Source: a candidate division FCPU426 bacterium | Lineage (GTDB): Bacteria; Oederibacteriota; Muellerivitia; Muellerivitales; Muellerivitaceae | Assembly: GCA_963796105.1 (NCBI GenBank) | Contig: CAWCKJ010000004.1 | Span: 1,216,001 to 1,280,000 of the forward strand | Length of the DNA: 64,000 nt | Direction of reading: 5' to 3' | In this document: positions 1 through 64,000 of the stretch, in pieces | How the letters are laid out: every line of letters begins with the position of its first letter | Numbering within the stretch: the first letter of the stretch is position 1 | Position numbers and translations under genes: made by a program | The notes under the pieces: model-generated | Told to the model about the DNA's origin: nothing | The model's input: the letters and a program-made list of their open reading frames with translations, nothing else | Databases searched by the model: none

Positions 1-1
1 A

Positions 2-574
2 GGCAATACGCCGTTAGACCCGGATGAAGTGGAGGGTTTAATACCCCTTCATGTCACCACGCAAGGGGAACTCAACGAAGTGGAGCAGGCGAATATTTTG
101 GAAGCCATGGCCTGGTCGACCGGCCGTGACCACGCTGATATCCTGACGGATTCATACCTCCGCGAACTTCATAAAAGGATGTTTAAGGATGTCTGGAAAT
201 GGGCGGGGAAGTACCGCCAGAGCCTCAAAAACGTTGGAGTGTCCGCGAATCAAATCCCGGCCGAGGTCAAGAAACTTTGCGAGGACACCCAATATTGGAT
301 TCAGAATAAAACTTATTCCTGGGATGAAATAGGGGTTAGGTTTCATCACCGTCTTGTTTCAATCCATCCTTTTCCAAATGGGAATGGCCGTCATGCCCGT
401 TTGGCTACGGATCTAATGTTGAGAGCCAATGGGCAAAAACCTTTCAATTGGGGAGGAGAATCCTCGGGCGCCTCAATCGACGCGGCTGGAACAACTCGCG
501 GACTTTATATAGCCGCGCTTAAGGCTGCGGATCGGGGAAATTTTAATCTTTTATTGGCGTTTGTGAGAAGTTGA
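2..574 (+). CDS. Fic-domain protein, mobile mystery protein B type (5'-truncated by window edge)
   Basis: Fic motif HPFPNGNGRHAR; the frame stays open to the window edge, giving GNTPLDPDEVEGLIP..ELNEVEQANI, the typical N-terminus of this family. Confidence 0.85.
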   Translation, partial: GNTPLDPDEVEGLIPLHVTTQGELNEVEQANILEAMAWSTGRDHADILTDSYLRELHKRMFKDVWKWAGKYRQSLKNVGVSANQIPAEVKKLCEDTQYWIQNKTYSWDEIGVRFHHRLVSIHPFPNGNGRHARLATDLMLRANGQKPFNWGGESSGASIDAAGTTRGLYIAALKAADRGNFNLLLAFVRS

Positions 575-670
575 CGATACACCGTGAAATGAGCTTTTTA
601 AAAGCAAAGTATGACCTAATTTCCCGGGAAGTTTCATCAATAGTTTCTAATATCAATTAAGGAGGCGGAG

Positions 671-1756
671 ATGAAGGCATTGATGTTCTTAGTTACGATG
701 GCGGGGGCGAGCCTCTGCGCTGCTCAGACCCAATATGTGAAGGACATGGACGGGAAGGATTATTTCCCGATCGGCGTGAACTACGCCTGGAAGGACTGGG
801 GCGTGGATTTCGCGGACCAGGGATGGGACCAGCGTTTTGGGAAGATCCAGGCGGATTTTGACCTGATGAAGTCGCGGGGCGTGCGAACCCTGCGCTGGTG
901 GGTCTTCACCGATTTCGTGACCTCTCCCTTATGGGAGGGCGTGGGGACGGAGCGCCGCTGTACGGGCCTGCCAGAGGGATGGGTGAAGAATTTCATGAAG
1001 GCGGTGGAGGCGGCCCACGCGAGGGGCATCCGGCTTTATCCCGTTTTCTCGTCCTTTGACCTAGGCCGCAAGGGCTTCATGGAGGTGGTCTTGGACAAGG
1101 CCGTCCGAAAGAGCTTCATCGAGAAGGCGGTTCGGCCCCTGCTCAAGGCCGCTGGCAACAACGAGGGCATTTTCGCCTGGGACATCATCAACGAACCGGA
1201 ATGGCTGGTGCGCCACGAGGACGGCGGCGACCCGAACAAGGAGCTTACCCACGCGCCGGCCACGCTCGCCGAACTGCGGGAATACATCACGGATATGGCC
1301 AAGGAGATCCACGCGAGGGCCAAGCAGCCCGTGAGCCTGGGAAGCGCCGGCCTGAAATGGTGCGGCTGGCAGTATGACTTTTTCTCGGGCCTAGGGCTCG
1401 ACTTCTTCGACGCGCACTATTACGACTGGATGACCCCCTGGTTCGACGTCACGACCATCCCCAAGGCGAGCCTGGCGAAAATGAACGCCGAGTACGCCGC
1501 CAAGCCGGTCATCGTGGGGGAGTGCATTTCCCAGCCGGAGACCCAGTACACGGGCAAGAACAAGCCCACGGACCATTTCCGATTCCTTCAGGCCATAATA
1601 AAGATGGGCTATGCCGGTTACCTGCCCTGGGCCTGGGATGAGAAGCCCGAGTTGGACTGCTCCAAGTCCATCGACCCCCACCTCAACCGCGCGTTGAAGG
1701 AACTGAAGCTTCCCGGCCAGGCTCCCCCAGAGGAACCGACAAAATCAAATCCTTAG
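671..1756 (+). CDS. Secreted GH5-like (clan GH-A) glycoside hydrolase, possible mannanase/endoglucanase
   Basis: Signal peptide; GVNYAW, LRWW, WDIINEPEW acid/base, HYY, VIVGE nucleophile, PWAW; RBS AAGGAGG. Confidence 0.8.
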   Translation: MKALMFLVTMAGASLCAAQTQYVKDMDGKDYFPIGVNYAWKDWGVDFADQGWDQRFGKIQADFDLMKSRGVRTLRWWVFTDFVTSPLWEGVGTERRCTGLPEGWVKNFMKAVEAAHARGIRLYPVFSSFDLGRKGFMEVVLDKAVRKSFIEKAVRPLLKAAGNNEGIFAWDIINEPEWLVRHEDGGDPNKELTHAPATLAELREYITDMAKEIHARAKQPVSLGSAGLKWCGWQYDFFSGLGLDFFDAHYYDWMTPWFDVTTIPKASLAKMNAEYAAKPVIVGECISQPETQYTGKNKPTDHFRFLQAIIKMGYAGYLPWAWDEKPELDCSKSIDPHLNRALKELKLPGQAPPEEPTKSNP

Positions 1757-1848
1757 CCACGGATTCAGGGGATACATGGGATTTTAAAAAATAAATTTAA
1801 AGTCTTTTTCTATGGCCTATCCGAGTGCATCCCATGCATCCGTGGCAA
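1753..1848. repeat. Long imperfect palindrome (TTAGCCACGGAT...ATCCGTGGCAAA) with AT-rich loop
   Basis: GCCACGGAT/ATCCGTGGC arms plus inner CATGGGAT/ATCCCATG complementarity. Confidence 0.65.
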
Positions 1849-1921
1849 AAGATTATTTTGGACAGGGGTAAGTTTTATCTATTCCATAACAAGCTTTGAC
1901 GTCCAGTCCGGGGAGCAAATT

Positions 1922-2989
1922 GTGAAACAGTGGGGTTGGGACGAATATTTCGAGAACTTATGGAAGGAACTGGACCCGTCCGGGGGGATGATTCCCGGGC
2001 GGGTCCTCGCCGAACACCGGGACCTGTATGGGCTTGTGACCCCCTATGGGGAACACCCGGCGCGCCTGTCGGGCCGTTTCAAGCATGACACCAAGTTCCG
2101 TTCCGAGATGCCGGCAGTGGGCGACTGGGTGGCCGTTGAGCTGGCGGATGGCGGCAAGCAGTTGGTCATCCACGCGGTCCTGCCGCGCAGGTCGAAATTC
2201 TCCCGGAAAGTGGCAGGCCGCCGGGTCGAGGAGCAGGTGGTAGCCGACAACGTGGACACGGCTTTCCTGGTGACGGGTCTCGACGGCGATTTCAACCTCC
2301 GCCGCATCGAGCGCTACCTGGTCCTCGAGCACGCCAGCGGCGCCTCGCCCGTGATCGTCCTCACCAAATCCGACCTGCATCAGGATTACGCGCCTTTCGT
2401 CGCGGAAGTCGAGGCGGTCGCGTCAGGCGAGCCGGTCCTGGCGCTCAGCAATGTGACCGGCGCCGGCTTCGCGGGACTGGAACAACACCTCATTCCGGGG
2501 CGCACGGTCACGCTCCTAGGTTCCTCGGGAGCGGGAAAATCCAGCATGATCAACCGGCTATTGGGCCATGAGAAACAGGCGGTGCTGCCGGTGCGGGTGA
2601 ACGATTCGCGCGGAAGACACACTACCACCCACCGGGAGCTTTTCATGCTGCCCAACGGCGCCCTGATCATCGACAATCCCGGAATGCGGGAACTCCAATT
2701 GTGGGGGTCCGAGGGGCTGGACGACGCATTCTCCGATATAAGCGATTTGGCGGAAAAATGCGGATTCAGCGATTGCCTGCATGAGAAGGAACCAGGGTGC
2801 GCGGTCCGGGAGGCCCTGAAGGACGGAAGACTGCCGGAAGACCGTTATAAGGGTTACTTGAAGTTGAGGAAAGAACAGGCCTATGTCGAGCGGAGGACGG
2901 ACAAGAAGGCCATGCAGGAACATAAGAAACGCTGGAAGAATATGGCCCGCCTGGACAAGGACAACAAACGGTTTAAGAAAAACCGCTGA
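1922..2989 (+). CDS. rsgA: Ribosome small subunit-dependent GTPase A
   Basis: OB fold (PAVGDWV), TKSD, GSSGAGKSS, GRHTTT, IDNPGMRE, C-terminal CGFSDCLHEKEPGC zinc finger. Confidence 0.93.
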   Translation: MKQWGWDEYFENLWKELDPSGGMIPGRVLAEHRDLYGLVTPYGEHPARLSGRFKHDTKFRSEMPAVGDWVAVELADGGKQLVIHAVLPRRSKFSRKVAGRRVEEQVVADNVDTAFLVTGLDGDFNLRRIERYLVLEHASGASPVIVLTKSDLHQDYAPFVAEVEAVASGEPVLALSNVTGAGFAGLEQHLIPGRTVTLLGSSGAGKSSMINRLLGHEKQAVLPVRVNDSRGRHTTTHRELFMLPNGALIIDNPGMRELQLWGSEGLDDAFSDISDLAEKCGFSDCLHEKEPGCAVREALKDGRLPEDRYKGYLKLRKEQAYVERRTDKKAMQEHKKRWKNMARLDKDNKRFKKNR

Positions 2990-3085
2990 ACCCGGGTTGG
3001 ATTATGGTATTGAATACCGCAAAGGGAATTGAAGCTTCCCGATCAGGTATCGCCTGAGATATTGGGCGGATTTCGAGAGGTGTGA

Positions 3086-5560
3086 ATGAAATTTTTTTGT
3101 TTTTTACCGGCCATGGCTTTGGCGGGTGCAGGCTTTACGGTTTACGCGGCCACTGCGGACGGGCCAATAAGTCAAACACAGACGCAGTACGTAAAAAATA
3201 TCGAAAAGCAGGTGAAGCCAATGGTGAAAATGAAAGCTTTTCCTTTCAAGACTGGGCAAGTGCGGCTGTTGCAGGGACCCTTCCAACACGCCCAGGAGTT
3301 GGACCGGCAGTATTTGTTGAAGCTTGACCCGGACCGCCTGCTAGCACCCTTTTACGAGGCGGCGGGCTTGAAATCCAAAAAACCGCGTTACGGCGGGTGG
3401 GAATCCAGGACGATCAGCGGCCACATCCTGGGGCATTGGCTTTCGGGCGCCTCGCGGATGGCCGCCGTCACCGACGACAAGGAATTAAAGCGGCGGGTGG
3501 ACTACGCCGTTTCCGAGTTGTCCTCCTTGCAGGAAAAATCGTCCGACGGATATGTTTGCGGTTTCGCTGAGACGCCGTTTCAAACGGTCTTCACGGGCGA
3601 TTTCACGGTGAACGATTATGAACTGGCGGGACATTGGGTGCCCTGGTACACCCTGCATAAGATTATGGCTGGGCTTTTGGACGCTTATGAAATATCCGGC
3701 AACCGCCAGGCATTGGAAGTGGTGAAAAAGCTGGCCGATTGGGCCAAAAGAGGGACGGACCACCTGAACGAAAAACAATTCCAACGCATGCTTCGCTGTG
3801 AGCACGGGGGAATGGCCGAAAGCCTCGCGGAACTTTACTCGGTGACGGAGGAACGCAGGTACATCGCCCTGGCCAAACGGTTCACCGACCGCCGCATCCT
3901 GGACCCCCTCTCGAAGTCAAAAGACAAGCTGACCGGCCTTCACGCCAACACCCAGGTGCCCAAGCTGGTCGGCGCGGCCAGGATTTACGAATTGACTGGG
4001 GACCGTTATTACCGGGACGCGGCGAGGTTCTTTTGGAAAGAAGTCACCGGGAAGCGCTCCTATGCCTTCGGTGGAAACAGCATCGGGGAGCATTTTTCGC
4101 CCTTGGGCGCGGAACCCCTGGGTGCGACCACAGCTGAGACTTGCAACACGCATAACATGCTTCGGCTGACCGATAAGCTGATGGGCTGGAGCGAGGATTC
4201 CGCTTTGGCGGATTATTACGAACTCGCGCTCTATAACCATATCCTGGCCTCGCAGGACCCGGACACCGGCATGACCACTTACTTTTTTTCCACGAAACCG
4301 GGCCACTTCAAGGTCTATTGCACGCCCTTTGATTCCATGTGGTGCTGTACGGGAACAGGCATGGAAAATCCGGCCAGGACCACCGAGGCGGTTTACTTTC
4401 ACTCTGACAACACCCTTTGGGTGAACCTTTATCTGGCCTCCGAATTGCGATGGGAGGAGAAGGGCCTGGTTCTGCGCCAGGAAACTAATTTTCCAGAAGA
4501 AGCGAAAACAAGGTTTAAGGTCGTGAATGCCGGCGGGGAAGAGTTGGAATTTAAGCTCCGCGTGCCAGCCTGGGCGGCCGGGCCCGTCGTAGTCAGCGTC
4601 AATGGCAAGCAGGTTCAAGAAGGTAGAAAACCCGGTTGGATCACGGTCAAGCGCCGCTGGGAAAAGGGCGATGTCGCGGAAATTTCCCTGCCGATGGGGC
4701 TCCATCTGCGCCGGGCCTCGGATGACCCGGCCAAAGTCGCGGTGTTGTACGGTCCCATTGTCCTGGCGGCGGAAGCCGGCCGGAAGGATTTTCCAGCGAG
4801 CGACCAGTTCAAGGAACAGAACGATCCCAACGATTATCCGGCGCCCCTGGTTCCGGTGATGGTGAGCGCGGACGAAGACCCAGCAGCTTGGCTTAAGCCC
4901 GTGAAGGGAAAAAAGCTCACGTTCAAGACGGCGGGGGTGTGCCGGCCCGCCGACGTGGAGTTGATCCCCCTCTACCGATTGCACCACCAGCGCTATACGG
5001 GTTATCTCCACCTGGCGACGCCGGCGGAATGGGAAACCGAGAAAAGGTCATGGGGCGGCGAGTCGGCGGCGCTGGCCTCTTGGATCGCGCCACCGGCGGG
5101 TGCCCCCTCGGCCACCTGGCGCGTGCGCGCCGGCGGGGACGCCTACCGGGATAAGGACAGGAAACTTTGGTCGGCGGAAAAGGGATTCCTGGGGGGAACC
5201 CCCACCTACACCGACCGGCCCCTGGAGGCAATAAAGGACGCCGAACTTTACCGGGGCGAGCGCTGGGGCGCCGATTTCAGCTACGTCTTTCCGGTTCCAC
5301 CTGGCTCCTACCGCGTCCGGCTCAAGTTCATGGAAAATTACGTGAAGAAACAGGGGGAACGGTTGTTCGACGTGTTCATCAACGGCCAAAAAAAGCTGGA
5401 GAATTTCGATATCCTCGCCGAGGCGGGGGGCTTTGATAAGGCTGTGGATAGGTCTTTTAAGGGTATCGTGCCGGACACAGACGGGTTGATCAAAATCAGG
5501 TTCGTTGGAAAAACGCAAAACGCCAAGGTCTGCGCCATCGAGGTGGTGCGAGGGAATTGA
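3086..5560 (+). CDS. GH127/GH146 beta-L-arabinofuranosidase-like enzyme with C-terminal malectin domain
   Basis: YGGWE, GHILGHWLS, PWYTLHK, EHGGM, HANTQVPK, ETCNTHNM, WCCTGTGME; malectin tail (WRVRAGG...QNAKVCAIEVVR). Confidence 0.88.
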   Translation: MKFFCFLPAMALAGAGFTVYAATADGPISQTQTQYVKNIEKQVKPMVKMKAFPFKTGQVRLLQGPFQHAQELDRQYLLKLDPDRLLAPFYEAAGLKSKKPRYGGWESRTISGHILGHWLSGASRMAAVTDDKELKRRVDYAVSELSSLQEKSSDGYVCGFAETPFQTVFTGDFTVNDYELAGHWVPWYTLHKIMAGLLDAYEISGNRQALEVVKKLADWAKRGTDHLNEKQFQRMLRCEHGGMAESLAELYSVTEERRYIALAKRFTDRRILDPLSKSKDKLTGLHANTQVPKLVGAARIYELTGDRYYRDAARFFWKEVTGKRSYAFGGNSIGEHFSPLGAEPLGATTAETCNTHNMLRLTDKLMGWSEDSALADYYELALYNHILASQDPDTGMTTYFFSTKPGHFKVYCTPFDSMWCCTGTGMENPARTTEAVYFHSDNTLWVNLYLASELRWEEKGLVLRQETNFPEEAKTRFKVVNAGGEELEFKLRVPAWAAGPVVVSVNGKQVQEGRKPGWITVKRRWEKGDVAEISLPMGLHLRRASDDPAKVAVLYGPIVLAAEAGRKDFPASDQFKEQNDPNDYPAPLVPVMVSADEDPAAWLKPVKGKKLTFKTAGVCRPADVELIPLYRLHHQRYTGYLHLATPAEWETEKRSWGGESAALASWIAPPAGAPSATWRVRAGGDAYRDKDRKLWSAEKGFLGGTPTYTDRPLEAIKDAELYRGERWGADFSYVFPVPPGSYRVRLKFMENYVKKQGERLFDVFINGQKKLENFDILAEAGGFDKAVDRSFKGIVPDTDGLIKIRFVGKTQNAKVCAIEVVRGN

Positions 5561-5665
5561 ACCTATTTTCTTGCGAAGGAAGGACTTCGTCTCAAACCTT
5601 GGGCCGCTGCTACCTTTTAAATTCGGGATTGCTTTCGATCTTTACCCTATAGAAACAAAACACTC

Positions 5666-7495
5666 TCAATTTTTATTTTCCCCGCGGCTGTACTTTCGTG
5701 GGGAGATCTTTAAATTTCTTCCAAAGAATTGAACCAGTGAACTGGCCGAGCTGAACCCGCATTCCTGGGCGATCCGTTCCAGGGTCAAATTTCCCTCCCG
5801 CAAAAGGTCTTTGGCTTTTTCAAGCCTGGCCTTACGGATATAAGGCCCCAAAGACATGCCCGTGATCTTTTTAAACCACTTCAGGAAAGTCGGGATGGAC
5901 AACCCCGCGCGCTTACTCAAGGCCGCGAGGCGCCAGGGCTGGCCCGGGTCCCGGTTGATTCCCGAGAGGATCGAATCCAACCGGGCGGCCACGGACGCTT
6001 CCCGGGGTTTGTCCTGGTAACGCATCAAGGCGTCCACCACCCCTCGGAAAGCCGCCACTAAATCCGGAAAGGTATAGGCTGATTCCAGGCGGTGAATCAT
6101 ATCCTTTCCCAGGGTTCTGGCCACCGCCGGTTCCAACGCGGAACGGCGCTCAACCTGTTCCAGCAGCATATGAAGTACGGACAACATGTAGGCCCGCGAA
6201 ATCTCGGGGCCATATCCGGTATAAAGCAACTGCCGAATGAAGCGTTCCCGGGCGAGTGCCAGTTGGGTCGTGGAGGATCGCGCCAGGGATTCCGATAGGT
6301 TCCGAATCAGGCCGCGCAATCCGGCGGTAGACATGATTTCCGGCTGGAGGTCCATGGTCTCGGAAAATACCAGGGTTTTCCCCGCTTGGACAGCCGAGTG
6401 AAGCGAAGTGACGGCCTCACGGTAGGACTTGGTCAGGTTCTCGCCCCCCGGGATGATGGAGCCGATACCCGCCAGGACTTTCGTGTGAAGATTTTTTTCA
6501 AGGTTTTTACAAAGAGCTTGGATTTTTTCCCGGATTTCCAAACGGGCTTGGACCTTGGACAGCTCTGGTTTCGCGGAGGTCAATACGATGGCGCCATAAT
6601 CTCCCAGGGGGCGGGAGGTGGTCTCGGGAATTTTACGGGCCGCAAGGTAGCATTCGTGCTGGAAGCTCCGGGCCAGGCAGAGGATATCCAGTGTCCCGGC
6701 CCGCATTTCGGGCTTTTGCGGCATCAGGGCGGCAACGACGGTGGGCATCCGGCTGACGCCCATTTCCTCCCTCGTCCATTCAGGAAGCCTGTAACCCTTT
6801 TCCGGCTTGGCGAAGAACTTGTCTATGCCGATAGCCCAATCCACCCAGTAAGGGTGCGGCAGGCGGCGCGCGAAGACCTCCACCCGGAGGCGGTTGAGTT
6901 CCCGGATGATCCCGGGGGTTTCCTCCCCGGCCATCCATTGCGAGAAAAGCTCCAGAAGGCGGCTGCAACCCGCAAGGCCTTCCTGATCCAGGATGGGGGT
7001 GTTGAGCGCCACCTGGACGTAATGCAGGAAATCAGGGTTCAGGTCAGAGCCTTCCACCCCGGTCAGGTTTTTCCAGTGCTTACGGAGGGTTTCCGGCGTG
7101 GGGCACTTGTCGAGCACAGGGCCGGACACGAAGAAACCGTCGCAACGACCTTCCACCAGGAACGGCGTGAAAAAATCCACATAGTCGCCGAAGCGCGAGA
7201 TGACGGGGCGTTTCTCCCGTAAAAGCCGATCGAAATTCTGCTGGAGGTAGGAATCCCGCTTGCTGATCTTGCCGAAATATTCCTCGAAATGGGAAGGTTG
7301 GAGATATTGTTTGGTGGGGAAAATAAGCGTCCAGCTGTTCCTGTTATAAGCGGAAACAAAAAGGCAAAGCCGTCCAAGATTCAGGTTGAAAAGGACTTGG
7401 ATGATGCTGAAGGCTTCCAGCCGCCCTGGCACAGGCTGTTGAAAAGTGGGTTGTTGAGACATGTTTTTCCCGGGGAAATTTTCCAGTTTAATCAC
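5666..7495 (-). CDS. Long AraC-family regulator with N-terminal sensor and CdaR/GGDEF-like middle region
   Basis: C-terminal AraC HTH (RLEKAKDLL...ERIAQECGFSS...ISPRKY); AGIGS...SYREA segment; paralog of 23838..25679; divergent from a GH74 gene. Confidence 0.85.
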   Translation of the reverse strand: MIKLENFPGKNMSQQPTFQQPVPGRLEAFSIIQVLFNLNLGRLCLFVSAYNRNSWTLIFPTKQYLQPSHFEEYFGKISKRDSYLQQNFDRLLREKRPVISRFGDYVDFFTPFLVEGRCDGFFVSGPVLDKCPTPETLRKHWKNLTGVEGSDLNPDFLHYVQVALNTPILDQEGLAGCSRLLELFSQWMAGEETPGIIRELNRLRVEVFARRLPHPYWVDWAIGIDKFFAKPEKGYRLPEWTREEMGVSRMPTVVAALMPQKPEMRAGTLDILCLARSFQHECYLAARKIPETTSRPLGDYGAIVLTSAKPELSKVQARLEIREKIQALCKNLEKNLHTKVLAGIGSIIPGGENLTKSYREAVTSLHSAVQAGKTLVFSETMDLQPEIMSTAGLRGLIRNLSESLARSSTTQLALARERFIRQLLYTGYGPEISRAYMLSVLHMLLEQVERRSALEPAVARTLGKDMIHRLESAYTFPDLVAAFRGVVDALMRYQDKPREASVAARLDSILSGINRDPGQPWRLAALSKRAGLSIPTFLKWFKKITGMSLGPYIRKARLEKAKDLLREGNLTLERIAQECGFSSASSLVQFFGRNLKISPRKYSRGENKN

Positions 7496-7653
7496 TCGAA
7501 TGAATTGTTTTCAGTGAGTTTCAAGTGATTTTCTTTCACTGAAGCGTTTTATTGTTTATAAACTATAATTTAACTTATTATAAATCTATTTCCTTAACTT
7601 TAGGTATCCTTCTGTTAAGAAACTATCCTTGTGCTGACACATAAGGCGATGAC

Positions 7654-10600
7654 ATGGTGTTGAAAAATTTCTTAAAAAGAAACAATTTTCAGTCTTTCCA
7701 CGCCGTCCACTTCCGCGGGATGGTTCCCATTCTCTTGTTCGCCCTATTGTCCCTGCCTTCTTCTTTATTATCCCAAACCTATACGTGGAGCAACGTTACG
7801 GTGCCTGCCGGGGGATTTGTGGCAGGCATTGATTACAGCCCCGTTTCCCAGGGTCTTCTTTACGCCCGCACCGACATGGGCGGTTTTTACCGTTGGGATA
7901 ACACTAACAGTGTCTGGATCCCCTTAACCGACATGTACGGGACCAGCCAATACACTTATTTCGGCGGGGAAAGCATCGCCCCCGATCCCAAGAACGGCAA
8001 TGTGGTCTACGCCGCGGCGGGAATGTATGAGACAAACGGCGACGGCGTCATCCTCAGTTCCACCAACCAAGGCAACAGTTGGACCGTCAACACCATCGCC
8101 GTTTCCATGGGAGGGAACAACGACGGGCGCGAGGCCGGGGAACGCCTGGCGGTGGATCCCAACCTGACCTCCACCCTTTATTTTGCCTCCCGTAGCCAGG
8201 GTCTTTGGAAAAGCACCAACACCGCGGCAAGCTGGGCTCAAATTTCCTTCCCTGTAAACGGCGACGCCGGGTACGGCCTGAGTTACGTTATCTTCGACAC
8301 CCACGGCACTTCCGGCACGGCTTCCGCGACCATCTATGTCGGGGTGGATGCCATGAACTCAGGGAACAGCAATCTCTACCGGTCCACGAACGCCGGCTCC
8401 AGTTGGACCCTCATCACCGGCGGCCCCACCAACATGATCACTCCCCACGCCTCCCTCGGAACCGACGGAACTTTGTGGGTCGTTTATGACAGCGGCGGAT
8501 ACGGCCCCAACAACATCACCACCGGGCAGGTTTGGAAGCTGAACACAGCCACCCTGGCCTGGACGAATGTCACCCCGCCGGGCCCAGCCGGCGGAAGCGG
8601 AGGTTACGGCGGGATTTGCGTGGACTCGGAAAGCGTCAGCCATGTGGTGGTTTCCACCCTGGATTGGTGGGGCGGGCCGGACAAAATCTTCAATACCACA
8701 AACGCCGGGAGCGCATGGACCACCATCGGAAACGAGAACGTCGGTTGGAACGCGGCTCCTTTCGCCACGTACAACCTCAACAGCGCTGAATGGACCCTTT
8801 TCTGCGGAACCAACGCTGGAGGAACTGGCTGGCAGGGGGATGTCAAGATCGACCCCTTCAATTCCAACAACGCCATCTACACGACGGGCGGCGGGGTTTG
8901 GAGCAGCACGGATATCCTCAACGCCACGACGTCCGCCATCACCTGGACCTTCACCGACTACGGCCTGGAAGAAACCGCGGTGACGGACATGATCACTTCG
9001 GCGCCCGGCGGGATTTTTTTCAGCGCTTTCGGCGATATCGGCGGTATGCGCCATCCCAACCTGACACAATCCCCCTCGCTTGGAATGTACTGTACCCCCG
9101 AATTCACCAATACGAACGGCATCGATTTCGCCGAATCCGCCCCCAATACGCTGGTGCGGGTTGGAAACTCGGGCGCCATCACGACGGACGGCGCCTACTC
9201 GACGAATAACGGCCAGTCGTGGACCGCCATGGCGACCCTTCCGGAAACGGCGTATAACGAAATGCAATCCGTGGCCATTTCCGCGAACGGTCTAACGATA
9301 TTAGCGGTTCCCTACAGTGGGCATGGGAATCCCAGTTATTCCAGTAATTTCGGCTCCAGTTGGACGGCCAGTTCGGGTCTTCCCGCGGGGGCCCAAATCG
9401 CCTCGGACAGGGTTGATTCGAATATTTTCTACGGCCTTTCCGGCACGACCCTTTATGTCAGCACCAACGGCGGGTCCAGCTTCTCCAGCGCGGGGACCTA
9501 CGCGGGAAGCATCTCTTGGGATAACCGGCCCCGGCCCGTTTTTGGGATCGCCGGAGAAGTTTGGGTGCCAACCAGTACCGGCCTTTATCGTTTCACGAAT
9601 GTGGGCCTTGGCACGGTCACCACCACCCAAATCGCGAATGTTTCCAACGCCATCAATGTGGGTTTCGGCAAAGCCGACACCGGCTACACCCACCCGGCGG
9701 TATACCTGGTTGGGACAGTGAGCGGAACTTACGGTTTCTTCCGTTGCGACGACGGGGTCGGCACCACTTGGACCCGCATCAATGACGCCAACCACCAGTT
9801 CGGCGCCGCTGAGTTCGCCGCGGGGGATGAGACAGTTTACGGGCGGATGTACGTTGGGACGAACGGCCGGGGCATACTTCACGGTGATATCTCCACTTCA
9901 GGCAACACCCCGACATTTACCTTTACCCCGACCCGGACTTTTTCCCCTACAGCAACAGGCACTTCAACCTATACCCGTACCAACACTCCGACCAGCACGC
10001 TCACGAATACTCCCACCAGAACTTTTTCCCCCACGGCGACTTTGACCAGCACCCCCACCAGGACTTTCACCCCGACATCCACCATCACGAACACTCAAAC
10101 CAACACTTCGACGAATACCAGGACGAATACGCCGACTAACACTTCCACCCCAACGCCGACCCTGACTTCCACTAATACCCGGACTAATACCCCGACTTAT
10201 TCAGTAACCAACACTCCCACAAATACCGCGACTAGCACCCCTACCCCGTCGCGGACGAACACCCCCACCAACACTTCTACCAATACGGCAACTTTCACCC
10301 CCACCCCGACCAGGACAAATACACCGACTAATACAGCCACGGCAACCCTGACGAACACCTCCACCAACACTGCCACCTATTCGACGACATCCACGTTCAC
10401 CCCAACCCGAACGAATACCGCCACCAATACCCCTACAGCCACATTGACGAATAGCCCTACCAACACCGCCACGTATACAGCGACACCCACTTCCACTCCG
10501 ACAAGGACAAACACATCCACCAATACGGTGACATTTACTCCCTCAAATACCCAAACAAATACAGCTACACCTTCAGCTACGCAAACTCCAACCCAAACAC

Positions 10601-13038
10601 GAACAAATACTCCGACCAATACAGTGACATCCACACCCACGAATTCCCTGACTAACACAGCTACGAATACGACGACACCTACGTCATCGCCTACGCTCAC
10701 CGCTTCGCCTTCGGCAACGCCAACTCCAACTCAAACCCGCACAAACACTTCTACCAATACGGTCACTCCAACCCAAACACGAACGAATACTCCAGCCAAT
10801 ACAGTGACATCCACGCCTACGAATTCCCCGACTAACACCGCCACAGCTACCCTGACGAACACCGCTACCTATACATCCACTAATACAGCGACATCTACTT
10901 CAACCCCAACTAGGTCTAATACTCCGACCAATACAGCGACAGCCACTCCAACCAGGACAAATACATCGACCAATACTGTGACATCCACATTTACGAGTAC
11001 CTTGACCAACACTAGCACGAATACGGCGACCGCCACTCCCACCCCGACCAGGACCAACACCCTCACCAATACGCCGACTCCGACGAACACGAATACGCTG
11101 ACAGCGACAACTACCGCGACCAGCACCTACACGGGGACCGCATCCCCCACGAATACCTCCACGATTACTCCAACCAGGACATCGACACCTACCTCGACGA
11201 ATACCTCGACTTCCACGGCAACATACACTCCAACCAATACTTCCACGAGCACCGCCACCTTTACCAGGACCAACACCCCCACCAATACGCCGACTCCGAC
11301 GAGCACGAATACGCCGACGGTGACACCTACCGCGACCAATACCAACACAGGGACCACATCCCCCACGAATTCCCCCACTATTACTCCAACCAGGACCTCG
11401 ACTCCCACCTCGACGAATACTTCGACATCCACCCCAACCCCCACAGCGACGAACACCTCTACCATTACGCCGACAAGGACAGCTACTCCAACATCCACAA
11501 ATACCTTGACTTCCACGGCAACATACACTCCAACCAATACTTCCACGAGCACCGCCACCTATACCAGGACCAACACCCCCACCAATACGCCGACTCCGAC
11601 GAACACGAATACGCCGACAACGACACCTACCGCGACCAGCACTAACACGGGGACCCCCTCTCCCACAAACACGCCGACGGTCACATCCACCAACACGTTC
11701 ACCCACACGCCTACGAATACTTCCACCTCTTCCCCGACTCCAACAGTGACGAATACGTCCACTAGCACGCCTACGGCCACGCCGACTAGTACATCCACAG
11801 CCACTCAAACCCCCACCCACAGCGCGACAGCCTCCCAAACTCCAACACCTTCTTCGACATCAACTGAAACACCCACGAGTACCGCTACCTATACCAGGAC
11901 CAATACCCCCACCTATACCTCGACTTCGACGAACACGAATGCGCCGACGGTGACACCCACCGCGACCAATACCAACACAGGGACCACATCCCCCACGAAT
12001 TCCCCCACTATTACTCTAACCAGGACCTCCACTCCCACCCCGACGAATACTTCAACATCTACTTCGACCCCAACAGAGACGAATACATCCACAAATACAC
12101 CAACATCAACGCAGACACCCACGTTCACAACCACCAACACGCTCACTCAAACCCCTACCAACAGCCCGACAACCACCCGGACTCCTACGGCTACCTTAAC
12201 CTCAACTGGAACACCCACTGGCACGCCCACCTCAACCAATACTTCGACCTTCACCCCAACCGCGACAATGACTAACTCTTCCACTTACACACTCACGGTG
12301 ACTCTGACTAGCACGCCAACCTTAACATCCACAAATACCCCATCGAATACGGCGACATCCACATCAACCAATACTTCAACGAATACCCCCACTTCCACCC
12401 TGACGAATACGTTAACTAGCACACAGACGATTACCCCGACGGAGACATCTACGTTCACCAATACTTATACAGGGACTCAGTCGCCCACGAATACGCCCAC
12501 TCTTACGCCCACGCCGACTAACACACCTACTAAAACACCCACATCCTCCAATACCCCGACCCCCACGCCTACCAACACGCCTACGCCGACTCTTTCTGCG
12601 ACACTCACCGCCACCACGACGGTCACGAACACGATGACCGTTTCGGCTTCGCCAACACCGACTTTGACACCTACACCGTCCCCCACTACCACCCCCACGA
12701 GTACTTCGACGAACACTCCTATAGCTACCTTGACGGAAACCGCGACACCGGTTGGGAGAAATGGCGTGGTGGTTTATCCCAACCCGGTGAAAGGCCCGGG
12801 CCCTGTGACGATTCAGATCACCTTGACGCAAGAGGAACCGGTCGTTCGGGTTGAGATATTCACGACAGCTTTCAGGAAGGTGAATGAGATTGATCGCTAC
12901 CAGGTACCGGCGGGAGTGATCCTTGTGCCCATCCCCCTGTCGGACAAGGCGGGGATGCCCTTGGCTAACGGGCTTTATTACGTGGTGGTTCAAACGCCCC
13001 AGAAACGCATGATTACCAAACTAATAGTTCTGAGATGA
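7654..13038 (+). CDS. GH74 xyloglucanase-like enzyme + ~950-aa Thr-X stalk + T9SS-like CTD
   Basis: YARTDMGG and GDIGG catalytic Asp motifs, [26 protein letters not shown]...LANGLYYV...KLIVLR. Confidence 0.9.
9901..12750 (+). repeat. Coding Thr-X low-complexity repeat (stalk/linker)
   Basis: Thr at almost every second residue for ~950 aa. Confidence 0.9.
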
Positions 13039-13090
13039 AGGCTTTCAGCAACTTCACCATCAAATCAACCAAATAATCGAAAGTTTTCAA

Positions 13091-13176
13091 GCCCCTGGTC
13101 GGAACCGGTCTGGCTGAATGATTTCGAGATCGACGGCTCCATGTTCCTTGACGACGACGGCAAGGCGGAATTGATC
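13091..13176 (+). pseudogene. Orphan ~85-bp fragment of a GH43 gene
   Basis: Reads PWSEPVWLNDFEIDGSMFLDDDGK, matching PWSEPVWLDDYGIDGSMFFDDDGK at ~38778-38851. Confidence 0.75.
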
Positions 13177-13566
13177 GTGGCTGGGCGGGGGATTAGGATA
13201 AGGGAAAGAAATGGGGAGTGTGGAACTAGGCGCTTATTTCCATTACCCTGTCCCCATTAAGCTAACCCAAACTGGCTTCAATGGAATGACCCCAACATGG
13301 AAAGAATCGTATCTTCATGGGCCTTACCCGCAATGCGCATGACTTTACATTTCCTGGTTTGAAACTCCTAAATCCCTGGTTTTGAAAGAAAGTCCTGCCC
13401 GCAGGGGTCGGAACCCTTACCCGAGGGAACATTGGTATAAAGGAGAGGGCTCTGGAGTAAGAAAAACCTAATATTTCAAGCGAATTTGGGCTCATCAATA
13501 AAAACGCTACCAACAATATAATGGGAATAAAGCGGCCACTCAAAAGGCTAATCTTAAGGAGGGTAT

Positions 13567-14130
13567 TTGGACGACCGGGAGTTGGTTCGGAAAATCCTCC
13601 AGGGGGATGAACAGGCCAAAACCCAGTTCTATCTCCAGCACAAGGAACGCCTTTACAAGGATAGCGTTTATCTGCTTGGTTACCGGGATCCGGAAGCGGA
13701 AGATTTGGTCCAGGAAACTTTCATGATCGCTTTCAAAAAGCTGCCGGAATTCGAGTTTCGGTCGGCTTTGGGAACCTGGCTCATGCAGATTTGCATTTTC
13801 CTTTGCTACAACCGGTACCGCAACAGGGAAAAGACGGTCGCGCGGGAAGAGGAGGAACTGGAAAATCTTTTACGCCCCAAGTCCCTTGAGGAGGCGGAGC
13901 GAAATTCCCGGGAAGATGACAAAACAATGAAACTCTGGTTGATCGACCAGGCTTTGGGGAAAATCGGGCCGGAATGCCGGGAGGTCGTGATCTTGAGGGA
14001 TAAGGAAGGAAAAACCTACATCGAGATCGGCAAGTTATTGAGGATTCCCCTGGGCACGGTGATGTCCCGGTTATCACGTTGTAAAAAGGCCCTTAAGGTT
14101 TTAATCGAACACATGATTCGGGAAGGTTGA
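13567..14130 (+). CDS. ECF RNA polymerase sigma factor
   Basis: AEDLVQETF, TWLMQI (region 2); EIGKLLRIPLGTVMSRLSR (region 4); RBS AAGGAGG, TTG start. Confidence 0.92.
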   Translation: MDDRELVRKILQGDEQAKTQFYLQHKERLYKDSVYLLGYRDPEAEDLVQETFMIAFKKLPEFEFRSALGTWLMQICIFLCYNRYRNREKTVAREEEELENLLRPKSLEEAERNSREDDKTMKLWLIDQALGKIGPECREVVILRDKEGKTYIEIGKLLRIPLGTVMSRLSRCKKALKVLIEHMIREG

Positions 14131-14131
14131 A

Positions 14132-14788
14132 ATGGCGGATTTAATCAAGAAATTTTTCGAGCGCGAGTTAAGCGGGTCCGAGGCGGACTCGTTGGGAAAC
14201 CTATTGAAGGAATCTCCCGACGATGCCTTGCGTTTCGAGAAGTTTTTAGAGGAACATTACCTGGCGACGGGGCTGCCATCCCCACAAGCGCCCCCCTCGC
14301 TTCAAAACCTTCCCGGGGTTCCGGGCGGCCTTGGCATTTCTGGTTTGAAACTTTTCGCGCTGTTGATCGCCGCGGGGATAGGCGTCCTAGCCTGGAAATT
14401 CTGGCCCGCTCCCGAGGCAGCCTCCCCCAAGGCCGCTTTGGCGCCGGTGGTACCGGTTTCGGAACTTCCGGCGAGGAAAATAACGCAATTCCTTCCCGAC
14501 GAGGCCAAGCCGTCTCCTGTCCCCGCCCAAAAAGCCGGCCCGATGGCGGAAGGGAATGAGCTTAGCGTGGTGGTGGAAGCGAAGGAAAAAGCCCTCGTGA
14601 CGGTGCGCGTCCTTGACGGACAGGGCGGGGAAATCCGCGATCTTTTTACCGGCTTCGTCCAGCCGGGCCGTTGGGCTTTCAAATGGGACGGAATCCTGAA
14701 CGGCGGCCAGCCCGCCCCCTCGGGGGATTACCAAATCGACGTTCAAACCGGCTCACTGCACCAGCACAAGAGCGTCCGAGTCAAATAA
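14132..14788 (+). CDS. Putative membrane anti-sigma factor with extracytoplasmic FlgD-Ig/CTD-like domain
   Basis: Starts 1 bp after the sigma stop; short N-terminal helical domain, one TM segment (FALLIAAGIGVLAWKFW), Pro-rich linker, WDG...APSGDYQI Ig motif. Confidence 0.7.
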   Translation: MADLIKKFFERELSGSEADSLGNLLKESPDDALRFEKFLEEHYLATGLPSPQAPPSLQNLPGVPGGLGISGLKLFALLIAAGIGVLAWKFWPAPEAASPKAALAPVVPVSELPARKITQFLPDEAKPSPVPAQKAGPMAEGNELSVVVEAKEKALVTVRVLDGQGGEIRDLFTGFVQPGRWAFKWDGILNGGQPAPSGDYQIDVQTGSLHQHKSVRVK

Positions 14789-14856
14789 TGATTGGCCCAT
14801 CGGGCATAAGTCCGTTCGCGCGTGACAGGTTTTAAGCGACGAAGTAATATAAATAG

Positions 14857-16299
14857 ATGACGATGATTGATTACTTTAAAAATCGTTTCCTGATATTCGC
14901 GTTCTTCCTTCTCCTCGCCAGCTGGGCCTTTCCCGCCTTCGCCCAATACAACGGGGACGGGCTCCAGGCCGTTTACTACAACAACCCCAACCTCACCGGC
15001 GCCGCCGTCTCCGAGGTGGACCCCAATATCAGCTACCGTTGGGGAACCTGCCCACCCCAACCGGGAATGCCGGTCTCCGGCTTCTCGGTGAAATGGACCG
15101 GCCAAATCGAGCCCTCTTACAGCGAGCCCTATACTTTCACGACCGACGTGACGGGCGGGGTGAGTGTCATTGTCAACGGCACTGCGGTGATCAGCGGCTG
15201 GACGGATGGAATCTTCCGGGGAATCACGGGAAACATCCCCTTGACGGCGGGGGTGAAGGTTCCCTTGGAGGTTGATTATTTTTTTGGGGGGGCGGTCACG
15301 AATTCCTCGTTCATCCAATTTGCATGGCAAAGCCCCTCCCAGGCTAATGTCATGGTACCCCGGGCTTTTCTGTTTTCAGGCAATCCGCTTCAGCCCACCC
15401 CCACCCCCCAATCCGCCTCGGCCTGCCAATCCAGCCCCACCGTGGACGGGGTCTTGAGCGAATGGGCCTGGAGCCCTCCACCGCCCTGGAACATGGTGAA
15501 TAAGACCGTCCTGGGCGATGCCTTCGGCGCGAGCGCCCAGTTCAAGGCCCTGTGGGATATGACCAACCTCTATCTTGGCGTGACCGTCACCGACAGCCAG
15601 CCCACCAACAACGGGGACCCGGATCTTTTTGAAAACTCGACAGTGGAGCTTTACCTGGACACCACCGACTCCAGGAGCGTCACGGTCACCAGCAACAATT
15701 TCCAATATTTCTTCAGGTGGAACGACTCGGCGGCCGTCGAGTCCCGCGGGAGGACCGCCGGAGTGAGCCTGCGCACGACGACGATACCGGCAGGCTATGT
15801 GGTGGAGGCTTCCATCCCCTGGTCCACCCTGGGACTAGGGTATCCCAATCCCGGACTGGTACTGGGCTTCGACGTAGGCGTGGACGTGAACCACAACGGG
15901 GGGAACTGCCGGGATGGGCAGTTGATGTGGAACGGAGGAAGCGACAATTACGAGAACGCGAGCGGTTACGGCAACTTGACCCTGGGAACGGCCTGCCCCA
16001 CACCCGCCTCCACCCCGCCCGCGCCCATGAACCCCTATGTGGCTCCCAACCCCTCGAACGGAACCTCGGTGAAGTTCGTCTACGAGATGGCCGAGGCGGG
16101 TACGGCCGACATCAAGGTTTGGAACGCCTGGGGTAACTTGTGCGCGGCGATCCACGATGCCCAACCCCAGGGGCTCGCTTCCAGCGTCCTGGATGTCAGT
16201 TCCTTCGCGCCCGGCCATTATTTCTACCGGGTGGTTTTGAATTACCCATCGGGCCGGCAGGATAAATACCAAACACAAGTTATGGCGATTAAGAAATGA
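14857..16299 (+). CDS. Secreted non-catalytic PA14 + CBM9-like protein with T9SS-like CTD
   Basis: GLQAVYYNN..FSVKWTGQI (PA14); TVDGVLSEW, LWDMTNLYLGV, YVVEASIPW, GFDV (CBM9_1); APNP...APGHYFY CTD. Confidence 0.8.
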   Translation: MTMIDYFKNRFLIFAFFLLLASWAFPAFAQYNGDGLQAVYYNNPNLTGAAVSEVDPNISYRWGTCPPQPGMPVSGFSVKWTGQIEPSYSEPYTFTTDVTGGVSVIVNGTAVISGWTDGIFRGITGNIPLTAGVKVPLEVDYFFGGAVTNSSFIQFAWQSPSQANVMVPRAFLFSGNPLQPTPTPQSASACQSSPTVDGVLSEWAWSPPPPWNMVNKTVLGDAFGASAQFKALWDMTNLYLGVTVTDSQPTNNGDPDLFENSTVELYLDTTDSRSVTVTSNNFQYFFRWNDSAAVESRGRTAGVSLRTTTIPAGYVVEASIPWSTLGLGYPNPGLVLGFDVGVDVNHNGGNCRDGQLMWNGGSDNYENASGYGNLTLGTACPTPASTPPAPMNPYVAPNPSNGTSVKFVYEMAEAGTADIKVWNAWGNLCAAIHDAQPQGLASSVLDVSSFAPGHYFYRVVLNYPSGRQDKYQTQVMAIKK

Positions 16300-17603
16300 A
16301 GACATTCCCTAGGCGCGGTTGGCGCCTATGTCTCCTCGCCTTTCTGGGAGCCATTGTTGTTATCGGGGTCAACCCCGGATATTCCCAGGCGTCCGCCTCC
16401 AACGCCGGGCTGGTTACCCCCTTGACCGCTTTGGGCGCCTCGGCCCGGACGGATGCATTGGGGTCGGCCTTTACGGGCGTCGCGGACGATCCTTCCGCGT
16501 TGTTTTTTAACAGTGCGGGACTCGCGGGCCTGGACCACGCCCAGCTCAGCCTCAACCACAACAGCTACCTGGGAGGAGCCTTCGAGGAAACCCTCCTCCT
16601 CGGGCTTCCCGCCGGCAATGGGGGCGGCTTCGCGGGGGCGGTCCAGTATGTTTTCTGGGGCAGCCTGGACGCGCGCGACACCTCGGGCGTCCAGGAGGGG
16701 ACATTCAGCGACAATGACGTGGCATTGAGTTTTGGATGGGCCAGGGAATGGGCCAAGGGTTTTTCCCTGGGCGTGGCCCTTCATGGCACCCAGCAAAAGG
16801 TGATGGATTCGATTTATAGCAGCTTCTCGGGAGACCTGGGGGCTCTGTGGGTCCCCGCCCCGGATTGGCGCCTGGGTTTGGCTTACTCGGGTTTGGGAAC
16901 GCCGGTCGCGGGCCAAAGCCTGGCTACCGATCTCAAGGGCGGATTTTCCTACCGGTTTAAATTGAGCAGGGTTGACAGCCTGTTAACGGCCTTTTCGGGA
17001 TTCTATGAACCCAACGGTGTCAGCCGGCTCCAGGGCGGGGTGGAAGCGGCGTTCCAAAAGAACTACTTCCTGCGCGTGGGTTACCAATTGCCGTTATCCG
17101 ACAACCAAATCATGGGTTTCGACAATTTCACCGCGGGTGCGGGCATCCGCTTGGGCGCCCTGATCCTCGACTATGCCTTTGTTCCCTATGGGGACCTGGG
17201 AACCTCCCACCGGATCAGCCTCTCTTATGATTTCCCCAACCCCACCCCGGTGCCGGCCAAGAGCGTCACGGTGGTGCTGACACCCATCCCCACTCCCATG
17301 CCGACGGCCGCCCCCTCTCTTTCCAAATCATCCGTGGAGGTGCGTTTTGAACTTCCCCTGGGAACTACGGTGGAGGTTACGAGCCCCGAAATCAGGACCC
17401 AGGTGGAACAATACGAAAAGGCCGCCGAAGCCAATCCTCACGACGCCACGGCCTGGCGGAATTTGGGGGTGGTTTATTGGAAGACAGGGCGGCAGGACCT
17501 GGCCCAGCAAAGTTTTGAGCAGGCGCTTCGGTTAAACCCCTCAGACACCAAGCTGAAGGCCTGGCTCGACCAGCACCAGGCAAACCAACCCGCGATTAGG
17601 TAA
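16296..17603 (+). CDS. PorV/PorQ-like outer-membrane beta-barrel with C-terminal TPR
   Basis: GASARTDALGSAFTGVADDPSALFFNSAGL N-terminus, FLRVGY, LDYAFVPYGDLGTSHRISL barrel end; TPR AWRNLGVVY...FEQALRLNP. Confidence 0.8.
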   Translation: MKTFPRRGWRLCLLAFLGAIVVIGVNPGYSQASASNAGLVTPLTALGASARTDALGSAFTGVADDPSALFFNSAGLAGLDHAQLSLNHNSYLGGAFEETLLLGLPAGNGGGFAGAVQYVFWGSLDARDTSGVQEGTFSDNDVALSFGWAREWAKGFSLGVALHGTQQKVMDSIYSSFSGDLGALWVPAPDWRLGLAYSGLGTPVAGQSLATDLKGGFSYRFKLSRVDSLLTAFSGFYEPNGVSRLQGGVEAAFQKNYFLRVGYQLPLSDNQIMGFDNFTAGAGIRLGALILDYAFVPYGDLGTSHRISLSYDFPNPTPVPAKSVTVVLTPIPTPMPTAAPSLSKSSVEVRFELPLGTTVEVTSPEIRTQVEQYEKAAEANPHDATAWRNLGVVYWKTGRQDLAQQSFEQALRLNPSDTKLKAWLDQHQANQPAIR

Positions 17604-17803
17604 AAGGTTTTAACTCTCCGATAAAAACCAACGGTCTTTTCATTGGTTTTTCGTTTCACCGAGATTTTTATTTTATTTTAGGGAATAAACTCCCATCCCC
17701 CCAACACAAATCCTTTGGACGGGTATGTGTTCACGCCTGAAAGCGGGAACGACTGTCCGGGGTCGTTTAAGGCCCCAACATAAGACAATTTGAGGGGGAC
17801 ACC

Positions 17804-20800
17804 ATGAAAGGTCGTCATTTTAGCTTGAAACGTTATATACCGGTTATCGGGACCCTGTTCCTATGGGTCCTCACCCTTGGATTTTCCTGGGCCGGAACCT
17901 GCACGGTGGACGCCACCCAGACGAACCAATATATCCATTGCATCGGGGCCTCCAGCGCCTGGAGCGCCATCGGCAGCATGGGTCAAGCCCTCTTCGCCGA
18001 AGACAACGTGAATGGTCACATCGGGATTAGTTCCCTTAGGGCCAGGATCGACCCCAATAACAGCTTCTCGTCCGAAGTGAACCAGTTGGCGACCGCCCAT
18101 TCGGTCAATTCCAATGTCCTTCTATGGGCCACCGAGTGGTCTCCCCCGGCCCAATACAAGGCTAACAACAACGTCGATGGCGGGTCCAGCAACGATACCT
18201 TTTTGGGCGCCAGTTCCGGTTCCCCCAACAGCGCCGACACAGGGTTGGCTTCTTACCAAGTCTCGTTCATCCAATATTGCCAAAGCCATGGCGCCCCCCT
18301 TTACGCCCTTTCCATCCAGAACGAACCTAACTTCAACCCCACTTATGAAGCCTGTCTTTGGACGGCGGGGCAGTTTGATGTTTACGCAAATGCTTTCCAT
18401 AGCGCCCTCCAAAGCGCCGGTCTTTCGACCAAGATCATGCTCCCTGAGCCGGACAACACGGGGGGGATGAACCTAGCCTCGACCGCCATGGACGACTCTA
18501 CCGTGGCCCCCATGATCGGTATCATCGGGACCCATCTATATGGTTCCCCCGATCCGGCGCCCCTTTCTTCCTACGGCTTCACCCATGTGACGAACCAGGA
18601 ATGGTGGGAAACCGAGATGTCCGGGAATTCCACCGATATTCCGGGCGCGTTGCAGGAAGCGGGTTGGATCCACAACTCCCTGGTCAATTCCAATATGAAC
18701 GCTTTTCACTATTGGTGGCTCACGGACCTGATCAGCGGCAGCAGCTTCACCATCAAGGCCTATGCCTTGGGCAATTACAGCAAGTTCATCCGCCCCGGCT
18801 ATTACCGCATGGGCGCGACAGCGGTGCCCTCTTCCGGAGTGTCCGTGAGCGCTTTCAAGAACACGAATACTTCCTCGCCCCAGACGATCGTTTTCGTCGC
18901 CATCAACGGGAACAGTTCCTCCGTGAACCAAACCTTTTCGTTCAATGGGGTGAACGTCACGTCGGTAACCCCTTGGGTGACGGATAGCAGCAATAACCTG
19001 GTCGCGAAATCCCCCGTGGCCGTCTCAGGCGGCAGCTTCACTTATTCCTTGACCAGCTCCAGCATCACGAGTTTCGTGGGCGTGGTGAGCGGCGGCACCC
19101 CCGTCCCCACCGCCACTCCGACGTTCACTCCCACCCCGATCGTCTCTTCCACCTGGCGAGTCAACGCCGGGGGGCCGGCCTATACCGGTACCACGGGCCT
19201 TCTTTGGGCCGCGGATGAGAACTACAGCGGCGGATCCACCGCCGCGGAGGGTGGGGCCGTCACGGGCACTTCCGATTCCACCCTTTACGATACCCAGCGC
19301 TACGGCAGTAATTTCAGCTATTCGTTCAACGTCCCTGCCGGCGCCTACCAGGTCACCCTGAAATTCGCCGAAACCTATTCGGGTGATTTCGCGAACGGGG
19401 ACAGGGTTTTCAACGTCGCCATCAACGGAACAACGGTGTTAGCGAACCTGGACGTTTACTCGCAAGTGGGCGCCAACACGGCGGACGACAAGGTGATCAA
19501 CAATGTCTCCCCCAGCGGGGGAGTCATTACCATCCAGTTCACTGGAACTTCCAGCGCGGATACAAGCGCCATGGTGGAAGCCATCCAGGTCATTCCACAG
19601 CCGGCCACGCCGACGTCCACCTTTACGCCCACTTTAACCCGTACGGGGACGCCGACCTTTACCGCCACTCCGGCGGTAACGAATACGGCGACCTTCACTA
19701 GGACGAATACGGCAATCCCTCCGACGGCCACGAACACGAACAGTCCGGTTCCGCCGACCATTACCAACACCCCGGCGCCGCCGACGGTGACAAACACCCC
19801 GGCCCCACCTACGGCTACTGGCACGAACACGCCTGTGCCGCCCACGGCAACTAGCACGAACAGTCCGGTGCCGCCAACCATTACCAACACCCCGGCGCCC
19901 CCAACGGTGACGAATACGCCTGCTCCGCCTACGGCCACGTCCACCCGGACGAACACCCCGGTGCCGCCGACGGCCACGCCGACCGCAGTGGTTTCGGGCG
20001 CCAGCTTTGAGGTGCAGTTGTTGAGCTCCGTGACGTCCGCCACTACCAACAGCCCCCACCCCCAGATCCAGATTGTGAACACAGGGAGCGGGCCGTTGTC
20101 CTTGAACTCGGTGACCGTCAGGTACTGGTTCAATTGCGATTGCACCACCCAAACCATCCAGGCCTGGGTGGATTGGGCGGGTTTGGTACCCAGCGGTTCG
20201 ACCGTCTCGTCCAACGTGAAGGTGTCGTCGCAGTCGACCACCCTGGGAGGCCAGACCAGCTACATCCTGTACTCCTTCTCCGGCAACATGGTTCTTCAGC
20301 CGGGGCAGGCGATCCAGGTGCAAAGCCGGTTCAACAAGAGCGACTGGAGCAACTTTACCCAGTCCGAAGACTGGAGCTACGCGGCCAACACCAGTTACGC
20401 CAATGACTCCAAGGCCACGGGATACGTGAACGGCGCCCTGGTATGGGGCCAGGAGCCCTCCGGGACAGCCGCCAGCATGTCGGTTTCGAACGTGGCGGTC
20501 CAAACCCCGGCCGCGGGCCAAGGGTTATCGGTGAAGGCTTATCCGAACCCCTCCGCGGGCAATGGGGTCAACTTGTCGGTTACCCTTCCCGGCAATGGCG
20601 GCGGGGTTTCGGCCAGCGTCATGGCCAAGGTTTACACCCTGGAGGGCCGGTTGGTCTGGTCCACGGCAATGCCGGCTTCTTCCTCTGGCTCATCGGGCAA
20701 CCGTGCGGTTTATTGGAACGAGAAGGACCTGTCGGGGAATAACCTGGCCAACGGTCTTTACGTTGTGGCGGTTGTGGTGAAGTCCCAGGGAAAGACCAAT

Positions 20801-20833
20801 ACCGCCACGTTTAAACTTTTGATTCTGAAATGA
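17804..20833 (+). CDS. GH30 xylanase-like enzyme + malectin + PT linker + CBM3 + T9SS-like CTD
   Basis: WSPPA, SIQNEP, WETE, YSKFIRPGY; malectin WRVNAGG; CBM3 VTVRYWF..RFNKSDWSNFTQSEDWSY..LVWGQEP; AYPNP CTD. Confidence 0.87.
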   Translation: MKGRHFSLKRYIPVIGTLFLWVLTLGFSWAGTCTVDATQTNQYIHCIGASSAWSAIGSMGQALFAEDNVNGHIGISSLRARIDPNNSFSSEVNQLATAHSVNSNVLLWATEWSPPAQYKANNNVDGGSSNDTFLGASSGSPNSADTGLASYQVSFIQYCQSHGAPLYALSIQNEPNFNPTYEACLWTAGQFDVYANAFHSALQSAGLSTKIMLPEPDNTGGMNLASTAMDDSTVAPMIGIIGTHLYGSPDPAPLSSYGFTHVTNQEWWETEMSGNSTDIPGALQEAGWIHNSLVNSNMNAFHYWWLTDLISGSSFTIKAYALGNYSKFIRPGYYRMGATAVPSSGVSVSAFKNTNTSSPQTIVFVAINGNSSSVNQTFSFNGVNVTSVTPWVTDSSNNLVAKSPVAVSGGSFTYSLTSSSITSFVGVVSGGTPVPTATPTFTPTPIVSSTWRVNAGGPAYTGTTGLLWAADENYSGGSTAAEGGAVTGTSDSTLYDTQRYGSNFSYSFNVPAGAYQVTLKFAETYSGDFANGDRVFNVAINGTTVLANLDVYSQVGANTADDKVINNVSPSGGVITIQFTGTSSADTSAMVEAIQVIPQPATPTSTFTPTLTRTGTPTFTATPAVTNTATFTRTNTAIPPTATNTNSPVPPTITNTPAPPTVTNTPAPPTATGTNTPVPPTATSTNSPVPPTITNTPAPPTVTNTPAPPTATSTRTNTPVPPTATPTAVVSGASFEVQLLSSVTSATTNSPHPQIQIVNTGSGPLSLNSVTVRYWFNCDCTTQTIQAWVDWAGLVPSGSTVSSNVKVSSQSTTLGGQTSYILYSFSGNMVLQPGQAIQVQSRFNKSDWSNFTQSEDWSYAANTSYANDSKATGYVNGALVWGQEPSGTAASMSVSNVAVQTPAAGQGLSVKAYPNPSAGNGVNLSVTLPGNGGGVSASVMAKVYTLEGRLVWSTAMPASSSGSSGNRAVYWNEKDLSGNNLANGLYVVAVVVKSQGKTNTATFKLLILK

Positions 20834-21050
20834 AGGTTTTTACAAACAGTTGAAGTAGTCCCCGGATAACCTCCTGGGGTACGTGAAAGTCACGCCAGTG
20901 AAAAAAAGAGTTTCCTGGCTGGGACTGAAGCGCTCCCCTGGAGGTTTTTGGGTTTCAGAACAGCGGATAAAGAAATACTACATAGAGTCAGAGCAGGTTG
21001 AATAAAAGTCTTTCCAAACGGGTTGAAAAGAAAATTTTAAGGAGTCGTGG

Positions 21051-23783
21051 ATGAAAATTTTCAAAGCAGTGTTGCCAAGCCTCATCATCCTGGTGCTGGG
21101 GGCGAACGTCTCCGCGCTTTATGCCCAGACCATTCCCACCTCGTTTTCATGGACATCGACCGGCCCCCTCATCAGCCCCAAGAATGACTCTACCCACAAT
21201 ATGATCGCGGTCAAGGACCCATCCACCGTCTACTACAACGGCCAATACATTGTTTACGCCTCCTCTGTCAACTCCGCGGGCAACTACGGAATGGAATACC
21301 TGCACTTCACCGACTGGAGCCAGACCGGCGCCGCGACGCCTTATTTCATGGATAGCAATCCCAATATCGGGAGTGGTTATCACACCGCGCCCCAGGTGTT
21401 CTATTTCGCCCCGCAGAAAAAGTGGTACCTGATCTTCCAGAGCGGCCAGCCGCAGTACTCCACCAACAGCGACCCCACCCAGCCCCAGAACTGGACCACT
21501 CCGACCAATTTCTTCGCGTCCCAGCCTTCGAGCGTGAGCAATTGGATTGATTTCTGGATTATCAGCGATTCTTCTAATGTCTATCTCTTCTTCTGCGGCG
21601 ATAACGGCAACTTCTACCGCAGTTCGACATCCCTCGCGAACTTTCCCAATGGTTTCAATACTCCCGTTATCGTCTACTCTGATTCCGAGTTCAATCTCTT
21701 CGAGGCCGACAACGTCTATACCGTCGAGCAAACCGGCACCTACCTGGCCGACATTGAATGCATCGGCAGCGACGGGCACCGATTCTTCCGCGCCTTGACT
21801 GCCACGACCCTCGGCGGCACCTGGACCTCCCTTGGCAATACGGCCAGCCTCAATACTCCTTTTTTAGGGGCTCACAACGTCACCTTCCAATCCGGCGTCT
21901 CTAGCTGGACCAGCGACTTCAGCAGCGGCGGGGCAGTGATCGACGGCTATGACTCAACCGATTCCATCAACCTCAACAACCTGACGTTTCTCTACCAAGG
22001 CGACGTTCCCAATAGTGACTCCTACAATCTGATTCCCTGGCAACTCGCTCTGGTGACTTCCAAGGCCAATACGACGACTAACCCGACCGCTACCTTTACA
22101 TTCACCCATACCAACACGCCTGTGCCGCCGACGTTCACTCCCACCCCGATCGTCTCTTCCACCTGGCGAGTCAACGCCGGGGGGCCGGCCTATACCGGTA
22201 CCACGGGCCTTCTTTGGGCCGCGGATGAGAACTACAGCGGCGGATCCACCGCCGCGGAGGGTGGGGCCGTCACGGGCACTTCCGATTCCACCCTTTACGA
22301 TACCCAGCGCTACGGGAACAGCTTCAGCTATTCGTTCAACGTCCCAGCCGGCGCCTACCAGGTCACCCTGAAATTCGCCGAAAACTATTCGGGTGATTTC
22401 GCGAACGGGGACAGGGTTTTCAACGTCGCCATCAACGGAACAACGGTGTTAGCAAACCTGGATGTTTACGCCCAAGTGGGCTCCAACACGGCGGACGACA
22501 AGGTGATCAACAATGTCTCCCCCAGCGGGGGAGTCATTACCATCCAGTTCACTGGAACTTCCAGCGCGGATACCAGCGCCATGGTGGAAGCCATCCAGGT
22601 CATTCCACAGCCGGCCACGCCGACGTCCACCTTTACGCCCACATTGACCCGCACGGGGACGCCGACTTTTACCTCCACTCCGGCGGTAACGAATACGGCG
22701 ACCTTCACTAGGACGAATACGGCAATCCCTCCGACGGCCACGAAGACGAACAGTCCGGTTCCGCCGACCATTACCAACACCCCGGCGCCGCCGACGGTGA
22801 CAAACACCCCGGCCCCACCTACGGCTACTGGCACGAACACGCCTGTGCCGCCCACGGCAACTAGCACGAACACCCCGGTGCCGCCGACCGCCACGAGGAC
22901 TAATACTCCCGTGCCGCCGACGGCCACGCCGACCGCAGTGGTTTCGGGCGCCAGCTTTGAGGTGCAGTTGTTGAGCTCCGTGACGTCCGCCACTACCAAC
23001 AGCCCCCACCCCCAGATCCAGATTGTGAACATCGGGAGCGGGCCGTTGTCCTTGAACTCGGTGACCGTCAGGTACTGGTTCAATTGCGATTGCACCACCC
23101 AAACCATCCAGGCCTGGGTGGATTGGGCGGGTTTGGTACCCAGCGGTTCGACCGTCTCGTCCAACGTGAAGGTGTCGTCGCAGTCGACCACCCTGGGAGG
23201 CCAGACCAGTTACATCCTGTATTCCTTCTCCGGCAACATGGTCCTTCAGCCGGGGCAGGCGATCCAGGTGCAAAGCCGGTTCAACAAGAGCGACTGGAGC
23301 AACTTTACCCAGTCCGAAGACTGGAGCTACGCGGCCAACACCAGTTACGCCAATGACTCCAAGGCCACGGGATACATGAACGGCGCCCTGGTATGGGGCC
23401 AGGAGCCCTCTGGGACAGCCGCCAGCATGTCGGTATCGAACGTGGCGGTCCAGACCCCGGCTGCGGGCCAAGGGTTATCGGTGAAGGCTTACCCGAACCC
23501 TTCCGCGGGCAATGGGGTCAACTTGTCGGTTACCCTTCCCGGCAATGGCGGCGGGGCTTCGTCCAGCGTCATGGCCAAGGTTTACACCCTGGAGGGCCGG
23601 TTGGTCTGGTCCACGGCAATGCCGGCTTCTTCCTCTGGCTCATCGGGCAACCGTGCGGTTTATTGGAACGAGAAGGACCTGTCGGGGAATAACCTGGCCA
23701 ACGGTCTTTACGTTGTGGCGGTTGTGGTGAAGTCCCAGGGAAAGACCAGCACGGCTTTCTCGAAAGTGTTGATCCTTCGATAG
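21051..23783 (+). CDS. GH62 alpha-L-arabinofuranosidase-like enzyme + malectin + PT linker + CBM3 + T9SS-like CTD
   Basis: SFSWTSTGPLISP, KDPS.VYYNG, APQVFYFAPQKKWYL, IDFW, LFEADNVY, FLYQG; tail near-identical to 17804..20833. Confidence 0.87.
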   Translation: MKIFKAVLPSLIILVLGANVSALYAQTIPTSFSWTSTGPLISPKNDSTHNMIAVKDPSTVYYNGQYIVYASSVNSAGNYGMEYLHFTDWSQTGAATPYFMDSNPNIGSGYHTAPQVFYFAPQKKWYLIFQSGQPQYSTNSDPTQPQNWTTPTNFFASQPSSVSNWIDFWIISDSSNVYLFFCGDNGNFYRSSTSLANFPNGFNTPVIVYSDSEFNLFEADNVYTVEQTGTYLADIECIGSDGHRFFRALTATTLGGTWTSLGNTASLNTPFLGAHNVTFQSGVSSWTSDFSSGGAVIDGYDSTDSINLNNLTFLYQGDVPNSDSYNLIPWQLALVTSKANTTTNPTATFTFTHTNTPVPPTFTPTPIVSSTWRVNAGGPAYTGTTGLLWAADENYSGGSTAAEGGAVTGTSDSTLYDTQRYGNSFSYSFNVPAGAYQVTLKFAENYSGDFANGDRVFNVAINGTTVLANLDVYAQVGSNTADDKVINNVSPSGGVITIQFTGTSSADTSAMVEAIQVIPQPATPTSTFTPTLTRTGTPTFTSTPAVTNTATFTRTNTAIPPTATKTNSPVPPTITNTPAPPTVTNTPAPPTATGTNTPVPPTATSTNTPVPPTATRTNTPVPPTATPTAVVSGASFEVQLLSSVTSATTNSPHPQIQIVNIGSGPLSLNSVTVRYWFNCDCTTQTIQAWVDWAGLVPSGSTVSSNVKVSSQSTTLGGQTSYILYSFSGNMVLQPGQAIQVQSRFNKSDWSNFTQSEDWSYAANTSYANDSKATGYMNGALVWGQEPSGTAASMSVSNVAVQTPAAGQGLSVKAYPNPSAGNGVNLSVTLPGNGGGASSSVMAKVYTLEGRLVWSTAMPASSSGSSGNRAVYWNEKDLSGNNLANGLYVVAVVVKSQGKTSTAFSKVLILR

Positions 23784-23837
23784 ATATCCTTAGGCCAAAT
23801 TGAGGTTTTAGACGGACCCAGCCTCATCTTGTAAGAT

Positions 23838-25679
23838 ATGCCTATGCCTTCTTCTCCTAAACGCAATACAAAGACAGATTTTCCCCCATTTGCCGGGGGC
23901 GCAAGGGACTTAAGTCTTACCCTTTACGTGCGCATTCACAATCTCTTCGCCACCTACTTGAATTTGAATTGCTTCTACGTTTCCGCCGAGAATCTTTCCG
24001 AATGGTTGCCCCTCTTCTACAGCAGCAACATTCTGCACAACCCCACCCACTACGAATCTCTCTTCGGCAAGAATCAGGACCGGGCCCGGTTCAACGAGTT
24101 GAACCTTGAACGTCTGCGCAGGGAACGGAAGACCATCGTCGCGAAGCACCGGGGCTTTTGCGACATCTACACGCCGGTGGTTGTGGAGGGAGTCTTCCGC
24201 GGTTTCCTCGCCTCCGGGTCTTTCGTGCGTGATCCCTTTACTGAAAACGAGATCGGCCGGCGATGGACCGACTTGTCCGGGCGCCGCGCCAATACGCCCG
24301 ATCCGGACTTCCTGGGCTACGCGCGCATGGCGCTCGACACGGTTGTTTTGTCCAAACCCGTCCTGGACGGGTTCAAGGAAGTGCTGGAGATGCTCGCGGA
24401 CTACCTTTGCGGCCGGGCGGATTCGCGAATGGCGAAACGGTTGGAGGATCTGCGCAAGGGATGCATTTCGCACGGATTGCCCCATGCCGTCTGGATGGAC
24501 TTCATGCTGGGTTTAAACCAGTTCCACCCGAGGGTGAACTTGGACGGCGAACCCAATTGGTGGGAGAGGGAAGAACTGGGGATTACGCGCTACCCCACTA
24601 CGGTCCTGGCAGTCACCCAATCGGCACCCAACCTGGAACGGTGGTCCACATTAGGGTCCATGGTCGGCGCCACGCGGCTTCAATGGGAAGCCCTTCGGGC
24701 GGCCCGTGAGTTTCCCGAGACAGTGGCAGGCCGGTTGGAGGATTATGGCGCGCTGTTCGTTACATCCGCCTTGCCGTCAAAGGGGAAGGTTCAGGCTAAA
24801 CTGGAGATTCGTGACCGAGCGGAAGCCATCCGACAGCGCCTGGAAAAGCGGACAGGGTTGAAACTGGTGGCGGGGATCGGGTCCACCCTAGCGCCCGGCG
24901 CGAAACTCGTGGAATCCCGTCTCCAAGCCGTGATGGCCATGAACCTCGCGGCCTCAACCGGCCGATCCGCGGTCTTTTACGAGGAAGACGCCCAAAAGAT
25001 CCTGCAGGGGAAGGGCCGTGGCCTCCGCCCAGCGCTCGCCTGGTTGAGAAAGGCATACCGGAGCGGCTCATTGAAGGACCGCGAGGCGGCCCGGGCGGAG
25101 TTCGTCCGCCAGGCGCTCCTCTACTCCCATGAGCGGCACGAGAGCGTCCGGGCCCATCTCTTGGAGGCAAGCTTCATGCTGATTGATTCACTGCGCGAAA
25201 TCACCCTCGACCCGGCCCAGGCGGAGGGCCTGGCGGGCCTGGTGGAGGAACGCCTTCTCCAGGCTTCCACCCTTCAAGACATGCTATCGGCCTTCCAGGA
25301 TTGGCTTGACCGAATCGGCAAAACCGGGGACCGGCCCATAGAGGGGAAGCGCCTGGCCCGCATGGAGGAAGTGAAACAGTATGTGGACCGGCATTATGGC
25401 GGGATGATCCGGCTCAAGGACCTCGCGGGAAAGGCGGGTCTTTCCGAACCCGCTTTCCTGAGGGGATTCCGCCGGACGACGGGGCAGGGTTTCTCGAAGT
25501 ATTTGCAGGCCCTGCGGATGGATGAGGCCAAGCGTCTGCTCCGTGCCAGCCCCCTTTCGGTCGAACGCGTGGCCCAGGAGAGCGGGTTCAATTCGGCCAG
25601 TTATTTCGTCCAGGCGTTTAAACGGGCCACCGGCCTCACTCCCGGGGCCTTCCGGGACAAAGGCAACCCTGCCGCCTAA
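23838..25679 (+). CDS. Long AraC-family regulator, paralog of 5666..7495
   Basis: C-terminal AraC HTH (RMDEAKRLL...VAQESGFNSASYFVQAFK); shared W.REE.G..R.PT and DYGA...TSA.P....VQA.LEIR motifs. Confidence 0.85.
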   Translation: MPMPSSPKRNTKTDFPPFAGGARDLSLTLYVRIHNLFATYLNLNCFYVSAENLSEWLPLFYSSNILHNPTHYESLFGKNQDRARFNELNLERLRRERKTIVAKHRGFCDIYTPVVVEGVFRGFLASGSFVRDPFTENEIGRRWTDLSGRRANTPDPDFLGYARMALDTVVLSKPVLDGFKEVLEMLADYLCGRADSRMAKRLEDLRKGCISHGLPHAVWMDFMLGLNQFHPRVNLDGEPNWWEREELGITRYPTTVLAVTQSAPNLERWSTLGSMVGATRLQWEALRAAREFPETVAGRLEDYGALFVTSALPSKGKVQAKLEIRDRAEAIRQRLEKRTGLKLVAGIGSTLAPGAKLVESRLQAVMAMNLAASTGRSAVFYEEDAQKILQGKGRGLRPALAWLRKAYRSGSLKDREAARAEFVRQALLYSHERHESVRAHLLEASFMLIDSLREITLDPAQAEGLAGLVEERLLQASTLQDMLSAFQDWLDRIGKTGDRPIEGKRLARMEEVKQYVDRHYGGMIRLKDLAGKAGLSEPAFLRGFRRTTGQGFSKYLQALRMDEAKRLLRASPLSVERVAQESGFNSASYFVQAFKRATGLTPGAFRDKGNPAA

Positions 25680-25785
25680 GGTAAAAGTATAAACAGATAG
25701 TTTGTTTTTTATAAATCATCCGTCTTCCCCTTGCGGTACCTTTACGAGGATCTCCGGCTTTCCAGGCTGACACCTCAGGGGTACT

Positions 25786-28700
25786 ATGCGGTTGATTCGA
25801 GTTAAAAACGATTTTCTTTCCAGGCCTATTCCTGAAAGGGTTTTCAGGCCCCTCCTCTGCGCCGCGCTCGCCTTTTTCGCCACCAGCTCATTTGTTTACG
25901 GGCAGTCTTATACTTGGAAAAACGTCGTGACGCCCGCGGGCGGTACCATCACGGGAATCGCCTACAGCCGGGCTTTGCAGGGCCTTATCTACGCACGTAC
26001 GGACATGGGCGGGGCCTATCGTTGGGACAACACCAACAATGTCTGGGTCCCCTTGACCGATTGGCTGGGCGATTGGAACCTCTACGGCATCGAGAGCATC
26101 GCGCCCGATCCCGTCAACTCCAACGTGGTTTACGCGGCCATCGGCCAAACCTATTCAGGAACGACCGGCTACGTCATCGCGTCCTCTAACCAGGGCGCTA
26201 GTTGGACCCAATATTCCATCCCGGTTTCCATCGGCGCCAACAACGGCGGCAACGATGCGGGGGAAAGGCTGGCGGTCGACCCCAACCTTACTTCTATCCT
26301 GTATTTCGGAACGCGGTACAACGGCCTTTGGAAAAGCACCAACTCGGCCGCTAGTTGGAGCCAGGTGACTTCCTTCCCGGTGAACGGCGACTCAGGCTAC
26401 GGGCTTTCCTGGGTCCTCTTCGACACCCACGGCACTTCGGGTTCGGCCTCGGCGACGATCTACGTCGGGGTCGAAGCGACCAATTCGGGCAACAGCAACG
26501 TATATCGTTCCACGAACGGCGGAACCAGTTGGGCCGTTATTCCGGGCGGGCCAACCTCCATGATCACCATCCAGGGCTCCCTGGGGACCGACGGGAACCT
26601 TTGGATGAGCTACGACGACAGCAACAGTTACGGAACCGGTCAGATATGGAAGCTCAACTCCAGCACGCTGGCCTGGACCAACGTGACCCCTTCTAACGGT
26701 CCCGGGAGCGGCAGCGGCGGTTACAGTGGGGTCTGCGTGGACGCTGAGAACGCCAACCACGCCGTGGTCTCCACCATGGATTGGTGGGGCGGGCCCGACA
26801 AGGGATTCCAAACCACCAACGGCGGGACTTCCTGGAACGTCATTACAAACGTGCAAAACAGTTGGGATGCGGGCCCTTACGCCAACTACAACAACAATGG
26901 GGTGACTTGGACCCGTTTTTGCAGCACCTATGACGGCGGGGCCTGGTACATGAACTGCATCAGGATCGACCCTTTCAATTCCAACAACGCCGTCTACACG
27001 ACGGGGGGAGGTCTCTGGACCACGACGAATGTCGAAGCCTCATCCCAACCTGCGGGCGTCACCTGGACCTTCACGGACTACGGGATCGAGCAGACCGCGG
27101 TCCTGTTCCTCAACGCATCCTCCATGCCCGGGACCTTCTTCAGCGCCTTGGGAGACATCACCGGAATGAGGTATACCGACCTCACCAAGCCCGCCAGCAA
27201 CATGTACTGCAACCCCCATGTCGGGAATTCCAACTGCCTCGATTTCGCCGAGTTGAACGTGAACGACGTGGTGCGGGTGGGGGCCAGCGGAGCGGTGACG
27301 ACCGACGCGGCCTATTCCGCCAACAACGGACAGTCCTGGACGCCCTGGACCAACACCCCCCCGGGCTACACCACGGACAACGAGATGGGCTCCGTGGCGA
27401 TTTCCGCCGACGGTTCCCACGTGGTCGTGTCGCCCCAAAACGGGTACGGGTCACCGGCTTACGCCTCCTCCCTCGGCGGCGCCTGGACCACCTGTACCGG
27501 CCTTCCCAGCGGAGCCATGCTGGCCTCCGACCGGGCCAATGCCTCCACGATCTACGCCACCAGCGGAAGCACCCTCTACGTCAGCGCTAATTACGGGGCC
27601 AGCTTCAGCACGGTCAACAGCTTTTCAGGGAGCGGTGCCCCCCGGGCGGTTTTCGGGGTGGCCGGGGAAGTCTGGGTGGCCACGGGCAGCGGTCTTTACC
27701 GCTTTACCAACGCGGGGTCCACCCTGGCCACCATTTCCAACGTCACTTCCTCCAACTCGGTGGGGTTCGGCAAGGCCGCCGGCGGCCAGACCCATCCGGC
27801 GGTCTATCTGACGGGCACCTACAATGGGACCTACGGGTTTTACCGATGCGACGACGGGGTAGGGACAACTTGGACGCGAATCAACGACAATAACCACCAA
27901 TACGGTTATGGAGCCTGGTGCGAAGGGGACGAGGCCATCTATGGTCGGGTCTATGTCGGCACGAACGGCCGCGGGGTTGTCTATGGGGACATGCTGGCGA
28001 CCACGCCGACCATCACCCCCACAATGACCAGGACGTTCACCCCCGCCAATACGCCGACGCCAACCTCCACCGCGACCCGGACGAATACTTTTACCAGCAC
28101 CTCCACAAGTACCGCGACGGCCACTCTTACCCCGACCAGGACGAATACATTAACTTATACAGCCACGAATACGACAACCTACACATCGACCGCCACTCGA
28201 ACGAACACCGCCACCAGCACAGCCACTAATACGGCTACTTTTTCCTCTACCTCGACAAGGACTAATACGCCGACTAATACGGTAACATCCACACCCACGA
28301 ATTCTCCAACCAACACTGTCACGAATACGGCGACGGCCACACCAACTCCAACTAGGACGAATTCACCCACCTATACAGTCACGCTTACACCCACGAATAC
28401 TCCGACTAGCACCTCCACGAGCACGGCAACAGCCACACCCACCGCGACCCGGACGAACACGCCGACGGCTTCGAGTACGACGACTCCTACGTCGTCTCCT
28501 ACATTTACCTCTTCGCCAACACCTACCCCCACAACCACCCCCACGAATACGCCGACAAGAACCCTAACTCCTACCCCCACTTCCACACCCACCCCTACCC
28601 CAACCTCCACCAATAGCCCCACATCCACCCCAACCAGGACCCCCACTCCCACCCCGACGACAACCCCTACTCCCACACCAACCAATACTTTAACCCCCAC

Positions 28701-30936
28701 TCCCACCCGTACGCCTACACCCACTCCGACGACAACTCCTACTTCCACGCCCACCAATAGCCCTACCCTTACACCCACGAATAGCCCGACATCCACCCCG
28801 AGCAGGACGCCTACTCCAACCCCTAGTCCAACCCCTACCAACACCCCCACTTCCACCCCCACGCCAACACCAACAACCACCTCTACTGCTACCCCGACTC
28901 CGAGCCCTACTGCCACCCCCACCAGGACGCCTACCCCAACCCCCACGAATACGCCAACGTCTACCCCCAGCCCAACACCCACTATGACTCCCACGCCTAC
29001 TCCGACAAGCACCCCGACCAGAACGCCAACTACGACGCCCACGCCGACTAATACTTCCACCCCTACGATTACTCCCACTCCCACCCCAAGCCCAACAGGG
29101 ACTCAGTCGCCAACAAATACACCTACCATTACCCCGACCAGGACACCTACTCCAACACCCACCAATACTCCGACAGTCACACCGACGTCCACTCCGACTT
29201 CCACCCCAACGAGGACTCCGACTCCCACCGCAACCCCCACCCCCACTTTGACGCCCACGTCTACTCTCACCCCAACACCCACCCTGACACCAACTCCCAC
29301 GCCGACTTCCACCCCGACTAGGACCCCAACCCCAACGCCGACTAGCACCCCTACTCTAACCCCAACAGCGACACCTACTTCCACATCAACCTCAACACCT
29401 TCGGCTACTCCAACTAATACGCCCACCAGGACCCCCACCCCTACGCTAACCTCAACACCTACCCTGACCCCGACATCAACTCCCACCAATACCTCAACTT
29501 CCACACCTACTCCTACCAGGACTTATACGCCCACCACCACGCCTACCCCGACGTCGACTCCTACGCCTACTATTACTCCGACTCCTACGAACAGCCCGAC
29601 TGGGACCCAGTCACCCACGAATACACCTACCATTACCCCTACCAAAACCTCAACCCCTACCCCCACGAATACCCCGACTGTGACCCCTACCCCAACACCC
29701 ACCAATACGCCGACTCAAACCCCCACGCCCACGTCTACATCTACCCCAACCAGAACACCTACCCCCACCCCTACGAACACTTCCACGATGACTCCGACAG
29801 CGACTCCCACTAATACCTCAACATCAACGCCAACCTATACGTCAACTAGTACCCCGACGAGGACGCCTACCCCAACAGCTACCAATACCTCTACATCAAC
29901 CCCCACGGCGACATCGACTCCTACACCCACGATTACCCCTACCCCCACGAACAGCCCGACTGGGACGCAGTCACCCACGAACACTCCGACCATTACCCCC
30001 ACCAAAACCCCAACACCTACCCCCACGAATACCCCGACTGCGACCCCTACATTCACGCCCAGCAACACCCCGACAAACACATCCACTTCAACCCCGACGG
30101 CAACGCCCACCTACACCCCGACTGCGACGTCAACATTTACCCCCACCAGTACCCCGACGAGGACGCCAACTCCGACAGCTACCAGCACCTCTACATCAAC
30201 ACCCACCCCGACTCCCACGAATACACCCACCGTCACGCCGACCCCGACTTCTAGCCCGACAGGAACCCAATCACCCACCAATACCCCAACCAATACGCCC
30301 ACATTTACGGCTACGCCTACTTCCACGAATACACCGACTTCCACGTCTACCCCGACTAATACTTCCACCCCTACCGCTACCCCAACTGCCACTTCTACGG
30401 ATACAGCGAGTTACACCCTGACACCGACAATGACTGATACCCCAACCCCGACACCGACCTGGACCTACACTCCCATGTTCACTTCGACATTCAGCTACAC
30501 CCCGACTTCTACCTCTACACCCACTGACACTTCCACCGACACCGCTACCTTCACGCCTACGGACACTCCAACGTCGACATCGACTCCTACGCCGACAGTT
30601 GCTTGGACTAGCACCGCTACTGCTACTTCGACAGGGACCGCGACTCCGGTTGGGAAAGATGAAGTGGTGGTTTATCCCAACCCAGTGAAAGGTCCGGGCC
30701 CTGTAACGATTCAGATTACCTTGAAGCAAGAGGAACCGGTCGTTCGGGTTGAGATATTCACGACAGCTTTTAGAAAGGTGAATGAGATTGATCGCTACCA
30801 AGTACCGGCGGGAGTGACCCTTTTGCCCATCCCCCTAACGGACAAGGAGGGAATACCTTTGGCCAATGGCCTTTATTACGTTGTTGTCCAAACGTCCAAG
30901 GAACGCCTCGTCGCAAAACTCCTCGTTTTGAGGTAA
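25786..30936 (+). CDS. Second GH74 xyloglucanase-like enzyme + ~880-aa Thr-X stalk + T9SS-like CTD
   Basis: [33 protein letters not shown] nearly identical to that of 7654..13038. Confidence 0.9.
28000..30650 (+). repeat. Coding Thr-X/Thr-Pro repeat (stalk)
   Basis: Thr at alternating residues; recurring [13 protein letters not shown] landmark. Confidence 0.9.
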
Positions 30937-31071
30937 GCTAATTGAAGAAATATTTTGACAATTATTGGGGTGTCAATGAAACAACGGGGTCCCGAGAGTG
31001 GATCCGAATTTTTTTCAATTACCTTTCAAAATTTCTTTTTCACTTTTAACCGCCAAAACACTGGAGAGCCG

Positions 31072-34000
31072 ATGTTCCGCTATTTTCCTGAAACCGGTTT
31101 AAATCGTTTTCTTCATCCATGGTCAAGCCGGTTTTGCACCGTTTTATTGTTAGCGGTCCTTGGCTGGATATCCCCATCCTATATAAAAGCGCAATGCACC
31201 GTAACAAGCGCCAATCTGGACACCAGCGTCGACGACGACATCCTCATCTACCTTAACGGCAATGTGATTGTTTCCCAACCGAGCGACTGCAACTGGTGGA
31301 CGTCCGTCCATTCCTATGCCATCACCAACCTTTCCTGGTTCAATACGTCGGGGGAGAACATACTGGCGGTATACGCCACTGACCAATGCGGTAACACGGC
31401 GTGGGCCACATGGCTGCTGACCATCAACTATTCCAACTGCCCCACCCAATACATCATGAGCGACGGCTGGTGCACACGGACAGTCAATTCGGGGATCACC
31501 TACACGGGCTCAGGCCTGCCGCCCACAGGACTGCCTTCCGGATGGACGGGTACGGGATTCCCCGACAGCGCCTGGGGGGGCGTCTACACGGGGGATGTCC
31601 GCGTCATCCGTAATTGTTCCAACTGCGCCGCCATCACGAATACTGGGACGGGGTTGGTCGTGCCTCACATTTGGGGCGACAATAATTTCGCGCCTTCCTA
31701 CTCCGGCGAAGGTTACCTCTTCCGGCAGCACTTTTACACGGGTTCGGCGGCGTGCACCGTCACACCGGCTCCGAGCCCCACCTTTCCCCCGACCAACACG
31801 CTCAGCCCTACGCCGACAATTGGCTCACCCACCCCGACCTTCACCCCTTGGCCGGGCTGCAATAGCCCCGGGATCACCTCTCCCATGCTGAACCTTCAGA
31901 CGTCCTGTTATAACCAGAACAACCAATATATGGATTATGGTTTCCGGGTATACAACTGGGGCGCCACCCCCGTCACCATCGCCAACCTATGCGTCAAGGC
32001 TTGGGCCTATGAATCCCAAACCATCAACATGGCGCAGCTCAACAACTCGGCTGGAACCACCTGCACAGCGGGTGGAGCCTCCTGCGGGAACATCGGCATC
32101 ACCGGCACGGTATCCGTGGCTTCCTACGGCCCCTGCACGCAAATATCAGGTCATTACGCAAACCAGATGATCACTTACTGTTTTTCCCCGACCTCCACGG
32201 CTTACGTCATCCCGCCGAACGGGGGCTACTGGTATGTCCAATACGACATGCTGCGGTTCGGGCGCAACAACTCGCAAATGGACAACGGCAACTTTTCCGA
32301 CGACTGGTCGCATTTCGGGACCGGCAACGGTGATTGTTCCTCCAATTCCTCAAACCAGGAAAACCCATTTTTCGCGCTTTATTACAATGGAACCCTGGTA
32401 CGGGAACAGTTGGATACTTCGGGGACCAACTTTGACACCGCCACCGGGATGGAGCCGTGCATGGTCCTTCTGACTTGCACCCCGACCCCAGGAATAACCA
32501 ATACCCCTACACGGACGCCCACCTTCACGCCCACCAATACCATGACCCGGACCCCGACCAATACCCCGACGAACACCCCCACCATTACGCCTTCCCCTAC
32601 CCCCACACCGACCCGGACACCTACACCCTCGTCGACCCCGACATTCAGCCCGACGCCTACCCCGACTCCCACCAGGACCCCGACTCTCACACCCTCACCC
32701 ACGCCTTCCCCGACTCCAACCCCCACGACGACACCCACGCCTACCCCGACCAGGACGCCCACACCCACCCCCACGAATACCCCGACACCGACACCAACCA
32801 CTACCCCAACACCCACCCCGACCCGGACACCTACGCCGACACCCACTCCGACACCCTCGCCTACGCCTACCCCGACCTTGACTCCCACGCCCACGCCTTC
32901 GCCCACTCCGACCAGGACCCCGACGCCTACGCCCTCACCCACCCCTACGCCCACCCCGACCCCGACAAGGACGCCGACTCCCACGCCGACAACCACCCCC
33001 ACCCCCACTCCGACCAATACACTTACTCCGACACCTACCAATACGCCGACTCCAACCCCGACCAGAACCCCAACGAATACTCCTACTCCGACTCCCACAA
33101 ATACACCCACGAACACGCCCACCCCCACACCAACGACGACCCCGACTCCGACGCCGACTAATACTCCCACAAGGACTCCGACTCCCACGCCAACCCCTAC
33201 CCCCACCCCGACTCCCACACCTACCATTACCCCGACCCCAACGAACACGCCTACAGGGACCCAATCACCCACGAACACGCCCACCATCACCCCGACCAAG
33301 ACGCCAACACCGACTCCTACCAATACGCCCACCATTACACCCACGCCCACGCCCACCATTACACCCACGCCCACGCCAACCAATACCCCCACGAGGACGC
33401 CAACACCTACCCCGACTCCGACCCCGACAACCACCCCAACCCCCACACCCACCAATACCCTGACACCCACCCCGACCAACACCCCCACGCCCACCCCCAC
33501 CACGACGCCGACACCCACTCCAACAAGGACACCCACTCCCACGCCTACCAATACGCCTACTCCCACTCCAACCACCACCGCTACCCCGACACCTACGAAC
33601 ACCCCGACCCCCACACCCACGAGGACGCCGACTCCCACGCCGACAACCACCCCAACCCCCACACCCACCAATACCCCGACACCCACTCCCACGAACACGC
33701 CCAGCCCTACCCCGACCACGACACCCACCCCAACGCCGACCAACACCCCCACAAGAACACCCACCCACACTCCGACGCCCACACCCACGATCACCCCGAC
33801 TCCTACCAACACTCCGACTCCCACCATCACGCCCACGCCGACGAACACGCCCACGGGAACTCAGCCGCCCACGAACACTCCCACCATTACTCCCACCAAG
33901 ACCCCGACGCCTACTCCCACCCCGACCCCGACTGTGACACCCACTCCCACACCCACGAATACGCCCACGTCCACCCCGACCAACACCCCGACTCCCACAC

Positions 34001-35619
34001 CCACCACGACTCCCACCCCGACTCCTACTTCCACGCCGACTAGGACTCCGACCCCCACCCCCACTCCGACTTCCACGACCACATCCACTCCCACGCCGAC
34101 GAACACGCCCACTTCCACCCCGACCAACACCTCGACCCCCACCCCGACCCTGACGCCCTCGCCGACGCCGACGCATACCCCCACAAACACACCCACTTCC
34201 ACACCGACCCCAACGCCAACGATCACTTCGACCCCGACATACACCTCAACTGGAACGACATCACCCACGAATACCTTCACCGTCACGCCGACGTTAACGC
34301 CTTCGCCAACGCCCACGGATACACCCACGAAAACACCCACGAGCACCCCGACACCCACGCCTACCACAACCTCTACTCCCACATTCACCTCCACCCCCAC
34401 CTCGACGCCGACGAACACCCCGACCAATACCCCGACCACCACACCCACACCCACCTACACCAACAGCTCAACCGACACTCCTACTTGGACCTACACGCCT
34501 TTATTCACTTCGACAAACTCCTACACCCCAACGAATACACCCACTCCCACGAATACTTTCACTCCCACTGACACCCCGACCCCCACACCCACGCCGACAC
34601 CGACCTATACTCCCACTTCAACCAACACCCCGACATCCACGCCCACGGATACACAGACCCTGACACCCACCTTGACCCCGACAGATACATCCACCTATAC
34701 GCCAGTATTCACCTTTACCCCCAGCTACACGCCTACGAACACTTCCACACCCACGAATACCTATACCCCCACGAACACCCCGACCAGCACACTCACTCCG
34801 ACACCAACCAACACGCCCACCAACAGCAATACACCCACGAATACAAATACCCCGACGAACACGAATACGCCGACAAACACCTACACCGCCACCAATACCC
34901 CGACGAACACCAATTCCCCCACGAACACGCCTACCCCGACGCTGACCCGGACGCCTACCAACACCTTTACGGCCACGAACACCCCAACCGCCACCTTCAC
35001 ACCCACTAATACCAACACTCCGACGCCTAGCTACACCCCGACGAACACCTATACCCCCACGAATACCAGGACTTCAACCAACACTCCTACAGCCACCTAT
35101 ACCCCCACGAACACCCCCACGTACACCTTCACCCGGACATACACTCTGACCCCGACCCTGACCAATACCAGGACCTCAACGTCCACTCCCACCTTCAGCC
35201 GCACACCGACGTCCACGCGCACCCCTACGCCGACGAAAACCAACACGCCCATTTGGACATCCACTCCCACGGCGACCTTCACGCCCACGGAAACGTCCTC
35301 GATGACACAGATCCCGACCTGGACGCCGACGGTGGATTACTTCACGGTGACGAAGAACGTGTTCAAGGAAGGGGGGGAGCCGGTATCCATCTTCGTGGGG
35401 ACGAGCCAATATCCCGGACCCTTCCAGTTGTCCGTTTACAACTCGGCGGGGGAGCATATCAAGACCCTGGACAGCCGGTACCTGGAGGCGCCATTCCAAG
35501 GCAGTTTCTTCTGGGACGGGACGAACAAGTACGGGGATACCTGCGCCAGCGGGGTTTATATTTTCTACCTAGTGGAACCCTTCGACCGCAAAGTGAAGAA
35601 GATCATTTTTATTAAGTGA
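31072..35619 (+). CDS. Large surface protein: Cys-rich lectin/jelly-roll + CBM3-like domains, ~950-aa TP stalk, FlgD-Ig-type CTD
   Basis: ORF is open from 30955, but ATG 31072 has a GGAG RBS and precedes a signal peptide; [21 protein letters not shown]3-like [37 protein letters not shown] tail. Confidence 0.7.
32476..35330 (+). repeat. Coding Thr-Pro repeat (stalk)
   Basis: TPTPT runs with synonymous codon variation. Confidence 0.9.
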
Positions 35620-35726
35620 CACAAATCAACTTGTAAAAACGCGGATAGGCATATCGATTTGGGAAAGTCGCGACAATATAAAAGGTGAAGTTTTTTTTGC
35701 TGTTAAAACTGATTCAGGAGTTTTCT

Positions 35727-38324
35727 ATGCGCCGCATTCTTTTATTATTAGCAGTCATCCAATTCATGTCACCTGTCCTGGCGCTCGCCGAAGAGGAGGA
35801 AGTGCGGTTCTACGCTCCGGCATGGGCCGATTCTTCTGGCAAGGACGGCAAGGGCGGGGTCAGCATCACCTGCTCGGAAGGAAAGAACAATATTGTCCTG
35901 CGGAAAGATCCCTGCCCGGCCCGGATCGAATCGAAAATCCCCACTGATCGTCCAGACTGGGTGGTATTCGACAGTGACGAGGATAATAACAGCCTTTCCT
36001 ACGAATTCACGTGGATCACCAAGCCTTCGGATAAGTTCTGGAGCCGGACCTGGGCTGGCGGCGGGATCGCTTTCAATAAGTCGTGGAACTCCATCGACAT
36101 CACGGGAGCCAAGTTCCTGGTTTTTTACGCCAAAACCAGCCAGCCTGGGGCCATGGACTTTGAACTCGCCTTAACCGGCGACAAAGACGGAGAACAAACT
36201 GGGCCGGTCTTGATCAGTGATTACGCCGAGGACAAGAAAATCGGCTCCGATTGGACCAAAGTTGCCATTCCCATCGACGCCATGCCCAACCTTTCGAAGA
36301 TCGACAAGACGAAGGTCAAGACCATCAACATAAACCTGAAAATGAAGGACTGCCCGGAAAACAAGCCGCTCTTCATGCGCTTCAATCGGGTGTACTTCTC
36401 GGATTCCAACCTAGTCACGCCGGTTGAAAACCTGGGCTGGCTTAAGACGCCCGAAGGCGTGGAGGTAATCTGGGACAAAACTAACGACGAGGGCATCGTG
36501 AAATACCTCGTGATGGTGGACGGAAAGGCCGCCGGCCGCGTCGAAGGCGCTTCCAAGAGGCGTGTAAAGATCCCAACCAAACTGCTGCCCCCGGTAAAAC
36601 CCCACGTGGTGGGGATAGCCGCGGCCAATGACAAGCAAGTTTTATCCTACCAGGCGGTTACGGTGACACTAGGCGGTTCACAAGCCCAAGCCGCCACAGT
36701 AACGGTTTCCGATAAGCTGGGCCGGTCCATCTCGCCCTACCTCTACGGCCAAAACGGCTGGGGTTTCTCGCCCGAAACTTACAAGAAACTCGGAACCACC
36801 GTGAGCCGCTGGGGAGGAAACGCTACTACCACCTACAACTGGAAGGACGACGCGGAAAACCGGGGCGGGGATTGGTTTTTCCTCAATACGAACGAATCGC
36901 CCAAACTGGACGCCGAAAAGGATAAGAGCTACTACAAGTTTATCGAAGAAGTCGCCAAAGGCGGGGCGCAAGTCATCATGACGATCCCCACCATCGGATG
37001 GGTGGCCAAGCGTTGCCCCGAAGGAGTCCATCTTTCTTCTTATCCCTTGTCACTTTTCCCTAAGCAGGACAAGGATGATCAGGGCGCAGGCAGCGGTTTC
37101 CTACCGGGCGGAAAAGAACCCATCTGGGGTAACGATCCCAACAATAACTACTTGAAATCGGACCCGGAGTTCCAGAAGGGCTGGGTGGAAACCATAGTCA
37201 AGAACTTCGGCACGGCCTCCCAGGGCGGGGTCAAGTTCTACAACATGGACAACGAGCCGGGCTTATGGCACTGGAACCACCGGGACGTCTGTCCCTTGGG
37301 CATTGGCTACGACGACTTGGTGGACCTGAACGCCAAGTACGCGGCCGCGGTCAAGTCGGTGGACAAGGACGCGCAGATCCTCGGTATGGTGGCTTGGGGC
37401 GCGATGGAACTCGCCGGATCCAATTGGGACTTCATACCGGGCGGCAAGGAAAACTACAAAAGGAAAGATGAAAAAGACCTCAAAGGGGAAAAGTGGACCG
37501 AGCGGAAGGCCCACGGGGATGTCCCGCAGGTGATTTACTTCCTAAGGGAAATGAAGAAGCGCTCGGATGAGGCGGGAGTGCGTCTTCTCGACTACCTGGA
37601 CAACCACGGTTTTCCCGAGGTCTGGGGAAAGAACGCCCAAGGCGAGAAGATGAACGTGATGGGCGACTTACCCTATGACCCGGTCATGACTCCAAAGCAG
37701 TTCGACGGCCTACGGGTTTTATGGGACGACACTTTCGTGAGCCAAGACAGTTGGTGCTACGACAGCGGCAACGCCCCATACTTTTGGACGCCCTGGGTGG
37801 GATTGATCCCGAAACTTAAAAAATACATTGATGAAAACTTCCCGGGTACCAAGCTGGCCATGACCGAATATTACCCGGCTAGCTCCAGCTACTACCACGG
37901 AGGCCTACTTGTGGCAGTTGAGACGGGCATTTTCATGCGGGAAGGAATGGACCTGGCCTGTGACTGGGGTTCGACGCATGAGGGCAACTACGTTTATCTC
38001 GGCCACAAGCTCTTCAGTAACTACGACGATAAAGGCTCCAAAGTGGGTGGGAATTACGTGGATAGCACCTCGTCCTTCGCCGACCTCTATTCGTTCGCGG
38101 CCAAGGACGCGTCGAAAACTTACGTGGCGCTAATCAACAAGAACCATGACCAGGAAATCGAAACCACTGTCAACCTGCCGGCCGCCGCCAAGACCTACCA
38201 TACTTACACGCTTTCTGAAAGTTCGGGCAAGCGTCTTTACGACTCCGGAGAACAGGCGGCCAAGGGTTCGACACTTTCCATCCAGGTGCCGGCCTTTTCT
38301 GCGGTCCTGGTCGTGGCGCAATAA
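35727..38324 (+). CDS. GH44 endoglucanase/xyloglucanase with N-terminal CBM-like domain
   Basis: ISPYLYG, RWGGNATTTYNW, MDNEP..W...HRDV, AMTEY; ATG 35727 follows AGGAG (ORF open from 35685); signal peptide. Confidence 0.85.
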   Translation: MRRILLLLAVIQFMSPVLALAEEEEVRFYAPAWADSSGKDGKGGVSITCSEGKNNIVLRKDPCPARIESKIPTDRPDWVVFDSDEDNNSLSYEFTWITKPSDKFWSRTWAGGGIAFNKSWNSIDITGAKFLVFYAKTSQPGAMDFELALTGDKDGEQTGPVLISDYAEDKKIGSDWTKVAIPIDAMPNLSKIDKTKVKTININLKMKDCPENKPLFMRFNRVYFSDSNLVTPVENLGWLKTPEGVEVIWDKTNDEGIVKYLVMVDGKAAGRVEGASKRRVKIPTKLLPPVKPHVVGIAAANDKQVLSYQAVTVTLGGSQAQAATVTVSDKLGRSISPYLYGQNGWGFSPETYKKLGTTVSRWGGNATTTYNWKDDAENRGGDWFFLNTNESPKLDAEKDKSYYKFIEEVAKGGAQVIMTIPTIGWVAKRCPEGVHLSSYPLSLFPKQDKDDQGAGSGFLPGGKEPIWGNDPNNNYLKSDPEFQKGWVETIVKNFGTASQGGVKFYNMDNEPGLWHWNHRDVCPLGIGYDDLVDLNAKYAAAVKSVDKDAQILGMVAWGAMELAGSNWDFIPGGKENYKRKDEKDLKGEKWTERKAHGDVPQVIYFLREMKKRSDEAGVRLLDYLDNHGFPEVWGKNAQGEKMNVMGDLPYDPVMTPKQFDGLRVLWDDTFVSQDSWCYDSGNAPYFWTPWVGLIPKLKKYIDENFPGTKLAMTEYYPASSSYYHGGLLVAVETGIFMREGMDLACDWGSTHEGNYVYLGHKLFSNYDDKGSKVGGNYVDSTSSFADLYSFAAKDASKTYVALINKNHDQEIETTVNLPAAAKTYHTYTLSESSGKRLYDSGEQAAKGSTLSIQVPAFSAVLVVAQ

Positions 38325-38374
38325 TGCGTCTAAACTTGGTCTATAATATAAAACTCTAAACCTAGGGTTCTCTC

Positions 38375-40477
38375 ATGCGCTTGAACTTATTGTGTATCAT
38401 TTTGGCCGTTTCCCTCTTTTTCGCTGGGACGGCGGATAAGGCGGGTGCCAAGACCGTGTTGAAAACCTTCAAGAATCCCATCCTGACGGGCTTCCATCCC
38501 GACCCCAGCGTCTGCCGGGTGGGGGAGGATTTTTACCTCACCAATTCCACCTTCGAGTATTTCCCCGGCCTTCCCATCTACCACAGCCGCGACCTGGTCC
38601 ATTGGGAGTTCATCGGGAACGCCTTGAATCGCCCCAGCCAATTACCCCTCCAAGGGGCGTCGGACCGGGGAGGTCTCTATGCCCCTACTCTCCGCTACTG
38701 GAAGGGGATTTTTTACCTGACCTGCGACAACGTCAGCGGGGGAGGGAATTTCATCGTCACCGCCAAGGACCCGGCGGGCCCCTGGTCGGAGCCGGTCTGG
38801 CTGGACGATTACGGGATCGACGGCTCCATGTTCTTTGACGACGACGGGAAGATCTATTACGACCGGGTCGGGGCCGACAATCGGAACGGCATCGCGCAGG
38901 CCGAATTGGACCCTTCCAGCCTGAAGCTCAAAACACCCTTCAAGAAGGCCTGGGAATACCAGGGCGAATGGAATGAGGGCCCGCACCTTTACAAGATCAA
39001 GGGCATGTATTATCTCATCGCAGCCACGGGTGGAACCGAAAGCCACCACCAAGAAGTCGCGGCCCGGAGTAACAGCCCTTGGGGCCCTTTTGAGCCATGC
39101 CCCCATAATCCCATCCTCACCGAACGAGACGTTCCCCAAAGCCCCATCCAATGCGCCGGGCATGCCGACTTGATCGACGCTCCCGACGGGTCCTGGTGGA
39201 TGGTTTTCCTGGGGACCCGGCCCCAGGACGGCATGTCGGTGCTAGGCCGGGAAACTTTCCTGGCTCCGGTCCATTGGACGAAGGATGGTTGGCCGGTCGT
39301 GGGCAAGGACCACCACGTGGCCCTGGAAATGGAAGCGCCGAAGTTAAAGCCGTTTCCCGTGGAGGCCTCCCAGCCGAGGACCTTTTTTACCGGCACCCAG
39401 TTAGGCCCCGAGTGGCTGCATGTCCGGAATTTTGACCCGCGAAATTTCTCGCTGACGGAACGGAAAGGGTATCTCCGAATCCGGGCGGCCAAGGACAGCC
39501 TGAACACCAGGTTTGAGGAACCCGCTTTCGTGGGCCGGCGCCAGGCCTCATTCCGATTTAGCGCCCGGACCGATATGGAATTTGACCCTCCGCAAAACGG
39601 GGAGGAGGCGGGTCTTTGCGTAAGGGCCAATGAGGATAACCATTACGAGGTGGGATTGGGGCGGTTCAACGGGGAAACCCGGATTTTCGTCCGGAACAGG
39701 ATCAAGAATAGGGAATACCTGGTCGCCCAAGAACCGGTGGGACCGGGAAAAGTCCAATTGGAGATTTCCGGCAAGGAGGACCGGTACCAATTCGCCTGGT
39801 CCAGCGATGGTAAGGCCTGGAATACGCTCGCGGCTTGTCCCTCCGCCGACCTTTCCCGTGAGAAGGCTGGGGGATTTACCGGAACGGTGCTCGGCCTCTA
39901 TGCCACCGCCAACGGCAAGGATTCCCGCGCATACGCTGACTTCGCCTGGTTCGAAATTCTACCCGGCGTCGTTCCGAAACCCGTCCCCCTGACGCGCCGG
40001 CCCTCGCCGACGCCCCTGGCCCCTACGGACCATTGGCGGATCAGGACCGGCTGGGAGGAATTCCGGGACAAGGACGGTTTGTACTGGTCGTCGGATATCG
40101 GCTATTCGGATGGGGATGTCGCCCGTTGTTGGGATTCCATCGCCGGAACCCAGAAGCAAGAACTTTACCAATTCGAACGAAGCGGGAGGGATTTCAATTA
40201 TGCCCTTCCCGTGTTGGCGGGGAAGTACCAGGTTTATTTGATGTTCGCCGAGACCTACGTAAAGAAAGAAGGCGAGCGGGTTTTTGATGTCCTCGTCAAC
40301 GGAAAAAAGGTCCTCAACCATTTCGATATCCTCAAGGAGGCCGGGGCCTTCGACAAGGCTGTCGATAAAAGCTTCCCGGACATTCAACCGGGCGCCGATG
40401 GAATGATCCGTCTCCAATTCGTTTCCTCGGCCCAGAACGCCAAGGTCTGCGCCATCGAGGTGGTCCGGAAGCATTGA
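38375..40477 (+). CDS. GH43 beta-xylosidase/arabinofuranosidase + C-terminal malectin
   Basis: NPILTGFHPDPS, STFEYFPG, APTLRY, EGPHLYK, GHADL, LGRETFL, GGFTG; malectin tail. Confidence 0.92.
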   Translation: MRLNLLCIILAVSLFFAGTADKAGAKTVLKTFKNPILTGFHPDPSVCRVGEDFYLTNSTFEYFPGLPIYHSRDLVHWEFIGNALNRPSQLPLQGASDRGGLYAPTLRYWKGIFYLTCDNVSGGGNFIVTAKDPAGPWSEPVWLDDYGIDGSMFFDDDGKIYYDRVGADNRNGIAQAELDPSSLKLKTPFKKAWEYQGEWNEGPHLYKIKGMYYLIAATGGTESHHQEVAARSNSPWGPFEPCPHNPILTERDVPQSPIQCAGHADLIDAPDGSWWMVFLGTRPQDGMSVLGRETFLAPVHWTKDGWPVVGKDHHVALEMEAPKLKPFPVEASQPRTFFTGTQLGPEWLHVRNFDPRNFSLTERKGYLRIRAAKDSLNTRFEEPAFVGRRQASFRFSARTDMEFDPPQNGEEAGLCVRANEDNHYEVGLGRFNGETRIFVRNRIKNREYLVAQEPVGPGKVQLEISGKEDRYQFAWSSDGKAWNTLAACPSADLSREKAGGFTGTVLGLYATANGKDSRAYADFAWFEILPGVVPKPVPLTRRPSPTPLAPTDHWRIRTGWEEFRDKDGLYWSSDIGYSDGDVARCWDSIAGTQKQELYQFERSGRDFNYALPVLAGKYQVYLMFAETYVKKEGERVFDVLVNGKKVLNHFDILKEAGAFDKAVDKSFPDIQPGADGMIRLQFVSSAQNAKVCAIEVVRKH

Positions 40478-40521
40478 GAAAATGTTATGCTGTCGTTCCA
40501 TTCTATTAGAGCGGGGGAAAT

Positions 40522-42663
40522 ATGAAAAAACCAACGCCGGGCAATCGGGCTGTTTTTCTAATGACCCAATGCCTATTCTTAGCGGTGTGCCTTCTGCTAT
40601 GGCTTCCCTTGTCCGCGGGATCAAATACATCTGGAGGAAAAAAAATGACGACTTTCCGCAACCCAATCCTGGCTGGCTTCCACCCCGACCCCAGCGTTTG
40701 CAGGGCAGGGGATGATTTCTACCTCGTGAACTCCACCTTCGAGTTTTTCCCTGGCCTCCCCATCTACCACAGCCGCGACTTGATGCATTGGGAACAGATC
40801 GGTAACGCGCTGGACCGCCCCAGCCAACTGCCTTTGAATGGGGCAACGGACTTTGGCGGGCTCTACGCCCCCACCATCCGCTACCACGAGGGGACCTTCT
40901 ACCTGACCTGCACGAACGTGAGCGGTAAAGGGAACTTCATCGTCAAGGCAAAGGACCCCGCTGGTCCCTGGTCCGAACCGTTCTGGATGGATGTCCCCGA
41001 CATCGATGGGTCCATGTTCTTCGATGACGACGGCAAGGCCTACTTCACGAACCAGGGAGGCGGCGAGAAAGCGGGCATCAAGCAATGCGAGTTCGACCCC
41101 GAAACCTGCAAGGCGACCACGAGCCCCAAGAGCATCCACAATGACCTTTCCGAGTCCTGGAACGAGGGGCCGCACCTCTACAAGATCAAGGGGGCTTATT
41201 ACCTCATGCTGGCCGAGGGCGGGACGGGGACCCAACACATGGAGTGGATCGGCCGCTCCGACAACCCCTGGGGACCCTTTGAGCCCTGCCCTTTCAACCC
41301 TATCCTGACGGAGCGCGACGAGTCCGCGAGCCCCATCCAATGCACGGGCCACGCCGACCTTGTGGAGGCCCCCGACGGAAGCTGGTGGATGGTGTTCTTG
41401 GGAGTGAGGATGCACGAGGGAACTTCCGTCCTGGGGCGCGAGACGTTCCTGGCCCCAGTTGAGTGGAAGGACGGCTGGCCCGTGGTCAATGGCGACCATC
41501 ATGTGGCCTTGGAGATGCCGGCCCCGAAGTTGAAACCCCATCCATTCCGTAACCCCGGGCCGAGATGGGATTTCGATAAGCCGAAGCTGGGCCCGGAATG
41601 GATCCACGTTCGCAACATCGACCCCGCGGATATATCTCTCGCGAAGCGGAAGGGGTTCCTGAGCCTCCACGCCGCGAAGGGGACCATCAGCAGCAAGAAG
41701 GACGTCCCCGCCTTCGCGGGCCAGCGGCAACCCGATTTCAAGGTGACCTCCCGCTGCGCCATGGATTTCACGCCAGCCGCGGATGGCGAGGAGGCGGGCC
41801 TGATGGTTCGCTCCAACGACGACAACCACTACGAGGTCGGTGTGGGGCGCTGGGACGGGGAGACTTGCCTTTACGTCCGAAACCGGGTCAAGGAGCAGGA
41901 AGGTTTCGTCGCCCGAAAGCCGTTCAAGGGCGGCCGGGTGTTTCTGGAGATCTCGGGCCAGGAAAGTCAGTACCAATTCGCCTGGTCGATGGACAACAAG
42001 AAGTGGGAAACGCTGGCGGCCTCCTCCGCCGCCGATTTGTCAAAAGAGAGGGCGGGGGGCTTCACAGGGACCGTCCTTGGCATGTACGCCACGGCCAATG
42101 GGAAAGAATCCGGGAATTGGGCCCATTTCAACTGGTTCGAAATGACTCCAGGTGTCGCCCCCAAGGTCATCGGCTTGGCACCGCGACCCACGGCAACGCC
42201 GGTGCCCTCGCGGGAGGTATGGCGCGTCCGGGCGGGCGGCGAAGCCCTGACAGACTCGAAGGGAAATGATTGGATCAAAGACCAGGCATATGTTGGGGGG
42301 GAAACCGCCATTACGGACCGGCCGATGAAGGCCTCCCGTGACGGACAGCTCTTCCAAACCGAGCGATGGGGTTCCGACTTCAGCTACGTTTTCCCGGTCA
42401 CGCCGGGGAAGTACCTGGTCCGATTGCGTTTCGCGGAAACCTACGTGAAGAAACAGGGAGAGCGGGTTTTTGACGTGCTGATCAACGACAAGAAAGAGCT
42501 GTGGGATTTTGACATCCTCCGGGAGGCGCACGGCTTTGACCAAGGGGTGGAGAAGACATTCAAGGATGTCCGGCCCGACAGCGGGGGAAACATCCGCGTC
42601 CGGTTCGTCGCGAAGGTCCAGAACGCCAAGGTTTGCGCCATTGAGGTGGTCCGGGAGCGTTGA
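40522..42663 (+). CDS. GH43 beta-xylosidase/arabinofuranosidase + C-terminal malectin (tandem paralog)
   Basis: Same motif set as 38375..40477. Confidence 0.92.
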   Translation: MKKPTPGNRAVFLMTQCLFLAVCLLLWLPLSAGSNTSGGKKMTTFRNPILAGFHPDPSVCRAGDDFYLVNSTFEFFPGLPIYHSRDLMHWEQIGNALDRPSQLPLNGATDFGGLYAPTIRYHEGTFYLTCTNVSGKGNFIVKAKDPAGPWSEPFWMDVPDIDGSMFFDDDGKAYFTNQGGGEKAGIKQCEFDPETCKATTSPKSIHNDLSESWNEGPHLYKIKGAYYLMLAEGGTGTQHMEWIGRSDNPWGPFEPCPFNPILTERDESASPIQCTGHADLVEAPDGSWWMVFLGVRMHEGTSVLGRETFLAPVEWKDGWPVVNGDHHVALEMPAPKLKPHPFRNPGPRWDFDKPKLGPEWIHVRNIDPADISLAKRKGFLSLHAAKGTISSKKDVPAFAGQRQPDFKVTSRCAMDFTPAADGEEAGLMVRSNDDNHYEVGVGRWDGETCLYVRNRVKEQEGFVARKPFKGGRVFLEISGQESQYQFAWSMDNKKWETLAASSAADLSKERAGGFTGTVLGMYATANGKESGNWAHFNWFEMTPGVAPKVIGLAPRPTATPVPSREVWRVRAGGEALTDSKGNDWIKDQAYVGGETAITDRPMKASRDGQLFQTERWGSDFSYVFPVTPGKYLVRLRFAETYVKKQGERVFDVLINDKKELWDFDILREAHGFDQGVEKTFKDVRPDSGGNIRVRFVAKVQNAKVCAIEVVRER

Positions 42664-42765
42664 GGAAATGGTTTCACAATTATTTTTCTAAATGCCAACC
42701 CATAGAAATCGCTACTCTCTTAAGAGAGTTTTTTAATAATTTTTTTAAACTTATTTTTGTGACAG

Positions 42766-43062
42766 CTAATCTTTTTTCTGGTTCAATTCGTGATATTTCC
42801 CCAGAGCCTTCTGACCCTCCGGTGAATCGGCTGGATATAAAACTTTACTGCCGCATTTTGAACAAGTCCGGTTATAGGCGAATAATAACCAATCTCCTTC
42901 TATTGAATCACGTTGTTGTGGAGTAGGGGGGCCGAAAAACTTTAAAATCCCAATGGGGATATAAATAATCCTTAATAACAAATGCAATGACCTGCCTCCC
43001 CGCTGAAGCCATCGAGGATTATCTAAATTGCCACAATTATCACAAATCCATTTCTTGATCAT
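42766..43062 (-). CDS. Small hypothetical protein with two CxxC motifs flanking a hydrophobic segment
   Basis: CDNC...CSKC; GAGG RBS; AT-rich. Confidence 0.55.
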   Translation of the reverse strand: MIKKWICDNCGNLDNPRWLQRGGRSLHLLLRIIYIPIGILKFFGPPTPQQRDSIEGDWLLFAYNRTCSKCGSKVLYPADSPEGQKALGKYHELNQKKD

Positions 43063-43146
43063 CTTATCCTCAATTTAAACTTACCCTTTAGCTTCCAATT
43101 AATTCTTCGCATTTATAGAGTAAATTGTTCCTATGATACCTCTTCT

Positions 43147-43530
43147 TAGTTCTCATCCAACCCGGGACAACTTAAAATAAAAAAGGGGTCAGAAAGATTC
43201 GAATGGCTTACCCGGATGCGCAAAGCGCTCACGGGGAAATACAGCTCTCCGGGTGAAAATCGAACCTCAATTCGCTCTCACAAGGGAAGAGACCCCTGTG
43301 TACCCCAATGAACAACATGGGGAACCCTTTCACCATACCCCTTCTTGGTTCTCGTCCAACCCTACTTCAACCTGGGAAGTCACAAAAGCAAATAGACCTC
43401 CCCGGGGGACATCGAACCTCGCTTCGCTCTCACAGGGGAAGTCGACCCCTATGTACCCTAGTGAAAGGCCTGAAAACTCCCGTTTTCAGACTTTCCCGCT
43501 GGTTCTCGTCCAACCCGGCAAGGCAGAAAA
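43147..43530. repeat. tRNA-Asn-linked repeat elements (two clear copies 43244-43362 and 43398-43518, plus degenerate pieces)
   Basis: Each copy has CTC(C/T)CCGGG..TCGAACC (tRNA 3' end), a shared core, and an inverted T-arm copy GGTTCTCGTCCAACCC. Confidence 0.75.
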
Positions 43531-43533
43531 AAG

Positions 43534-43571
43534 AAAAGGGGCCAATCTCTATAAAGAGATGGCCCCTTTTT
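43534..43571 (-). terminator. Intrinsic terminator downstream of tRNA-Asn
   Basis: AAAAGGGGCCAATCTCT-ATAA-AGAGATGGCCCCTTTT hairpin with A/T tails. Confidence 0.75.
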
Positions 43572-43577
43572 CACTTC

Positions 43578-43652
43578 TGGCTCCCCGGGTTGGACTCGAA
43601 CCAACAACCCTCCGGTTAACAGCCGGATGCTCCACCATTGAGCTACCGGGGA
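43578..43652 (-). tRNA. tRNA-Asn(GTT)
   Basis: TCCCCGGTAGCTCAATGGTGGAGCATCCGGCT-GTT-AACCGGAGGGTTGTTGGTTCGAGTCCAACCCGGGGAGCCA. Confidence 0.97.
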
Positions 43653-43803
43653 AAATGCCTGGAAATTCACCAAGTATTATGAATTTTAAATCTCAATAAA
43701 CGGCAAAACCAAAGGTTAAAAGCCCTTTGGGGAGAGATAGTCTAAAGCACCTCCTTTAAATGTCAAGATTCCAAGAACTAAGTTGATCGTGTTATTGGCG
43801 GTT

Positions 43804-44838
43804 TCAATTGCTTGTTCCATTGCCCCAAGGATTGAAATCCATCCCCTCCGGCAGGACTGGCTTAAGTTTCTTTTGGAATGCCTCAATCATTATATCCTCG
43901 AACTTTTCCTCGGCTGTCCTCTTTGTTTTTCCCGTTTGCTCCATCCAGGCGAACTGTCTGCGCCAGGTTTCCACCAACGGCACCGTGGTCTTGAATCCCA
44001 GGTCCCGCTTGGCCTTGGTGTTGTCGAATATGGAGGGGTACCGGTAGATGAATTTCACCCCCACGCTTCTGCGGGGAGCCTGATCGTAAAGCCAGTCGGC
44101 GGGGACGTGAACCGGGTTGAATTTGCCTCCCGCTGCGTCGGCCATGGCCTGGTAAACCCCGTCCCAGGTGGTGTGCTCGTCGCTGGTGGCGTGGTAGGCC
44201 TGGCCGTAGGCCTTGGGATTCAGGAGGGAATTTACGAAGGCGCGGCCCACGTCGGAGACATGCGCCACGGCCCAGGCGGATTTGCCGTCACCCATGACGA
44301 TGACGGGGAGGCCCTCTTTCAAGCGGTTGGGAAGGCTGTTGTCAAAAAGAAGGCCCGGGTATTCTGCGCCCTCGCCGGTCGTATAGGAGGGCCGGATGAC
44401 GGTGGTTTGAAGACCGTCCTTGCCGTTGGCGGAAAGCAGGATGGACTCGATTTTGGACTTGTTCTTTCCATACTCGCCGACGGGCCGGTGGGGCTCGTTG
44501 TCGTCGGCTGGAAGTTTGGTCATGGGCCCGCCGTACACGCAGACGGTGGAGCAGACCACGATTTGCTTCACCCGGCCCTTGAAGGCCCGAAGGACCGACT
44601 CGGCGTTTTCCGGCGCGAAGGCCACCATATCGATCACCGCGTCCGCCTTCACGTCCCTCATTTGGCTCTCGAAAGCGGGATAGTCCCAGCGGTTGCCCTT
44701 GATTTCCTTGACGGTCTTGGGGATGCGCCAGGGCGTGACGCCCCGGTTATAGACAGTCACTTCGTCGCCCCGCTCCACCAGCTGGTTGACGATGGCGGTG
44801 GAGATGAGGCCAGTGCCGCCGATGATTAGAACTTTCAT
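43804..44838 (-). CDS. NAD-dependent epimerase/dehydratase family protein
   Basis: MKVLIIGGTGLIS Rossmann motif, YGKNK (YxxxK); GGAGG RBS before ATG 44838. Confidence 0.88.
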   Translation of the reverse strand: MKVLIIGGTGLISTAIVNQLVERGDEVTVYNRGVTPWRIPKTVKEIKGNRWDYPAFESQMRDVKADAVIDMVAFAPENAESVLRAFKGRVKQIVVCSTVCVYGGPMTKLPADDNEPHRPVGEYGKNKSKIESILLSANGKDGLQTTVIRPSYTTGEGAEYPGLLFDNSLPNRLKEGLPVIVMGDGKSAWAVAHVSDVGRAFVNSLLNPKAYGQAYHATSDEHTTWDGVYQAMADAAGGKFNPVHVPADWLYDQAPRRSVGVKFIYRYPSIFDNTKAKRDLGFKTTVPLVETWRRQFAWMEQTGKTKRTAEEKFEDIMIEAFQKKLKPVLPEGMDFNPWGNGTSN

Positions 44839-44940
44839 AAATCCTCCGAAGAGTGGATTGATAAACACTAAAGCGATTTAGACGGTTAGTAGTTTAATGG
44901 AGAGAGAACCCTATCAGGAAATTAATCAAACTAAGCGGGT

Positions 44941-46261
44941 CACTAGTGTCCGGTTAAAAACGTAATAAAGACAACTGGTTTTCGGGGGTGAAGGATTCAG
45001 AGATGTAAGCTTAGTCTGAAAACACTTCTAGTATATGGGCTTTCTCAAAAAGCGAGATGCTCAAAATCTGTAGAATTGTGTAGGGGCTCTGGGAGAGCCC
45101 GAGTCTTTTCTTGACGATGGCAACCAGAACATAAACGCAAATGGCCGTCCAAATTTGGGTTTTGACGGCGTTGGGAGAATTGCCGAAGAAGGCCTTGATA
45201 CGAAGGTGTTGCTTGATCCACTTGAAGAAAAGCTCCACCTGCCATCTGGATTTGTAAAGCTGAGCAATGGTCAAGGCAGGAAGAGAGAAATTGTTGGTGA
45301 GGAAAACTAGATATTTGGAAGTGATGGGATCGATGAAGCCGATACGGCGCAGAGGGAGTGGATATTCCCGGAACTTATTTGGGCCGGCCAAGACCACGGT
45401 CTGATCGAAACGGAGGCCTGAGGACTTGTCCACGGGATTTGAATAGCGACGGTAAAAGTTGAAGTTGGACTTGGCCCGTATGACAAAGAAAGCCAGACTT
45501 TCGGTGAAGCGTAAAAGGCGGGCGAAGTCGGTATAGCCACGATCCATGATATAAAAAGAACCTGCTTCGATGGGGAGAACATCGAGTAGTTGGACGTCAT
45601 GCGTGGAAGCATTGGAAATACAGACGAAAATGGGAATGTTTCCCCGAAGTGAAAGAGGGGTGTGGAGTTTGATACCGGACTTGGTAGACCGAAAGCCGGC
45701 CCATGGAAAGAGAGACATGCAAAGATCGATGGTGGTGGAATCAAAGGCATAGGCTGTTTGGTTTAATTCGACGCCAAAATCATCCCCGGCGTAAAGGGGT
45801 TGAGCTATATGAATGAGAACTTGGGCGAAGTCCAAAAAAATGCGCCAGTCTCGGTTTTGGTTGGCGTCCGCGAGAGTGGTTCTTGCGATTTTTCCACGGA
45901 TGCCCATGCGATAAAGCTTGGCTTTGAAGGAACCCAAGCAAGCCTGGATGTCTCGGAGGCTTTCCCTGTAGGTTAGTTGTGCGAAAGCCATACAGAGGAA
46001 TTGATCCAAGCAGGAGAAACTTCGGACTCGGAAGTTACCGCGATAGCGATTGACACATTTTTGGAATTCATGACGGGGTAAGAAATCCATCAACTGGGCG
46101 AAAACGGTACGGCCTGGGTTCATGGAAACCATCCTTTACGGGGAGTAAAGGACGGTTATAGGGGGTTTCAAATTGAAATCGAAAAAGGACGATTGGGGCT
46201 TAAAAACATTGTGGGGAAAAGGTTTCAGAGCTTCTGTCAGTTCCTTAACCGGACACTAGTG
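44941..46261 (-). mobile_element. IS4-family insertion sequence (1321 bp)
   Basis: Perfect 17-bp TIR CACTAGTGTCCGGTTAA enclosing a transposase. Confidence 0.92.
45011..46132 (-). CDS. IS4-family DDE transposase (DUF4372 N-terminus)
   Basis: FSCLDQFLCMAFAQL, DSTTIDLC, MDRGY, YKSRWQVELFFKWIKQHL. Confidence 0.95.
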   Translation of the reverse strand: MVSMNPGRTVFAQLMDFLPRHEFQKCVNRYRGNFRVRSFSCLDQFLCMAFAQLTYRESLRDIQACLGSFKAKLYRMGIRGKIARTTLADANQNRDWRIFLDFAQVLIHIAQPLYAGDDFGVELNQTAYAFDSTTIDLCMSLFPWAGFRSTKSGIKLHTPLSLRGNIPIFVCISNASTHDVQLLDVLPIEAGSFYIMDRGYTDFARLLRFTESLAFFVIRAKSNFNFYRRYSNPVDKSSGLRFDQTVVLAGPNKFREYPLPLRRIGFIDPITSKYLVFLTNNFSLPALTIAQLYKSRWQVELFFKWIKQHLRIKAFFGNSPNAVKTQIWTAICVYVLVAIVKKRLGLSQSPYTILQILSISLFEKAHILEVFSD

Positions 46262-46277
46262 ATAAAATATATGTAAT

Positions 46278-47689
46278 CACTCTTGTCCTAAATAAAGGCC
46301 TAAAAAAAGACGCCTCCGATTGAAGTAGAATTGGGTTTGATGACAGCCCAAAGCAACGGTTACCAGCCGTCGCTACTTCAAACATACGGAGGCGCTTTTT
46401 TATGGTACCACCAACCAGTCTATTTGCCCAAGTGTTGAAACTCGTAGACCGAACCGCTTTTGAGCGAATCGTGCGAGAGATTGAAGCCGAAAAGCACTCC
46501 AAGGGATTCAGTTGCTGGGATCAGTTTGTTTCCATGCTTTTCTGCCAGATGGGAGCAGCCCATTCCTTGAGGGAAATCTGTGGCGGCCTCAGTACGGCCC
46601 TTGGGAAATTGACCCACTTGGGTCTTTGCAAAGCTCCCACTAAATCCACCTTGGCCTATGCCAACACCAAGCGTTCTTGGCGGGTTCAACAAAAGCTTTT
46701 TTACCATTTATTATCGAAGTGCCAGTTGTTGGCGGCCACCTCAAAAAGAAAATTCAGGTTTAAAAATCCTCTTTATAGCCTGGATTCCAGCACCATCGAC
46801 CTTTGTTTGTCAGTGTTCGACTGGGCGAAATTCCGTAGAACCAAAGGGGCCATCAAACTCCATCTTCTGCTGGACCATCAGGGGTACTTGCCCTGCTGGG
46901 GACTCGTAACGGAGGGAGGCACGCATGACGTGAAGGTGGCCCAAAAGCTCGATTTTCCAGTGGATTCAATCGTGGTGATGGATCGGGGGTATGTGGATTT
47001 CTTTCTTCTGGCCCGATGGACATTCCAAGGCGTGTGGTGGGTGACCCGGGCCAAGATCAACATGGCCTACGAGGTGGTGAAAAGCCTGACGGTTCCGAAA
47101 ACGGGCAACGTCCTGAAGGACCAGGTGATACGGTTGACGACGTTTCGGTCACATGAAGCCTACCCTAAAGAGATGCGACGGGTGGTGGTATGGGACGAAG
47201 ACCAGAAGCGGGAGTTGGTGTTCCTGACCAACCACATGGGTTTTGCCGCCTCGACGGTGGGTGCCATTTACAAGGAACGTTGGCAGATCGAGTTGTTTTT
47301 CAAGGCTCTCAAGCAGAACCTCCGGGTAAAAACTTTTGTGGGTACCACTGAGAATGCCGTTCAGACGCAGATTTGGACAGCATTGATTGCCATGCTACTG
47401 TTGAAGTTCCTTCAATTGAAGAGCCGGATCGCCTGGAGTTTATCCCACTTGGCTGCCATGCTACGGATGAACCTGTTGACCTATCGTGATTTGTGGGCCT
47501 GGTTGGATGCACCGTTCCTAGTGGCGAGACTGGAACCCTTGGAAAAGCAGATGGAATTAATACATTCTTAATTTGGACAGCATCAGGACGAAAGAGGGGG
47601 GCTTATCCCAGAAAATTCACGAGCCTGTCCTAAATCGCTTGTTTTCCTGGGAGGTTCAAAGACAAATAGGTTTATCTAGGACAGCAGTG
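46278..47689 (+). mobile_element. Second IS4-family insertion sequence (1412 bp) with 9-bp TSD ATATGTAAT
   Basis: TIR CACTCTTGTCCTAAATAAA / CACTGCTGTCCTAGATAAA; TSD at 46269-46277 and 47690-47698. Confidence 0.92.
46402..47571 (+). CDS. IS4-family DDE transposase
   Basis: FSCWDQFVSMLFCQ, DSSTIDLC, MDRGY, YKERWQIELFFKALKQNL. Confidence 0.95.
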   Translation: MVPPTSLFAQVLKLVDRTAFERIVREIEAEKHSKGFSCWDQFVSMLFCQMGAAHSLREICGGLSTALGKLTHLGLCKAPTKSTLAYANTKRSWRVQQKLFYHLLSKCQLLAATSKRKFRFKNPLYSLDSSTIDLCLSVFDWAKFRRTKGAIKLHLLLDHQGYLPCWGLVTEGGTHDVKVAQKLDFPVDSIVVMDRGYVDFFLLARWTFQGVWWVTRAKINMAYEVVKSLTVPKTGNVLKDQVIRLTTFRSHEAYPKEMRRVVVWDEDQKRELVFLTNHMGFAASTVGAIYKERWQIELFFKALKQNLRVKTFVGTTENAVQTQIWTALIAMLLLKFLQLKSRIAWSLSHLAAMLRMNLLTYRDLWAWLDAPFLVARLEPLEKQMELIHS

Positions 47690-47796
47690 ATATGTAATAA
47701 AAACAGTATTAGGTCGTCTATAAAGTAGAAGATGTGATCAATAATTATTAGCCTTATGACACATTTTCGGATTGCCGATCTGGTTCGGAGGCAAGT

Positions 47797-49434
47797 ATGA
47801 TTCAAAAATTAGTTCTGCAAACGCTAACTATTCTGGTTTTGTCGGTTTTTACCATTATGGCTGGATGTTCCAGAAATATTAGTACCCCTTCCATGCCAAA
47901 GCAGTCTGATACTTGTACCCCTACAATTACGCCAACGGAATATTACCTAACAAATACAGCTACCCTCTCAGCTACTGGCACCCCTTCCTCAACCCCAACA
48001 TCAACACTCATAATTCCCACAAATACATTTACTTTCTCATCTACACCTACAGATACACCAACCAATACCCCTGTGTTCACATTTACAAATACGCCTATCT
48101 TTACTGGTACTCCCACATCAACTGAAACTCTTTCGTGGACTTATACAACAACTCCAACTGATACGTCATCGAATACTCAAACGCCAACCATTTCTTATAC
48201 CTACACTTTCACCACAACAGAGACTTTGACTTGTACAATCACATTGACACCGACAGAAACTCCAACGTCAACTTCAACACCGACAATTATTACTTCCACT
48301 TTTACATTCTCATCTACCCCGACTGATACTCTAACGCCAACAGACACCCCCACAATTACCATTACTTCGACACCTACTTATTCAGCCACGTTCACCAACA
48401 GTCCTACGCCTTGGCCAACGGGTGTTCCAACCTATACCTCCACAGACACACTTACGGTTACTCCGACTGTGACTTCAACGTCTACTCTTTGTCCGACAAA
48501 TGGGGGTGTGGTTTCAACCTTAGCGGGACAATATCTAGGGTTCCAAAATGGAACAGGAACCGCCGCATGGTTCAATGCTCCTCTCGGAGTTGCTGTTGAC
48601 TCTACAGGTAATATTTATGTAGCTGATAGCAACAACAACATGATACGGGAAATCGGCCCTGGTGGTGTGGTCTCTACATTTGCGGGTCAAGCTGGGGTTA
48701 CTGGATCAACAAATGGTCCGGCGTCAATTACTTCGTTCAATAACCCTTTAGGAGTTGCAGTTGATTCATCGGGGAATATTTTCGTAACAGATAGTGGCAA
48801 TAATCTGATACGTAAAATAAGTCCTGAGGGTGTGGTGACATCTTTTGCCCATGTTGGTAATTTATGCGCTGGTATCGCGGTTGATTCATCCGGAAATGTT
48901 TACGTTACAGAAGAAAATGGTGACGCAATCGACAAAATTACCCCTGGGGGTGTTGTAACGACTCTGGCGGGTTCTCGTGGCCATCATGGGTCAGCCAACG
49001 GAACGGGAACAGCCGCATCATTCAATCAGCCTATGGGAGTCGCAGCCGATTCCTCAGGAAATGTTTACGTGGCTGATGCAGGTAACAACCTGATCCGAGA
49101 AATTAGTCCTGGAGGCGTGGTTACAACTTTAGCTGGGTCTGGGGCTTTTGGGTCCACAAATGGAACAGGGACCGCCGCTTCGTTTGCTAGCCCAGAAGGA
49201 GTTGCGGTCGATTTTTGTGGTAATGTTTATGTGTGTGATTCAAGCAATAATCTGATTCGTGAAATTACACCTAGTGGTGAAGTATCGACCCTAGCAGGAT
49301 CTGGATCACTTGGAACCGCAAACGGGACAGGATCCGCCGCGTCTTTCGGTGGACCTTGGGGAATCGTGGTTAATTCTTCCGAAACTATTTATGTCGCGGA
49401 TACGAACAACGAGTTGATCCGGGAAATTCAATAA
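47797..49434 (+). CDS. Lipoprotein with Thr-X linker and NHL-repeat beta-propeller
   Basis: Lipobox MAGC; Thr-rich stalk; repeated FN.P.GVAVDSSGN.YV.D..NN.IR.I; visibly AT-richer than the island genes. Confidence 0.85.
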   Translation: MIQKLVLQTLTILVLSVFTIMAGCSRNISTPSMPKQSDTCTPTITPTEYYLTNTATLSATGTPSSTPTSTLIIPTNTFTFSSTPTDTPTNTPVFTFTNTPIFTGTPTSTETLSWTYTTTPTDTSSNTQTPTISYTYTFTTTETLTCTITLTPTETPTSTSTPTIITSTFTFSSTPTDTLTPTDTPTITITSTPTYSATFTNSPTPWPTGVPTYTSTDTLTVTPTVTSTSTLCPTNGGVVSTLAGQYLGFQNGTGTAAWFNAPLGVAVDSTGNIYVADSNNNMIREIGPGGVVSTFAGQAGVTGSTNGPASITSFNNPLGVAVDSSGNIFVTDSGNNLIRKISPEGVVTSFAHVGNLCAGIAVDSSGNVYVTEENGDAIDKITPGGVVTTLAGSRGHHGSANGTGTAASFNQPMGVAADSSGNVYVADAGNNLIREISPGGVVTTLAGSGAFGSTNGTGTAASFASPEGVAVDFCGNVYVCDSSNNLIREITPSGEVSTLAGSGSLGTANGTGSAASFGGPWGIVVNSSETIYVADTNNELIREIQ

Positions 49435-49456
49435 TCTCAATGGTCATCCTGGAACA

Positions 49457-49499
49457 AATGGGTCAGACACCAAGCCCCCAGCTTGGTGTAGGGACCATT
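49457..49499. repeat. REP-like hairpin / possible terminator
   Basis: AATGGGTCAGACACCAAGC-CCCCA-GCTTGGTGTAGGGACCATT. Confidence 0.5.
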
Positions 49500-49894
49500 C
49501 ATCACTTTAGGCCATTAAGTCATTTCATCCCCGACGCCCACCTTTGAAGTTCCCGCATATCAATTGCATTCCAATTGGTCGGGTAATTCTCCCGACACTA
49601 CAAATGGTTTATGGAAAGCTATTCGTAAGGCCATTTGCAAGCCATTACCAACCGTCACCAATCAACTTGTACCAACTGCTTATGGCAGTTGATACAACCA
49701 AATCTTGCCGTTCGCCGTGTGGGCTCACGGCAGGTGTGGTTGATTGGTGGGTAAATACACTTCCGTTCTTTCAACAAACGTAATTCAGGCCCTTTTTTTC
49801 TCCCCCTTTTAAAATTACCCATATTGGCCCTCTACACGTATGGGTGGAGTCTCCAATTTGCAGATACGGTGGCCCTTTTCGCAGATGACTGAAA

Positions 49895-50026
49895 TCCTGC
49901 CTGCGGATGCCGGGGGTCCTGCCCGCAGGTGTCGGTGGTCCTGCCCGCAGGTTCCGGTAGTCCTGCCCGCAGGTTCCGGTTGTCCTGCCCGCAGGTGTCG
50001 GTGGTCCTGCCCGCAGGTGGCGGGGG
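49895..50026. repeat. Six tandem 22-bp units containing palindrome CCTGCCCGCAGG
   Basis: Units start at 49895 (degenerate), 49917, 49939, 49961, 49983, 50005. Confidence 0.9.
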
Positions 50027-50114
50027 TCGCCTACCGGCATGGGGGTTACAGCCATCCGTTGCCGTGATTTCCACCATCCAGTGTCGTGGTTTCCACCATC
50101 CGGGGTCGGGTTAG

Positions 50115-50396
50115 AACCCGGAACCCAGTACAACCCAATATTAGGATTCCTCAACTCAGTTCCAAAGCAGGGAACCAGTTCCACGGAGGTCCTCAACCCA
50201 GTATGGGAACTCAACCCAGTATTGGAGGCTAGCAACCCAGTACAACCCAGTATGGGGACTCAACCCAGTACAACCCAGTATGGGGGGCTCAACCCAGTAT
50301 GGGGGGCTCAACCCAGTACAACCCAGTATGAGAGGGCTCAACCCAGTATTGGAGGCATCAACCCAGTACAACCCAGTATGAGGGCTCAACCCAGTT
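50115..50396. repeat. Array of CAACCCAGT nonamers (13 exact copies at 50194-50395 plus degenerate copies)
   Basis: Start-to-start spacings of 10 or 18-21 bp. Confidence 0.9.
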
Positions 50397-50482
50397 CCAG
50401 AGGATAAACCACCCACATTTCCGTCGTCCGGGGCCAGAGTTTTCGTTGGTCGAAGCCGAATTTCCGTTGGCCGCGAGAAACA

Positions 50483-51232
50483 GGGGTCAGGCCACACGCT
50501 CCGCAGCGTGTGGCAGTGATCATTCATCACTTTACTGTCCGCGTCACAACCGCGCAGGACATTTGTACCAGGGGCGTTATAAGGCGATTTTGGTCCATAA
50601 GGATAGTTATTTAAAGGAATTATGCAGGTATGTGGTCTTGAATCCGGTCCGGGCCAAGATGATCAAGCATCCGAAGGAATGGAAATGGAGCAGTTACCGG
50701 GCTACGGCAGGTTATGAGACCGAGCCGGAATGGGTGGAAAATAAATGGCTTTTGGAACAGTTTGGAAAAGTGAAACATAAGGCGCAGGGTTTGTATCGGA
50801 AATTCGTGTTGGAAGGCTTGAGGAAGAAAGAGAGCCCATGGGAGCAAGTAACATCGCAGATCATATTGGGGGGGAAAAGTTTTGAGGAGCACATTAAAGG
50901 GAAGATTAGGGGGAAGCATCACCATGAGGCGCACAGGGAACAACAGAAATTGGGCTTGCCGGATGCCGAGGAAACGCTGAAAAAGATCGGGAAAATGCAT
51001 GGGATTATGGTGAAAGATATGGTGGTTCCGACCCGGCAGAAAAACGAAGGGCGGGAAGCGGCGGTATGGGCCTTGCGCCAGATATGCCGATTAAGTTTAG
51101 GGGAAGTGGCTAAGAAGATGGGGGTAAAATACTCCGCGGTAAGCCATGCGGTGGCAAGGATGAAGAAACGCATTCGTGAGGAAAAGGGTCTTGAGGAAAA
51201 GATTCGTAATGCCGTTTTCAAGACCTGAACCT
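50483..51232 (+). pseudogene. 5'-truncated RAYT/Y1 (IS200-like) tyrosine transposase with C-terminal HTH
   Basis: RHNRAGHLYQGRYKAILV, RYVVLNPVRA, WKWSSY retained; N-terminal HUH region missing; ends GGGGTCAGG ... TCAAGACCTGAACC. Confidence 0.8.
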
Positions 51233-51244
51233 TATTTTCCATTA

Positions 51245-51499
51245 CAAGCAGGAGAAACTTCGGACTCGGAAGTTACCGCGATAGCGATTGACACATTTTT
51301 GGAATTCATGACGGGGTAAGAAATCCATCAACTGGGCGAAAACGGTACGGCCTGGGTTCATGGAAACCATCCTTTACGGGGAGTAAAGGACGGTTATAGG
51401 GGGTTTCAAATTGAAATCGAAAAAGGACGATTGGGGCTTAAAAACATTGTGGGGAAAAGGTTTCAGAGCTTCTGTCAGTTCCTTAACCGGACACTAGTG
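51245..51499 (-). mobile_element. 255-bp terminal fragment of the 44941..46261 IS
   Basis: Matches 46007-46261 including the TIR. Confidence 0.93.
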
Positions 51500-51547
51500 T
51501 AAGCGGGTATTTGTAAGAAAGCCCTTTCATCGTCCTTAACTTTGTTT

Positions 51548-53767
51548 TTAAAAAATACCGCTGATGGGTTTATAGGAAAAAGTGTCGCCCGAATTCCACC
51601 AATCCATGAACCGTCTGACCAGGAAATACTCGTTATAGGGCTGGTCATCGGTCACCACCACCCGTGGATCATTGTTCAGCAGGGTTTTGGGGTCAACTTC
51701 ATGGGAAAGCATGAATTGGAAAAGGTTCTCCGGGTATTGGCGAGTAGACCACTCGGTCATGTCCTTTCTCGCGGAGAGGGGCATTTTCCGGAGCATCTCC
51801 GAGGCCGATATATCGGGAATCGGGGACATTGAGGCGATGAAATGGTACCCGATGCCGTTGGGGTAACCGAACACGCGGACATAGGGGAAGGAAAGGACGA
51901 TGGAGCGGGTCACGGCCTGGATGATCCTCACCTCCGCCGCTGGGAGCCACTGCTGGAGAAGGCCGCCGGGGGCCAGGCGTTTCTTGGCCAATTCGTAAAA
52001 GCCCGTGGAATAAAGAAGGCTCGACCCCGCGGCTTCCACCGGCGGGGGCGGGTCGATGGTGACGAGGTCGAAAGTTTCGGCGGTCCTCTGGAGGAACCGC
52101 CTTCCGTCGTCCACCACCAAACGCGCGTTGGGGTTGGATGCCAGCGCTTGGGCGTCGGAATGAAAGAAGGGGAAGGATTTAATGACGCCGGGGACCAGCT
52201 CCACGGCGGTGGTGGGGATGCCCCAGCTCATCAGGGAGCGGAAGGTAGTGCCCATCCCGAAGCAGATGTCCAAGGCGGATTTGGGAGGGCGGGAAAGAAG
52301 AACCAGGGGCAGGTGGGCCATCATCTTGGTCGTGGGAGACAATCCGGTCATTCCGACCCCGTTGACGATCAGCGCTTTCACCTTATCCCGGCCGAGGCAA
52401 ACAGTTGTTGCTGTATAGTCCCGGTGGACGACAGGATTCGAATAGTATTGGCGGTAAGTTTCCTCGTAATCCATCACCACCAATCCGGTTGCAAATAAAA
52501 TCAGGTAAGCCGTGGTCCAGAGAACGGTGGAAATGGTCCTGCTTGTTTTTTTCCAGATGGCTATAAGAAAAAAAAGTCCCAAGGGCAGAGACAGGAGAAT
52601 CATGGCAGGGCGGCATGACATTTCTGGCAGGAGAAGATAGGAAGCCGCGAGAGGACCCAAGATGCATCCAAGAACATTCGCGGCGTAGGCTTTCCCCACG
52701 TTTCCCGGATTCCCTTTTGAGAATTGATCCACTAATTTCGGGGTGAGGTAGCCCCAAGCCGCGCACATCGGCATCAGGCTGACCAGGGGGTTGTAAAAAT
52801 GTTGGGGAAATTGGATGTCATTTAGGATGGGAGGCAAAAAAGAGAAGGCGAAAGCGGCTCCCAACAGCCTGGGTGTCGAAAATATTTTCCCTTTATTTAA
52901 ATGCCGCCGGTAGAACCATGAGCCGAAAAAGGTTGCGAGTAAATAAGAAAACAATAGGGAGGCAAAGGAATAAACAAAGGTGGTTAGGGTGTAAGTAAAC
53001 GCCCTCGTCCAAACGACCTCCAATGCCATGGAAACAAAGCCGGTTGTGAACAAAATGCTCAAATAGGGGGTGGAACTTTCTTCCGGGATGACGGGGAGGA
53101 AACGGGAAAGCCGTCCATGAGAGGCCAGCGAAAATTTGGAAAGGTTTCTGCTGATCCAGAGCGAGGTCAAGCCGATCAAGGTATTCAAGAAGGCTCCCAA
53201 GAGCAGGGTGCGGTGGAATCCAAGGCGTTCGATCAGCACTATTGCCGTGAAAAGGACGCCTGTCATGGCTCCCAGGACATTGGCGTTGTAGAGAAAACTG
53301 AATCCTCCCTCCTCTGAGTAGGCGATTTTGAGGAAAGCGGTCATGAAAGGGAAGGTGCTTCCCATGAAGACGCACCAGGGAAGGAGCGAGAGCAATAGTA
53401 CCCCGGCGGAGGCGAAAAGGTAGGCGCCGGAGTCGGTGCTTCCAATGGAGAGCAAAAGGAAGCTTCCCAAATCGAAAAGGCGCGGCACTAAAAAAGCGCC
53501 AAGTCCCGTGAGCAGCTCGATCGCGGCGTAATAACGAAGGGGTGCGGCGCCGTTGTTTCCAGTCCAGATCCCCGCGAGACGGCCTCCCAGCCAGGAGCCG
53601 AGCGCGAGACCCGCCATGAATATGGAGAGGACAACCGAAAGAACGGGAGTGTTGATCCCGAAATGGGCGAAAGCCAGGCGCAGCCAGACGACCTGGTAGA
53701 GCAAACCGCAAAAGCCCGAGATGAAAAAGAAAAAGGCGGTGGTCCATCGAATGGAACTCGAAGTCAT
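51548..53767 (-). CDS. Fused multi-TM membrane / spermidine-synthase-like methyltransferase-fold protein
   Basis: FFISGFCGLLYQVVW, YAANVLG TM repeats; DICFGMGTT, VELVP, DDGRRFL, FDLVTIDPPPP. Confidence 0.88.
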   Translation of the reverse strand: MTSSSIRWTTAFFFFISGFCGLLYQVVWLRLAFAHFGINTPVLSVVLSIFMAGLALGSWLGGRLAGIWTGNNGAAPLRYYAAIELLTGLGAFLVPRLFDLGSFLLLSIGSTDSGAYLFASAGVLLLSLLPWCVFMGSTFPFMTAFLKIAYSEEGGFSFLYNANVLGAMTGVLFTAIVLIERLGFHRTLLLGAFLNTLIGLTSLWISRNLSKFSLASHGRLSRFLPVIPEESSTPYLSILFTTGFVSMALEVVWTRAFTYTLTTFVYSFASLLFSYLLATFFGSWFYRRHLNKGKIFSTPRLLGAAFAFSFLPPILNDIQFPQHFYNPLVSLMPMCAAWGYLTPKLVDQFSKGNPGNVGKAYAANVLGCILGPLAASYLLLPEMSCRPAMILLSLPLGLFFLIAIWKKTSRTISTVLWTTAYLILFATGLVVMDYEETYRQYYSNPVVHRDYTATTVCLGRDKVKALIVNGVGMTGLSPTTKMMAHLPLVLLSRPPKSALDICFGMGTTFRSLMSWGIPTTAVELVPGVIKSFPFFHSDAQALASNPNARLVVDDGRRFLQRTAETFDLVTIDPPPPVEAAGSSLLYSTGFYELAKKRLAPGGLLQQWLPAAEVRIIQAVTRSIVLSFPYVRVFGYPNGIGYHFIASMSPIPDISASEMLRKMPLSARKDMTEWSTRQYPENLFQFMLSHEVDPKTLLNNDPRVVVTDDQPYNEYFLVRRFMDWWNSGDTFSYKPISGIF

Positions 53768-54014
53768 GAAATCCCTTTGCGGAAATAGATAAATCGGGTG
53801 TTCGCTGAAATTATCTTTAATTCAGGTTCCGGACGCCTTGCCGCGAACGAAGCCGTCCATTCTCAAAACGCTAATAGTTTAATGGATGGAGAGACCCATC
53901 AGGAAATGAAAGAAAATTTATTCCAAGGGCGAAAAAAGCGTCAGTTTGACCGGCTGGTTTCAGGCCCCGGCCAAGTGGCATTTGAAGGGCCGTCTCTTGA
54001 GATCAATTGAGTGA

Positions 54015-56261
54015 TTAAAAAATACCGCTGATGGGTTTATAGGAAAAAGTGTCGCCCGAATTCCACCAATCCATGAACCGCCGGACCAAGAAATACTCGT
54101 TATAGGGTCTGTCATCCGTCACGGCCGCGCCGGAGTCCCTGCCCAACAGGGACCTGGGGTCAATTTCCTGGGTAATGAAAAATTCGAGGAGATTTTTCGC
54201 GTCCTGGATAGGCGGCCACTCGGTCATGTCCCTTCTCGCGGAGGCCGGCATTTTCCGGAGCATCTCATCGGCCGATATATCGGGAATCGGGGACATGGAG
54301 GCGATGAAATGGTACCCGATGCCGTTGGGATAGCCGAACACGCGGACATAGGGGAAGGATAGGAAGATGGAGCGGGTCACGGCCTGGATGATCTTCACCT
54401 CCGCCGCTGGGAGCCACTGCTGGAGAAGGCCTCCTGGGGCCAGGCGTTTCTTGGCCAGCTCGTAAAAGCCCGTGGAATAAAGAAGGCTCGACCCCGCTGC
54501 TTCCACCGGCGGGGGCGGGTCGATGGTGATGAGGTCGAAAGTTTCGGCGGTCCTCTGGAGGAACCGCCTTCCGTCGTCCACCACCAAACGCGCGTTGGGG
54601 TTGGATGCCAGCGCCTGGGCGTCGGCATGAAAGAAGGGGAAGGATTTGATGACGCCGGGAACCAACTCCACGGCGGTGGTGGGGATGCCCCAACTCATCA
54701 GGGAGCGGAAGGTGGTGCCCATCCCGAAGCAGATGTCCAAGGCGGATTTGGGAGGGCGGGAAAGAAGAACCAGGGGCAGGTGGGCCATGATCTTGGTGGA
54801 GGGGACCAGGCCCGTGACCTTGATGCCGTTGACCACCAGGATTCTTTCCATGCCCGAACCCCTGGAAACCGAGCTGGCGGCGTAATCCCGGAACACGATG
54901 GACTTGGGGTCGGCGTAACGGTACCCCTCCTCGTAATCCAGAACGTTAAAAGACGTTATGAATAGGACGATTGAAACCGAGGTCCAGGCCAGCGTTGAAA
55001 GGTTCCGGCTGGTTTTATCCAGGATGGAATAAAAAAAGAAAAGGCCGATAGGAAGGGAGAGGAGGATCATGGACTGGCGGCAGGAAAATTCAGGCAGGAG
55101 CAGGTAGGAGGCCGCCAAGGGGCCCAGCACGCATCCCAGAACGTTCGCGGCATAGGCTTTTCCCACGCCACGGGGGATTCCTTTCGAGGATTGATCCACC
55201 AGTTTCGGGGTAAGGTAACCCCAGACAGCGCACATGGGCATCAGGCCGGCCAGGGGTTTGATGAAGTAAAGGGAGAGCCGGGCGTCATTGAGGATGAAAG
55301 GCAAAAAGGTGAAGGCGAAGGCGGCCCCCAGAAGAGGGGAAACCGGAAAAGTTTTTCCTCTTTTCAAATGCCACCTGTAGAACCAGGAGCCGGCGAAGGT
55401 CGCGAGAAGATAGGAAAATAGCAGGCTGGCGAAGGAATAGACAAAAGTGTTTAAAACCACGGTATAGGCCCTCGTCCAAACTACCTCCAGGGCCATGCAG
55501 ACGAAACCCGATGTGAAGAGAATGGATAAATAGGGAATGGATTGGCTTGGTTCGGTTGATGGAATGGGGCTGACTGGGCTGGTTTCGGGGGGCGCAGGGG
55601 CTCCCGGAAGTTTTTGGCTCATGGCGAAGGAAGCCAGGCCGATCAGGGCGTTCAAGAAAGCGCCAAATCGCAAGGTTCCCTGGAACCCCAGGCATTCAAT
55701 CAGGATGACCGCCGTGAAGAGGACGCCGGTCATGGCCCCCTGGACATTGGCGTTGTATAGGAAGCTGAAACCCTCGTCCCCCGCGTAAACGGTTTTGAGG
55801 AACGCGGTCATGAAGGGGAAGGTGGTGCCCATGAAAAAGCACCAGGGAAGGAGCGAGAATAAAAGAACCAAGGCGGACGAGAAAAGATAAGAATTAGAGT
55901 CGGCGTTTCCGAGCGGGAGCAATAAATGGGCCCCCCATTCGAAAAGGAGCGGAACCATGAAGGCTCCCAGGCCCGTCAAGAGCTCGATCGTCCCGTAAAA
56001 GCGAAGGGGGATGGCGCCCTTGTTTTCGGGCCAGGTACCCGCGAGGCGGCCGCCCAGCCAGGAGCCAAGCGCGAGGCCCGCCATGAAAACCGAAAGCACC
56101 ACCGAGAGAACGGGGGTGTTGATCCCGAAGTGGGTGAAGGCCAGGCGCAGCCAGACGACCTGGTAAAGCAAACCGCAGAACCCCGAGATGAAAAAGAATA
56201 GGGCGGTTGTCCCGCGAATGGAGGAATGGGTCATGAGATGTTGGGTCCGGTCTTTAAACAT
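54015..56261 (-). CDS. Fused multi-TM membrane / spermidine-synthase-like protein (tandem paralog)
   Basis: Same motifs; catalytic region almost identical to 51548..53767. Confidence 0.88.
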   Translation of the reverse strand: MFKDRTQHLMTHSSIRGTTALFFFISGFCGLLYQVVWLRLAFTHFGINTPVLSVVLSVFMAGLALGSWLGGRLAGTWPENKGAIPLRFYGTIELLTGLGAFMVPLLFEWGAHLLLPLGNADSNSYLFSSALVLLFSLLPWCFFMGTTFPFMTAFLKTVYAGDEGFSFLYNANVQGAMTGVLFTAVILIECLGFQGTLRFGAFLNALIGLASFAMSQKLPGAPAPPETSPVSPIPSTEPSQSIPYLSILFTSGFVCMALEVVWTRAYTVVLNTFVYSFASLLFSYLLATFAGSWFYRWHLKRGKTFPVSPLLGAAFAFTFLPFILNDARLSLYFIKPLAGLMPMCAVWGYLTPKLVDQSSKGIPRGVGKAYAANVLGCVLGPLAASYLLLPEFSCRQSMILLSLPIGLFFFYSILDKTSRNLSTLAWTSVSIVLFITSFNVLDYEEGYRYADPKSIVFRDYAASSVSRGSGMERILVVNGIKVTGLVPSTKIMAHLPLVLLSRPPKSALDICFGMGTTFRSLMSWGIPTTAVELVPGVIKSFPFFHADAQALASNPNARLVVDDGRRFLQRTAETFDLITIDPPPPVEAAGSSLLYSTGFYELAKKRLAPGGLLQQWLPAAEVKIIQAVTRSIFLSFPYVRVFGYPNGIGYHFIASMSPIPDISADEMLRKMPASARRDMTEWPPIQDAKNLLEFFITQEIDPRSLLGRDSGAAVTDDRPYNEYFLVRRFMDWWNSGDTFSYKPISGIF

Positions 56262-56405
56262 TTTTCATCGGCAAGTTCCTGCGCGCTATTTTAGTCGATT
56301 TGGATGGGGAAAAGATAAAAGACGGGAAGCCGCCGGCTATTCCGAAGATACGGAATTTCAAAGGGTTGTCCTGAATATTCATGAAACATCAGTTAATATA
56401 TTCGG

Positions 56406-57335
56406 ATGGATCCAATCGCCCATACTCTCGCCGGAACCCTCGTGGGCCGGGCCAACCCCTCCCATAAAAAAGGGCTGGTCCTGGCCTGTGTCCTGGGAGC
56501 TCTGGTTCCGGACATCGACATTATCCTGACCCTTTGGGGTAAGGACCTTTACATGACGGAACACCGGGGGTTCACCCATTCCCTCCTTGGGTTCATACCC
56601 GTGAGCCTGTTGGCCGCCTTAGCGGCCTGGCTGTTCGTCCGGCGGGGCCAGGCTCCCGCGCCATTCAAGTCGATTTTCGCGATGGCTTCCCTGGGAGTTC
56701 TTTCCCACCTCTATTTGGATTGGTGCACTTCCTGGGGAACGATGCTTTTCTGGCCCAATCGGACCAGGTTCGCCATGGACACGATGTTCATCGTGGACGT
56801 CTGGTACATGGCCCTCTTGGCGTCTCCCATTATCCTGAGCGTTTTCTGGAAACGGCACAGGGCCTTGATCTGCACCGCGGGGATTTTGGGGGCGGCTCTT
56901 TACCACCTTTTGACCGCTTTCAACCATTACCGCGCGATCGAGGTGGCGGAGCAGGACCGGCCCCAGGCCTGGCGCACGGCCTTTCCCCAGCCCTTCTCCC
57001 CGTTCAGGTGGGAAGCCTTCAACCGGCAAGATGAGTTATTGAGAGGAGGCAGGATCGACTTTCTTAAAAGCGCCGGGGCGTTGGAATGGAAGGAGTGGCA
57101 GACCCCTCCCATGAGCGAGGAGGCCAAAGCCGTCTTCCACTCGCCCAAGGGCAAGCAATTCCTCTGGTTCTCGAGGATTCCCATGTGGAAGGAGGAGAAA
57201 TTACCCGATGGAAGCGTCGAGGTGGACTGCTGGGACATGAGGTTCTACACCTACCTTTGGAAGGACCAGGTGATGGGGCATTTCGGACAGAAATTCTTCG
57301 TCAAGGACGGCCAGGTGCTGGGCGGGGGTTTTTAA
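56406..57335 (+). CDS. Membrane metal-dependent hydrolase (YdjM/DUF457 type)
   Basis: MDPIAHTLAG, PDID, HRGFTHS, SHLYLDWCTSWGT. Confidence 0.88.
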   Translation: MDPIAHTLAGTLVGRANPSHKKGLVLACVLGALVPDIDIILTLWGKDLYMTEHRGFTHSLLGFIPVSLLAALAAWLFVRRGQAPAPFKSIFAMASLGVLSHLYLDWCTSWGTMLFWPNRTRFAMDTMFIVDVWYMALLASPIILSVFWKRHRALICTAGILGAALYHLLTAFNHYRAIEVAEQDRPQAWRTAFPQPFSPFRWEAFNRQDELLRGGRIDFLKSAGALEWKEWQTPPMSEEAKAVFHSPKGKQFLWFSRIPMWKEEKLPDGSVEVDCWDMRFYTYLWKDQVMGHFGQKFFVKDGQVLGGGF

Positions 57336-57348
57336 TCCCCGATTCGGT

Positions 57349-57783
57349 TCAAGGTTTCTTTTTTTTATCGTTGCCGCTGGGGAGAAGGCCCAGGCACTTC
57401 GCGGCGGCGGCTCCAGCGCAAGCTTTCCCGGCGGCATCCAGCACGCCACAAATGAATTTTTCTTCGTCCGTAAGGGTCGTGGGTTTGTTCAAGAAAGTCG
57501 GGGAGAGTTCGGCGTTCAAGCGGTCGTAATAGGCCTTGTCCCTCAAGTGAAAAGGGCTCTCCAGGCTGGAGCCAAGGCTGTAAGAGGTTTCATCGCGCGC
57601 GGCCTTGGCTTTTTTCTTTTTAAACACAGAACTCTTTTGGATGATCGGAATGGGCTTCTTGGAAACGGGAGTTGACTCGGAGGAGGTGGCGGGTGTGGAA
57701 GTGTCGCCCCAGGACATTGGCGTGGCCGAGAAGGCGGCCGCGAGGAAAAATGCAAAACCCGAATGAAATTTCCGATACGACAT
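57349..57783 (-). CDS. Hypothetical exported protein
   Basis: Signal-peptide-like N-terminus; AAGG RBS; fills the intergenic gap. Confidence 0.5.
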   Translation of the reverse strand: MSYRKFHSGFAFFLAAAFSATPMSWGDTSTPATSSESTPVSKKPIPIIQKSSVFKKKKAKAARDETSYSLGSSLESPFHLRDKAYYDRLNAELSPTFLNKPTTLTDEEKFICGVLDAAGKACAGAAAAKCLGLLPSGNDKKKKP

Positions 57784-57931
57784 ATGTTTAACCTTTTCAA
57801 CCCGCTTTAGCGCGGGAACTGTGGCACCGAATCAACATTTATAATTCTCGGCGCCCTTCGAGCGCCTTTAGGAGAGTTGATTCGCACAGTTTTTTTATAA
57901 ATCCCTTTTGTGGACTGCGCCGAATCAACAA

Positions 57932-58546
57932 CTATAATTCTCTTCGCCCTTCCAGGGCTTTTAAGAGTGTTGATTCGTCCGCGTACTCCACGTCCCCGCC
58001 GGAGGGGAGGCCCCGCGCCAGGCGGGTGACCTTCACCGGCAGGTTCCTCAAGAGCTGCTGGATATAAAGGGCGGTGGTGTCTCCCTCCACCGTGGGATCA
58101 GTGGCTAAAATGATTTCCTTGAATTCCTTCCCGGTTTTGACCCTTGCGACGAGGGAGTCCAAGTTCAGCGCCTGAGGTCCCCGCCCTTCCAAGGGTGAGA
58201 GGGTCCCGCCCAGAACATGGTAAAGACCGTGGTACTCATGGGTGCGCTCGAAAACCGCGACGTCGCTGGGATCCTCCACCACCAGGAGGGAATGGCGGTC
58301 CCGGTTGGAGGAGGAACAGATCCGGCATAGGGTTTCCTCGGTCAGGTTGAAGCAGTCCCGGCAGGGATGCAGCCGTTGTCGAGCCTCCACGAGCGCTTGG
58401 GAAAGGGATTGGGAGTCCTCGACCGGTTTCTTAAGGAGATGAAAGGCCAGGCGCTGGGCGGTCCTGGGCCCGAAACCAGGGAGTTTCTGGAGTTCGTGGA
58501 GAAGACGCTCGAGAGATGGGGGATATTCAGCCAAAATAAACTCCAT
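57932..58546 (-). CDS. recR: Recombination mediator RecR
   Basis: LPGFGPRTAQRLAFH HhH, C4 zinc finger, YHVLGG, TOPRIM ATDPTVEGDTTA. Confidence 0.96.
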   Translation of the reverse strand: MEFILAEYPPSLERLLHELQKLPGFGPRTAQRLAFHLLKKPVEDSQSLSQALVEARQRLHPCRDCFNLTEETLCRICSSSNRDRHSLLVVEDPSDVAVFERTHEYHGLYHVLGGTLSPLEGRGPQALNLDSLVARVKTGKEFKEIILATDPTVEGDTTALYIQQLLRNLPVKVTRLARGLPSGGDVEYADESTLLKALEGRREL

Positions 58547-58547
58547 T

Positions 58548-58642
58548 TTGGAATTGTGAATTTTGAATGTTGAATTATAAGTTTGAAACTTTTAAACGTT
58601 GAATGAAAATAACGTCAATTTAAAACTAAAAATTTAAAATTC
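58548..58642. repeat. AT-rich heptamer repeats in inverted arrangement
   Basis: TGTGAAT TTTGAAT GTTGAAT ... ATTTAAA ACTAAAA ATTTAAA ATTC. Confidence 0.5.
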
Positions 58643-58647
58643 TTGAG

Positions 58648-58965
58648 TTAAAACAGGCCAGGAAGGCCCAGGCCGCCGGTCATTTTGGAGACTTCCGACT
58701 TCATCTTCTCGTTGACCTGCCGGCCCGCGTCGTTGACGGCGGCTTGTATGAGCGTCTGCAGATCCTCCGCTTTCTCCGGCGCGAGCGCCTGAGGGTCGAG
58801 GGTGACCTTCAACACCTCGTGTTTTCCGTTCAGCAGCACCGTGACGGCTCCGCGGCCAGCGGTGCCGGTGAAGCGGTCTGCCTCCAGTTCCTTCTGGAAT
58901 TTGGCCATTTTTTCCTTCATCAGCTGGGCTTGGCGGAAAAGATCCAGTAATTCCGGCATGTTCAA
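58648..58965 (-). CDS. ybaB: YbaB/EbfC nucleoid-associated protein
   Basis: QAQLM, GTAGRGAVTV, DLQTLIQAAVNDA, GGLGLPGLF; dnaX-ybaB-recR synteny. Confidence 0.93.
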   Translation of the reverse strand: MNMPELLDLFRQAQLMKEKMAKFQKELEADRFTGTAGRGAVTVLLNGKHEVLKVTLDPQALAPEKAEDLQTLIQAAVNDAGRQVNEKMKSEVSKMTGGLGLPGLF

Positions 58966-59048
58966 CTCCTCGAGTTTATTAAGAGTTTAAAATCTAAAAA
59001 ATCGGGACAACCTATCCTCTATCGCGCTTCCTAGAATTCCTCTCCAGC

Positions 59049-60782
59049 TTATTGCTTCGGGTGATTCCGTTTCACTTCCACGATTTTCCCGCCGAACATC
59101 TTCATCACCTCCGCCACAATGGGCTCCTCTTTTTCCAATTCCTTCAAGTCCACTTTCGGGGCCGAGACGGACCTGGGATTTTTCGGGCTGGGGGCCTTCG
59201 GCTGCGATGAGGTATTGGATCCTTCCGGCAGGACCGGAACCAGGGTTATTTTTTTGCCGATTTCCTCTTCTAGAATGCCCTCGATGAGAATTTTGCATTC
59301 GGGCTTGGAAATCCTTTCGAGATGGAAAAGGCCTTTGCAGACGATCACCAGGGTGTTTTCCTCCAGCTTCTTGGGTTGGGTATCGCGCATGACCGCTTCC
59401 AAAGGCTTGTCGCGGGCCGCGACTTTTTCCAGGATTTCCGTCCAGCGGGACTTCAGTTTGGCCATGTCGGGATTCTTCTCGGCCTCGACCGGGTCCTCGA
59501 TCTCATCCACCGCGAATGACGGCTCGCCGGCCTGATCGGAGGGCGGGGGGGGTTCTGAGACTGATGAGGCGGAAATGGAGGGAACCGGAAAATGCGTATA
59601 AACGGGTTTGGGGTTTGGAGCGTTGGAAACGGGCGATCCGGACTGAGAATTCAGCGGTAGATCGCTGACGGAGATCAATTTTTCCAGCCGGCAAAGCTCG
59701 ATGACGGCCGTTTCGAGGACGACCTGGGGATTGGCGGAGTGCCTGACCGCCCATTCCTGCTCGAAAAGGATCCTGAGCGAGGAAAGGATGAGGGCTTCCC
59801 GCATTTTGCCGGCGGCGGCGACGATTCTTGCCACCTCCTCGTTGGGAAGGGGAATGAGGGAATCGGCGGACGAGGGAAAGGCTTTGGCCACCGCCAGGTG
59901 GCGGTAGGTCTCTACCAGGCCCCCGTAAAAATGGCCGAGATCCTTGCCGCTATCGAGAACCCCCTTGACAATTGTCAGGCCTTCCGCAGCGTCCTGCTTG
60001 GCCGCGGCCTCGATGAGCCTCAGGTAAACATCACCCTCGATAGTTCCCAGTGCGAGATGGACGTCCTCCAAGGTCACTTTTTTCCCTGAAAAGGCCACCA
60101 GCTGGTCCAGGGTCCTTTGGGCGTCTCGCATCGAGCCGCCAGCCGACCGGGCGATCTGGTAAAGGGTCTTGTCATCCGCCTCGACTTTTTCCGCGTCGGA
60201 GATCCGGCGGAGCTGTTTGGTCAGGGTCTCCAGGCCCATGGCCCGGAACTCGAAACGCTGGCACCGGGACTGGACGGTGGCGGGGAACTTGTGAATTTCG
60301 GTGGAGGCCAGGATGAAGATCACGTGGGGAGGCGGCTCCTCCAGGGTCTTCAAGAACGCGTCAAAGGCGGCTGCGGTGATGCGGTGGGCCTCGTCGAAGA
60401 TATAAACCTTGTATTTTCCCTTGGCGGGATAGGTGCCCACCTGCTCCTGCAAATGGCGGATGTCATCCACGCCGTTGACCGAGGCCGAGTCAATCTCAAT
60501 CACGTCCATGGAGGAACCTTGGTTGACTTCCTCGCAAAGATCGCAGACGTTGCAGGGTTCGGCGTCCTTGGGATTCCGGCAATTTAGCAACTTTGCGAAG
60601 ATGCGGGCGGTCGTGGTTTTACCCACTCCCCGGGGTCCCGCGAAGATGTAAGCGTGGGCCAAACGGTTGGCGCGTATGGAGTTTTGAAGGGTCCTCGTGA
60701 CGCCTTCCTGGCCCATGAGGTCCGCGAAAACCTGGGGTCGCCATTTCAAAGCCAAGATTTGGGAAGACATTGAAAGCTCCAA
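59049..60782 (-). CDS. dnaX: DNA polymerase III subunit gamma/tau
   Basis: KWRPQ.F, GPRGVGKTT, zinc motif, DEAH, LKTLEEPP, SRCQ, GSMRDA. Confidence 0.96.
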   Translation of the reverse strand: MELSMSSQILALKWRPQVFADLMGQEGVTRTLQNSIRANRLAHAYIFAGPRGVGKTTTARIFAKLLNCRNPKDAEPCNVCDLCEEVNQGSSMDVIEIDSASVNGVDDIRHLQEQVGTYPAKGKYKVYIFDEAHRITAAAFDAFLKTLEEPPPHVIFILASTEIHKFPATVQSRCQRFEFRAMGLETLTKQLRRISDAEKVEADDKTLYQIARSAGGSMRDAQRTLDQLVAFSGKKVTLEDVHLALGTIEGDVYLRLIEAAAKQDAAEGLTIVKGVLDSGKDLGHFYGGLVETYRHLAVAKAFPSSADSLIPLPNEEVARIVAAAGKMREALILSSLRILFEQEWAVRHSANPQVVLETAVIELCRLEKLISVSDLPLNSQSGSPVSNAPNPKPVYTHFPVPSISASSVSEPPPPSDQAGEPSFAVDEIEDPVEAEKNPDMAKLKSRWTEILEKVAARDKPLEAVMRDTQPKKLEENTLVIVCKGLFHLERISKPECKILIEGILEEEIGKKITLVPVLPEGSNTSSQPKAPSPKNPRSVSAPKVDLKELEKEEPIVAEVMKMFGGKIVEVKRNHPKQ

Positions 60783-60890
60783 TTTCGAGTACTAATTTTA
60801 AATTTAGGGAGGTTTTCCGTCCGGCGGAAAACAACGGTCATTTAAAATCAAGAATGAATCATTCGGCATTTGCCGTTTCTTAGGCGGCGG

Positions 60891-61020
60891 CCGCGCCCCG
60901 CCGTGGAAGCCAGGTTACCCACAACACCCGAACACATGCCTTACCGTTGCTTCCTTCCGGACCTAGCGGAGTTGGGGCCGGCTCGCCGTATAGGACCCGA
61001 CTTCCACGCCGGGGCGCGGA
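60891..61020 (-). ncRNA. ffs: Signal recognition particle RNA
   Basis: Domain IV CCGCTAGGTCCGGAAGGAAGCAACGG; closing stem CCGCGCCCCG/CGGGGCGCGG; directly upstream of dnaX. Confidence 0.9.
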
Positions 61021-61163
61021 GGAGTATCTTAAACGAAAACTCGGGGGGTTTTCCATCAGAGTAAGGGTTTTCTCGGGTTTGGATTTCCCTTTTTTCATTG
61101 GGTAATTTAGAACTAAATGGGGAACTTTGACAATGAACGTGACATCTAAGCATGAGGATTTAG

Positions 61164-61279
61164 GGAGATGGAGGGAAACGAGCCGCGCGGAGCGCTCACA
61201 AGTGAAGTGACCCTTATGTAACCCATTGATCATCGTGGGGAAGCCTCTTCCCCATACCCCTACAGGCTTCGAATCCTCC
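61164..61279. repeat. tRNA-Ser-linked element (same family as the Asn/Arg copies)
   Basis: GGAGATGGAGGGAAACGAGCC (degenerate Ser 3' end), core, inverted T-arm GGCTTCGAATCCTCC. Confidence 0.7.
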
Positions 61280-61294
61280 ATTATTTATGAAAAT

Positions 61295-61387
<93 letters not shown>

Positions 61388-61520
61388 ACAAAAAACAAGG
61401 GCGGGTAAACCCCGTCCCATTGGCTCATCAATACTCTTAGTCCGCTCAACAAAATCAAATAGCTTGCCCTGAGTAAACCCAACCGCATTTTAATTTAGAA
61501 ATGCAGTCGGGTGCATCGAA

Positions 61521-61596
61521 TGGTGGAGATGAGCGGGATCGAACCGCCGACCTTCTCGTTGCGAACGAGACGCTCTCCCAGCTGAGCTACATCCCC
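61521..61596 (-). tRNA. tRNA-Ala(CGC)
   Basis: GGGGATGTAGCTCAGCTGGGAGAGCGTCTCGTT-CGC-AACGAGA..GGTTCGATCCC..CTCCACCA. Confidence 0.96.
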
Positions 61597-61608
61597 ACGT
61601 TCCTTCCG

Positions 61609-62073
61609 TTAAAACCACATTCCCGAAGAGGATTTTCCCCGTTTTAACCGCAGTTCCTTGAAAAATCCACTCAGAATTCTCGAACACTCTTCCTTTAATA
61701 TACCGCCTGTGACTTCCACCCGGTGGTTCAATTTCTGGTTCTTCAGCACATTGGCTGTACTTTCCACCGCCCCTGCCTTGGGGTCCATCGCGCCATAAAC
61801 CAGGCGCCTAATCCGGGATAAAACCACCGCGCCCGCGCACATCGTGCAGGGTTCAAGGGTGGCGTAAAGATCGCACCCGTTGAGCCGCCAGCTTTTCAGT
61901 TTCTTGGAAGCCCTCGCCAGGGCCACCAATTCGGCGTGGAATTGGGTATTTTTTTTTGATTCGGTTAAGTTGTAGCCCCGGCCGATCACTTTTCCGTCTT
62001 TTACGACCACCGCGCCTACTGGAACCTCGCCTTTCAACTCGGCTTTTTTTGCTTCGCGTATCGCGGCCCGCAT
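61609..62073 (-). CDS. tadA: tRNA adenosine(34) deaminase
   Basis: GEVPVGAV, HAE, TLEPCTMCAGA, DPKAGA, LNH; true start may be CTG at 62097. Confidence 0.95.
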   Translation of the reverse strand: MRAAIREAKKAELKGEVPVGAVVVKDGKVIGRGYNLTESKKNTQFHAELVALARASKKLKSWRLNGCDLYATLEPCTMCAGAVVLSRIRRLVYGAMDPKAGAVESTANVLKNQKLNHRVEVTGGILKEECSRILSGFFKELRLKRGKSSSGMWF

Positions 62074-62119
62074 TAGTTTTTCTTCAGGAGAGTTCAGCTT
62101 TTACCTCTAAGATTCAGCT

Positions 62120-62678
62120 TGATAAATAGTACATGCCAATTTTTATTAAAATTAAGTTAATTGAACTTGGTACTGCGCCACTCTCTTTATTTCAAGTTGC
62201 AAACAAAGTTTGCAACAACTTCAATGATAAAATGGTGCGTGCCTATTCTTCCGAAAAGAATTAAAGAAATCGGTACGGCGCCATTTTCTTTAACTAAAGC
62301 CGCAAATTTTGTTTGCGGCAACTTCAAAGATAAAATGGTGCGTGCCTATTCTTCCGAAAAAGAATTAAAGAAATCGGTACTGCGCCACTTTCCTTATTTC
62401 ACGTTGCAAACAAAGTTTGCAACAACTTCAATGATAAAGTGGTGCGCCTGGAGGGACGTTGAACCGCGCTTCGCGCTCATAGGGGAAAGCCCCCCTATGT
62501 TACCCCCTTTAAGACGCGGGGGCTCACCCCCGCACCCCCACGGTTTCAAGTCCTTCATTGTTTATATAAAAAATGGTGCGCGCCAATTCTCATTAAAGCA
62601 ATTTAATTGAAATTGGTACTGCGCCACTCTCTTTATTTCACGTTGCAAACAAAGTTTGCAACAATTTCAATGATAAAG
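62120..62678. repeat. tRNA-Arg-linked tandem ~105-bp hairpin repeats with one embedded tRNA-linked element (62440-62557)
   Basis: Four units GGTAC(T/G)GCGCCA...GTTGCAAACAAAGTTTGCAAC...GATAAA(A/G)TGGTGCG (central hairpin is GCCGCAAA..TTTGCGGC in unit 2). Confidence 0.85.
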
Positions 62679-62755
62679 TGGTGCGCCTGGAGGGACTTGA
62701 ACCCCCAACCTACTGGTCCGTAGCCAGTCGCTCTATCCAATTGAGCCACAGGCGC
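62679..62755 (-). tRNA. tRNA-Arg(ACG)
   Basis: GCGCCTGTGGCTCAATTGGATAGAGCGACTGGCT-ACG-GACCAGT..GGTTCAAGTCCCTCCAGGCGCACCA. Confidence 0.97.
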
Positions 62756-62863
62756 ATTGATCTCTGCCTCGAGCTTGATACACAGGCCCTGGGAAAAGGC
62801 GATTATCTTACCTAAAAATCTAATTTTACCGCAAGTATAAAGGCCCTGAACAGGTGAAGCGAT

Positions 62864-63478
62864 TTATTCCCAAATGCCGGCTAAAAGCAGAATTCCCACC
62901 GTGGTAAAAGCCATGGCCGCAACAATTCGCAAAAACTTGGGTTTGATGAATTGTTTCGCGTTATAGCCGATAAAAATCAAAATGGCTGTTGTAGACCAGA
63001 GGGCCAAGGTCGATGCGAGAAAAACGGTAATGGGTTGCCTGGTCCTTGCGATGAGGGTTACGGTAGCCAATTGGGTCAGATCCCCCCATTCCGCGATAAA
63101 AATGACCATGAAGGAAGAGAAGACCGTACTCAGAAACGATTCTTTTTTAGCCTCGGAGGAGATTTCTTTTTCGTTCGTGTTTTCCATCCAGATGACGTAG
63201 GCGAAGATCAGGAAAAGTAAACCAGCGAAGATATGCACAATATGGGGGGGCAAAAGCGCGATCATCCCCCCAAATAAGACTGCCACCATATTTTGAATGA
63301 CATAAGCCGCGGCCACGCCCAGGAAAACTCCTAAAGGATGTTTCCGAGAGGATAGGAGAATGATGGCCAGGGCGGTCTTATCCGGCAGCTCAGCCAGGAA
63401 AATGACGACGAAGGTGGAAAGAAAGAGTGAAAGGTCCAGGCCTGGGTGAATGAGGTTGGGTCCCATGGGATGCATCAT
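62864..63478 (-). CDS. TMEM165/GDT1 (UPF0016) Mn2+/Ca2+ transporter
   Basis: Two ExGD-type motifs, AELPDKT and AEWGDLTQ; multiple TM helices. Confidence 0.9.
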   Translation of the reverse strand: MMHPMGPNLIHPGLDLSLFLSTFVVIFLAELPDKTALAIILLSSRKHPLGVFLGVAAAYVIQNMVAVLFGGMIALLPPHIVHIFAGLLFLIFAYVIWMENTNEKEISSEAKKESFLSTVFSSFMVIFIAEWGDLTQLATVTLIARTRQPITVFLASTLALWSTTAILIFIGYNAKQFIKPKFLRIVAAMAFTTVGILLLAGIWE

Positions 63479-63684
63479 ACCCGGGGCTAACTATAGATTC
63501 ATGAGGTTTCATTCATGCGGCGGAAGAAATCTAGCCAGCTGTTGGGCTCCCTGGATTAATTGGTTTGGTCATAAAACCCGTCAGTATTCAGGGGCTAAGC
63601 TCTTTTCCCCCGGAATAACGCCTTGAAGACCCATCCTAAACTGCCTAAACTGTGGCGACTTTCACGGTTTTCAGGGGGGCTCAA

Positions 63685-64000
63685 GTGTCTCGTCCGCTCT
63701 TTATGGATATTTTAAAAGATAAGGTCCTTATCTTTGACGGCGCCATGGGGACCAACATCCAGGCCTATAACCTGAGCCGCGAGGATTTTGGGGGAAAGGA
63801 AGGCCTGAACGACTACCTGGTCCTGTCCAAGCCCCAGGTGGTGCGGGAAATCCACGAAGGGTTCCTCAAAGCTGGCGTGGACGCGCTGGAAACCAACACC
63901 TTCGGCTCCAACCGCATCAAGCTAGCAGAGTATGGGGTCGCGGACCAGATCGTGGAGGTCAATACCGCGGCTGTCAAACTAGCGAGGGAACTCGCCCTGA
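63685..64000 (+). CDS. metH: Homocysteine S-methyltransferase domain protein, likely methionine synthase (3'-truncated by window edge)
   Basis: VLIFDGAMGT, IHEGFLKAGVD, ETNTFG, VNTAAVKLARE; GTG 63685 follows AGGGGGG. Confidence 0.85.
   Translation, partial: MSRPLFMDILKDKVLIFDGAMGTNIQAYNLSREDFGGKEGLNDYLVLSKPQVVREIHEGFLKAGVDALETNTFGSNRIKLAEYGVADQIVEVNTAAVKLARELAL

Follow-up and report, generated by a model that had tools for sequence, protein, structure and literature searches.

We give an even chance to the reading that the hemicellulose-degradation cluster of the window (the whole stretch of 64,000 nucleotides analysed here) joins surface enzymes with T9SS-type tails, exported by a reduced SprA/PorV-type pathway, to a four-gene surface sugar sensor. 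The locus would amount to a PUL-like sensor built from T9SS parts, in which the four-gene unit likely acts as a surface sugar sensor that would switch on xylanase genes. The source bacterium is uncultured; its lineage is not Bacteroidota, as the first-pass annotation had suspected, and the small candidate phylum to which it belongs comprises 99 species genomes only.

The cluster spans 42 kb, and its core (7654..35619) encodes six proteins, all on the + strand, whose N-termini resemble signal peptides as judged by eye and which each end, by alignment, in a related domain of ~85 residues that is FlgD-Ig or T9SS-type-A-like. This agrees with the original description of six secreted proteins ending in C-terminal domains (CTDs) of the PNP... 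or FlgD-Ig type. The heads are two GH74 domains, a GH30, a GH62, a PA14-CBM9 lectin and a CBM3-like binder. Protein A (7654..13038) carries a GH74 xyloglucanase head (aa ~40-745; 6p2m_A, E 6.7e-146), a Thr-rich stalk (aa 747-1705, nt 9892-12768; 959 aa, 47% Thr) and a tail. Protein E (25786..30936) has a second GH74 head, recognised by phmmer with the protein A head, a stalk of 888 aa (nt 27994-30657) and a tail 83% identical to that of A. Protein F (31072..35619, counted from a Met that lies 39 codons into the longest frame, itself beginning at 30955) combines a Cys-rich beta-sandwich and a CBM3-like domain with a Thr/Pro stalk of 956 aa (nt 32467-35334) and a tail, and has 10 homologues only; no catalytic domain and no PDB sequence match were recognised in it, and the better half of its low-confidence model (pLDDT 59.5) matches CBM3a (1nbc_A, TMt 0.71). 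Protein B (14857..16299) is a PA14 and CBM9 lectin (PA14 1.1e-14, CBM9_1 7.7e-33) with a tail and neither stalk nor linker. Protein C (17804..20833) strings together an XynC-like GH30 domain (NF052681, 2.1e-49, under its cut-off), a malectin domain (5.8e-27), a linker of 112 aa, a CBM3 (CBM_3 2.4e-12) and a tail, and protein D (21051..23783) a GH62 arabinofuranosidase (1.3e-56), malectin, linker, CBM3 and tail (Por_Secre_tail 21.4 bits). The linkers of C and D, ~115 residues each, are internal. The enzymes had been described as both CTD-tagged and stalked; the tails are present in all six proteins and the giant stalks only in A, E and F, with none of that size in B, C or D.

Five further enzymes of the cluster, also on the + strand, have signal peptides and no tail: a GH5-like beta-mannanase (671..1756; PDB sequence matches 3vup_A, 2.7e-13, and 5y6t_A), a GH127 beta-L-arabinofuranosidase with C-terminal malectin (3086..5560; PF07944 1.1e-125, Malectin 4e-22), a GH44 enzyme (35685..38324; 1.1e-51) and two GH43 enzymes with GH43_C2 and malectin domains (38375..40477 and 40522..42663; GH43 9.5e-90 and 3.5e-88). 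An AraC-type regulator of 609 aa (5666..7495, - strand; HTH_18 2.5e-19) is divergent from GH74 gene A, a second of 613 aa (23838..25679, + strand; HTH_18 1.1e-22) lies directly before GH74 gene E, and the upstream regions of the two GH74 genes have motifs in common. A tRNA-Asn gene (43578..43652, - strand) marks the right-hand end of the cluster and is followed by two IS4-type transposase genes. Phmmer searches of the genome with domains taken from the window place in the cluster two of the four GH74 domains, one of two GH30, the only GH62, both GH43 and one of two GH127.

As first reported, the window is free of SusC/D, cohesin, dockerin and ABC-transporter families, none of which a Pfam scan recognised among its 30 ORFs of at least 150 aa. 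A single weak ABC_tran match lies inside an RsgA GTPase. Beyond the window, SusD (PF07980) was found in 0 of the 99 phylum genomes, with a positive Bacteroides control; no SusC-type receptor (TIGR04056) passes its cut-off (best 76 bits vs 368); and Dockerin_1 has no match in the genome, its control being positive. The cluster encodes no outer-membrane importer, and the genome's 12 Plug-domain receptors are all located elsewhere.

How the tailed proteins might leave the cell was approached by an HMM search for SprA, PorK-N, PorU and PorV, from which the proposal of a T9SS-like display system emerges half intact: SprA-like and PorV-family proteins are there together with the tails, and GldL, GldM, GldN and a PorU-type peptidase were not found. 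The SprA-like frame, 2020 aa long, gives four collinear matches, the best of 116.7 bits under a cut-off of 200; such a frame occurs in 92 of the 99 phylum genomes (58 of the 60 of good quality) and scores above the cut-off in seven, and one genome, G090, is 99% complete and has tails with no SprA match. The genome holds 18 PorV-family ORFs, 16 of them above the NCBIfam cut-off. GldL, GldM and GldN gave no matches in G000 (96.8% complete), G053 (99%) or G032 (100%), and were above cut-off in both Bacteroidota control genomes. The GldK model, which also gives matches in Bacillus and Caulobacter, yielded only 63-bit matches vs a cut-off of 350, in frames of 276-535 aa. None of the family's 31 genomes gave a match to the PorU-type C25 peptidase (PF01364), which both controls contain, and in the whole phylum 8 of 99 did. 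The 35 matches to NF033707 all fall within model positions 962-1095, the tail region. By the definition used for Bacteroidota, this machinery does not qualify as a T9SS. According to the accessible part of one report (PMC10994853), the step that requires energy is the departure of the carrier-cargo complex from SprA, driven by GldLM; since no counterpart of this motor was found here, there is no known energy source for export through SprA.

The first-pass annotation had also placed a PorV-like barrel gene among the six cargo genes, and the gene at 16296..17603 (+ strand) is indeed of this kind. Its product, a 14-strand barrel (AF2, pLDDT 81) followed by a disordered linker and two C-terminal TPR repeats, passes the PorV/PorQ family model NF033709 (113.5 bits, cut-off 90), and its top Foldseek matches are the PorV structures 8gl6_F (4.5e-14) and 6h3i_F, with FadL and TodX next. 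Both equivalog models score below their cut-offs (PorV 37 bits, cut-off 250; PorQ 90.5, cut-off 220); the barrel is a member of the PorV/PorQ family and an orthologue of neither. With its PorV-like fold, six cargo genes around it and a SprA-like pore in the genome, one could read the locus as ordinary T9SS-like display, in which this barrel shuttles all six tailed proteins and the sigma/anti-sigma pair beside it is a mere neighbouring regulator. We consider that unlikely. Besides falling far under the PorV equivalog model, the window barrel is a poorer PorV-family match than a shorter paralogue (C3:696909-697763, 175 bits), and the start of its gene overlaps a single cargo stop codon, that of protein B (gap -3). 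Nine other barrel genes do likewise, each with its own cargo, so that 10 of the 18 begin -27 to +1 nt from the stop of a same-strand tail-bearing gene, and an eleventh stands second in a tandem pair of barrels; ~0.5 such pairings are expected if 122 of ~4300 genes (an estimated gene number) are drawn at random, a 20-fold excess. Also against a role as shuttle for all six, the barrel with its conserved TPR tail travels with the sigma factor, anti-sigma and lectin genes as a block next to varied cargo, in three copies here and in many among relatives. A role of the PorV-like barrel as shuttle for the six cargoes was not upheld: the barrel is the translationally coupled partner of one cargo, within a sigma/anti-sigma unit, and the window gene is probably no general shuttle. 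As there is one barrel gene for six cargoes in the window and 18 for 122 in the genome, the anchoring of most cargo is unexplained.

The unit to which the barrel belongs runs, in order, from an ECF sigma factor of 187 aa (13567..14130, + strand; Sigma70_r2 and r4_2, TIGR02937 81.6 bits) through an Ig-ended anti-sigma-like protein (14132..14788, + strand), whose gene starts 2 nt after the sigma gene, to the tail-bearing lectin B and the barrel with its TPR tail. In an alignment of 31 homologues the first 45 aa of the anti-sigma-like protein are conserved; the protein has a single hydrophobic segment (~aa 70-92) and a Pro-rich linker, and it ends in a FlgD-Ig domain (aa ~137-218; FlgD_ig 6.1e-10), the seventh Ig copy in the window. 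The arrangement that marks cell-surface signalling, an ECF sigma gene adjacent to a gene for a single-pass anti-sigma-like protein, is present; the anti-sigma activity is putative, suggested by gene position only. The unit contains no TonB-dependent transducer or Plug domain, and the PorV-family barrel with TPR tail stands in its place. The four-gene unit is present three times in this genome, where the three sigma-linked barrels form one clade (SH-aLRT 92, not starred). An orthologous unit was found in 5/5 relatives examined, from four genera, and is followed in four of them by tail-bearing GH30, GH62 or GH74 genes. A wider sample of 41 barrel+TPR genes in 40 loci of 20 genomes, the loci being chosen for matches covering the TPR tail, has 37 that adjoin a tail-bearing gene, 32 with an ECF sigma gene within 6 kb and 30 with the sigma gene followed by an Ig-ended gene; barrel+TPR genes of four other families sampled were without the sigma pair.

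Two promoter-like boxes accompany the unit on the + strand, GGAATAAA-N16-CTAAT at 13524..13552, 43 nt before the sigma gene, and GGAATAAA-N15-CACAAATC at 17682..17712, 122 nt before the GH30 gene. Two box matches in the window compare with 0.02 expected, and exact + strand GGAATAAA occurs only twice in 671-42663, the 17682 box being one of the two. A box precedes 12 of 40 module sigma genes, vs 0.016 expected per 150 nt; a loose genome-wide version of the pattern is not discriminating. The four-gene unit might instead be no more than a cargo gene and its carrier, co-regulated by an ECF sigma factor of the envelope-stress type, with an anti-sigma that senses secretion load or misfolded periplasmic tails rather than surface sugars. 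The tail-like sensor domain of the anti-sigma itself would fit, as would the many paralogous units in which the tail-bearing protein is only 107-161 aa, too small for a lectin head, and the accessible part of a study of P. gingivalis has an ECF sigma factor controlling T9SS genes (PMC7712824). We nonetheless hold this explanation to be quite improbable: the PA14-CBM9 lectin is kept in the orthologous unit of 4/5 relatives, the unit stands in front of xylan and xyloglucan enzymes, a sigma-type box is conserved before the first enzyme gene (the GH30 position) in 5/5 orthologous loci, and several units per genome with different heads are a better fit to substrate-specific switches than to one stress response.

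The preferred reading further requires that the tails be export tags. That of protein B scores 25.2 bits against TIGR04183 (NCBIfam T9SS type A), above the cut-off of 23; those of C and D reach 15-16 bits in hmmscan and 24.8-25.0 summed in the genome-wide search; those of A and E give 21 bits with Pfam Por_Secre_tail (A 21.1) and 25-26 with FlgD_ig (A 24.7), under Pfam's 27; and that of F gives FlgD_ig only, 25 bits, also under 27, with no Por_Secre_tail (PF18962) match. A profile of the window tails has FlgD as its top PDB match; among solved T9SS tails it comes closest to those of PorU (6za2_A residues 1058-1154, E 3.6e-8) and PorZ (5m11_A, 2.7e-4), both matched over their whole length. These two we take to be the uncleaved, barrel-bound ones. 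A genome-wide count with a home-built HMM returned 127 ORFs with the domain, which in 122 ends within 12 residues of the stop; K or R stands six residues from the end in 101 of the 122, in a K/R-hydrophobic-basic end pattern. This C-terminal placing and the K/R conservation are not chance. Among the matches listed genome-wide, 47 of 60 to TIGR04183 are above its cut-off, and the model matches at E<=1e-6 in 99/99 phylum genomes. The same Ig domain also occurs where a role as export tag is impossible: it ends the anti-sigma, and four PorV-like barrels have it as a fusion behind the barrel. On another view the tails would be ordinary FlgD-type Ig domains that play no part in export; the enzymes would leave by type II secretion or vesicles, and the barrels would be FadL-type channels or structural proteins. 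This view draws on these non-export copies, the FlgD match, the sub-threshold tails of A, E and F, the FadL and TodX neighbours and the failure to find motor or sortase, and has little probability in view of the conserved extreme C-terminal placing, the passing of TIGR04183 by B and 40-odd other ORFs, the whole-length PorU and PorZ matches, the co-occurrence of tails, SprA-like pore and PorV-like barrels across the phylum, and the excess of stop/start overlaps with barrel genes.

In the sugar-sensor model, the reduced SprA/PorV-type pathway is the predicted route of the six tailed proteins across the outer membrane, and an uncleaved tail likely keeps them on the cell surface. Endo-acting and debranching enzymes would work there, three of the proteins reaching far out on ~900-residue Thr/Pro stalks, and breakdown of the oligosaccharides would be completed in the periplasm by the exo-enzymes that have no tail. 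PorZ sits on PorQ, and the CBM9 lectin, protein B, may sit on its barrel by its tail in the same manner. On binding xylan or xyloglucan ends, the lectin might signal through the periplasmic linker and TPR repeats of the barrel to the anti-sigma, and the freed sigma factor would start transcription of the GH30/GH62 genes, as well as of its own operon, at GGAATAAA-type promoters; each GH74 gene would be paired with an AraC-type regulator. The contact among barrel, lectin tail and anti-sigma is putative. Counted against the model are the failure to find a motor, the A, E and F tails under curated cut-offs, the Ig domain in non-export places, the cluster's lack of an importer, a box before 12/40 module sigma genes only, barrel+TPR genes of other families without the sigma pair, and G090 without a SprA match.

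Several known systems share parts of this design. Bacteroides PULs reportedly signal across the envelope through a SusC-like transducer, an anti-sigma and an ECF sigma factor (PMC2709373). FecA-FecR-FecI is a comparable trans-envelope signalling system. As there, glycoside hydrolase genes are preceded by a set that encodes an ECF sigma/anti-sigma pair, an outer-membrane barrel and a protein that binds glycans at the surface. Here, however, a 14-strand barrel of the PorV/FadL type takes the place of the 22-strand TonB-dependent receptor and a CBM9 lectin with a predicted tail anchor that of the SusD lipoprotein, and the periplasmic domain of the anti-sigma is a FlgD-type Ig, with no import function in sight. 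In Clostridium thermocellum, plant-cell-wall enzymes are switched on by several paralogous RsgI/SigI pairs of sigma and anti-sigma factor equipped with carbohydrate-binding sensor modules. Paralogous pairs that would work with carbohydrate-binding modules likewise occur here, and the structural search with the protein F model also met RsgI/SigI-related PDB titles (4b9p, 4b97, 4b9c). The clostridial cell has a single membrane and its CBM is part of the anti-sigma itself, whereas the lectin here is a separate, predicted outer-membrane-anchored protein, so that the signal must cross the periplasm.

For the attachment of cargo, the nearest parallels are the PorQ-PorZ and PorV-PorU sub-complexes, in which surface cargo is kept by an uncleaved tail on its own barrel. 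In the accessible part of the literature, type B T9SS cargo are taken from the translocon by carrier barrels of their own, of the PorP/SprF type, which then anchor them and whose genes adjoin the cargo genes (PMC10994853). The cargo here is likewise proposed to be kept on the surface by its tail on its own barrel, as in PorQ-PorZ and PorV-PorU (PDB 5m11, 6za2) and with type B carriers (PMC10994853); unlike those carriers, the barrels are of the PorV/PorQ and not the PorP family, the tails are type-A-like, and there are ten pairs in one genome.

The locus had been called distinct from both PULs and cellulosomes, which holds for its components (SusD, SusC-type receptor and dockerin not found) and not for its logic, which is PUL-like. 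Tail-tagged (hemi)cellulases without PULs or cellulosomes have already been described for Fibrobacter succinogenes (PMC6851124) and, reportedly, for Cytophaga and 'Ca. Paraporphyromonas'. In F. succinogenes S85, also outside Bacteroidota, GH5, GH8, GH10, GH30 and GH43 enzymes carry TIGR04183-type tails (BTD/Fpm-1), surface attachment was proposed, and neither PULs nor a cellulosome is present (PMC6851124). That organism belongs to a different phylum, mass spectrometry suggested that its tails are cleaved, whereas no PorU-type peptidase was found in the family studied here, and the accessible sections describe neither ~900-residue stalks nor a sigma-linked PorV-like unit (PMC6851124). Cytophaga hutchinsonii, which reportedly needs PorV and SprA for cellulose use, and 'Ca. 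Paraporphyromonas polyenzymogenes', with multimodular T9SS cellulases, also have tail-tagged glycoside hydrolases without SusC/D-centred loci or cellulosomes (PMC7906972, PMC8564354, PMC5831590, cited jointly and accessible in part); unlike the present genome, these Bacteroidota have a full T9SS, including the GldKLMN motor/ring and PorU. A parallel in signalling comes from P. gingivalis, where the accessible part of the report has the lectin-like, tail-bearing PorA binding PorV and affecting the ECF sigma factor SigP (PMC7712824). In both cases a small lectin-like surface protein with its T9SS tail on a PorV-type barrel would signal to an ECF sigma factor. The PorA-PorV-PorXY-SigP relay runs through a two-component system, whereas the unit here encodes its own sigma/anti-sigma pair and has a dedicated barrel paralogue that ends in TPR repeats; the genes that it controls appear to be those of hemicellulases and not those of secretion.

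Between 671 and 42663, every gene except one lies on the + strand, and nearly all of the ORFs encode proteins with hemicellulose as their theme. The cluster opens with a GH5-like mannanase (671), followed by an RsgA GTPase and a GH127 enzyme with a malectin domain (ending near 5560), then by a divergent AraC-type regulator and by protein A (7654), whose GH74 xyloglucanase head matches 6p2m_A (E 6.7e-146). An ECF sigma factor (13567) and an anti-sigma-like protein (14132) precede protein B (14857), which combines PA14 and CBM9 domains, and a PorV/PorQ-family barrel (16296) comes directly after it. Next are protein C (17804; GH30, malectin, and CBM3, XynC-like at 2.1e-49, which is under the model's cut-off), protein D (21051; GH62, malectin, and CBM3), a second AraC-type regulator, protein E (25786), a GH74 paralogue of A, and protein F (31072), with a Cys-rich beta-sandwich and a domain that resembles CBM3a in a low-confidence model. 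A GH44 enzyme and two GH43/GH43_C2/malectin enzymes complete the series to 42663. A tRNA-Asn gene marks the cluster end, with IS4-type transposase genes carrying DUF4372 directly beyond it (45011-46132, - strand; 46402-47571, + strand). Searches with phmmer, using the window's own domains as queries, placed most of the genome's copies of these enzyme families within the cluster. No enzyme was recognized in the head of F, which had no PDB sequence match and no Atlas match; the protein has only 10 homologues, and of its poor model (pLDDT 59.5) the CBM3-like half alone is usable. The malectin domain is internal in C and D but terminal in the tail-less GH127 and GH43 enzymes, and the latter three share a near-identical ending, ...QNAKVCAIEVVR.. 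(5460-5560, 40380-40477, and 42570-42663). Farther along lie two paralogous proteins of ~740 aa with a spermidine-synthase-like domain near the C-terminus (51548-53767 and 54015-56261, both - strand).

Proteins A through F had been described in the first-pass annotation as secreted proteins with C-terminal domains of the type used for T9SS export, and this description holds: all six have signal-peptide-like N-termini, as judged by eye, and one related end domain of ~85 residues. Only the tail of B clearly exceeds a curated T9SS cut-off; those of C and D score close to it, and those of A, E, and F fall below threshold on both Por_Secre_tail and FlgD_ig. When compared with the PDB, a profile of the window's tails recovered FlgD, PorU over its entire C-terminal domain (6za2_A, 3.6e-8), and the C-terminal domain of PorZ (5m11_A, 2.7e-4), with RgpB, the T9SS substrate tail in 8glk, and mirolase at lower rank. 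An HMM iterated on the genome found the domain in 127 ORFs, ending within 12 residues of the stop codon in 122 of them. These 122 ORFs account for 8.9% of genome bases, and their tails finish in a common pattern of K/R, four hydrophobic residues, and R/K/H, with K or R at -6 in 101. The depiction of the enzymes as stalked applies to A, E, and F, whose Thr/Pro-rich stretches span 959, 888, and 956 residues (47-49% Thr), and not to C and D, which have internal linkers of ~115 residues, or to B, which has none. Stretches of ~800 residues or longer occur in 38 of the 122 tail-bearing ORFs. The DNA that encodes the window's stalks repeats only imperfectly (63-80% matches), which marks it as coding low complexity and not an assembly artefact, and stalk length varies, since GH74 orthologues in relatives measure 1200-1333 aa. 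The residue next to the probable signal-peptide cleavage site is Gln in five of the six tail-bearing proteins (7654, 14857, 21051, 25786, and 31072), in the barrel (16296), and in the GH5-like enzyme (671), a pattern reminiscent of the Bacteroidetes 'Q-rule'. A hydrophobic run followed by [AGSC]Q was found in 64/122 tail-bearing ORFs versus 180/2042 other long ORFs, a crude pattern whose controls, being mostly cytoplasmic, are unsuitable.

The genome that carries this cluster (4.98 Mb in 16 contigs, 96.8% complete) belongs to a phylum of only 99 species genomes in 23 families, which excludes the Bacteroidota; the lineage is argued from phylum size and gene content rather than from a tree. Its DnaX is 53-69% identical to those of relatives; among named lineages outside this group, identity is highest for a Bacteroides MAG (42%), followed by a Bdellovibrionales MAG (40%). 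A SprA-like protein is present as a single 2020-aa frame in four collinear pieces and recurs in 92 of the 99 phylum genomes, the PorV/PorQ family is represented by 18 ORFs (16 above cut-off), and a T9SS type A tail is found in all 99. No match to GldM, GldL, or GldN was obtained in the window's genome or in two relatives that are 99-100% complete; the same models scored above cut-off in both of two Bacteroidota MAGs used as positive controls. The GldK model gave generic weak matches only, and matches to the PorU model were confined to its tail. C25 peptidases were found in none of the 31 genomes of the window's family, and domains of this type occur in 8 of the 99 phylum genomes (G021, G023, G027, G032, G033, G076, G096, and G098), in frames of 600-1700 aa. 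Because GldL/M/N and a PorU-type peptidase were not found, the system is not a T9SS by definition; it is the outer-membrane subset of one. Four other PorV-like barrels of the window's genome, G000, have an FlgD-Ig/tail-like domain fused behind them (C2:7380-9776, C3:425409-427589, C3:569354-571105, and C4:94315-96522); this domain is presumably periplasmic.

Nor is this a Bacteroidota genome in which a canonical T9SS accompanies PULs: SusD is found in 0/99 phylum genomes, and no SusC-type receptor scored above cut-off. A search of the genome for dockerin gave no match. Plug-domain receptors number 12 in the genome and zero in the window. Two TonB-dependent receptor genes outside the window begin just past tail-bearing genes (C4:1151221-1155781 and C4:1420436-1423886), one of them matching the N-terminal part of the SusC model, and these may represent a second type of cargo-barrel pairing.

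In the model of the protein encoded at 16296, a barrel of 14 strands (aa 82-313) is followed by a disordered linker, in which a VEVxFE motif is conserved, and by two TPR repeats built from four helices; its nearest folds are PorV in 8gl6 and 6h3i. Its start overlaps the stop codon of B. Of the genome's 18 barrel genes, 10 adjoin a tail-bearing gene in the same manner, and one more comes second in a tandem pair of barrels. The unit of sigma factor, anti-sigma-like protein, lectin B, and barrel recurs in two further copies on contig 12, giving at least three copies in this genome, and some relatives have at least four. In a tree of the 18 paralogues, the three sigma-linked barrels cluster together (SH-aLRT 92, by a quick method and not starred). 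Orthologous units were found in all five relatives examined, spanning four genera, and four of these five units keep the PA14-CBM9 protein with tail-bearing GH30, GH62, or GH74 genes downstream. In G051, the nearest relative and a member of the same genus, identity to the window's barrel does not exceed 34%, against 55-75% for orthologues in other genera of the family; G051 may lack the orthologous unit, or its assembly may not include it. Among 41 barrel-TPR genes surveyed at 40 loci in 20 genomes, picked for matches that cover the TPR tail, 37 adjoin a same-strand tail-bearing gene, 32 have a homologous ECF sigma gene within 6 kb, and 30 show the sigma gene followed by an Ig-ended gene; most of the exceptions belong to other families of the phylum. 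The shortest tail-bearing partner has 107 aa and the longest 1756 aa. In the 31 close homologues of the anti-sigma-like protein, the N-terminus and the Ig domain are conserved, and between them lie a single hydrophobic segment and a variable linker rich in Pro. The idea that this Ig domain mimics the tail of the cognate lectin was dropped, as the alignment revealed no special likeness. A metagenomic barrel-TPR homologue of 604 aa (P0051) also has CBM9 in its precomputed Pfam list, which may reflect a fusion of lectin and barrel or an error in gene calling.

A promoter-like box accompanies the unit. It consists of GGAATAAA, a 14-16 nt spacer, and a CAC..ATC or CTAATC element, and lies 43 nt 5' of the sigma gene in the window and in most orthologues; across all units, 12 of 40 module sigma genes have it, versus 0.016 expected per 150 nt. 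The box also separates the barrel gene from the first enzyme gene at 5/5 orthologous loci, once as GGAATAGA, and occurs at the same place in both paralogous loci inspected. The window's boxes at 13524 and 17682 are the only two exact + strand copies of GGAATAAA within 671-42663; five exact words in the spermidine-synthase-like paralogue stretch (51548-56261) are probably due to composition. As a sequence pattern, this distribution fits an autoregulated ECF sigma factor that would also drive the GH30 and GH62 genes. A genome-wide search with a loose regular expression returned 33 matches, mostly not 5' of genes, and missed the sigma gene's own box, so no regulon is claimed. Each GH74 gene is preceded by an AraC-type regulator, and other upstream motifs are common to the two. 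A scan of 12900-26000 for sigma-70 promoters and terminators yielded nothing exceeding shuffles. No RNA dataset is listed as covering 13400-21400, the sole match being a DNA run labelled soil metagenome, at a word share of 0.13.

How might these components function together? The tail-bearing proteins would first be exported by Sec and then pass through the SprA-like pore with PorV-family carriers. With no sortase to remove them, the tails would remain in place and anchor the proteins to barrels; they resemble the tails of PorU and PorZ, which are uncleaved and barrel-bound. The stalks would serve as spacers, and an extended stalk of 900 residues is estimated to reach 100-300 nm. GH74, GH30, and GH62 enzymes at the surface would cleave xyloglucan and arabinoxylan, and the enzymes that lack a tail (GH43, GH127, perhaps also GH44 and GH5) would complete oligosaccharide breakdown in the periplasm. 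The lectin-barrel pair would signal the presence of substrate via the barrel's periplasmic linker and TPR repeats to the Ig domain of the anti-sigma-like protein, a relay of inferred contacts. Standing against this mechanism are the excess of cargo over barrels, the lack of an outer-membrane importer in the cluster, and the failure to find a motor for the energy-requiring step. According to a study of Flavobacterium (PMC10994853), energy is needed at carrier release from SprA in the current model. With release being a powered step, a motor-less version poses a mechanistic question.

Taken together, the observations behind the first-pass proposal of a SusC/D-free, T9SS-like display system in what may be a lineage outside the Bacteroidota (six tails, a PorV-like gene, and no SusC/D) stand, and the proposal itself is supported in part: the system is not a T9SS in the canonical sense, and the PorV-like gene belongs to the sigma-linked unit. 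It is enticing to speculate, as a possibility somewhat less probable than its negation, that the unit of sigma factor, Ig-ended anti-sigma, tail-anchored lectin, and PorV-TPR barrel constitutes a new class of trans-envelope signaling system. A T9SS-type carrier barrel and a tail-bound, exchangeable sensor head would here do the work that falls to the TonB-dependent transducer and to SusD in Bacteroidota PULs. By multiplication of the unit, a family within an uncultured phylum would have gained several switches, each specific to a substrate, for stalked glycoside hydrolases displayed at the surface after export through an SprA pathway that lacks a motor.

Plant-polymer breakdown in diderm bacteria is currently accounted for by three schemes: SusC/D loci, cellulosomes, and a poorly understood contact-dependent strategy exemplified by Cytophaga and Fibrobacter. 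The locus would show the contact-dependent scheme in another phylum, with surface enzymes that bear tails clearly set apart from exo-enzymes that do not, extreme spacers of ~900 residues, and a candidate sensing unit that would account for switching on without a SusC-type transducer. It bears on T9SS tails, SprA, and PorV-type carriers working without a GldLM motor or PorU sortase, and the tail, stalk, barrel, and sigma factor with its promoter box are potential display and induction modules for enzyme engineering. Tail-bearing (hemi)cellulases in a non-Bacteroidota species are shared with Fibrobacter succinogenes, whose enzymes carry T9SS-type tails (PMC6851124). One review assigns the T9SS to the FCB superphylum (PMC11205867), and a survey of complete genomes found it in Bacteroidetes only (bioRxiv 10.1101/031039). 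Among the papers listed in literature searches, none links a PorV-like barrel to an anti-sigma factor; the relevant one concerns PorA of P. gingivalis, a lectin-like, tail-bearing, PorV-binding protein that signals to an ECF sigma factor (PMC7712824). Glycoside hydrolases displayed by means of a tail and polysaccharide loci under ECF control are both already known, and the sigma-linked lectin-barrel unit is the most interesting part of the system.

Follow-up and report, generated by a model that had tools for sequence, protein, structure and literature searches.

A conserved sigma, putative anti-sigma and PorV/PorQ-type barrel module of an uncultured soil bacterium and its possible role in cell-surface signalling

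Genes for an ECF sigma factor, a putative anti-sigma factor, a secreted lectin and an outer-membrane barrel follow one another in the genome of an uncultured soil bacterium (4.98 Mb, 96.8% complete), directly upstream of a GH30 and then a GH62 gene. This arrangement raises the question of whether the four proteins work together and, if so, what they respond to. Our preferred reading, to which we assign a probability of about 0.48, is that the operon is a cell-surface signalling relay, an analogue of FecA/FecR/FecI made from type-IX-secretion-like parts, which is predicted to sense plant xylan and likely turns on the adjacent genes for xylan breakdown. Positions refer to the window, the whole stretch of 64,000 nucleotides that was analysed.

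Gene layout and domain content

The four genes are co-oriented and are separated, in order, by a 1-bp gap, a 68-bp gap and a 4-bp overlap. The features of the locus are as follows.

13524..13553, + strand: candidate ECF-type promoter preceding gene 1; GGAATAAA-N14-AGGCTAAT, a variant of the family motif
13567..14130, + strand: gene 1, ECF sigma factor of 187 aa, with a TTG start behind AGGAGG (Sigma70_r2, r4_2, TIGR02937)
14132..14788, + strand: gene 2, putative anti-sigma factor of 218 aa (FlgD_ig match; AF2 model)
14857..16299, + strand: gene 3, secreted non-catalytic lectin of 480 aa, with PA14 and CBM9 behind a signal peptide and a type-A CTD-like tail at the end
16296..17603, + strand: gene 4, outer-membrane barrel of the PorV/PorQ family, 435 aa, to which a disordered linker joins a C-terminal 2-repeat TPR
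17682..17712, + strand: candidate ECF-type promoter preceding the GH30 gene; GGAATAAA-N14-ACACAAAT
17804..20833, + strand: GH30 (XynC-like)-malectin-CBM3-CTD enzyme, predicted regulon member (NF052681, E 2.1e-49, below cut-off)
21051..23783, + strand: GH62-malectin-CBM3-CTD enzyme, possible regulon member (Glyco_hydro_62, E 1.3e-56)

An earlier note on this DNA had described four tightly linked genes directly upstream of the GH30 and GH62 genes, the third being non-catalytic, with two sugar-binding folds and a CTD. The ORF coordinates and domains agree with this description. Gene 1 contains Sigma70_r2 and r4_2 and scored 81.6 bits against TIGR02937 (cut-off 42.9); no named sigma equivalog reached its cut-off, and the protein scores as a generic ECF sigma factor. 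In gene 3, PA14 (residues 34-164) and CBM9_1 (196-376) were detected, and the domain scan returned no match to a catalytic family. Its tail matched the type A CTD model TIGR04183 at residues 395-460 of 480 (25.2 bits, cut-off 23); the Pfam model PF18962 gave 18.3 bits, below its cut-off of 27.

Gene 4 was assigned to the PorV/PorQ family by NF033709 (113.5 bits, cut-off 90). It is neither PorV nor PorQ proper, as both equivalog scores were below cut-off: 90.5 bits against 220 for PorQ (NF033711) and 37.3 bits against 250 for PorV (NF033710). The AF2 model displayed a FadL-like barrel of 14 strands (83-312), a linker (318-361) and four helices (364-430), with a TPR match at residues 371-420. 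The best PDB matches were the PorV chains 8gl6_F (E 2.4e-13) and 6h3i_F. In the standard topology of outer-membrane proteins, the segment after the last barrel strand faces the periplasm. The TPR follows the last of the 14 strands in the model and is thus predicted to be periplasmic.

Gene 2 carries a FlgD_ig match at residues 143-206 (39.4 bits, cut-off 27). Its AF2 model consists of three helices (3-10, 15-27 and 29-45; pLDDT about 90), a single TM helix (70-89), a disordered stretch (95-137) and an Ig domain (144-217). The best fold matches of the latter were FlgD hook-cap Ig domains, PorZ being weaker. An HMM built from the anti-sigma Ig domains alone matched 53 ORFs of the genome at E <= 0.01. 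Many of these matches (E 5e-10 to 1e-2) were in large proteins, no further than about 20 residues from the C-terminus, which bears out the earlier proposal of a common type for this Ig domain and the export CTDs. The N-terminal HMM matched only the three paralogues in the genome. A profile of 15 N-termini gave no credible PDB or Pfam match to known anti-sigma domains (ASD, zf-HC2, FecR and RskA types); the best PDB match was an unrelated CHAT protein (E 0.037), and Pfam zf-HC2 appeared in 1/15 with E 0.44. Because the N-terminus has no detectable similarity to these domains, the anti-sigma role rests on position (a 1-bp gap to the ECF sigma gene), topology (one TM helix and a short helical N-terminus) and co-conservation.

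Recurrence of the module and its swappable partner

The source genome contains three paralogous modules, which differ in gene order and partners. In a start set of 80 barrel loci, sigma and anti-sigma genes were found within 6 kb of 14/16 TPR-bearing barrels; the two others had less than 1 kb of upstream flank, cut by contig ends, leaving 14/14 among those with enough flank. The corresponding figure for TPR-less PorV-like barrels was 0/67, 33 of which had flanks of 3 kb or more on each side. When anti-sigma genes were taken as the start set (20 places, 17 of them new), the sigma gene was adjacent in 19 and a same-strand barrel-TPR gene was present in 18, the barrel being absent at two. The linkage was kept through three different gene orders. 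The unit was found in more than 30 modules, counts which do not represent independent events because a single taxonomic family supplies most of the related loci.

At E <= 1e-15, the anti-sigma profile found matches in 30/30 other genomes of the GTDB family (1-9 in each), and most of the matches listed in the family were full-length. Outside it, in a 99-genome sample of the phylum, full-length copies were detected only in G042, a member of a distant family. One G042 locus combines sigma, anti-sigma, CTD-only and barrel-TPR genes, and another has sigma and anti-sigma genes followed by two TPR proteins. Co-occurrence elsewhere, a point on which the earlier note had made its proposal depend, is therefore strong and specific, and the conserved core is sigma, anti-sigma and barrel-TPR. 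The same note had suggested that the anti-sigma mimics a secretion signal; the feature found to go with linkage to the sigma gene is instead the TPR tail of the barrel.

The fourth component varies. PA14-CBM9-CTD genes occupy the corresponding position in L002, L003, L004, L092, L093, L096, L099 and L100, and stand behind the barrel in L095. Across modules, the types observed were PA14-CBM9, pectate lyase-malectin, LamG/DUF11, NHL propeller and bare CTD. The partner-head type tracks the neighbouring enzymes: PA14-CBM9 modules have GH30/GH62 neighbours in 7/10 cases and GH9/GH44 in 1, the PL1-malectin partner occurs with GH28 in 2/2 modules, and the LamG/DUF11 partner with PL4 in 3/3. A lectin sensor is not general, because in some modules the partner is a catalytic pectate lyase, a protein with TPRs or no more than a CTD. 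Thus, of the four-gene glycan-sensing set originally put forward, sigma, anti-sigma and barrel-TPR stand as the core, but the sensor gene is swappable and sometimes catalytic or headless, so that glycan sensing would belong to some modules and not to the family.

These partners bear on a different reading, a secretion or anchor-occupancy checkpoint, in which the anti-sigma Ig and the partner CTD would compete for the barrel or its TPR and the sigma factor would report the state of surface assembly and not a glycan. The homology of the anti-sigma Ig to cargo C-terminal tails is consistent with this, as are the several modules whose partner is only a CTD, of 118-149 aa. Moreover, in the available text of PMC12152298, the periplasmic CTD is itself the activating ligand of P. 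gingivalis PorY. However, the co-variation of the partner head with the substrate class of neighbouring enzymes is hard to explain if the CTD alone matters, and the Ig fold is nearer to FlgD than to a solved CTD. We consider a checkpoint unlikely.

The same rank may be given to a plain co-regulated operon, in which sigma and anti-sigma would sense a periplasmic signal directly (for example, the Ig domain could respond to envelope stress or to an oligosaccharide), lectin and barrel would be mere regulon products, a surface lectin and its anchor that take no part in signalling, and the TPR would serve anchoring or assembly. Indeed, the four genes appear to be one transcription unit with an autoregulatory promoter, and Ig-type domains can bind glycans. 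This reading is nevertheless rather improbable in view of the confinement of the TPR tail to sigma-linked barrels. In addition, the linkage outlasts three gene orders and extends to the distant family with TPR proteins after the anti-sigma, and regulon members are rarely so tightly conserved with their regulator.

Promoter motif and predicted regulon

Autoregulated ECF promoters typically have a GGAAC-like -35 element, a spacer of 16-17 nt and a short conserved -10 element. A common motif, GGAAT-N16/17-ACACnAAT, was found upstream of both the sigma gene and the GH30 xylanase gene. The sigma-side site, about 15-45 nt upstream of the sigma start, fits this geometry at the sequence level and is a candidate promoter. 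Orthologous upstream regions in L002, L003 and L004 have retained it, and the same AAGGCT(A/T)AT variant recurs in L092 and L096. The second site lies 122 nt upstream of the GH30 start codon and has orthologues upstream of GH30 in L002, L004, L093, L096 and L099; in L003, a site was found at the matching position behind the barrel gene, whose downstream gene was left out of the scan. In orthologous loci, the motif also precedes another GH30-like gene as well as GH62. The GH62 gene of the window has no such site to itself, unlike its L002 orthologue.

The strict motif occurs once in the 4.98 Mb source genome, at the GH30 site, and the relaxed motif twice, one occurrence being the sigma-side site. 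The whole genomes of three relatives gave 10 matches, 9 on the module contig and 1 an identical copy at the end of another contig, against 0 for a reversed-motif control. The expectation that the regulon consists of CAZymes is thereby supported as far as promoter sequence goes, the motif lying upstream of sigma and GH30/GH62 and being confined to the locus in four genomes save for the contig-end copy.

Sixteen further modules were inspected, and in 12 of them GGAATAWW was present no more than 220 nt upstream of the sigma gene. On our reading of the listing, the -10-like element recurred in 11 of these 12 in another site, upstream of a neighbouring gene. Paralogue families have the -35 element in common and differ in the -10 element. 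In NHL-type modules (L001 module B, L012 and L025), a sigma-70-like TGTATAAT, not the ECF motif, was found upstream of sigma. Finally, the idea that the genes are neighbours by chance, or are mis-called and form no functional unit, is hardly credible, given the tight spacings with a 4-bp overlap, the recurrence in more than 30 modules and throughout the family, and the confinement of the promoter motif to the locus.

The signalling relay and known systems

In the signalling relay that we prefer, every contact, and the ligand, is predicted. A PorV/PorQ-type barrel of its own would keep the PA14-CBM9 lectin at the cell surface through the lectin's CTD. The C-terminal TPR of the barrel would hang into the periplasm and meet the FlgD-type Ig domain that the inner-membrane anti-sigma carries on its tether. 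Binding of a xylan-type polysaccharide by the lectin would alter the TPR/Ig contact and the anti-sigma would be inactivated, probably by regulated proteolysis, freeing the ECF sigma factor. The latter would then transcribe from the GGAAT-type motif its own operon, the adjacent GH30 xylanase gene and perhaps GH62. We found no published description of such a sigma, anti-sigma and PorV-barrel-TPR sensing route in the literature. If the relay operates in this way, a diderm that is not one of the Bacteroidota perceives insoluble plant polysaccharide through both its membranes with no TonB-dependent transducer, type-IX-secretion-like parts have been reused as receptor scaffolds, and the PorV/PorQ family gains a regulatory role beyond the single PorA precedent. 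The uncultured soil lineage would also offer a compact modular parts set (sigma, anti-sigma, barrel, swappable sensor and readable promoter code) from which enzyme regulons could be predicted from sequence alone.

More tentatively, and with less confidence than in the relay itself, the PorV/PorQ shuttle-anchor family could be recast as outer-membrane transducers, with a swappable CTD-tagged sensor or enzyme outside and a periplasmic TPR gripping the CTD-like Ig of an anti-sigma. With up to nine profile matches per bacterium, such modules might use their own -10 codes for different plant polymers, and would be a third independent invention of ECF signalling across the outer membrane, beside TonB-dependent transducers and Dma.

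FecA-FecR-FecI comprises a barrel with a periplasmic signalling appendage, a single-pass anti-sigma and an autoregulated ECF sigma factor. The logic predicted for the present module is similar, with a periplasmic appendage on a barrel next to a putative anti-sigma and an apparently autoregulated ECF sigma, which would control the nutrient-acquisition genes alongside; so is that of the SusC-like/anti-sigma/ECF pairs of Bacteroides PULs in the available text of PMC2709373. However, a 14-strand PorV/FadL-type barrel replaces the TonB-dependent transducer of 22 strands, a TPR at the C-terminus takes the place of the N-terminal signalling domain, and the ligand would be bound by another, CTD-tagged protein. 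None of the four proteins gave a TonB-receptor or FecR Pfam match, which, with the PorV-type barrel, excludes TonB-dependent cell-surface signalling of the FecA/FecR/FecI kind.

Dma, an anti-sigma that spans both membranes, has elements that are also predicted for gene 2: a part at the N-terminus that binds sigma, a single TM helix and a long, disordered tether through the periplasm to an outer-membrane beta-barrel, with an ECF sigma as its partner. In Dma, an 8-strand barrel and the anti-sigma are one fused protein, whereas here the tether ends in an Ig domain and the barrel is a separate 14-strand PorV-type protein, which excludes membership of Dma; no fused longer anti-sigma form was found, although this is weak evidence.

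The SigI/RsgI biomass sensors of Clostridium thermocellum, as far as the available text of PMC6852018 and PMC10328401 describes them, also form several paralogous sigma/anti-sigma pairs per genome, each tied to a PA14/CBM sensor and polysaccharide-degrading enzyme genes. There, RsgI bears the sensor on the anti-sigma in a single-membrane Gram-positive envelope, with a SigI-type sigma. Here, PA14-CBM9 belongs to a protein of its own, secreted beyond the outer membrane, and gene 1 has a generic ECF score, which excludes membership.

In P. gingivalis, according to the available text of PMC7712824 and PMC12152298, the CTD protein PorA binds PorV and the CTD signals to PorY-PorX-SigP. Both arrangements would place a lectin-fold CTD protein on a PorV-family barrel and relay its state to an ECF sigma, and both would use the CTD fold itself as a periplasmic signalling element. 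As described there, however, P. gingivalis uses a two-component system, the general PorV and secretion-machine gene targets; here, the barrel-TPR is dedicated, the membrane anti-sigma has its own CTD-like domain and the predicted targets are enzyme genes. No PorXY-type pair was found among the scanned genes beside the module (13567-25679).

As for the secretion machinery, no PorU sortase body was found in the 96.8%-complete genome, the PorU model matching only CTD tails (35 places), and SprA_N Pfam had no match, with a SprA control that matched in no genome. The PorQ-PorZ and PorV-PorU pairs of the T9SS attachment complex and the PorP-like anchors of type B CTD proteins (PMC10947112, PMC9143113, PMC5562754) are described, in the available text, without a TPR tail or a linked sigma/anti-sigma pair. 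They resemble the arrangement predicted here, in which a PorV/PorQ-family barrel would be the dedicated outer-membrane holder of a CTD surface protein encoded alongside.

The sigma-linked module and its distribution

The four linked genes of the window represent a variant of trans-envelope ECF signalling that is real, conserved and, it appears, undescribed, with signalling contacts that we infer. The earlier note had described the genes and their domains accurately, as confirmed by ORF coordinates, spacings and Pfam/NCBIfam matches.

The module in the window (contig C4 of the source genome G000, 1216001-1280000). All four genes are co-oriented.
13567-14130, co-oriented with genes 2-4: gene 1, ECF sigma factor with regions 2 and 4 (TIGR02937, 81.6 bits against a cut-off of 42.9)
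14132-14788, co-oriented: gene 2, putative anti-sigma factor of 218 aa; sole Pfam/NCBIfam match FlgD_ig, residues 143-206
14857-16299, co-oriented: gene 3, secreted protein of 480 aa (lectin) with PA14, CBM9 and a type-A sorting tail (TIGR04183, 25.2 against 23)
16296-17603, co-oriented: gene 4, barrel-TPR protein of 435 aa, PorV/PorQ family (NF033709, 113.5 against 90), with a C-terminal TPR

No catalytic domain was detected in gene 3 with Pfam and NCBIfam. Genes 1 and 2 are separated by 1 bp and genes 2 and 3 by 68 bp, and genes 3 and 4 overlap by 4 bp. Behind the barrel gene, a pattern scan found no intrinsic terminator, and the sole hairpin there is weak and AU-rich (z-score -0.37). The genes downstream encode, in order, GH30-malectin-CBM3-CTD, GH62-malectin-CBM3-CTD (CTD: C-terminal sorting tail) and an AraC-type regulator. 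Giant ORFs flank the module (window 7654-13038, 1794 aa; 25786-30936, 1716 aa; 30955-35619, 1554 aa). The two that were scanned, of 1794 and 1716 aa, had hardly any Pfam matches, the latter only a weak FlgD_ig tail. GC skew in the giant ORFs was strongly negative in parts (-0.5 to -0.6), as expected for low-complexity stalk regions.

Using tblastn against the genome, two further modules were detected in G000, both on contig C12 (locus L001). Module B comprises a sigma factor (apparently split between two frames), an anti-sigma factor, an NHL propeller-CTD protein and a barrel; module C comprises a tiny CTD-only protein, a barrel-TPR protein, a sigma factor and an anti-sigma factor. The module B sigma consists of two overlapping ORFs in different frames (L001:7748-8307, minus strand, corresponding to about 83748-84307 of C12), region 2 being encoded by 7993-8307 and region 4 by 7748-8110. 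Either the gene is frameshifted or a pseudogene, or the assembly is in error here.

The barrel alignment served as query for a survey in which a single genome represented each species; it led to 80 loci, which were scored with HMMs from the window's own paralogues (N-terminus and Ig domain for the anti-sigma factor). Both sigma and anti-sigma (N-terminus and Ig) were present within 6 kb of 14 of the 16 TPR-bearing barrels. The two TPR barrels without the pair, in L011 and L017, have upstream flanks of just 964 and 212 nt, and L017 starts with an anti-sigma Ig fragment. No sigma or anti-sigma N-terminus was found near any of the 67 TPR-less barrels, 33 of which had flanks of 3 kb or more on either side. 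The reciprocal survey covered 20 anti-sigma places (17 new): a sigma gene adjoined 19 of them and a same-strand barrel-TPR gene 18. L101 carries sigma and anti-sigma among housekeeping genes, and L111 is an orphan. Three gene orders were observed, where X is the swappable partner: sigma-anti-X-barrel, sigma-anti-barrel-X and X-barrel-sigma-anti. These comparisons show that the four genes form a conserved operon. A rival explanation would see here a plain co-regulated operon, with barrel and lectin as mere products; the barrel survey shows the TPR tail to be the one feature that sets sigma-linked barrels apart from ordinary PorV-like ones.

In a 99-genome sample of the phylum, the anti-sigma profile (E <= 1e-15) matched all 30 further genomes from the GTDB family of the window, with 1-9 matches each; among the matches listed, most cover the full profile, and a few genomes have partial matches only. 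Outside this family, full-length matches in the 99 genomes occurred only in G042, the genome of a distant family. One of its loci reads sigma, anti-sigma, CTD-only gene and barrel-TPR; another reads sigma and anti-sigma, then two TPR proteins, one with an OMP-barrel match. Against 1.84 billion representative proteins, the profile gave 295 matches at E <= 1e-30. In the best 150 of these 295, more than 100 (counted from the table) were single-stretch, full-length proteins of about 200-310 aa. Named relatives are annotated as "hypothetical" or "FlgD Ig-like domain containing".

Predicted structures and proposed signalling route

The barrel was modelled from a 19-sequence alignment (mean pLDDT 78.5). 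In the model, a signal peptide and short N-terminal helices precede 14 strands (83-312); a disordered linker (318-361) then leads to four C-terminal helices (364-430) corresponding to two TPR repeats. Its best PDB matches were PorV chains of SprA complexes (8gl6_F, E 2.4e-13; 6h3i_F, E 3.5e-12), with FadL and TodX ranking behind. Because an even-stranded barrel of standard OMP topology has both ends on the periplasmic side, the TPR tail of the modelled protein should be periplasmic. The PorU sortase body was not found in G000; SprA_N had no match there either, which is uninformative since the control was also without a match.

In the gene 2 product, predicted from 33 sequences (pLDDT 75), the N-terminus forms three confident helices (3-45), followed by a TM helix (70-89), a disordered tether (95-137) and an Ig domain (144-217). 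Comparison of the N-terminus with PDB and Pfam profiles gave nothing credible and no likeness to known anti-sigma domains; a weak search for longer or fused forms turned up none, and an HMM of this domain found only 3 copies in G000. An HMM built from the anti-sigma Ig domains alone matched 53 ORFs of G000 at E <= 0.01, many of these matches being extreme C-terminal tails of large proteins. Since this Ig-only HMM recovers such tails, the anti-sigma Ig domain and the cargo tails are, judged by sequence, one family. The best fold matches of the Ig domain were FlgD hook-cap Ig domains (E about 2e-4, 22-30% identity), followed by a weaker match to PorZ (E 3.6e-3). A flagellar role for gene 2 was rejected, as the Ig domain lies behind a TM helix beside a sigma gene and the same HMM matches cargo tails.

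In the trans-envelope route that we propose, the lectin would be held at the surface by the barrel via its CTD, as the analogous pairs PorV-PorA, PorV-PorU and PorQ-PorZ suggest. In the periplasm, the TPR would meet the tethered Ig domain, both being carried by disordered linkers of about 45 residues. Glycan binding would alter the TPR-Ig contact, and the anti-sigma factor would then be inactivated. A rival reading is that the CTD-like Ig domain and the CTD of the partner compete, which would make the module an export or occupancy checkpoint.

The proposed signalling route can be compared with several known systems. FecA/FecR/FecI is a case of cell-surface signalling. The same logic applies to SusC-linked ECF pairs (PMC2709373); the module shares it, and by Pfam it has none of the defining parts of either system. 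The closest mechanistic precedent is the PorA circuit of P. gingivalis (PMC7712824, PMC12152298): PorA, a lectin-fold CTD protein, binds PorV and activates PorY-PorX-SigP through its own CTD. The Dma anti-sigma factors of Bacteroidota (PMC10927553, PMC13088901) combine an anti-sigma factor, a disordered tether and an 8-strand outer-membrane barrel in one polypeptide; the module resembles a split counterpart made from unrelated parts. RsgI/SigI systems (PMC6852018) have a many-paralogue, CBM/PA14-sensor design in common with the module. Full-text searches of the open literature, covering main articles and not the supplements of ECF classifications, turned up no account of a PorV/PorQ-TPR barrel linked with a sigma and anti-sigma pair.

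Partner genes and neighbouring enzymes

The fourth member of the module, i.e. the partner gene, is swappable and its type tracks the neighbouring genes, in counts that are not independent events because the loci come largely from one family. PA14-CBM9 partners were present in 10 modules (window, the orthologous loci L002, L003 and L004, and L092, L093, L095, L096, L099 and L100). GH30 and/or GH62 adjoin 7 of these 10, a count that leaves out the unscanned downstream gene of L003; L095 lies beside GH9 and GH44, and L100 beside a malectin protein. GH28 comes next after the pectate lyase-malectin partners (L103, L108), and PL4 lyases come next after the LamG/DUF11 proteins behind the barrel (L005-L007). 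NHL propeller partners (L001 module B, L008, L010, L012, L107) have other neighbours, an S8 peptidase in the case of L008. Finally, bare CTD proteins of 125-149 aa were found in L001 module C, L014, L102, L106, L110 and L114.

In the pectin-type modules, a catalytic PL1 pectate lyase with malectin lies between anti-sigma and barrel (L103:7194-9128, L108:4183-6471). Because this gene takes the partner position, the partners predicted to be held by the barrel can include enzymes as well as lectins. In the window, the GH30 and GH62 genes are identical over at least 62 nt at their 3' CTD-coding ends (20736-20797 and 23686-23747), and their malectin-CBM3-CTD back half is common to both, which suggests that the C-terminal cassette was recently duplicated or underwent gene conversion.

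Promoter-like motif and predicted regulon

Upstream of the orthologous sigma genes, a shared block was observed: GGAATAAA, 13-14 nt, then ACACnAAT. The distance of 16-17 nt between GGAAT and ACAC is that of ECF promoters. The bipartite site is also found upstream of GH30 in the window (17682), L002 and L004, and at the corresponding place in L003 (5314); in L002 it further precedes GH62 and another GH30-like gene. The window sigma site (13524) is a variant, AGGCTAAT, common to L092 and L096.

By regex, the complete G000 genome (4.98 Mb) has a single strict match, upstream of GH30; relaxing the -10 element gives two matches, one each upstream of sigma and GH30. The whole genomes behind L002, L003 and L004 contain 5, 2 and 3 matches; 9 of these 10 are on the module contig, and the last is an exact duplicate located at the terminus of a different contig. 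With the pattern reversed as a control, the three relatives' genomes gave 0. In the window, a PWM scan of the regions preceding the GH62, AraC and lectin genes detected no site above threshold; the PWM included both window sites, so that their top rank is circular and the regex genome counts are the non-circular evidence. Paralogous module families keep the -35 element and differ in the -10 element (CACTATA, CACTAG, CTAAGT, GACTAA, CGTCTTATG), which recurs upstream of neighbouring genes. Of 16 further modules, 12 have a sigma-proximal site, and 11 of these 12, by inspection, also a matching second site. The ECF sigma factor is likely to be autoregulated, with the adjacent xylan-active enzyme genes as predicted targets, and by sequence a regulatory link of the module to the neighbouring xylanase gene is well supported. 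A search for sequencing runs containing this DNA listed no RNA data set; it gave one DNA run with a small share and two more from the same study.

NHL-type modules beside flgE have a sigma-70-like TGTATAAT upstream of sigma and not the ECF motif. Such modules lie directly behind this hook gene in two related genomes (L012:2731-4617, L025:3409-5313). Because of this adjacency and the FlgD-like fold of the anti-sigma Ig domain, a flagellar link is possible for some members of the module family.

The AraC-family regulator of the window (23838-25679, 613 aa, with a long N-terminal part) lies directly 3' of GH62, and a 604-aa AraC gene of similar kind adjoins the orthologous module in L099; since AraC genes adjoin both, the xylanase locus may have a second regulator. 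L002 also contains a full motif match on the opposite strand (4949-4978, minus), about 170 nt upstream of the sigma site and pointing away from the operon. The 9-mer GGGAATAAA occurs 164 times in G000 on both strands, against a rough expectation of about 38 from length alone; several ECF sigmas of related type, through their regulons, or another common signal may account for this excess.

Follow-up and report, generated by a model that had tools for sequence, protein, structure and literature searches.

The tRNA-Asn gene of the window (the whole stretch of 64,000 nucleotides that was analysed) is followed by two tandem units, each holding an inverted (antisense) copy of the end of that gene. 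The question raised by this locus is what kind of element carries the end of its neighbour, and how that end comes to match another gene at another location. The initial annotation reported four units, two in tandem at tRNA-Asn and one each at tRNA-Ser and tRNA-Arg; all four were found where it had placed them, and they align over a core of two hairpins. Since the three tRNA genes are on the minus strand, the units lie downstream of them. They belong to a family of gene-less hairpin elements of ~100-180 nt located behind tRNA, tmRNA and some protein genes and terminators. The suggestion of a non-autonomous family with a common core and target-matched arms is supported by the data presented below. 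The model which we favour, with a probability of about 0.55, postulates a single-stranded, non-autonomous element that uses its antisense arm to find an 11-nt target, inserts immediately 3' of it and makes the gene whole again with its left end.

The units in the window

Read on the minus strand, which is the tRNA-sense strand, the order is: gene end, spacer or terminator, antisense arm, hairpin 1, hairpin 2, then often a GC-GAA-GC mini-hairpin, a degenerate arm and a second gene end. In symbols this is Z/Y-spacer-antiZ-hairpin1-hairpin2-tail-Z*/Y', where Z is ~11 nt of the target (tRNA positions 52-62, or in lpdA the first codons of the HPHP motif), Y is the remainder of the gene end, Z* is a degenerate copy of Z and Y' is the second, downstream copy of the gene end. 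The features are the following.

43578..43652, minus: tRNA-Asn(GTT), the target gene; positions 52-62 (T arm) are Z, 64-76 are Y
43534..43571, minus: terminator-like hairpin flanked by A and T runs (by eye and predicted fold)
43397-43518, minus: Asn unit 1, whole
43501..43518, minus: Asn unit 1, antisense arm; T-arm complement with GA replacing TC at positions 57-58
43469..43490, minus: Asn unit 1, hairpin 1; structure conserved, sequence variable, C-GGGA-G loop
43431..43458, minus: Asn unit 1, hairpin 2 with GGGTA foot; most conserved part of the core
43421..43427, minus: Asn unit 1, GCGAAGC mini-hairpin tail
43407..43418, minus: Asn unit 1, right arm Z*; T-arm copy with an extra T after A58
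43397..43406, minus: Asn unit 1, Y'; second, degenerate copy of the tRNA acceptor 3' strand
43244-43362, minus: Asn unit 2, whole
43347..43362, minus: Asn unit 2, antisense arm
43317..43336, minus: Asn unit 2, hairpin 1
43279..43305, minus: Asn unit 2, hairpin 2 with foot
43244..43266, minus: Asn unit 2, right arm and degenerate tRNA end
43204..43239, minus: probable remnant, hairpin-2 tail and acceptor-type arm ending GCCA (by eye)
43105..43166, minus: probable decayed unit, Asn antisense arm followed by a degenerate hairpin 2 (by eye)
61297-61387, minus: tRNA-Ser(GGA) (ARAGORN)
61164..61279, minus: Ser unit, whole, behind tRNA-Ser(GGA)
61265-61279, minus: Ser unit, antisense arm
61236-61254, minus: Ser unit, hairpin 1
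61197-61223, minus: Ser unit, hairpin 2
61164-61184, minus: Ser unit, right arm and degenerate end
62679-62755, minus: tRNA-Arg(ACG) (ARAGORN)
62440..62556, minus: Arg unit, whole, behind tRNA-Arg(ACG)
62542-62556, minus: Arg unit, antisense arm
62516-62533, minus: Arg unit, hairpin 1
62478-62504, minus: Arg unit, hairpin 2
62454-62465, minus: Arg unit, right arm
62440-62453, minus: Arg unit, tRNA end, an exact 14-nt copy

ARAGORN reports tRNA-Asn, -Ser(GGA), -Ala and -Arg(ACG) on the minus strand. The hairpin at 43534..43571, which was not called by a consensus terminator scan, forms the apex of a long fold-back between the tRNA-Asn end and the antisense arm. Both remnants are downstream of the Asn unit pair; the one at 43204-43239 resembles acceptor-type Asn units of relatives and the one at 43105-43166 scores below the model thresholds. 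A strict core pattern matches the window twice (mean 0.00 in 100 shuffles). No Rfam family covers the units at gathering score, the matches in the window being tRNA and SRP RNA. Folding of single units gives modest z-scores, from -0.2 to -4.1.

A second repeat module is located behind tRNA-Arg(ACG), at 62160-62680: it has, in tandem, a hairpin with a GCAAAC..GTTTGC loop region and, after it, copies of the acceptor strand that are degenerate and stand in both inverted and direct orientation, and similar units are present behind tRNA-Arg(TCG) on contig C8. The SRP RNA gene at 60905-61002, between tRNA-Ser(GGA) and dnaX, is ordinary.

Structure of the core

Covariance models were run on the source genome and its relatives, and both hairpins covary. 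In an alignment which was fitted to the model and in which related copies are not independent, 95.4% of the cells are paired, with 456 double changes; 0/500 shuffles are as high, and slid controls give 38-62% paired. G.U pairs are few. Hairpin 1 loops of the form C-GNA-G or C-GNNA-G occur in 59/169 copies on the sense strand and in 0 on the opposite strand, and G.T wobbles number 74 vs 31 for A.C. These loop and wobble asymmetries indicate that it is the minus strand (tRNA sense) which folds.

Subterminal hairpins in direct orientation with a conserved 5' foot are present at both ends. The foot is GGGGTAC in 72/169 copies and GGGTAAC in 26/169, and the hairpin linker is 16-17 nt in 127/169. 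The tail is GCGNAGC in 91/171 and GCGNNAGC in 21 more, vs 0.27% of random windows. Mini-hairpins of the GCGNAGC type are far more stable as DNA than as RNA according to the accessible part of PMC13037366. Loops, wobbles and the DNA-type tail favour single-stranded DNA as the folded form, with room left for RNA because 52 of the 169 loops are GNRA, which fits RNA equally.

Copies in the source genome and in relatives

In the source genome a short-core HMM gave 42 matches at E<1 (41 at E<=0.08), and the reversed genome used as control gave 2 (E 0.57 and 0.66). The covariance model R1, which is the core without arms built from 12 training copies, gave 16 matches at E<=6e-5, 12 being the training copies. 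Fourteen of the 16 are behind tRNA-Asn, -Ser (three genes), -Arg, -Leu, -Glu, -Val, tmRNA and a displaced tRNA-Gln end, separated from its gene by ~9 kb and by an island that encodes two tyrosine recombinases; the other two are at a terminator-like hairpin. The majority of the tRNA genes of this genome have no unit.

The remaining matches consist of hairpin 2 alone, a shorter form. When set against empty copies of two host repeats, it shows up as a 46-nt insert with at most 1 nt duplicated. It fills 7/36 and 9/49 copies of these two abundant repeat families, and such insertions are spread across contigs C2-C12 (G000; e.g. L008:200-300). By analogy, so clean an insertion would be that of a peel-and-paste transposition.

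Two further observations were made in the same genome. A tandem unit at tRNA-Ser(CGA) (L009, G000:C4:439900-440450) has the same logic, with a terminator, an antisense T arm and a 12-13-nt direct end, on a different core which the model does not match. Gene-less left ends of a GIY-YIG-like cassette appear to lie behind the last Ser(TGA) unit.

R1 matched in 23/24 genomes of the same family, and a core model rebuilt from 123 matches did so in 29/30; outside the family the rebuilt model gave weak matches alone (E>=2e-4), in 6/68 other genomes of the phylum. A metagenome scan added 9 core loci, all with the same layout, and a scan of a genome collection 2 core loci, matching family genomes. The sample used below consists of 171 matches, 169 of them distinct, from the loci of most listed matches.

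The enrichment at tRNA genes which had been predicted was found: 95/171 matches lie at most 420 nt behind a tRNA or tmRNA gene called by ARAGORN, all of them on the strand of that gene (opposite strand, 0), and further copies beyond the 95 are behind shortened tRNA genes. Two protein genes, lpdA and argC, have the same core with locally matched arms at their 3' ends. It also occurs at terminator arms (the genes in front were taken by eye to be rplL, ribonucleotide reductase and glnA), within palindromic repeats and ahead of tRNA 5' ends, and in the rpmB leader it lies antisense. The initial description of the family as tRNA-adapting needs correction: because the core sits at protein-gene ends, terminators, palindromes and tRNA 5' ends too, the family is target-adapting and not tRNA-specific.

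The nearest relative of a core is at the same target in 89/159 cases (6.7% expected) and at a different target in 70/159; the target classes were assigned by crude patterns (at least 3/18 "terminator" rows are mis-sorted) and 12 rows classed "other" were left out. Target-specific lineages therefore exist, and retargeting is frequent. The orientation of 30 non-tRNA copies agreed with local GC skew in 15/30, i.e. no link, the skew itself being noisy. Units nested within units of the same family were seen at L157, L163, L170, L175, L179 and L101.

The arms

Arm specificity was examined by scoring the 95 tRNA/tmRNA-linked family matches against the 47 tRNA/tmRNA ends of the source genome. For the downstream arm the cognate tRNA scores above all non-cognate ends in 72/95 units and is in the top tenth in 87/95; for the short antisense arm the numbers are 41/95 and 65/95, respectively. 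The arms are thus matched to their targets, as had been claimed from the units in the window.

Both arms of a unit cover the same 11 nt. The antisense arm matches tRNA positions 52-56 and 59-62 at 0.81-0.98. The swap of TC to GA in it is common to units at several different tRNAs with a TTCGAG loop, and therefore this part of the arm travels with the element. In T-loop units the downstream copy matches positions 52-58 and again from 64 onward (0.92 at 64, and 0.49-0.65 at 59-63), often with an extra pyrimidine after A58. It should be noted that this junction analysis kept 51/95 units, those with at least 9/12 matches at tRNA positions 65-76, and that the identities at these positions are inflated for that reason. 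Units of a second class, found at tRNA-Asn and tRNA-Glu, have their start in the acceptor strand.

Filled and empty alleles

At tRNA-Asn 25/27 loci are readable. Twelve have a unit directly behind the gene and 1 a decayed unit; otherwise there is an apparent island end (6), a GIY-YIG cassette (2), nothing (1) or a contig edge (3).

The lpdA alleles offer a handle at the codon level which tRNA sites cannot give. Of 29 readable loci, one per genome, 8 are filled, and filled and empty states coexist within three genera. Ten filled loci, from the 8 genomes and 2 metagenome contigs, were compared codon by codon. Between Y and Y' there are 58 synonymous changes and 21 non-synonymous ones, and a single frameshifted copy accounts for 10 of the 21; a decaying duplicate is expected to show 35% synonymous changes (nominal p 4e-12 in a test that counts related loci as independent). 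The peptide PTLxEIF is identical in 9/10 loci. The first three codons, which are Z* and lie under the antisense arm, are changed in 4/10, a pattern as at the tRNAs.

The initial annotation had proposed that insertion duplicates its target. The lpdA data speak against this: the second copy of the gene end looks like one that once worked and was displaced, and with differences that are mostly synonymous, replacement of the end fits better than a decaying duplication. The simplest reading of these codons is that both ends were functional until recently, i.e. that an incoming end may have replaced the resident one. The proposed comparison of filled and empty alleles was fruitful in part, since both states were found and a signal that Y' is the native end is clear in one comparison only. 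In this case, G046, Y' agrees with the empty allele of the relative G003 at 28/33 sites and Y at only 23, and the downstream flank likewise matches the empty allele. In the four remaining comparisons neither end is preferred or Y is the closer one (28 vs 28, 29 vs 27, 22 vs 22 and 22 vs 16).

Search for an enzyme and a vehicle

The 100-180 nt units encode no gene and hence no integrase. Of 189 flanking ORFs 168 were scanned with Pfam; they gave housekeeping genes, ORFs without a family, one helix-turn-helix fragment of a transposase and two integrases, each of which precedes its tRNA and is not part of the unit. A link with RAYT or integrase genes, which the initial annotation had considered, was not found at the loci described here. 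The core was absent from 30 Y1-transposase loci (of ~105 listed matches), from 30 tyrosine-recombinase loci, from 15 IS110 loci and from 15 reverse transcriptase loci; the source genome has no reverse transcriptase, and six family genomes that carry elements have no match to Y1_Tnp. Tyrosine recombinases are present in 5/5 genomes searched. For Y2 transposase the count was 0/5 and the integron integrase TIGR02249 was unmatched in 31/31 genomes, the control being silent in both searches. At 1/30 GIY-YIG loci a core is near, the locus being a neighbouring cassette with its own repeats.

Two candidates were rejected. Hairpin 2 is present at 2 overlapping loci of 9 with DUF559, which we read as insertion into palindromes, and one hairpin-2 copy lies 250 nt from the RAYT gene of the source genome, a gene having its own inverted repeats.

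The core was found in 0 viral contigs in three scans and in no phage, and plasmids gave 2 chance 26-nt matches. Four DNA contig sets with small shares contained no informative circle or excision junction. One hairpin-2 copy, a single case, is located between ardC and a serine recombinase gene in G045.

Some observations on neighbouring mobile elements are added here. The G045 copy (L317:11600-12100) belongs to a highly structured stretch of an integrated element; this stretch may be a leading region that functions as single-stranded DNA. The Y1 transposase matches of G000 (16 loci) are mostly RAYT-like, of ~318 aa, and at the one Y1/RAYT locus inspected (L008) the gene is flanked by its own terminal inverted repeats. 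Small GIY-YIG genes lie in hairpin cassettes directly behind tRNA-Asn ends in three relatives (L232, L247, L217). Tyrosine integrase genes ending just upstream of tRNA 5' ends were seen at L024, L043 and L319 and, in G000, at C2:3239, C15:52478, C3:914443 and C4:440809, and fragments of tRNA 5' halves elsewhere (L061, L079); these integrase genes appear to mark islands which restore the tRNA 5' half.

Models for the origin of the arms

The favoured model combines two assumptions: that the units are a mobile, gene-less element, which we regard as very probable, and that the antisense arm is a guide, for which we would give even odds. The calculated pairing of the antisense arm is stronger with the real T arm than with Z* in 42/47 units with DNA energies (46/47 with RNA energies), as for a guide. 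The unit from Y to Z* would be cut from a single strand, the lagging-strand template or a strand of a transcription bubble, as a circle, and this folded single-stranded DNA circle would be the moving form. An enzyme supplied in trans would bind hairpin 2, the antisense arm would exchange its weak partner Z* for the perfect Z in the target strand, and strand transfer just 3' of Z would insert the circle. The incoming Y would complete the gene and the resident end would be displaced downstream as Y'. Repeat insertion could produce tandem units, and so could recombination of Y with Y'; new targets could be gained when fold-back synthesis or mutation makes a new antisense arm.

An HUH/Y1-like enzyme is our guess, since the geometry is that of the ends of IS200/IS605 (hairpin, 5' foot and a cut site chosen by base pairing), and the assignment to the HUH type is tentative, with the odds somewhat against it. 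In its most far-reaching form the model describes a natural, re-programmable, DNA-guided integration, in which nearly any gene end can be selected by a single-stranded mini-circle through its 11-nt antisense arm, and a putative enzyme swaps in a foreign 3' end while leaving the gene unharmed; this form we find doubtful.

An alternative model hypothesizes that only a REP-like hairpin unit is mobile and that the arms are scars, not guides. After insertion near a gene end, repair synthesis would fold back at a nearby hairpin and switch template, and the product would be an inverted and a direct copy of local DNA. The left half of the units is indeed a single rod, at least 6 of the tRNA positions 64-76 pairing with the spacer in 42/78 first units, often with a terminator-like hairpin at the apex, and the predicted fold of the Asn precursor has a z-score of -7.7. 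The hairpin-2 unit does insert alone into other repeats, and the targets are very diverse. However, random decay of Y' is predicted by this model, yet at lpdA Y' keeps its peptide and the differences are mostly synonymous; units at different tRNAs share the GA swap and the additional base of Z*, which is not to be expected from local copying; and at lpdA there is no hairpin at the apex between gene end and arm. We hold the model with scars to be unlikely.

A second alternative makes the unit a domesticated RNA module, inherited mostly vertically and acting in the transcript: the antisense arm would sequester the T arm or the mRNA end and Y' would serve as an alternative 3' end, so that maturation or decay is tuned. 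The initial annotation had suggested a tRNA-processing module in which the arm nearest the tRNA pairs with the real T arm. The ability to pair is supported by predicted folds and calculated energies, the antisense arm pairing better with the real T arm than with Z* in 42/47 units with DNA energies and in 46/47 with RNA energies. In the predicted Asn precursor Y' takes over the pairing of the acceptor; behind tRNAs the units are always in sense (95 vs 0), the units are frequent at tRNA-Asn (12/25 readable loci) and many loops are GNRA. The processing function itself is weakened by the terminator-like hairpin which parts tRNA-Asn, and the gene in many other units, from the arm, and by the DNA-type mini-hairpin tail. 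Moreover, G.U pairs are few, units are also found ahead of tRNA 5' ends, within other repeats and, in antisense direction, in the leader of rpmB, presence at lpdA is patchy, and the predicted Ser precursor fold is weak (z -2.05). All in all an RNA module is improbable.

The least probable alternative, by a small step, is that a XerC/D-like or integron-like tyrosine recombinase joins a folded arm duplex to the double-stranded target by one strand exchange, with the crossover near the G-TT of the T loop as for CTX phage and integron cassettes: the inverted and direct copies, when folded, do close a stem with a central mismatch, bulge or extrahelical base, the recombinases are there in all five genomes searched, and the arm fits the 5' end of its own unit best, which we take to be reminiscent of cassette attC sites, but the targets (T loop, acceptor strand, HPHP codons, terminator arms) share no recombinase-box sequence, the core was at none of the 30 recombinase loci, TIGR02249 was silent like its control, and the common changes at tRNA positions 59-63 put the junction 3' of Z and not at G-TT. 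Strand exchange of a single pair on folded single-stranded DNA is known for CTX (PMC3442271, in the portion available).

If the favoured mechanism holds, its enzyme would be a programmable insertion tool, and lineages would have an additional way of exchanging the final codons of essential genes. Even under the alternative models the units are an undescribed structured repeat family marking 29/30 genomes of one bacterial family.

Comparison with known systems

The hairpin element is not filed under any known family because it fails a defining test for each of them. The tRNA-linked repeats of E. coli (rtT/TLR) are tandem units repeating the tRNA 3' end, like those described here; we know of no antisense arm or common multi-hairpin core in them, and the hairpin element has no match in Rfam. 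The bridge or seek RNA of IS110 has two guides, for the left and the right half of the target, in an open loop and lies beside the IS110 gene, whereas the two arms of the element cover the same nucleotides and no IS110 locus of 15 holds the core.

Genomic islands have a terminator after the replacing fragment, and so has the hairpin element. A regenerated target gene together with a displaced fragment in direct orientation is found in both. Islands in tRNA and tmRNA genes, which use tyrosine integrases, likewise show a regenerated gene at one end, a displaced fragment at the other and tandem arrays, as far as the consulted part of the Islander paper goes (PMC4383910). Unlike them the hairpin element is 100-180 nt long, has no integrase, contains an internal antisense copy of the target, and uses one core family at >20 different targets including protein genes.

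The attP of CTX/IMEX and the attC of integrons resemble the element in having inverted and direct copies which form a folded single-stranded duplex with a central mismatch (PMC3442271, PMC4792948, both in part). The targets of the element, in contrast, are not dif or attI-like and have no common box, and its core is multi-branched.

Hairpin repeats acted on as single-stranded DNA are also known from the Ssn GIY-YIG nucleases with their NTS/SRM repeats, and the available sections of that paper (PMC11893778) do not describe target-matched arms. Small GIY-YIG cassettes are likewise located behind tRNA-Asn in the host family of the element, but the GIY-YIG genes are flanked by their own, different repeats, and at the loci examined no element repeat flanks a cognate GIY-YIG gene.

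No description of the layout was found in the literature searched, although subscription journals and supplements, such as the motif tables of PMC5737381, may hold a related motif. The available parts of the GTAG/CGTC repeat survey PMC3733652, the repeat review PMC3184786, the 224-motif paper PMC5737381 and the Ssn paper PMC11893778 do not describe it, and "GTAC" is absent from PMC3733652.

The closest likeness is to the ends of IS200/IS605 and to REP/RAYT. Ends shared with a TnpA-encoding element were seen at 0/30 Y1 loci (of ~105 listed), and repeats of the family flank a RAYT gene at 0/30 loci. The hairpin-2 foot consensus of 169 copies is GGGTA-C and lacks the GTAG/GTGG foot of REP/BIME, and no TnpA or RAYT gene is linked. 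The 46-nt unit inserts without duplication, and a full unit leaves two gene ends, which we read as carried and not duplicated. Alike are, as far as the available parts of PMC6006769 and PMC5934647 go, the two hairpins in direct orientation, the conserved 5' foot, the single-strand signatures, a target apparently read by base pairing and the insertion of the minimal unit without duplication. The differences are that the guide of the hairpin element is ~11 nt, not 4, and that it carries and restores a gene end. Base-pair targeting by IS608 is natural with 4 nt and has been engineered to 12/17 nt (the same two papers, in part). Should the favoured mechanism hold, long base-pair-guided insertion of single-stranded DNA, until now demonstrated with engineered IS608 only, exists in nature.
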